Source: Candidatus Micrarchaeia archaeon (GTDB taxonomy: Archaea; Micrarchaeota; Micrarchaeia; CAILAH01). From it: DNA of 16,057 bases. The stretch's first letter is position 1. Every line of letters starts with the position of its first letter. The notes under the pieces are model-generated. The model was given only the letters and a program-made list of their open reading frames with translations. It made no database searches and had not been told where the DNA came from. Where the stretch lies: the NCBI GenBank assembly GCA_049970015.1, contig JBMFNT010000018.1, positions 1-16,057 on the forward strand. The letters are read 5' to 3'. This document shows, piece by piece, positions 1 through 16,057 of this stretch. The translations under genes and the position numbers were made by a program.

Positions 1-231
1 AATGCACTTTGTATCACTGCTCAATCTACTTCATGTCACTAATACACATCTTGCATGTCTTCAATACACAATAATGTCACTAATGCACTTCGTATCACTG
101 CTCAATCTACTTCATGTCACTAATACACATCTTGCATGTCCTCAATACACAATAATGTCACTAATGCACTTTGTATCACTGCTCAATCTACTTCATGTCA
201 CTAATACACATCTTGCATGTCTTCAATACAC
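1..231. repeat. 81-bp direct tandem repeat, about 2.85 near-identical copies (may extend left of the window)
   Basis: AATGCACTT recurs at 1, 82 and 163. Copy 2 differs from copies 1 and 3 at two positions (ttt/ttc, ctt/cct). Identity ends at about 231. The unit is built from four 19-22 bp related sub-units. Confidence 0.97.
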
Positions 232-238
232 TTTATGC

Positions 239-246
239 TTTATATA
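239..246 (+). promoter_or_regulatory. Putative archaeal TATA box (TTTATATA) for the operon
   Basis: TTTATATA ends 30 nt before the ATG at 276, and that ATG has no Shine-Dalgarno, consistent with a leaderless or short-leader archaeal transcript. There is no clear purine-rich BRE on the + strand. Confidence 0.55.
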
Positions 247-275
247 CTTTAGTGCAGATTTACCCTTGATTAGAA

Positions 276-1520
276 ATGGCAACAATAGGAGAATTGTATG
301 TCCAGAATGCAGAACTGCTCGGTGTTCCTCTAGCCCTTATGCTCTCGTATATAGTGGTTGGCCTTGCTTACATGGTCTCAAAAATATTCTCCTCTCCACA
401 GATCGAACAGTGGAGCAAGGTTGAGTTGAATGAGGCTTTTATTACAACACTTTACGCCGCATCTATACTTGCAATTGTCGGGGTGTTTGATGTTGCAATG
501 TCAGAGTTCGAATCACTGGGAATAATTGTAAGCCCTACAAATATTACAGATGTTGTACAGACCATGGTTGGTATAGGGATGGACCTGGTAGTAAAGATTG
601 CAGGTATGTATTCATATCTAAGCATAGTATCCTGGCTTTCCTATAGTCCTGGGATCTCAATGGATACTTTTCTGGGGCTTGGTAAGACATCTTTTAGTTA
701 TATGTCTTCTCCACTCTCTTTCTTTGGATATGTGCTTGAGCCGTATGGAATACTCCAGACAGTTGCCATAGGTGGTGTGGCATCAGTCATTGGACAGTAT
801 GTAGTCTACATATTAATAAAAGACCTTTTCTTAGGTTATCTTCTACCATTCTCACTTGTGCTGCGCGCATTCCCAATAACAAGGAAGCTTGGTTCAACAT
901 TGCTTGCAATCGTTGTTGGCGCATACTTCTTTTATCCGCTTAGCATGGGTATAATGATGGCATCCACATGTAACCTTAAGTACAATGACCCCACTACGTT
1001 TGCAGATTTTTTTGCTAAGGGTGCAGGCGCTCTCGGATTTGCTTTAATGGAATTTTTCAAGAAACTGCTAGACATGCTAGCATTCCCTGTATATATATAT
1101 CGCTTGATAGAATTTTTGGCAAATAAGTTGGTAGATGAGATGTGCAATGGCTCTTGCAGCGGACTAAACGCACTATGTTGTGGTACTGCATATTATATTG
1201 CAGTTTCTATTGTTTTCTCAATATGGCCATATGTTCTGTACCTTGATTTGTACTATACTGTGTATAAATTGATCTTTGCAATTGTGTCGTTTATAGCAGC
1301 GTTTGTGGCAACGATTGGAACTCTTATAGCGGATCCAACATATTTTGCTGATATGGTGTCTAATAGTGTGCTTGACCACATTGCAGGGTTTTCAGTGCTT
1401 TATGCATATGCATTTTTTGCCCCCATATTCTCTTTCATGTTTACGCTATTGGGCATACGTACAATGCTGACCCTGTTCGGAGGGGATGAAGTGATAGTGA
1501 ATATGCTGTCTTTCTTATAG
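276..1520 (+). CDS. Polytopic membrane protein, paralog 1 of 6 (CedA/VirB6-like by motif resemblance), 414 aa
   Basis: Long hydrophobic ORF with family motifs LAYMVSKIFSSPQIEQWSKVEL, LPFSLVLRAFPITRKLGSTLLAIVVGAYFFYPL and C-terminal APIF...LFGGD. Confidence 0.9.
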   Translation: MATIGELYVQNAELLGVPLALMLSYIVVGLAYMVSKIFSSPQIEQWSKVELNEAFITTLYAASILAIVGVFDVAMSEFESLGIIVSPTNITDVVQTMVGIGMDLVVKIAGMYSYLSIVSWLSYSPGISMDTFLGLGKTSFSYMSSPLSFFGYVLEPYGILQTVAIGGVASVIGQYVVYILIKDLFLGYLLPFSLVLRAFPITRKLGSTLLAIVVGAYFFYPLSMGIMMASTCNLKYNDPTTFADFFAKGAGALGFALMEFFKKLLDMLAFPVYIYRLIEFLANKLVDEMCNGSCSGLNALCCGTAYYIAVSIVFSIWPYVLYLDLYYTVYKLIFAIVSFIAAFVATIGTLIADPTYFADMVSNSVLDHIAGFSVLYAYAFFAPIFSFMFTLLGIRTMLTLFGGDEVIVNMLSFL

Positions 1521-1522
1521 GT

Positions 1523-2428
1523 GTGAAAATGCCATTCTGTGCAATGGATATCCATGGGTATGTACAATGGTTCCCTATACTTTCTCTGCTATTTGTTATA
1601 ATTTGGCTTGGCATATCCCTGGTCTACATGATTTCACGGCTCGCAAACAAACCGGAAGGCGAGGCGTGGGCAAAGACGGAGTTTTATTCATCTATAGTAT
1701 CATTCCTTTTAGTATTCTTTATGTTTGGGATTTCAGAAGTATTCTGTATGACATCACTTGAACTTGCGGGGGGAAAGGACCCATTCCAGGCATCGAGCGA
1801 GTATGTGACAAAGTTTTCAAACAACCTAATACCATCAGAGGTTGCATTCCTCTGGCAGGTTGCAAAAGATGTCAGAAAATCTGTATTCAAAACGATGTTA
1901 TATCCATCATGTATAGTAGGTGGCTGTGTGGCATGGGATGCCGGCAACACATACATAGTTGACAATATTGAGCTTGTGAACTATTTCTCCATACCTTTTG
2001 CCGCTGGGCTTGTTGCCCAGAAGCTTGCACTTATGTTCATTGAAGAGGCAGTGTTTACAATGATAATACCTGCAGGATTTATCCTAAAACTGTTCCCGTA
2101 CACACGTTCTGCCGGTGCATACCTAATCTCTATGGGGTTTGCATTTTACTTTGTATTTCCTATGTTTTATGTGCTCGGAACTTTGGTTTACACGGAAACA
2201 AAAGGTGCAGTGAGTGAAATTGAAGGTGTTATAAGAGCGGTTGGGCCATCAGAATACTTACACTTTGACAACTCTGAAGAGGCATTCCTAAGCATAACCC
2301 GTTTGGCTATGTATGTAATGTATGCACACTTTATACCCTTGCTCGGTATTATATTTTCAATATCTGCGGCACGTGCCCTGTTTGAGTTGTTCTCAACAGA
2401 TTTTCTTGAGGGGGTGAGACCAGTATGA
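1523..2428 (+). CDS. Polytopic membrane protein, paralog 2 of 6, about 300 aa (true start possibly ATG 1529)
   Basis: Motifs LVYMISRLANKPEGEAWAKTEF, IPAGFILKLFPYTRSAGAYLISMGFAFYFVFPM and IPLLGII...LFSTD. AGGTGTG at 1519-1525 fits as an RBS for ATG 1529 better than for GTG 1523. Confidence 0.88.
   Translation: MKMPFCAMDIHGYVQWFPILSLLFVIIWLGISLVYMISRLANKPEGEAWAKTEFYSSIVSFLLVFFMFGISEVFCMTSLELAGGKDPFQASSEYVTKFSNNLIPSEVAFLWQVAKDVRKSVFKTMLYPSCIVGGCVAWDAGNTYIVDNIELVNYFSIPFAAGLVAQKLALMFIEEAVFTMIIPAGFILKLFPYTRSAGAYLISMGFAFYFVFPMFYVLGTLVYTETKGAVSEIEGVIRAVGPSEYLHFDNSEEAFLSITRLAMYVMYAHFIPLLGIIFSISAARALFELFSTDFLEGVRPV
2408..2417 (+). promoter_or_regulatory. Archaeal-type Shine-Dalgarno (GAGGGGGTGA) for the ORF at 2425
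   Basis: Resembles GGAGGTGA and lies 7 nt before the ATG. Related motifs precede the other internal genes (1519-1525, 3747-3754, 4744-4750, 5893-5899, 6963-6968, 7704-7708). Confidence 0.7.
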
Positions 2429-3759
2429 AAAAGCAACTATTCCTGATTGCACTCATACTTTTAGCATCACTCTCATATTCAGAGTCAGAGAAGATATGTA
2501 ATAACGGGAATACGGTCATGAATATAAGCAACAATGAGCTTTACACCTATGTAATGATTATAGTAATGATTCAGATTGTACTTGCCGGGCTTGCATACAT
2601 GTATTCAGGGATTACAATGTCCAGTGAGTTAAAGGCATGGGGAAGGAATGAAATAATGCAGGGTATATTTACACTCATTGTTGTTGCGACATATTTTGGG
2701 CTGGCTACAACTATAGGTACATACCTTTCAGATATGGTAAGTAATCTGGAAACAACAAATGATCACCTCTCTGTCGCAAAGAATGCATGTTTCAATAATG
2801 AAACATATAGATGGTCAGTTGATAATTGCAATACATACAAAGAACTTAAAACCCCTGAGGACAAGGCATTTTATGCAGCCCGCGCATACATTGGCCTTAC
2901 ATATGAACGGTTGGGGGAGATACTGACTAATGCATTGAGAGGGATGTTTTTGTATGGTGCAGTGGATTCATACGCCATTAGTATAGGTTTTGCTGCAGAG
3001 CAGGCAGATTCTTTTGGGATTTACTTTTCATCAGGCTTTCCTATGCATGCAGTGATGATAAACACGCTCAAGAACCTCACAGACCTGATCGTAAAACTTC
3101 TGATGACAATCAAGTTCCAGGAAGCTATATTAATGATTATTAATGAAGGAGGGCTTGGGCAACGCATATTCATACTGGGTATCCTTTTTAGATCAGTATG
3201 GTTCCTTAGAAAGGCAGGCGGCCTTATGATTGCCCTGGGTATAGGCCTTATGTTTGTACTTCCATTTCTGTACATGCTTGGCTGGTATACCATAGATATC
3301 AACCCTTTCAAGGGCATATTTGACAGTACGAGTATTGTCAAACATGAAATAGATACATTTGATACTGCATGGTATAAAACACTTGGTGCTATACAAGGAG
3401 CCTCGGCTGCAACGCTTCTCACACTTTATGCAATAGGTGTGGCAAACCTGTTCAGTGTTGGTGGAAAAATCCAGCTAGCATTTCTCCCGGCTGATGCGAT
3501 ATATTCAATCATGCTCGGAGGAGTTATGATAGAAGCAGGAAACTACTCCTCAGGTAAGGGACTGATTGCTCCAAACCTCTATACTGACTTTTCAAAACCA
3601 GAAAAAGGTATAGGATACTTCGATTTAATCTCGCGCTACCTTCTCATTGCGCTTGCGCTTCCCATTATCAATCTATACTTCCTACTCTCCTTTGTACGTT
3701 CGCTCTCACCGTTGCTTGGCGGTGATCATACAATACCAGGCATAGCGAGGCTGATATGA
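2425..3759 (+). CDS. Polytopic membrane protein with N-terminal signal peptide, paralog 3 of 6, 444 aa
   Basis: Signal-like MKKQLFLIALILLASLSYS. Motifs LAYMYSGITMSSELKAWGRNEIMQ, LGILFRSVWFLRKAGGLMIALGIGLMFVLPF and LPIINL...LLGGD. ATGA overlap with the previous stop, and RBS GAGGGGGTGA at 2408-2417. Confidence 0.9.
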   Translation: MKKQLFLIALILLASLSYSESEKICNNGNTVMNISNNELYTYVMIIVMIQIVLAGLAYMYSGITMSSELKAWGRNEIMQGIFTLIVVATYFGLATTIGTYLSDMVSNLETTNDHLSVAKNACFNNETYRWSVDNCNTYKELKTPEDKAFYAARAYIGLTYERLGEILTNALRGMFLYGAVDSYAISIGFAAEQADSFGIYFSSGFPMHAVMINTLKNLTDLIVKLLMTIKFQEAILMIINEGGLGQRIFILGILFRSVWFLRKAGGLMIALGIGLMFVLPFLYMLGWYTIDINPFKGIFDSTSIVKHEIDTFDTAWYKTLGAIQGASAATLLTLYAIGVANLFSVGGKIQLAFLPADAIYSIMLGGVMIEAGNYSSGKGLIAPNLYTDFSKPEKGIGYFDLISRYLLIALALPIINLYFLLSFVRSLSPLLGGDHTIPGIARLI

Positions 3760-4754
3760 TGGCAGTCATACTAACATGGGCAGAGTTTGCATTGTTCGGT
3801 GCCCTTGTGGCCTACCTGTTCGTGGTCTTGCGGTATATGGTGGCCTCAATGTTTAACAACAGTGAGATGAAAAGCCTAAGTATAATTGAAATCCAATCCA
3901 TCATATTTACACTCATAATATTTGCAACGTTCAGTGCGCTTGACTACTCTTCGCAGATAAACGCTGCAAAGAAAACGATAGAATCATATTATAGTGACAG
4001 CATGGACATTTACAAAGGCATAACTGCCTCAGTAACATTATTGTCAATACTCGCATCTTTTGGTATACAACCTAATATTGGTTCTTTTATTTCGAAATCC
4101 ATATTCCCAGAACAGGCCGTAGACTCTCTGTATGTAGGTATAACACCGTTCTCAGTATTTTCACCGCTCATAACTGCCATCTCATTTTTCCAGTCATTTC
4201 TAGGAATCTCTTTCATAGGCATGCAGATGCATATCAAGCTTCTTGAGATGATCTCAACAACTGGAAAATCAGTGCTTTTCCCACTGGGCATATTCCTTCG
4301 CGCGTTCAAGATAACACGGGATGGTGGCAATGCACTCATTGCACTTTTCTTAGCGCTTTACGTGATGTACCCGCTCACAATAGATTTTATAGATTATGTT
4401 ATCAAGGAAAAATACAGTGAATGTAAAAATGTAAATATTTTACAGTTCGGGAACTTGATGTTTAATGAGGTTATGGCAGCAAAGTTCTTCGATATGCCGA
4501 CAGATATAATTTCACTTGTTCCAGGTTCTAAAGAGTCAATACGGCTCACGGATTACATAAAAGGTCTCAAATCAAACATGTGTAAGTATAAAAATAATAT
4601 ACCAAACTTGATAGGTAATTTCATAGTAATCATAGGTTTCAAGGGGATGTTTGCACCTATTTTTGCACTCATCATAGCTTTGGGGTTTGCCCGCGTGTTT
4701 GCAGGTATCCTGGGCACTGAGGTGGACTTCTCATCCCTTGTACGGGTGATATGA
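3756..4754 (+). CDS. Polytopic membrane protein, paralog 4 of 6, 332 aa
   Basis: Motifs LRYMVASMFNNSEMKSLSIIEIQS, FPLGIFLRAFKITRDGGNALIALFLALYVMYPL and APIFALII...ILGTE. The start overlaps the previous stop (ATGATG). Confidence 0.9.
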   Translation: MMAVILTWAEFALFGALVAYLFVVLRYMVASMFNNSEMKSLSIIEIQSIIFTLIIFATFSALDYSSQINAAKKTIESYYSDSMDIYKGITASVTLLSILASFGIQPNIGSFISKSIFPEQAVDSLYVGITPFSVFSPLITAISFFQSFLGISFIGMQMHIKLLEMISTTGKSVLFPLGIFLRAFKITRDGGNALIALFLALYVMYPLTIDFIDYVIKEKYSECKNVNILQFGNLMFNEVMAAKFFDMPTDIISLVPGSKESIRLTDYIKGLKSNMCKYKNNIPNLIGNFIVIIGFKGMFAPIFALIIALGFARVFAGILGTEVDFSSLVRVI

Positions 4755-4755
4755 T

Positions 4756-5904
4756 ATGCGCAAACATATGCTCCTTGCATTGGTTCTGTTTGCACACGTT
4801 TCGTTTGCAGCAGAAATGAGTGCATGCAACCTTACATTCAACCAGGACTATTATACAATATCTGCAATAGGTCTGGTAATCTCAATACTTCTTCTTGCAC
4901 TTAGGTATATGCTCGGAATGTTGTTTGCTAGCCCTGATGTTGAAGCATCAGTTAAGGTTGAGGTATGGCAGATCGTTGCCACACTTGGTATCTTGATATT
5001 CATTCCAGTGATCCCGCTTGTACTCTGCTCTCTTGACTTCACACCACAGGGAATTGTTGATGGTAATTCAATAGCGGGCGCAAAATCAGACCTTATGATG
5101 AGGGTAAAATCATCTGCAGATGTATATTTAGAGATAGCAGACCTAATGCATGAAGCGGCTGCAATAGGTACAATGCAGTTTGGGTTTTATATTAACAAGA
5201 TTGGTATATTTTTCTCACCTTTTGGAGGATACGCAACCATTGCGCAATTATCTGCACCTCTCGCACAAAGTGCTATAACAACATACTTCGCATCAGTTGG
5301 GTATTACACAATATATGTTATAACGCAATCAAAATCATTCCTCCTTCTCATCCCAATAGGCATTTCCCTAAGATGTTTCCCTATAACAAGAAAGATTGGT
5401 GGCACACTGCTTGCAGTAGGTATAGGTCTTGTCTACATATTCCCTCTCATAGTATCTATCAGCTCCGCCATACTCCCTCCACCTTCTCCTGAAAGCTTCA
5501 ACATAGATGTGCCAAGCTCTGAAGTATACTTCATACCTATGACAACAACTTTCTATGCTATAACTGTTGCTGGAATCATGGTATCAGCAGCAACGCTAGG
5601 GGCGCTACTTGCACCCCTGTCAAGTATAACTGGGTTGTTGATAGAGGGGGCCACATTGTCTTCCATTGCAACTGCTGTGCAATTCTCACAGCTCCTTGGT
5701 TCGGGCGCTAATTTATTCACAGACATTTTGACTGGTGGCGTACTCTCAAGTATAAGTGATGCGTACACTGCACTCGCCTCAATCGTAATACCAGTATTCT
5801 TTATGCCTGCACTTGAGCTGATAGTAGTATCATCAGTGATCCGAAGCCTCTCATCAGTGCTTGGCTCCGAGATAGATATAAGCGGAGTGTTTAGGGTGGT
5901 ATGA
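4756..5904 (+). CDS. Polytopic membrane protein with N-terminal signal peptide, paralog 5 of 6, 382 aa
   Basis: Signal-like MRKHMLLALVLFAHVSFA. Motifs LRYMLGMLFASPDVEASVKVEVWQ, IPIGISLRCFPITRKIGGTLLAVGIGLVYIFPL and MPALELI...VLGSE. RBS GGGTGAT at 4744-4750. Confidence 0.9.
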   Translation: MRKHMLLALVLFAHVSFAAEMSACNLTFNQDYYTISAIGLVISILLLALRYMLGMLFASPDVEASVKVEVWQIVATLGILIFIPVIPLVLCSLDFTPQGIVDGNSIAGAKSDLMMRVKSSADVYLEIADLMHEAAAIGTMQFGFYINKIGIFFSPFGGYATIAQLSAPLAQSAITTYFASVGYYTIYVITQSKSFLLLIPIGISLRCFPITRKIGGTLLAVGIGLVYIFPLIVSISSAILPPPSPESFNIDVPSSEVYFIPMTTTFYAITVAGIMVSAATLGALLAPLSSITGLLIEGATLSSIATAVQFSQLLGSGANLFTDILTGGVLSSISDAYTALASIVIPVFFMPALELIVVSSVIRSLSSVLGSEIDISGVFRVV

Positions 5905-6974
5905 TGGGTATAACTTGGCACACTTCAGCAACCGATATGCTTGCAAACATGGGTAATGAATGGTGGACAATATATCTGCTTATTGCAATTATAGTTGTGA
6001 TTTTCAATGCACTCGTTTACATGATATCACGCCTATTCATACTTCCGCAGATTGAGAGGTATGCAAAGGGTGAGATGTTACAGGCATTTGCAATGGTGGC
6101 AATAGGTGCAATCCTTCTTGCATTCCAGGTGAGCGGTGATTTTGCAATGGTGCCAGGAGGCCGCTCAATAACACAACTAATTGATGAAAAAACTGCAGAG
6201 CAGATTCTTGGTGTGAAAGGATATGCTGCAAACCCTTATGAGGTGGATTATGTATACCTTGTAGCAATCCTCAAAAAGCTTGAGACGGAGTTTATGAATG
6301 CAAGGGCACAGTCAGCTTATGAGATTCCCACAACCATGATGCTCGGTCTAAACATCCTTAGCAATTATGTACCAGTACCACTTACCACCATGTTTGAGTT
6401 TATGTGGAGCAAGTTGTTTGATGCCATACTTCTTGCCGAAGATACAATGTGGCTCTCGATTGCGGCATATTTCCAGCTCAATCTCCTGCAGTGGATTGAG
6501 GCAAGCATGGCTGCAGTATACCTTCCCCTTGGTCTAATATTTCGTGCAATACCAATAACCCGTGGCCTTGGCGCAGCAATGATGGGTATTGCAATAACAT
6601 TGTATTTTGTATATCCGTTCGTGCTTGCAATAATGTTCCTGAGTGGCCCGCCCCTTGAAGGTATAACTATTTCTGTTGAGGAGAAGCCAGCACAGGCAGA
6701 GGGTGGTGGGTCAAAGCCAAAGATATGCCCGGCCGACCCAACAGCTGCGATTGAACTATTGGACAATCCCCAGTTCAAGCCAGACTCGCCACAGAGCAAG
6801 GCAGCATCAGAAAGGATGTCAAGTGCGCTTGGCGCATTCTCCCTAATACAGCTGTATGCATACTTCTATCCTCTTGTTGCAATGTTTGTCTCGCTCATTA
6901 CAGCCAATGCAATAACCAGCATACTCGGTGGGGATCTTTCAGGCATAAGCAGGAGTATATTCAGGGTGTTATGA
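5901..6974 (+). CDS. Polytopic membrane protein, paralog 6 of 6, 357 aa
   Basis: Motifs LVYMISRLFILPQIERYAKGEMLQ, LPLGLIFRAIPITRGLGAAMMGIAITLYFVYPF and YPLVAMF...ILGGD. The start overlaps the previous stop (ATGATG). Confidence 0.9.
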   Translation: MMGITWHTSATDMLANMGNEWWTIYLLIAIIVVIFNALVYMISRLFILPQIERYAKGEMLQAFAMVAIGAILLAFQVSGDFAMVPGGRSITQLIDEKTAEQILGVKGYAANPYEVDYVYLVAILKKLETEFMNARAQSAYEIPTTMMLGLNILSNYVPVPLTTMFEFMWSKLFDAILLAEDTMWLSIAAYFQLNLLQWIEASMAAVYLPLGLIFRAIPITRGLGAAMMGIAITLYFVYPFVLAIMFLSGPPLEGITISVEEKPAQAEGGGSKPKICPADPTAAIELLDNPQFKPDSPQSKAASERMSSALGAFSLIQLYAYFYPLVAMFVSLITANAITSILGGDLSGISRSIFRVL

Positions 6975-7702
6975 TGGAAAAACAGGATATGAAGTTTAAA
7001 ATTGTTGTAATAGCTTTCCTGTTTGTGCTTACATTAGCATTTCTGCTCTTGCTGAGCAACAGGCAGAAAGAGAACGTGGGTATTGAAGGCATGTTTGATA
7101 ATATTAGCAATCGTACACAATCCAATTTCACAGAGCCTTTTAGCCATGATCTTTCTAGTCAGTTAGGTACGAACATTACAATGCCAGGTAATGTAAGTGT
7201 AGACATGCCTACTAAAGCCAATATTACATGCACACCTTACCGGCTTGAAAATATATTATTGGTTGAGAGGGGATACACAGTCAAGATGGAGGATAAGGTT
7301 ATGGATATAAGTGTATATAAAGCAGTCCCTTCATCAAACGGATACATAGTGTCCAGCAAGAGTATGATGAGTTCTGAAGATGTTAATGTAGATGTTGAAA
7401 TGAAATGGTTATTTGATAAGGATTTGAGATGCACTGGTATGGAGATTACAGCACCATTTGTTGGCACCAATTCGTATAATGGCTGCTATTCATATCCCCT
7501 TGGCATCGTTTGCAAGGAATTGATAAGTGATACGCTATACAATGGTACCAAGGAATATAGTGTGATGGGCAGGACATACACAGTTGATGTGTATTCATAT
7601 GAAGGGTTTGAGTTGGGTGTTGGAAGGGAAATCCCAATATTGTTCTATGGATATAGCAAAGATAAAAATATTTCAATCGAACTATATTACATAAAACCAT
7701 AA
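6971..7702 (+). CDS. Membrane-anchored extracellular hypothetical glycoprotein, 243 aa
   Basis: Single N-terminal TM (IVVIAFLFVLTLAFLLLL), then a stalk with clustered sequons (NIS, NRT, NFT, NIT, NVS, NIT), then a beta-rich domain with four Cys. Translationally coupled to paralog 6. Confidence 0.85.
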   Translation: MMEKQDMKFKIVVIAFLFVLTLAFLLLLSNRQKENVGIEGMFDNISNRTQSNFTEPFSHDLSSQLGTNITMPGNVSVDMPTKANITCTPYRLENILLVERGYTVKMEDKVMDISVYKAVPSSNGYIVSSKSMMSSEDVNVDVEMKWLFDKDLRCTGMEITAPFVGTNSYNGCYSYPLGIVCKELISDTLYNGTKEYSVMGRTYTVDVYSYEGFELGVGREIPILFYGYSKDKNISIELYYIKP

Positions 7703-7714
7703 AGAGGAATAGAA

Positions 7715-7789
7715 ATGGGGGTTCACACGTTTAAAAATCACATGTTTCTTGTGCTTATAGTCTTCACATCTATATTCATTCTTGGTTGT
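7715..7789 (+). other. Signal peptide ending in a lipobox-like ILG-C (Cys25)
   Basis: Basic residue, then hydrophobic core MFLVLIVFTSIFIL, then GC (TGT at 7787-7789). This is typical of archaeal lipoprotein-like signals. Confidence 0.7.
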
Positions 7790-10700
7790 GTTTCAAAAGA
7801 GTTGAAGTACAGCTCGCGCGAGGAACTGCCAACAGAGATAACAATAACAAAACTTCCAGAGCCGTCCAAGCTTGAAACCCCGTTTGAGGTTGAATGCAAG
7901 GATGCTTCATGTGGTGTGGTTGCAAAACAGTATGTGCAAAAGAATAGGAAATGGGAATGTTTTCCAAGGATGAAGGTTGCAAACAATGACCCGATGGGAT
8001 CAACATATGTGGAGATGGAAGGTGGCTACTGTGAACCACTTCCGGCTGCAGACATCCTATGCCTGGACTATGAGTCCAACAACCCAGCAAACCTTGAGGG
8101 TTATTATGAAACAGTACAACCATGCGGGAACTTCATTGGGGTTGGGGTTGGGGTTTCTCTGCCATCTGCACAAAGCCAGGCCTGTGGATCCATAGGAAAT
8201 GGTTATAATTTGTCTGCACTTGCAAACGAGTTTAGAGGGGGTACATACAAAATAGTTGAAGATTGTGAGAATGTGTTTGGGTGCTCATTCACCTGCAAAA
8301 ATGCAGTTTCCTGCGAAGGTAGGTATAAGGAATGTCCTGCAGAGATGCCCATACTCTACCCGTACAACGCAATGCATTTTGCATACAATCCCATAGTAAG
8401 CCAAGGTGAATTACCAAGTGCAACCATAAGAAACCTGCTCAAAGATTACACGTTGATAGGAACGGGTAGTAGTAGTTCAACTAAAGAGAAGTTTGCTCAA
8501 ACTAACGGGCAAAATGGAGGGAGTGAAGGATTTGGTGGTTTCCCAGAGTGCAAGGATGTATGCAGCAATATAAGGAATGTACAGGATAATGAGAGATGCA
8601 AGAAGTGTAGCGATGAGCAGATGGATACGCGCGCAAAAAATGCTGCAGATTCTTCAGTTAACATACAAATAAAACAGAAAGGGTATTCATTTTCTGAACT
8701 GAGCCCAAAAACAGATGATCCATCAAAGAGTGTATGTACAGGATTACACCCATGTGTTGAGATAGACCGTGCAAGGAATGAGACGGGTATAGGATATTTT
8801 GTGTGTCAATCAAGATGTAAGCCGGAGGCAATGCAATACTCTGCATACAGGTGCACGCGTCCCGGTTCAACAGTTGAGTATTATTACACTTACTGTGAAG
8901 AGACTACGGATGAGACAAGCCAGGAAGGTAGCCTTATTTATATAAGCAAGTTTGATGCCTACAAAGCAAAGGCGCTCTTCCAGAATAGAGAGGTTGAGAT
9001 ACCTACGCTCATGCTTGGACAGGGTCCAACATTCGAGGATTACGAGCTTGCAAAGGAATACTGTGCCCCGGCCGACCCTGCTGATGTATTCATAGATGTT
9101 GGTTATTACCCATTCCAGCCAAAGCGTATCACAGTTTTTGAGAATGACACAATATGCTTTACGAACAAGGGTACATCGGCACACATACTGTATACTTCCA
9201 CAAAAAAGAGATACAACATTACGCTTGATGTTGATCAAACAGAGTGTGTGCAGGCAGATGGTAGTTCCAAGCTGCCTATGTATGTTGGTATAAATACCAT
9301 ATATATAGATGATAACCTACCCACAGCAAACCTTACAGTTGAGGTTTTGGAAAGGGCTGGCAGCAAGGCTTACCTTACACATACAGTACTAGGAACATTT
9401 ATTGCGGGCAGAGGCCTTGGTGAGAGTAAGTTTATGTATAAGGGTAAGGTTGAGATGCCTTTGGAGTATACATCGGCACAGGTTTATGATAAAGTCAATG
9501 CAACATTCCTGTGTGCGGGCATGCCTTCAACCCCAGGTGGAAGTGTTTCATTCTCACAATGTGCCAGGAAAATATCTGATGATATAGATTGGGGTACTGT
9601 GCAACAGCAGGATGAGAAAAACTTGGACTCGTTTATTTCCCAATACTCATTTTTTGTGGCCCCATACCGTGAAGGTGAGTTTTACATAATACCAGATGAG
9701 GTTAGCATAGTTTCCTATGGTAACGGTAATGGATTTTCGCTCGCAAAGGATGAGAACAATCATCTAATGCTGGTTGCCACTAACGATACCAGGCTAGAGG
9801 TAGAGAGTATGTTGTGGCCAAACGCAATACGCATGACAAAAAACAGCCCGCTATGCATAGAGAATACCCTTCCGGAATCGTTTGGTGCACGAAACATTGT
9901 GCTTGAAAGAAAGACTTCACCCAAAGGAGATTACACGTTTGTTGATGCTAAAAAAACATTGCGCGGTGCAAGCTGCTGTTTTATAATAAATGAGTCTGGC
10001 GTGTACAGGTTGCGGGATGAGAATGAGTATGACCCCAACTATATGGGGTATGTTGTTGTATATCCCGCAGGTGCAGACCAGCAGGTTGATGTTTATGATC
10101 CAAACTTTAACCCGCAATCCGTGCTTGCAAAGGAGGATGATTACCTGTGTTTCAGGAATGAGCACGCTGAGGATAGAAACATTTCACAGGTGGGTGGCAC
10201 AATGAAGTTTAATGTGCCTGCACAGAAGACCACATGTACTTATAAGATTACAGAAAAAGAGGGCAGTTATGATTTTGTTGATGATCTAACCGGAGCCTGG
10301 TTGCATGTTGCAGTTGCAACAAATGATACGTTATACATTACAGTTTATCAAGGTGGTGCATTATACTCAATAGATGACCAGGTTGCATCAAGTGGGAATA
10401 TATGCTTTAATTCAGAATCGACAAATGTAACTAATGTCCATTATAAGCTTATTACGCAGTCCAAGGATATAAAACCGGAAAACATACTCACTGGTGCAAC
10501 GGTGTCAATACCCCCCATGAGTTCTCGATGCATAAAAGCGCCAGCTGAAGGACTTTATGCATTTACAAGCGAGCAAATGAACAGTTCTCTTGTGCTTGCA
10601 GCTGTTGGGCCGGAGAGCAAGGCGTACATAGTGAATGGGAGACAGATCCCATACATTGTGAAACAGAAAACCCAGCTTACTCTTCCTACCGAGGGGATTA

Positions 10701-13700
10701 AGTATAGTGAGCTGTTCATTGGTGAGCATCTCGTAAATATAACAAACCTTGATGATACGGAATATGACCTTTATTCAGTGTTCAATATATACAACTGTAC
10801 TGGGATACCTCAATCTTTCAGGCCGACCACATCAAAGGTTGCATTCAGCAATCCGACAGAAATAAATGTGAAAATTACCTGGGAAGGTGGAAGCGTAAAT
10901 GTGTCTGCAAAAAATATCACATTCTATGACTTTGGCAATAAAGAAGTTTATACATTCACGCTTAAGGATCCGCAACTCCTGAACTGCATATGCAATACCT
11001 CCTACAAGGGTGAAGAGTATTACAAGCATTGCAGTATAAATGCAAGCAGTAAGACGGAAGTTTATTGGACCGATAAGCTCAAAGTTGCTAACACAAGCCA
11101 GAGTAATGGCACAACGCTATCTCCACAGAAAACAATAGTTTACGATGCAAAGGCTGGCTCGTACACAGTAGACTTGTTTAATGGAACTTCACGAGTTGGT
11201 ACTATCAACATAGATGTTAGCACAACTGCTACAAAGGATGTGCTGAAAAAAATAGGCTCTGCTATAGATGAACCTATAGATTTTGGTGTGCAGGTAACCT
11301 CTGGAAAGCTTTCTGATGATGAGATAATGCACATGAAAAAGATGCTTGCATATGACAAGTCGCTGCCCATGGTTTTGTTCAGTACTGTTGGGGATGTGAG
11401 GGTTGAGGTGGTTGACCCTTACTCTAATGAAAACTATTCGTTCCCTTCCGGTACAAGGGTGCATGTTTACACCTCTGACAATGTTGCAAGAGAGGAGGTT
11501 ACCCCTCCAAGCAGTTTCCCATCTGATTTGGTTACTCACAACTACACTGAAAATGGTATACATAAGAAGGAATGGAATTTCACGCTTTCTGAGAATGACA
11601 AGTATGTCTTTGAGATAAATAAAGGTAATGGGAAGAAAAAGGTTGAGGTCTCAAGCGTTCCACAGGTTGTGGAAGTCAACTTTACATATGTGCGCTCAAA
11701 AACAATCCCATCGAAATCGGGTAATGACTATGTGCTCCGTGTAAGAAATCTTGCATATGAGCCAAGGCCTATACTTTTCAGGCCAAATGAGAGTGTTATA
11801 GAAGGGTTGTGCCAAAAAGTAGTGCTTAATAAAACATATACTTTGAATTCAGTCCGGTCATTTCTTGAAGGTAGGATATATCACAATAGGAGTAGTATTG
11901 ATAATATTGAAGATCATGACAAGTTGTATGAGTTTGAGAAGTTTAGCCAGGGAGATGTAACTGAGTTATATCTTTTAGATAATATGGGGTATCAGATGAG
12001 TGGTCAGAAAATCGATTACCCCCCAGATAATGATTTAATGTTGTGCTATGATTCAGTGAATAGGGTCCAAAACTCATACGCTGATAAGGTTGGCGGGTAT
12101 GTTGATGAAAAGGGTTGCTTGATAAAGGGAAGTGCCGCGGGGTATGACCTAAGCCAACAAATAGGTGTTTACAGAATACTTGATAATAATTCTAATATTC
12201 GAGCTAATATACAAGTTGTTGTAGGAGAAAATGGAAATGCCCAAACTGATGCAGCAGTGGCACACATATGGCCCACATTAAATTCAAGTTATAAGCCAGA
12301 TACCTCTGGGGCATTGTGTTATGGTGATAAGTATTTCATGCCGAGTGCTTTTGAGATAAAAGGACAACAAGAACCGGTTACAGTTAGATGGTGGAATGAT
12401 AAGCAGAAGAACAATTGGAAAGGGCTTCCAAGGTTCCTTGTTCTTGCTGCAGAAGGTTCTATGTTTATTGGTATTGAAAAAAATGATGATTGCACATGTG
12501 CCCCCGGGAAATGTGGTGATTGTGAAAATGGCTTTACTGTGCTTCCATATGAAATTAAATGGGTTTCTGATGGTCAGATAGATTGTTCAGAGTATAGTAA
12601 TAAATGCAATGAAATTCAGGGCATGTGTAAAAACAATGCTGGATCTAGTTTTGGGTTCGCCAATAAAAAGTGTAATAATCATGATGATAATGGCAATTGC
12701 ATAGAATGGAAGTATTATAACAGGTTTAAGGTGAATTGTGATTCTGATGGAGAACCTAAAGTATATTTTTATTCATCCTCTTCTATCGATGCAAAAAAAG
12801 AGCTCAGATCACCAGAGTTTAGGTATTACATGCCGTACAAATCATGTGATAAAGGTCAATTCTATAATTTCTCTATTTATAATGGTTCTGGTTCTTCTGC
12901 CTCACCACCACTATACAAATATACTTTGTGGCCTGTAAATGGCATGCTCGCAAAAAATAAGCCAACAATAACATTAGAGAGTGGTGACTTACTTGCACCT
13001 ACTCGAATAAGATTCTGGAGGGAGGATCCGTCTGGGCAGAGCCCTGGTGTGTATGAACCTATGGGCTTATGGGATGGCAAATTCGCATTAGACTGTTATG
13101 TTGATTACTTCCAAAGTGAATCAGGAATAGCGTTCCATCCTCATGAGGAGATTGGTGATGTTGGTGGATGTGATGATTGCAATAATGAGGGATGTGTTGT
13201 AAATAATTCGGATGAGTGGGATTCCTACATATCTCCACCAGATAATAACTATGACTTTATACAAATATTAGATAGTGAGGATTGTGTGGTATGTAGTGGC
13301 GATGAAACGTGCGATCCACAGGAAGATGAATGTAAGTGCGGGGAAGAAAACTGCAAGCCCCAGACAGCAGTGGTTTATATACCAACTGCATCAGGCTATG
13401 GGGGTGTGACAAATACGGGTAGCATAAGCAGTAATTGCAAGGGTAATTCAATGTATGTTCCAACGGATGAGGATGAGAAGAATTTGTACTATCAAGAGGA
13501 ATGGAACTATGGCCTGCTTGATATATGGAAGCCAACATCTAATTGGCAAATAGTCCAATACTTTGGAGACGAAGACTTGCCGGCAGTTAACTTTATGGAC
13601 TGCGAAAATACAATTGATGTAAAGGAATTGAGTGGGACAGCATCATCCGCTACTAATATAGCTCCAAATGCAAAAGAATCACTTTGTGCAAAAACAAGAG

Positions 13701-16057
13701 AAAGTTTCACAAACCCTGTGATATTCATGCATAATGAGATTTCAAAACTGGGTATATACTTGAACCCACAACCCGGTGAAAAACCATCTGTTAAGGATGT
13801 TGCATATGTATTAGGAAGCCAATTTAAGATAACAAAAGGTGTAGTGGATAAAAAATGGTTGTGCTACGGATCAAGCACATATGATGGTGAAGAGACAATA
13901 CTTGCACCACAAGGAATGCGATTCTTCTATCCACAGGGCATAACAACATATGCATTGTATGAATCTCCTGTATACAATTTGCAATTAGATGGTAGCACAA
14001 GCATAACACACCTATCTCCTTTCTCAAAACAGCTCAGCCAGAATAGGATAACTTCTCTTAACATGAAAGTACCAACCCTGAACACTGGCATACGCAATAT
14101 GGGCACAGAGATTAAGGAAGAAGACTATGCTGAGGTTGTGCTCTATAACATGACAATAGAAGGGACTGATGAGGTAAATATCTTAGATGGTGGAGAGTTC
14201 ATACTTAGGAATAAAGGAGATACATCAGTGACCTGGTACTATGGCAGGCTTGACTGCGGCTCATCCGGCACGATTGAGGATGCAATAAACTACATACAAA
14301 CATCATCTCAAAATTGTAGTAATAACGGTTGTAAGAATGTGCTGGAACCTAAATATTCGTTTGCTCCATCAGATATGGCAGAAAGGCTCAAAGAGTATGC
14401 TAATAACAAGAGTGATAAGTATGATCTGAGATATATTACAATAAAACCAAATAGCATGCAATCATTTTCACTTGCAAACAAGCTTTTTGAATGGGGTACA
14501 CAGAACAAAAACTTAGATAAAATAGAGTACTTGTTCTATCACCCGGAGTCTGGCAAGCGCATAAAGGTTACAATCTCGCGTGTGGTACAAGATGTACCCC
14601 TTAAGATAAGCTCATTTAACCCGAATGAAGTCTTTGCGCAGGAGGGCTCACGTGTATGTTTCCTGAACAAGGATAATAAAGAAAGAATAGTGAAAAAGAC
14701 AGTAGATGGGACCAGTGAGGATATTAAGATAGATTCTGGGGCAGTTGCATGCGAGGATGTTTCCAAGTCTAAGTTTACGGATGATAAGTTGAACTCTGAA
14801 TTGAAAATAATCCCAGTTTCTTTTGGTTCAGAGCAATCCTTTACATTGCTTGGCAATATCACAGAACAAGTTACAAGAGTAGGCTCGGCATATGAAAATC
14901 CTTTGTATGAATCACTGGTACTGAACCCGGATGCCCCGGCCACACCTGCCATAATATCAACTGAAATGCTTGATATAAGTGTAGTAAATAATAGTGTAAA
15001 AGATATTGCAGGAAAAATAGCACAACAGAGTAATGTTATAAGCAATGTATGCAACCGCAAGATAACAAGGAATGTATGTTCTAATGATGCTATTGCTTCT
15101 GAAGAGATATTCATTGGAGATAGTGAATATCTGCTTGGAACGGTTGAAGTAGATGGAAAAAAGACCGATATAACTGTGAATGCCACAAAATGCGTTAAAA
15201 TGCTTCCAATCCTGATAAGGCTCAATTCTGATAAGAATATATCCAGTGAGGATATAAATAAAATTAAATCATTGGTTGATGAAGCTGTTAAACAGGGTGC
15301 AAAGATTGATGCACTGGTATTTGTACTGCTTGTTGATGACACTGGTAGGAATTATCGTGGCAAATGCTCCCTACAAAACTATTTCAAAGGGCTCGAAAAC
15401 ATATCAAGACAAGTACTGTGGGAGGATTATTCAAAGAAGAATGAATACTACATGAACCACAAGATATATTCGTTTGTTCTTTTAGGTATTAATTTCAAGG
15501 ATGTGACAAGGGATGAATCATGCTGGTCATATGAAGAACTGAGAGATCAAACGAGTAGATTGCTTTCTGAAGAGGTTCCAACCATGATAGGTAGTGGTAT
15601 AATAGGCCTTGGCCAGTACTGTTTGGTAGATAAGTCATGTTATCCGATTTCTACTGGGATCAAGAATGGAGATTACGGTCTAATGTATTCACCTGATAAG
15701 GATTATTTCATACCATGGAGCGGGTGGCAGTATACGCTTAGAGATAGGTATCTTAGCGAACTTATCAAAAAATCGTATGGCATCGGCGGTCTTGGTGCAT
15801 TGGGTATAGGCACAAGCGGAGGTATAAGTGGTATGGGTATATTCGGTGGTACTGGTGGAATTACCAGTGGCATGGGCGGTTCTAACATACTGGGTGGTAC
15901 TGGTGGAATTACCAGTGGCATGGGCGGTTCTAATATACTGGGTGGTACTGGTGGAATCACCAGTGGCATGGGCGGTTCTAACATACTGGGTGGTACTGGT
16001 GGAATCACCAGTGGTATGGGCGGTTCTAACATACTAGGTGGTATAAGCGGTACAAGT
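7715..16057 (+). CDS. Giant multi-domain cell-surface (lipo)glycoprotein, at least 2781 aa, 3' end truncated by the window
   Basis: Manual translation of frame +2 from ATG 7715 (GAGGA at 7704-7708 upstream) finds no stop to 16057. The supplied track lists no frame +2 ORF in this span, as expected if no stop occurs. The N-terminus is MGVHTFKNHMFLVLIVFTSIFILGC, and the protein has many Cys and N-x-S/T sequons. Confidence 0.93.
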   Translation, partial: MGVHTFKNHMFLVLIVFTSIFILGCVSKELKYSSREELPTEITITKLPEPSKLETPFEVECKDASCGVVAKQYVQKNRKWECFPRMKVANNDPMGSTYVEMEGGYCEPLPAADILCLDYESNNPANLEGYYETVQPCGNFIGVGVGVSLPSAQSQACGSIGNGYNLSALANEFRGGTYKIVEDCENVFGCSFTCKNAVSCEGRYKECPAEMPILYPYNAMHFAYNPIVSQGELPSATIRNLLKDYTLIGTGSSSSTKEKFAQTNGQNGGSEGFGGFPECKDVCSNIRNVQDNERCKKCSDEQMDTRAKNAADSSVNIQIKQKGYSFSELSPKTDDPSKSVCTGLHPCVEIDRARNETGIGYFVCQSRCKPEAMQYSAYRCTRPGSTVEYYYTYCEETTDETSQEGSLIYISKFDAYKAKALFQNREVEIPTLMLGQGPTFEDYELAKEYCAPADPADVFIDVGYYPFQPKRITVFENDTICFTNKGTSAHILYTSTKKRYNITLDVDQTECVQADGSSKLPMYVGINTIYIDDNLPTANLTVEVLERAGSKAYLTHTVLGTFIAGRGLGESKFMYKGKVEMPLEYTSAQVYDKVNATFLCAGMPSTPGGSVSFSQCARKISDDIDWGTVQQQDEKNLDSFISQYSFFVAPYREGEFYIIPDEVSIVSYGNGNGFSLAKDENNHLMLVATNDTRLEVESMLWPNAIRMTKNSPLCIENTLPESFGARNIVLERKTSPKGDYTFVDAKKTLRGASCCFIINESGVYRLRDENEYDPNYMGYVVVYPAGADQQVDVYDPNFNPQSVLAKEDDYLCFRNEHAEDRNISQVGGTMKFNVPAQKTTCTYKITEKEGSYDFVDDLTGAWLHVAVATNDTLYITVYQGGALYSIDDQVASSGNICFNSESTNVTNVHYKLITQSKDIKPENILTGATVSIPPMSSRCIKAPAEGLYAFTSEQMNSSLVLAAVGPESKAYIVNGRQIPYIVKQKTQLTLPTEGIKYSELFIGEHLVNITNLDDTEYDLYSVFNIYNCTGIPQSFRPTTSKVAFSNPTEINVKITWEGGSVNVSAKNITFYDFGNKEVYTFTLKDPQLLNCICNTSYKGEEYYKHCSINASSKTEVYWTDKLKVANTSQSNGTTLSPQKTIVYDAKAGSYTVDLFNGTSRVGTINIDVSTTATKDVLKKIGSAIDEPIDFGVQVTSGKLSDDEIMHMKKMLAYDKSLPMVLFSTVGDVRVEVVDPYSNENYSFPSGTRVHVYTSDNVAREEVTPPSSFPSDLVTHNYTENGIHKKEWNFTLSENDKYVFEINKGNGKKKVEVSSVPQVVEVNFTYVRSKTIPSKSGNDYVLRVRNLAYEPRPILFRPNESVIEGLCQKVVLNKTYTLNSVRSFLEGRIYHNRSSIDNIEDHDKLYEFEKFSQGDVTELYLLDNMGYQMSGQKIDYPPDNDLMLCYDSVNRVQNSYADKVGGYVDEKGCLIKGSAAGYDLSQQIGVYRILDNNSNIRANIQVVVGENGNAQTDAAVAHIWPTLNSSYKPDTSGALCYGDKYFMPSAFEIKGQQEPVTVRWWNDKQKNNWKGLPRFLVLAAEGSMFIGIEKNDDCTCAPGKCGDCENGFTVLPYEIKWVSDGQIDCSEYSNKCNEIQGMCKNNAGSSFGFANKKCNNHDDNGNCIEWKYYNRFKVNCDSDGEPKVYFYSSSSIDAKKELRSPEFRYYMPYKSCDKGQFYNFSIYNGSGSSASPPLYKYTLWPVNGMLAKNKPTITLESGDLLAPTRIRFWREDPSGQSPGVYEPMGLWDGKFALDCYVDYFQSESGIAFHPHEEIGDVGGCDDCNNEGCVVNNSDEWDSYISPPDNNYDFIQILDSEDCVVCSGDETCDPQEDECKCGEENCKPQTAVVYIPTASGYGGVTNTGSISSNCKGNSMYVPTDEDEKNLYYQEEWNYGLLDIWKPTSNWQIVQYFGDEDLPAVNFMDCENTIDVKELSGTASSATNIAPNAKESLCAKTRESFTNPVIFMHNEISKLGIYLNPQPGEKPSVKDVAYVLGSQFKITKGVVDKKWLCYGSSTYDGEETILAPQGMRFFYPQGITTYALYESPVYNLQLDGSTSITHLSPFSKQLSQNRITSLNMKVPTLNTGIRNMGTEIKEEDYAEVVLYNMTIEGTDEVNILDGGEFILRNKGDTSVTWYYGRLDCGSSGTIEDAINYIQTSSQNCSNNGCKNVLEPKYSFAPSDMAERLKEYANNKSDKYDLRYITIKPNSMQSFSLANKLFEWGTQNKNLDKIEYLFYHPESGKRIKVTISRVVQDVPLKISSFNPNEVFAQEGSRVCFLNKDNKERIVKKTVDGTSEDIKIDSGAVACEDVSKSKFTDDKLNSELKIIPVSFGSEQSFTLLGNITEQVTRVGSAYENPLYESLVLNPDAPATPAIISTEMLDISVVNNSVKDIAGKIAQQSNVISNVCNRKITRNVCSNDAIASEEIFIGDSEYLLGTVEVDGKKTDITVNATKCVKMLPILIRLNSDKNISSEDINKIKSLVDEAVKQGAKIDALVFVLLVDDTGRNYRGKCSLQNYFKGLENISRQVLWEDYSKKNEYYMNHKIYSFVLLGINFKDVTRDESCWSYEELRDQTSRLLSEEVPTMIGSGIIGLGQYCLVDKSCYPISTGIKNGDYGLMYSPDKDYFIPWSGWQYTLRDRYLSELIKKSYGIGGLGALGIGTSGGISGMGIFGGTGGITSGMGGSNILGGTGGITSGMGGSNILGGTGGITSGMGGSNILGGTGGITSGMGGSNILGGISGTS
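15845..16043 (+). repeat. 48-bp coding tandem repeat x4 encoding GGTGGITSGMGGSNIL
   Basis: Units start at 15845, 15893, 15941 and 15989, with a partial unit at 16037. All differences are synonymous in frame +2 (att/atc, ggc/ggt, aac/aat, ctg/cta). Confidence 0.97.

Follow-up and report, generated by a model that had tools for sequence, protein, structure and literature searches.

Gene content of the contig

The window analyzed here is one complete contig of 16,057 nt from a Candidatus Micrarchaeia archaeon (assembly GCA_049970015.1, contig JBMFNT010000018.1), both ends of which consist of tandem repeats. It carries eight closely packed open reading frames on the + strand, here termed g1 to g8, the last of which is open at the 3' end. 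The features of the window are as follows:

1..231, no strand: 81-bp tandem repeat, 2.9 copies with 97% matches, at the contig start and upstream of the operon
239..246, + strand: TTTATATA, archaeal TATA-box-like element read from the sequence, 30 nt before the g1 ATG
276..1520, + strand: g1, position-1 paralog, 414 aa, VirB6/CedA-like family
1523..2428, + strand: g2, position-2 paralog, 301 aa
2425..3759, + strand: g3, position-3 paralog, 444 aa, signal-peptide-like N-terminus
3756..4754, + strand: g4, position-4 paralog, 332 aa, the paralog chosen for the AF2 model
4756..5904, + strand: g5, position-5 paralog, 382 aa, signal-peptide-like N-terminus
5901..6974, + strand: g6, position-6 paralog, 357 aa
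6971..7702, + strand: g7, 243 aa, N-terminal membrane anchor and half-barrel domain
7715..16057, + strand: g8, giant surface protein, acidic and rich in cysteine, 2781 aa or more, open at the contig end
15845-16043: 48-bp tandem repeat, 4.1 copies, at the contig 3' end

The successive junctions from g1 to g8 measure +2, -4, -4, +1, -4, -4, and +12 nt, and each of g2–g8 is preceded by a ribosome-binding motif of the GGTG/GAGG type. These coordinates bear out the original prediction of eight co-directional genes, separated by overlaps or gaps of no more than 12 nt and lying behind one TATA-like element, and from the gene spacing we infer that all eight may be read as one transcript. The expectation that every product is targeted to the membrane or surface also agrees with the sequences, as g1–g6 have several hydrophobic segments each, and g7 and g8 have one N-terminal segment each. 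Searches of all eight products against Pfam and NCBIfam gave nothing above noise. For the 81-bp repeat we found no second copy in the genome, no Rfam match, and no tRNA.

Six paralogs and the VirB6-like fold

The six proteins g1–g6 are true paralogs, as had been proposed: in phmmer searches (database of six) 15 of 15 pairs matched one another with E <= 0.0052, the best pair being g1 and g5 (4.7e-17). The identity of g2–g6 to g1 is 21–24%, and three motifs are common to all six, which add up to 2,230 aa. A tree was built of 69 paralogs, drawn from 12 arrays in 10 genomes, and on it the labels for position within the array required 7 changes (minimum 5), compared with a mean of 45.0 when labels were shuffled, and 0 of 200 shuffles gave a value as low. 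The protein g1 clusters with the position-1 protein of an array from another family, one branch (support 86) sets all 12 position-2 proteins on one side, and the position-5 clade has a starred support of 95. The six positions of the array are ancient and fixed.

The paralog family comprises 3,059 clusters at 50% identity by full HMMER search, a count used in place of that from a word-indexed search with a 12-paralog profile, which gave 3 matches. Pfam and NCBIfam returned no family match for any of g1–g6 and were also silent for 80 members of the family, and a profile of the six paralogs had 0 matches among PDB sequences. The Mce system, with its six tandem MCE paralogs, was considered as a counterpart and rejected, as g1–g6 matched neither an MCE domain nor any other from Pfam and the MCE ring, which is beta-rich, differs from the helical VirB6-like model of g4.

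The AF2 model of g4 (pLDDT 82.8, pTM 0.74) was compared by VIA with 315 chains. The best solved match was the R388 TrwI/VirB6 chain 8rtd_L (rmsd 6.2 Å), with 223 of 268 residues collinear along model residues 6–318 and a Z of 8.7, which is under the level of ~13 below which the tool advises caution, where helical bundles may match by arrangement alone. Two further TrwI/VirB6 chains followed (8rt9_F, Z 8.3, and 7o3v_F, Z 8.0); these were the sole three of the 315 chains with Z >= 8, the next being at 6.8. A separate model of g4 in the atlas matched a bacterial PF04610 TrbL cluster (TM 0.48/0.47, 242 residues), the first row beyond clusters labelled Microcaldota, later rows all being at 0.34 or less. 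The atlas feature search placed g4 with a cluster that carries the Microcaldota label (an NCBI label), 23% of whose members have Pfam CedA1 (score 0.90). The original assignment of the paralogs to the VirB6/CedA class is thus upheld at the level of predicted fold, with TrwI/VirB6 (7o3v, 8rt9, 8rtd) the nearest solved structure, and without a match at the sequence level. The R388 VirB6 is a homo-pentamer under VirB5 and derives from a single gene, whereas six distinct genes are present here.

The hydrophobic segments and the helices of the g4 model are consistent with a VirB6-like topology, in which each paralog would have five transmembrane helices, an external N-terminus, and a large outer loop. 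The N-terminus is placed outside because g3 and g5 have signal peptides. The predicted topology further includes, on the outer side, two domains that vary and, in the cytoplasm, a conserved turn of the form R-x-F-P-x-T-R. The VirB6 of Agrobacterium likewise has its N-terminus outside, five transmembrane helices, a large outer loop, and its C-terminus inside.

It is feasible that the paralogs are instead a new family of channels or transporters unrelated to VirB6, in which case the g4 fold would be a generic bundle of long helices and the link to an ATPase (see below) would reflect some other ATP-driven envelope process. Several searches are in keeping with this. No HMM or profile match to VirB6, TrbL, or CedA was obtained; specifically, PF04610 matched none of g1–g6 at E <= 1, none of 80 family members at E <= 0.01, and nothing in the six-frame translated genome at E <= 1. 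Foldseek against the PDB gave no match for g4 at E <= 0.001, VirB6 appearing at E 1.1 and TM 0.14, and the VIA-wide search returned short hairpins (best Z 7.9) and no VirB6 chain. The best Z of the 315-chain comparison also falls within the tool's caution range for helical proteins. However, two independent models compared with two libraries both led to VirB6/TrbL as the nearest fold over nearly the full length, no match to an ordinary transporter family was found, and the operon partners of the paralogs in relatives appear to be precisely the other two universal components of archaeal T4SS derivatives.

A further point against an unrelated family is the possibly pilin-like N-terminus of the paralogs. 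The pilin profile matches the first ~90 residues of g3 (window positions 2425-2691) with E 6.4e-4, and a paralog HMM matches a pilin at 1.9e-4; an hhalign comparison of paralog and pilin gave E 0.0049 with a probability of only 7%, and PF18895 against g2 gave E 0.7. In the available passages of PMC9905601, a VirB6-like protein with a pilin-like N-terminus is described for both CedA/CedA1 and VirB6/VirB2. On balance we consider a family unrelated to VirB6 quite improbable.

Partner genes and their distribution in relatives

No ATPase or pilin had been seen among the eight genes, and the original prediction allowed that the system might be completed elsewhere in the genome. A search of the other contigs located candidates for both components, leading us to favor that option:

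C1:23533-30440: ATPase operon, encoding two 2-TM proteins, the ATPase, a Zn-ribbon protein, a coiled-coil protein, and an 872-aa protein
C1:27293-28882: CedB/VirB4-like ATPase, with CedB as best NCBIfam match (2.8e-24)
C1:30437-30775: candidate VirB2-like pilin gene
C8:13503-13877: candidate VirB2-like pilin gene

After CedB, the NCBIfam matches of the ATPase ranked CedD (1.3e-19), VirB4-like CD1110 (1.1e-18), TraC (1.2e-14), and then HerA, and its Pfam matches were AAA_10, DUF87, and P-loop_TraG. Its Walker A and Walker B motifs are intact; PF03135, the VirB4 N-domain, was not found in the genome. The protein scored 85.7 bits against the CedB equivalog NF041017 (cut-off 700) and 70.3 bits against the CedD equivalog NF053655 (cut-off 600), and these profile scores place it in the same class as the Ced ATPases and not in the same family. 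The pilins have a signal peptide and two helices. The matches of the pilin to PF18895 and PF04956 span nearly the whole profiles, with scores for the C8 copy that lie below the curated cut-offs (3.5e-5, 24.2 bits, cut-off 26.6, and 3.7e-5, 24.3 bits, cut-off 27.9, respectively); the C1 copy is also below the curated cut-off at 2.8e-3. Against the PDB, the pilin profile reached TrwL at E 0.2 only, amid noise. The 2-TM and ~870-aa partners had no match in Pfam or NCBIfam, and their profiles retrieved nothing meaningful from PDB sequences.

The arrays, the ATPase, and the pilin were each identified in 33 of the 40 relatives, the set being identical for all three, and none of them was found in the other seven; the 40 genomes are kin, and the co-distribution covers 11 families with the system and four where it was not found. 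In 10 relatives from four families (one of them, G028, counted by coordinates) pilin, six paralogs, and ATPase are together in a single operon, which starts with the pilin and continues through the six paralogs and two TM proteins to the ATPase, followed by the Zn-ribbon, coiled-coil, and large proteins. The array does not adjoin the ATPase in the present genome, nor does it in 78 of the best 80 ATPase loci. Genomes with the system have two to four arrays; the present one has two, that of the window and another on contig C7.

Known relatives of such a machine in archaea are the Ced system of Sulfolobales (CedA, CedE, CedA1, CedA2, CedB, and CedD) and the Ted system of Thermoproteales (TedA, TedB, and TedC), both of which import DNA, and Saccharolobus already has a pair of VirB6-like paralogs in CedA and CedE, the latter with five helices, according to the available parts of the two sources (PMC9905601, PMC11868833). 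In that same text DPANN is not mentioned in either paper, and Micrarchaeota has 0 occurrences in PMC9905601. As far as Ced and Ted are described there, the Micrarchaeota system resembles them in being a chromosomal, domesticated T4SS derivative with a VirB6-like protein, a candidate VirB2-like pilin, and an ATPase of the VirB4/HerA class, and in that neither an outer-membrane complex nor a relaxase nor a recognisable VirB8 is present. It differs in that its arrays, two to four per genome, hold six fixed and non-interchangeable VirB6-like paralogs, in the lack of HMM-level similarity to Ced or Ted proteins (its ATPase lying far below the CedB cut-off), in its extra conserved partners (the two 2-TM, Zn-ribbon, coiled-coil, and ~870-aa proteins), in having one array tied to genes for a giant lipoprotein and a LolA-like protein, and in the DPANN lineage of its host. 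We found no description of the six-paralog system of Micrarchaeota in the literature.

Multiplication of VirB6 also occurs in the rvh system of Rickettsiales which, as it is commonly described, has several divergent VirB6 paralogs in tandem in reduced, host-dependent genomes, as here. In contrast to the Micrarchaeota system, rvh is bacterial, belongs to diderm cells, and is a canonical VirB/D4 system whose 4–5 'extended' VirB6 proteins are much larger.

Conjugative elements typically carry VirB2-, VirB4-, and VirB6-like genes, and the contig ends in repeats, both of which would fit a cluster left behind by an integrated conjugative plasmid, or by another mobile element, in place of a cellular system. 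However, orthology holds position by position among the 12 arrays (10 genomes), which points to old vertical descent. The neighborhoods are conserved as well, the second array having kept LeuRS as a housekeeping neighbor in four families and FtsZ in three, and the ATPase is 55–88% identical across the class. In the window the GC content (0.38–0.45) is similar to that of the remainder of the genome, no tRNA genes were found, and Pfam scans identified no integrase or relaxase among its proteins. Together these observations make a mobile remnant highly improbable.

The surface module and the proposed machine

The 243 residues of g7 comprise the N-terminal anchor, a disordered and sequon-rich linker (~31–84, ~55 residues), and a domain at 89–243 with four conserved cysteines and two likely disulfides. 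The AF2 model had a pLDDT of 78.7, with blocks of 79–97 in the domain. Foldseek matched it to EPDR1 (3.2e-4), RseB (8.2e-4), MucB, LprG, and LolA3, and the VIA-wide search gave Z values of 11.3 (2yzy), 10.6, and 10.4 (the latter two VioE and RseB) and, for carriers, of 8.0–9.0 (LolA), 8.1 (LolB), and 7.9 (LppX); the atlas match was DUF3108/RseB at a TM of ~0.5. In its model, the domain is a half-barrel like that of LolA, RseB, LprG, and EPDR1, i.e., a fold resembling lipid carriers, and the fold of LolA/LolB, LppX/LprG, RseB/MucB, and EPDR1 was recovered by two search methods and the atlas. Like LolB and LprG, g7 is itself tethered to the membrane. It differs from LolA-like proteins in having no sequence similarity to them (4–13% identity), in its archaeal origin, and in its N-terminal helix anchor and sequon-rich linker. 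The protein had been predicted to be an anchored glycoprotein; the anchor is present and its 8 N-x-S/T sequons are the one sign of glycosylation, and the label missed the LolA-like carrier fold that the model suggests.

As predicted, g8 is a giant surface protein, at least 2781 aa long. It is cysteine-rich (80 Cys, with 41 sequons), and its only hydrophobic segment is N-terminal and followed by a lipobox-like ILGC. The contig ends within a tandem repeat, and g8 is therefore incomplete; it breaks off in a Gly-rich 16-residue repeat with about 160 C-terminal residues unassembled. Orthologs of g8 are 2807–3009 aa and have no C-terminal anchor. The cluster appears to continue on contig C24, which encodes two very cysteine-rich anchored proteins and would bring it to ten genes.

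The expected synteny of a paralog array beside a giant lipobox gene was observed in 8 of 8 genomes of the same family and, outside the family, at 3 of the 14 array loci examined (L048, L050, and L051). The order array, g7-like gene, giant gene is kept in all eight same-family genomes and at L048 and L050. The g7 family is single-copy; its strong matches number 13, one in this genome and 12 in relatives, and all lie directly after an array with a giant gene; three relatives have weak matches only, which are located elsewhere. This tie between a LolA-like protein and the giant gene is newly seen at this window.

Such linkage could also be explained if the array were a machine for envelope biogenesis, in which the channel and g7 export, anchor, or position g8 and its partners in the cell's own envelope and nothing is exchanged with other cells. 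The fold of g7 is that of the lipoprotein carriers LolA, LolB, LppX, and LprG, its gene is immediately 5' of the lipobox gene (12-nt gap), strong matches to its family are confined to arrays with giant genes, and no gene with PF05123 (S_layer_N) was found in this 90%-complete genome. On the other hand, the ATPase at the core of the system is of the CedB/VirB4 type and its pilins are probably of the VirB2 type, arrays without a giant gene exist (that on C7, and the ATPase-linked arrays), and g8, with its signal peptide and lipobox, looks like an ordinary Sec substrate. In addition, the published S-layer protein of Micrarchaeota is of another kind than g8, being, in the available part of the report, a 101-kDa protein that has a PF05123 domain and is nearly devoid of residues containing sulfur (bioRxiv 10.1101/2021.04.28.441871). 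We regard a role confined to the cell's own envelope as unlikely.

Our preferred reading is that the six paralogs are VirB6/CedA/TedA-class subunits of a T4SS-derived machine, and that the array of this window is tied to a surface module; we put its probability at roughly 70%. It is based on the paralogy of the six genes and their fixed positions, on the likeness in fold, and on how the genes are linked and co-distributed among relatives. The machine would be a chromosomally fixed, type IV secretion-derived (Ced/Ted-like) system carried by most Micrarchaeia, in which six different subunits could form a single hetero-oligomer, a channel or pilus base that the ATPase would act upon. The array of this window would be the version that travels with the surface module, made up of g7 as a putative membrane-tethered, LolA-like carrier of lipid or lipoprotein, g8 as a presumed giant lipid-anchored cysteine-rich protein, and the two cysteine-rich anchored proteins of C24. 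The surface module would most likely bear the machine's contact with another cell or with the envelope, and DNA, protein, or lipid are candidate cargo. Judged from its genes, the operon is probably part of an apparatus with which these tiny, host-dependent archaea touch, and exchange material with, other cells.

Such DPANN archaea are generally held to be unable to make their own membrane lipids. One could imagine that this array is a lipid-acquisition version of the machine, in which g8 grips the host membrane and a VirB6-like hetero-hexamer with g7 imports host lipids or lipid-anchored proteins, while the second array, near FtsZ, shares the ATPase and pilin and handles the traffic of DNA or protein; we consider this elaboration a long shot.

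If the preferred reading is correct, the locus supplies concrete gene candidates for the attachment of DPANN archaea to hosts and for their uptake of DNA, lipids, and metabolites. The machine would be related to conjugation and Ced systems, be inherited vertically throughout the phylum, and have its channel subunit expanded to six fixed paralogs; it would be a rare instance of an obligate hetero-oligomeric VirB6 core and would extend the known T4SS-derived systems of archaea beyond Crenarchaeota. The locus further offers targets for testing in Micrarchaeota that have been cultivated. In a cultured Micrarchaeon, intercellular tubes have been revealed by cryo-tomography, with no Micrarchaeota genes named in the available part of that study (PMC11329633).

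A genetic tie between a giant DPANN surface protein and T4SS-like components has a parallel in the SPEARE-type giants of Nanohaloarchaeota. According to the available passages of PMC10266531, these proteins are 8,880–9,409 aa long, have Ig-like and WD40-like repeats fused to a VirB4/TraG-like ATPase domain, are encoded beside a VirB4 gene, and are proposed to act in host contact. Compared with the SPEARE proteins as described there, those of the g8 type are shorter (~2,800–3,000 aa), have a cysteine-rich sequence with a lipobox and no ATPase domain, and are linked to VirB6-like and LolA-like genes. No Pfam domain was found in g8, either in the whole protein or in 13 overlapping 400-aa segments, and BLAST of g8 against itself gave no internal repeats at E < 1e-3. 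The ortholog at L048 scored above the Pfam cut-offs for Cupredoxin_1 and Copper-bind.

Operon structure and the six-paralog array

The source genome is assembled to 783 kb in 72 contigs (90% complete), and the window is the whole of one of these, C18. Positions 276–16057 are filled by eight genes on the + strand, with junctions of, in order, +2, −4, −4, +1, −4, −4, and +12 nt. A TTTATATA box lies 30 nt 5′ of the first ATG of the operon, and each of the seven internal start codons is preceded by a GGTG/GAGG-type motif. These results uphold the original observation of eight co-directional genes with overlaps or gaps of no more than 12 nt behind a TATA-like element, and as a reading of the sequence they fit one operon with a short-leader first gene. 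Both ends of the contig are tandem repeats:

1–231, 81-bp tandem repeat, 2.9 copies with 97% matches, at the contig start and directly 5′ of the TATA-like box
15845–16043, 4.1 copies of a 48-bp unit in tandem, translated as a 16-residue Gly-rich repeat close to the end of the giant last gene (g8)

Because both contig ends are such repeats, g8 is cut; the contig break coincides with the 48-bp repeat and ~160 residues of g8 are absent from the assembly. The 81-bp repeat has no second copy in the genome and no Rfam or tRNA match.

The products of the first six genes (g1–g6) recognized each other by phmmer in all 15 pairs (E 4.7e-17 to 0.0052, database of six) and have in common an N-terminal helix pair with a Y-M motif, a central turn L-R-x-F-P-I-T-R-x-x-G, and a C-terminal tail L-G-G-D. 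The family is large, as a 12-member profile retrieved 3,059 clusters at 50% identity (E ≤ 0.001), and no consistent Pfam match was found among 80 of its members. Paralogs were present in 33 of 40 same-class relatives at 8–24 copies each, grouped roughly six to an array. A tree was built of 69 paralogs (12 arrays, 10 genomes), leaving out three position-1 proteins that were truncated at locus ends. In it, grouping followed position in the array and not genome or array of origin: position labels required 7 changes (minimum 5) compared to a shuffled mean of 45.0, none of 200 shuffles was as low, and positions 2, 3, 5, and 6 were each confined to one side of a branch. The positional grouping leads us to place the origin of the six-fold set before both the array duplication and the family split, and it argues that the six paralogs are not interchangeable.

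A second six-paralog array was located in the source genome at C7:783–16146 (L021). On one side of it is a gene for a class I aminoacyl-tRNA synthetase that has a LeuRS editing domain; on the other are two FtsZ genes and a DUF2070 membrane protein. These neighbors recur in other families (loci L046, L049, L057, and L063) and point to an old chromosomal synteny. Such housekeeping neighbors, together with an even GC content and position-by-position orthology of the paralogs, make it unlikely that the cluster is the remnant of a mobile element.

Predicted fold of the paralogs

An AF2 model of g4, produced from an alignment of 80 sequences, was confident (pLDDT 82.8, pTM 0.74) and had very long helices. 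Foldseek returned nothing for this model at E ≤ 0.001 (TrwI/VirB6 ranked sixth, E 1.1), and an independent VIA-wide structure search gave short hairpin matches only. When the 315 Foldseek candidates were re-aligned, just three chains reached Z ≥ 8, all of them R388 TrwI/VirB6 (Z 8.7, 8.3, and 8.0; next row 6.8), and the best alignment covered 223 of 268 residues, collinear over model residues 6–318, with an rmsd of 6.2 Å. For the ESM Atlas's own model of g4, the nearest cluster outside the Microcaldota-labelled ones was bacterial PF04610 TrbL (TM 0.48/0.47 over 242 residues; all further rows ≤ 0.34), and the Atlas sequence-feature search identified a cluster with Pfam CedA1 in 23% of its members. 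The earlier guess of a VirB6/CedA-class protein is supported by both the top structural match and the nearest Atlas cluster beyond the Microcaldota-labelled ones, and it is improbable that the paralogs represent an unrelated new channel family. As no sequence method (Pfam, PDB-sequence profile, or PF04610 genome scan) linked the paralogs to TrbL, we file them as VirB6/CedA-like, on modelled fold and context, and not as members of PF04610.

Beltran et al. (PMC9905601) report homology between the CedA N-terminus and the pilin CedA1, and likewise between VirB6 and VirB2. The N-terminus of g3 was matched by our pilin profile (E 6.4e-4) and a pilin by the paralog HMM (E 1.9e-4), with an hhalign probability for paralog and pilin of just 7%, a faint sequence relation that may resemble the published ones.

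ATPase, putative pilins, and their linkage to the arrays

Array loci of other families contain the six genes followed by two small 2-TM proteins and then an ATPase with AAA_10, DUF87, and TraG P-loop domains, and in one family small genes 5′ of the arrays had TrbC/VirB2 and T4SS_pilin matches just under cut-offs. The window itself contains no ATPase or pilin, and the suggestion that the system may be completed elsewhere is supported by candidate partners in the source genome:

C1:27293–28882, CedB/VirB4-like ATPase, ortholog of the array-linked ATPases (phmmer E 2.3e-223)
C1:30437–30775, pilin homolog, directly upstream of the ATPase operon
C8:13503–13877, second pilin homolog (PF18895 3.5e-5, PF04956 3.7e-5)

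The ATPase has intact Walker A and Walker B motifs, and its best NCBIfam matches were CedB (2.8e-24), CedD, VirB4-like CD1110, and TraC, with HerA behind all and every score far under the equivalog cut-off. Its conserved operon also encodes two 2-TM proteins, a Zn-ribbon protein, a coiled-coil protein, and an 872-aa protein. In one relative an intein bearing a LAGLIDADG endonuclease domain splits the ATPase gene (L056:485–3628, − strand; Intein_splicing 1.7e-20, LAGLIDADG_3 8.7e-24).

Arrays, ATPase, and pilin each occurred in the same 33 of 40 relatives and were not found in the same seven (G009, G014, G019, G024, G029, G034, and G039), which are 89–97% complete. The system was present in 11 families and not found in four; as the genomes are kin, this co-occurrence does not amount to a statistical test. 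All three components formed one co-directional cluster in 10 genomes of four families (6 of 17 ATPase-centered loci, three array-centered loci, and one genome by coordinates), with the pilin upstream of the array in the five genomes whose pilin coordinates were compared. In those families whose genomes each give just 8–9 paralog hits, the main array is this single cluster, which suggests that the cluster is the ancestral form. Among the best 80 public ATPase loci, a sample biased to close kin of the source genome and labelled Micrarchaeota/Micrarchaeia save a few with other or no labels, the ATPase operon was intact, with an array next to it in only two of the 80; a pilin-like ORF was within 300 nt of the ATPase operon in 15 of 88 loci.

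Six ancient, positionally fixed paralogs with a VirB6-like fold are tied, both genetically and phyletically, to a CedB/VirB4-like ATPase operon and putative VirB2-like pilins. We propose that the six subunits would form one hetero-oligomeric channel or pilus base, and that a single ATPase would energize this core. The closest known systems are the crenarchaeal Ced and Ted (PMC9905601; PMC11868833), and our literature search, supplements aside, found no account of this system in Micrarchaeota.

In one family the array is directly followed by a PilB/VirB11-type (T2SSE) ATPase, replacing FtsZ:

L049:15020–16333, + strand, T2SSE ATPase after the array (E 5.7e-36)
L059:2–994, − strand, T2SSE ATPase after the array (E 1.1e-33)

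The putative surface module of the window array

The predicted linkage of array and giant gene was recovered in relatives. In 8 of 8 same-family genomes the array is followed by a g7-like gene and then by a giant lipobox gene. Of 14 array loci inspected in other families, three have the array linked to a giant gene, with a g7-like gene between them in L048 and L050 and none in L051. Two very cysteine-rich N-anchored genes lie 3′ of the giant gene wherever the locus extends that far (four of the eight same-family genomes). Homologs of this pair are found in the source genome at C24:~7593–11579 on the − strand (tblastn E 1.5e-81 and 8.1e-93), and C24 probably continues the window contig. In relatives the pair has a dockerin-like D-x-N-x-D-G motif.

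In g7, an N-terminal anchor leads into a disordered linker that contains the majority of the protein's eight sequons, followed by a domain of 155 residues in which four cysteines are conserved (AF2 pLDDT 78.7; domain mostly >90). Its matches were to the LolA-like superfamily, both by Foldseek (EPDR1 3.2e-4, RseB 8.2e-4, MucB, VioE, LprG, and LolA3) and in the wide VIA search (Z 11.3, 10.6, 10.4, and 10.4; LolA 8.0–9.0, LolB 8.1, LppX 7.9), and the ESM Atlas agreed. Of the 40 relatives, 15 have a member of this single-copy family: 12 strong matches sit right after an array with a giant gene and three relatives have weak matches elsewhere only.

The giant protein g8 is acidic, with 80 cysteines and 41 sequons, and its sole hydrophobic segment is N-terminal and ends in a lipobox-like cysteine conserved in orthologs. 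No Pfam domain was found in g8; one ortholog exceeds cupredoxin-type cut-offs, so beta-sandwich modules are likely. It is unlike the published Micrarchaeota S-layer protein, a 101-kDa protein with a PF05123 domain and hardly any sulfur-containing residues (bioRxiv 10.1101/2021.04.28.441871); a search of the incomplete source genome for PF05123 was likewise negative.

One version of the array is linked with both a LolA-like protein and a giant lipoprotein, and we envisage that the window array would couple the core to a surface module contacting another cell or the envelope. That the machine merely assembles the cell's own envelope is improbable. In Nanohaloarchaeota, giant proteins that include a fused VirB4/TraG domain (PMC10266531) are another DPANN tie between giant surface proteins and T4SS parts.

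Other genes near arrays and pilins were as follows:

L052:11939–19746, + strand, beside a relative's array, two proteins, one of 1867 aa and the other a 735-aa lipobox protein carrying a lytic transglycosylase (SLT) domain (E 2.2e-5)
L053:12776–13339, + strand, after a relative's array, a small phospholipase D-like protein (PLDc_2, E 4.7e-30)
C8:12303–13877 (L162), the second pilin-like gene, then a protein of 389 aa that has 31 cysteines and matches no Pfam family

The SLT protein may serve the machine as a wall-cutting partner. The PLDc_2 protein is another lipid-related neighbor, and the 31-cysteine protein echoes the cysteine-rich proteins 3′ of the giant gene.
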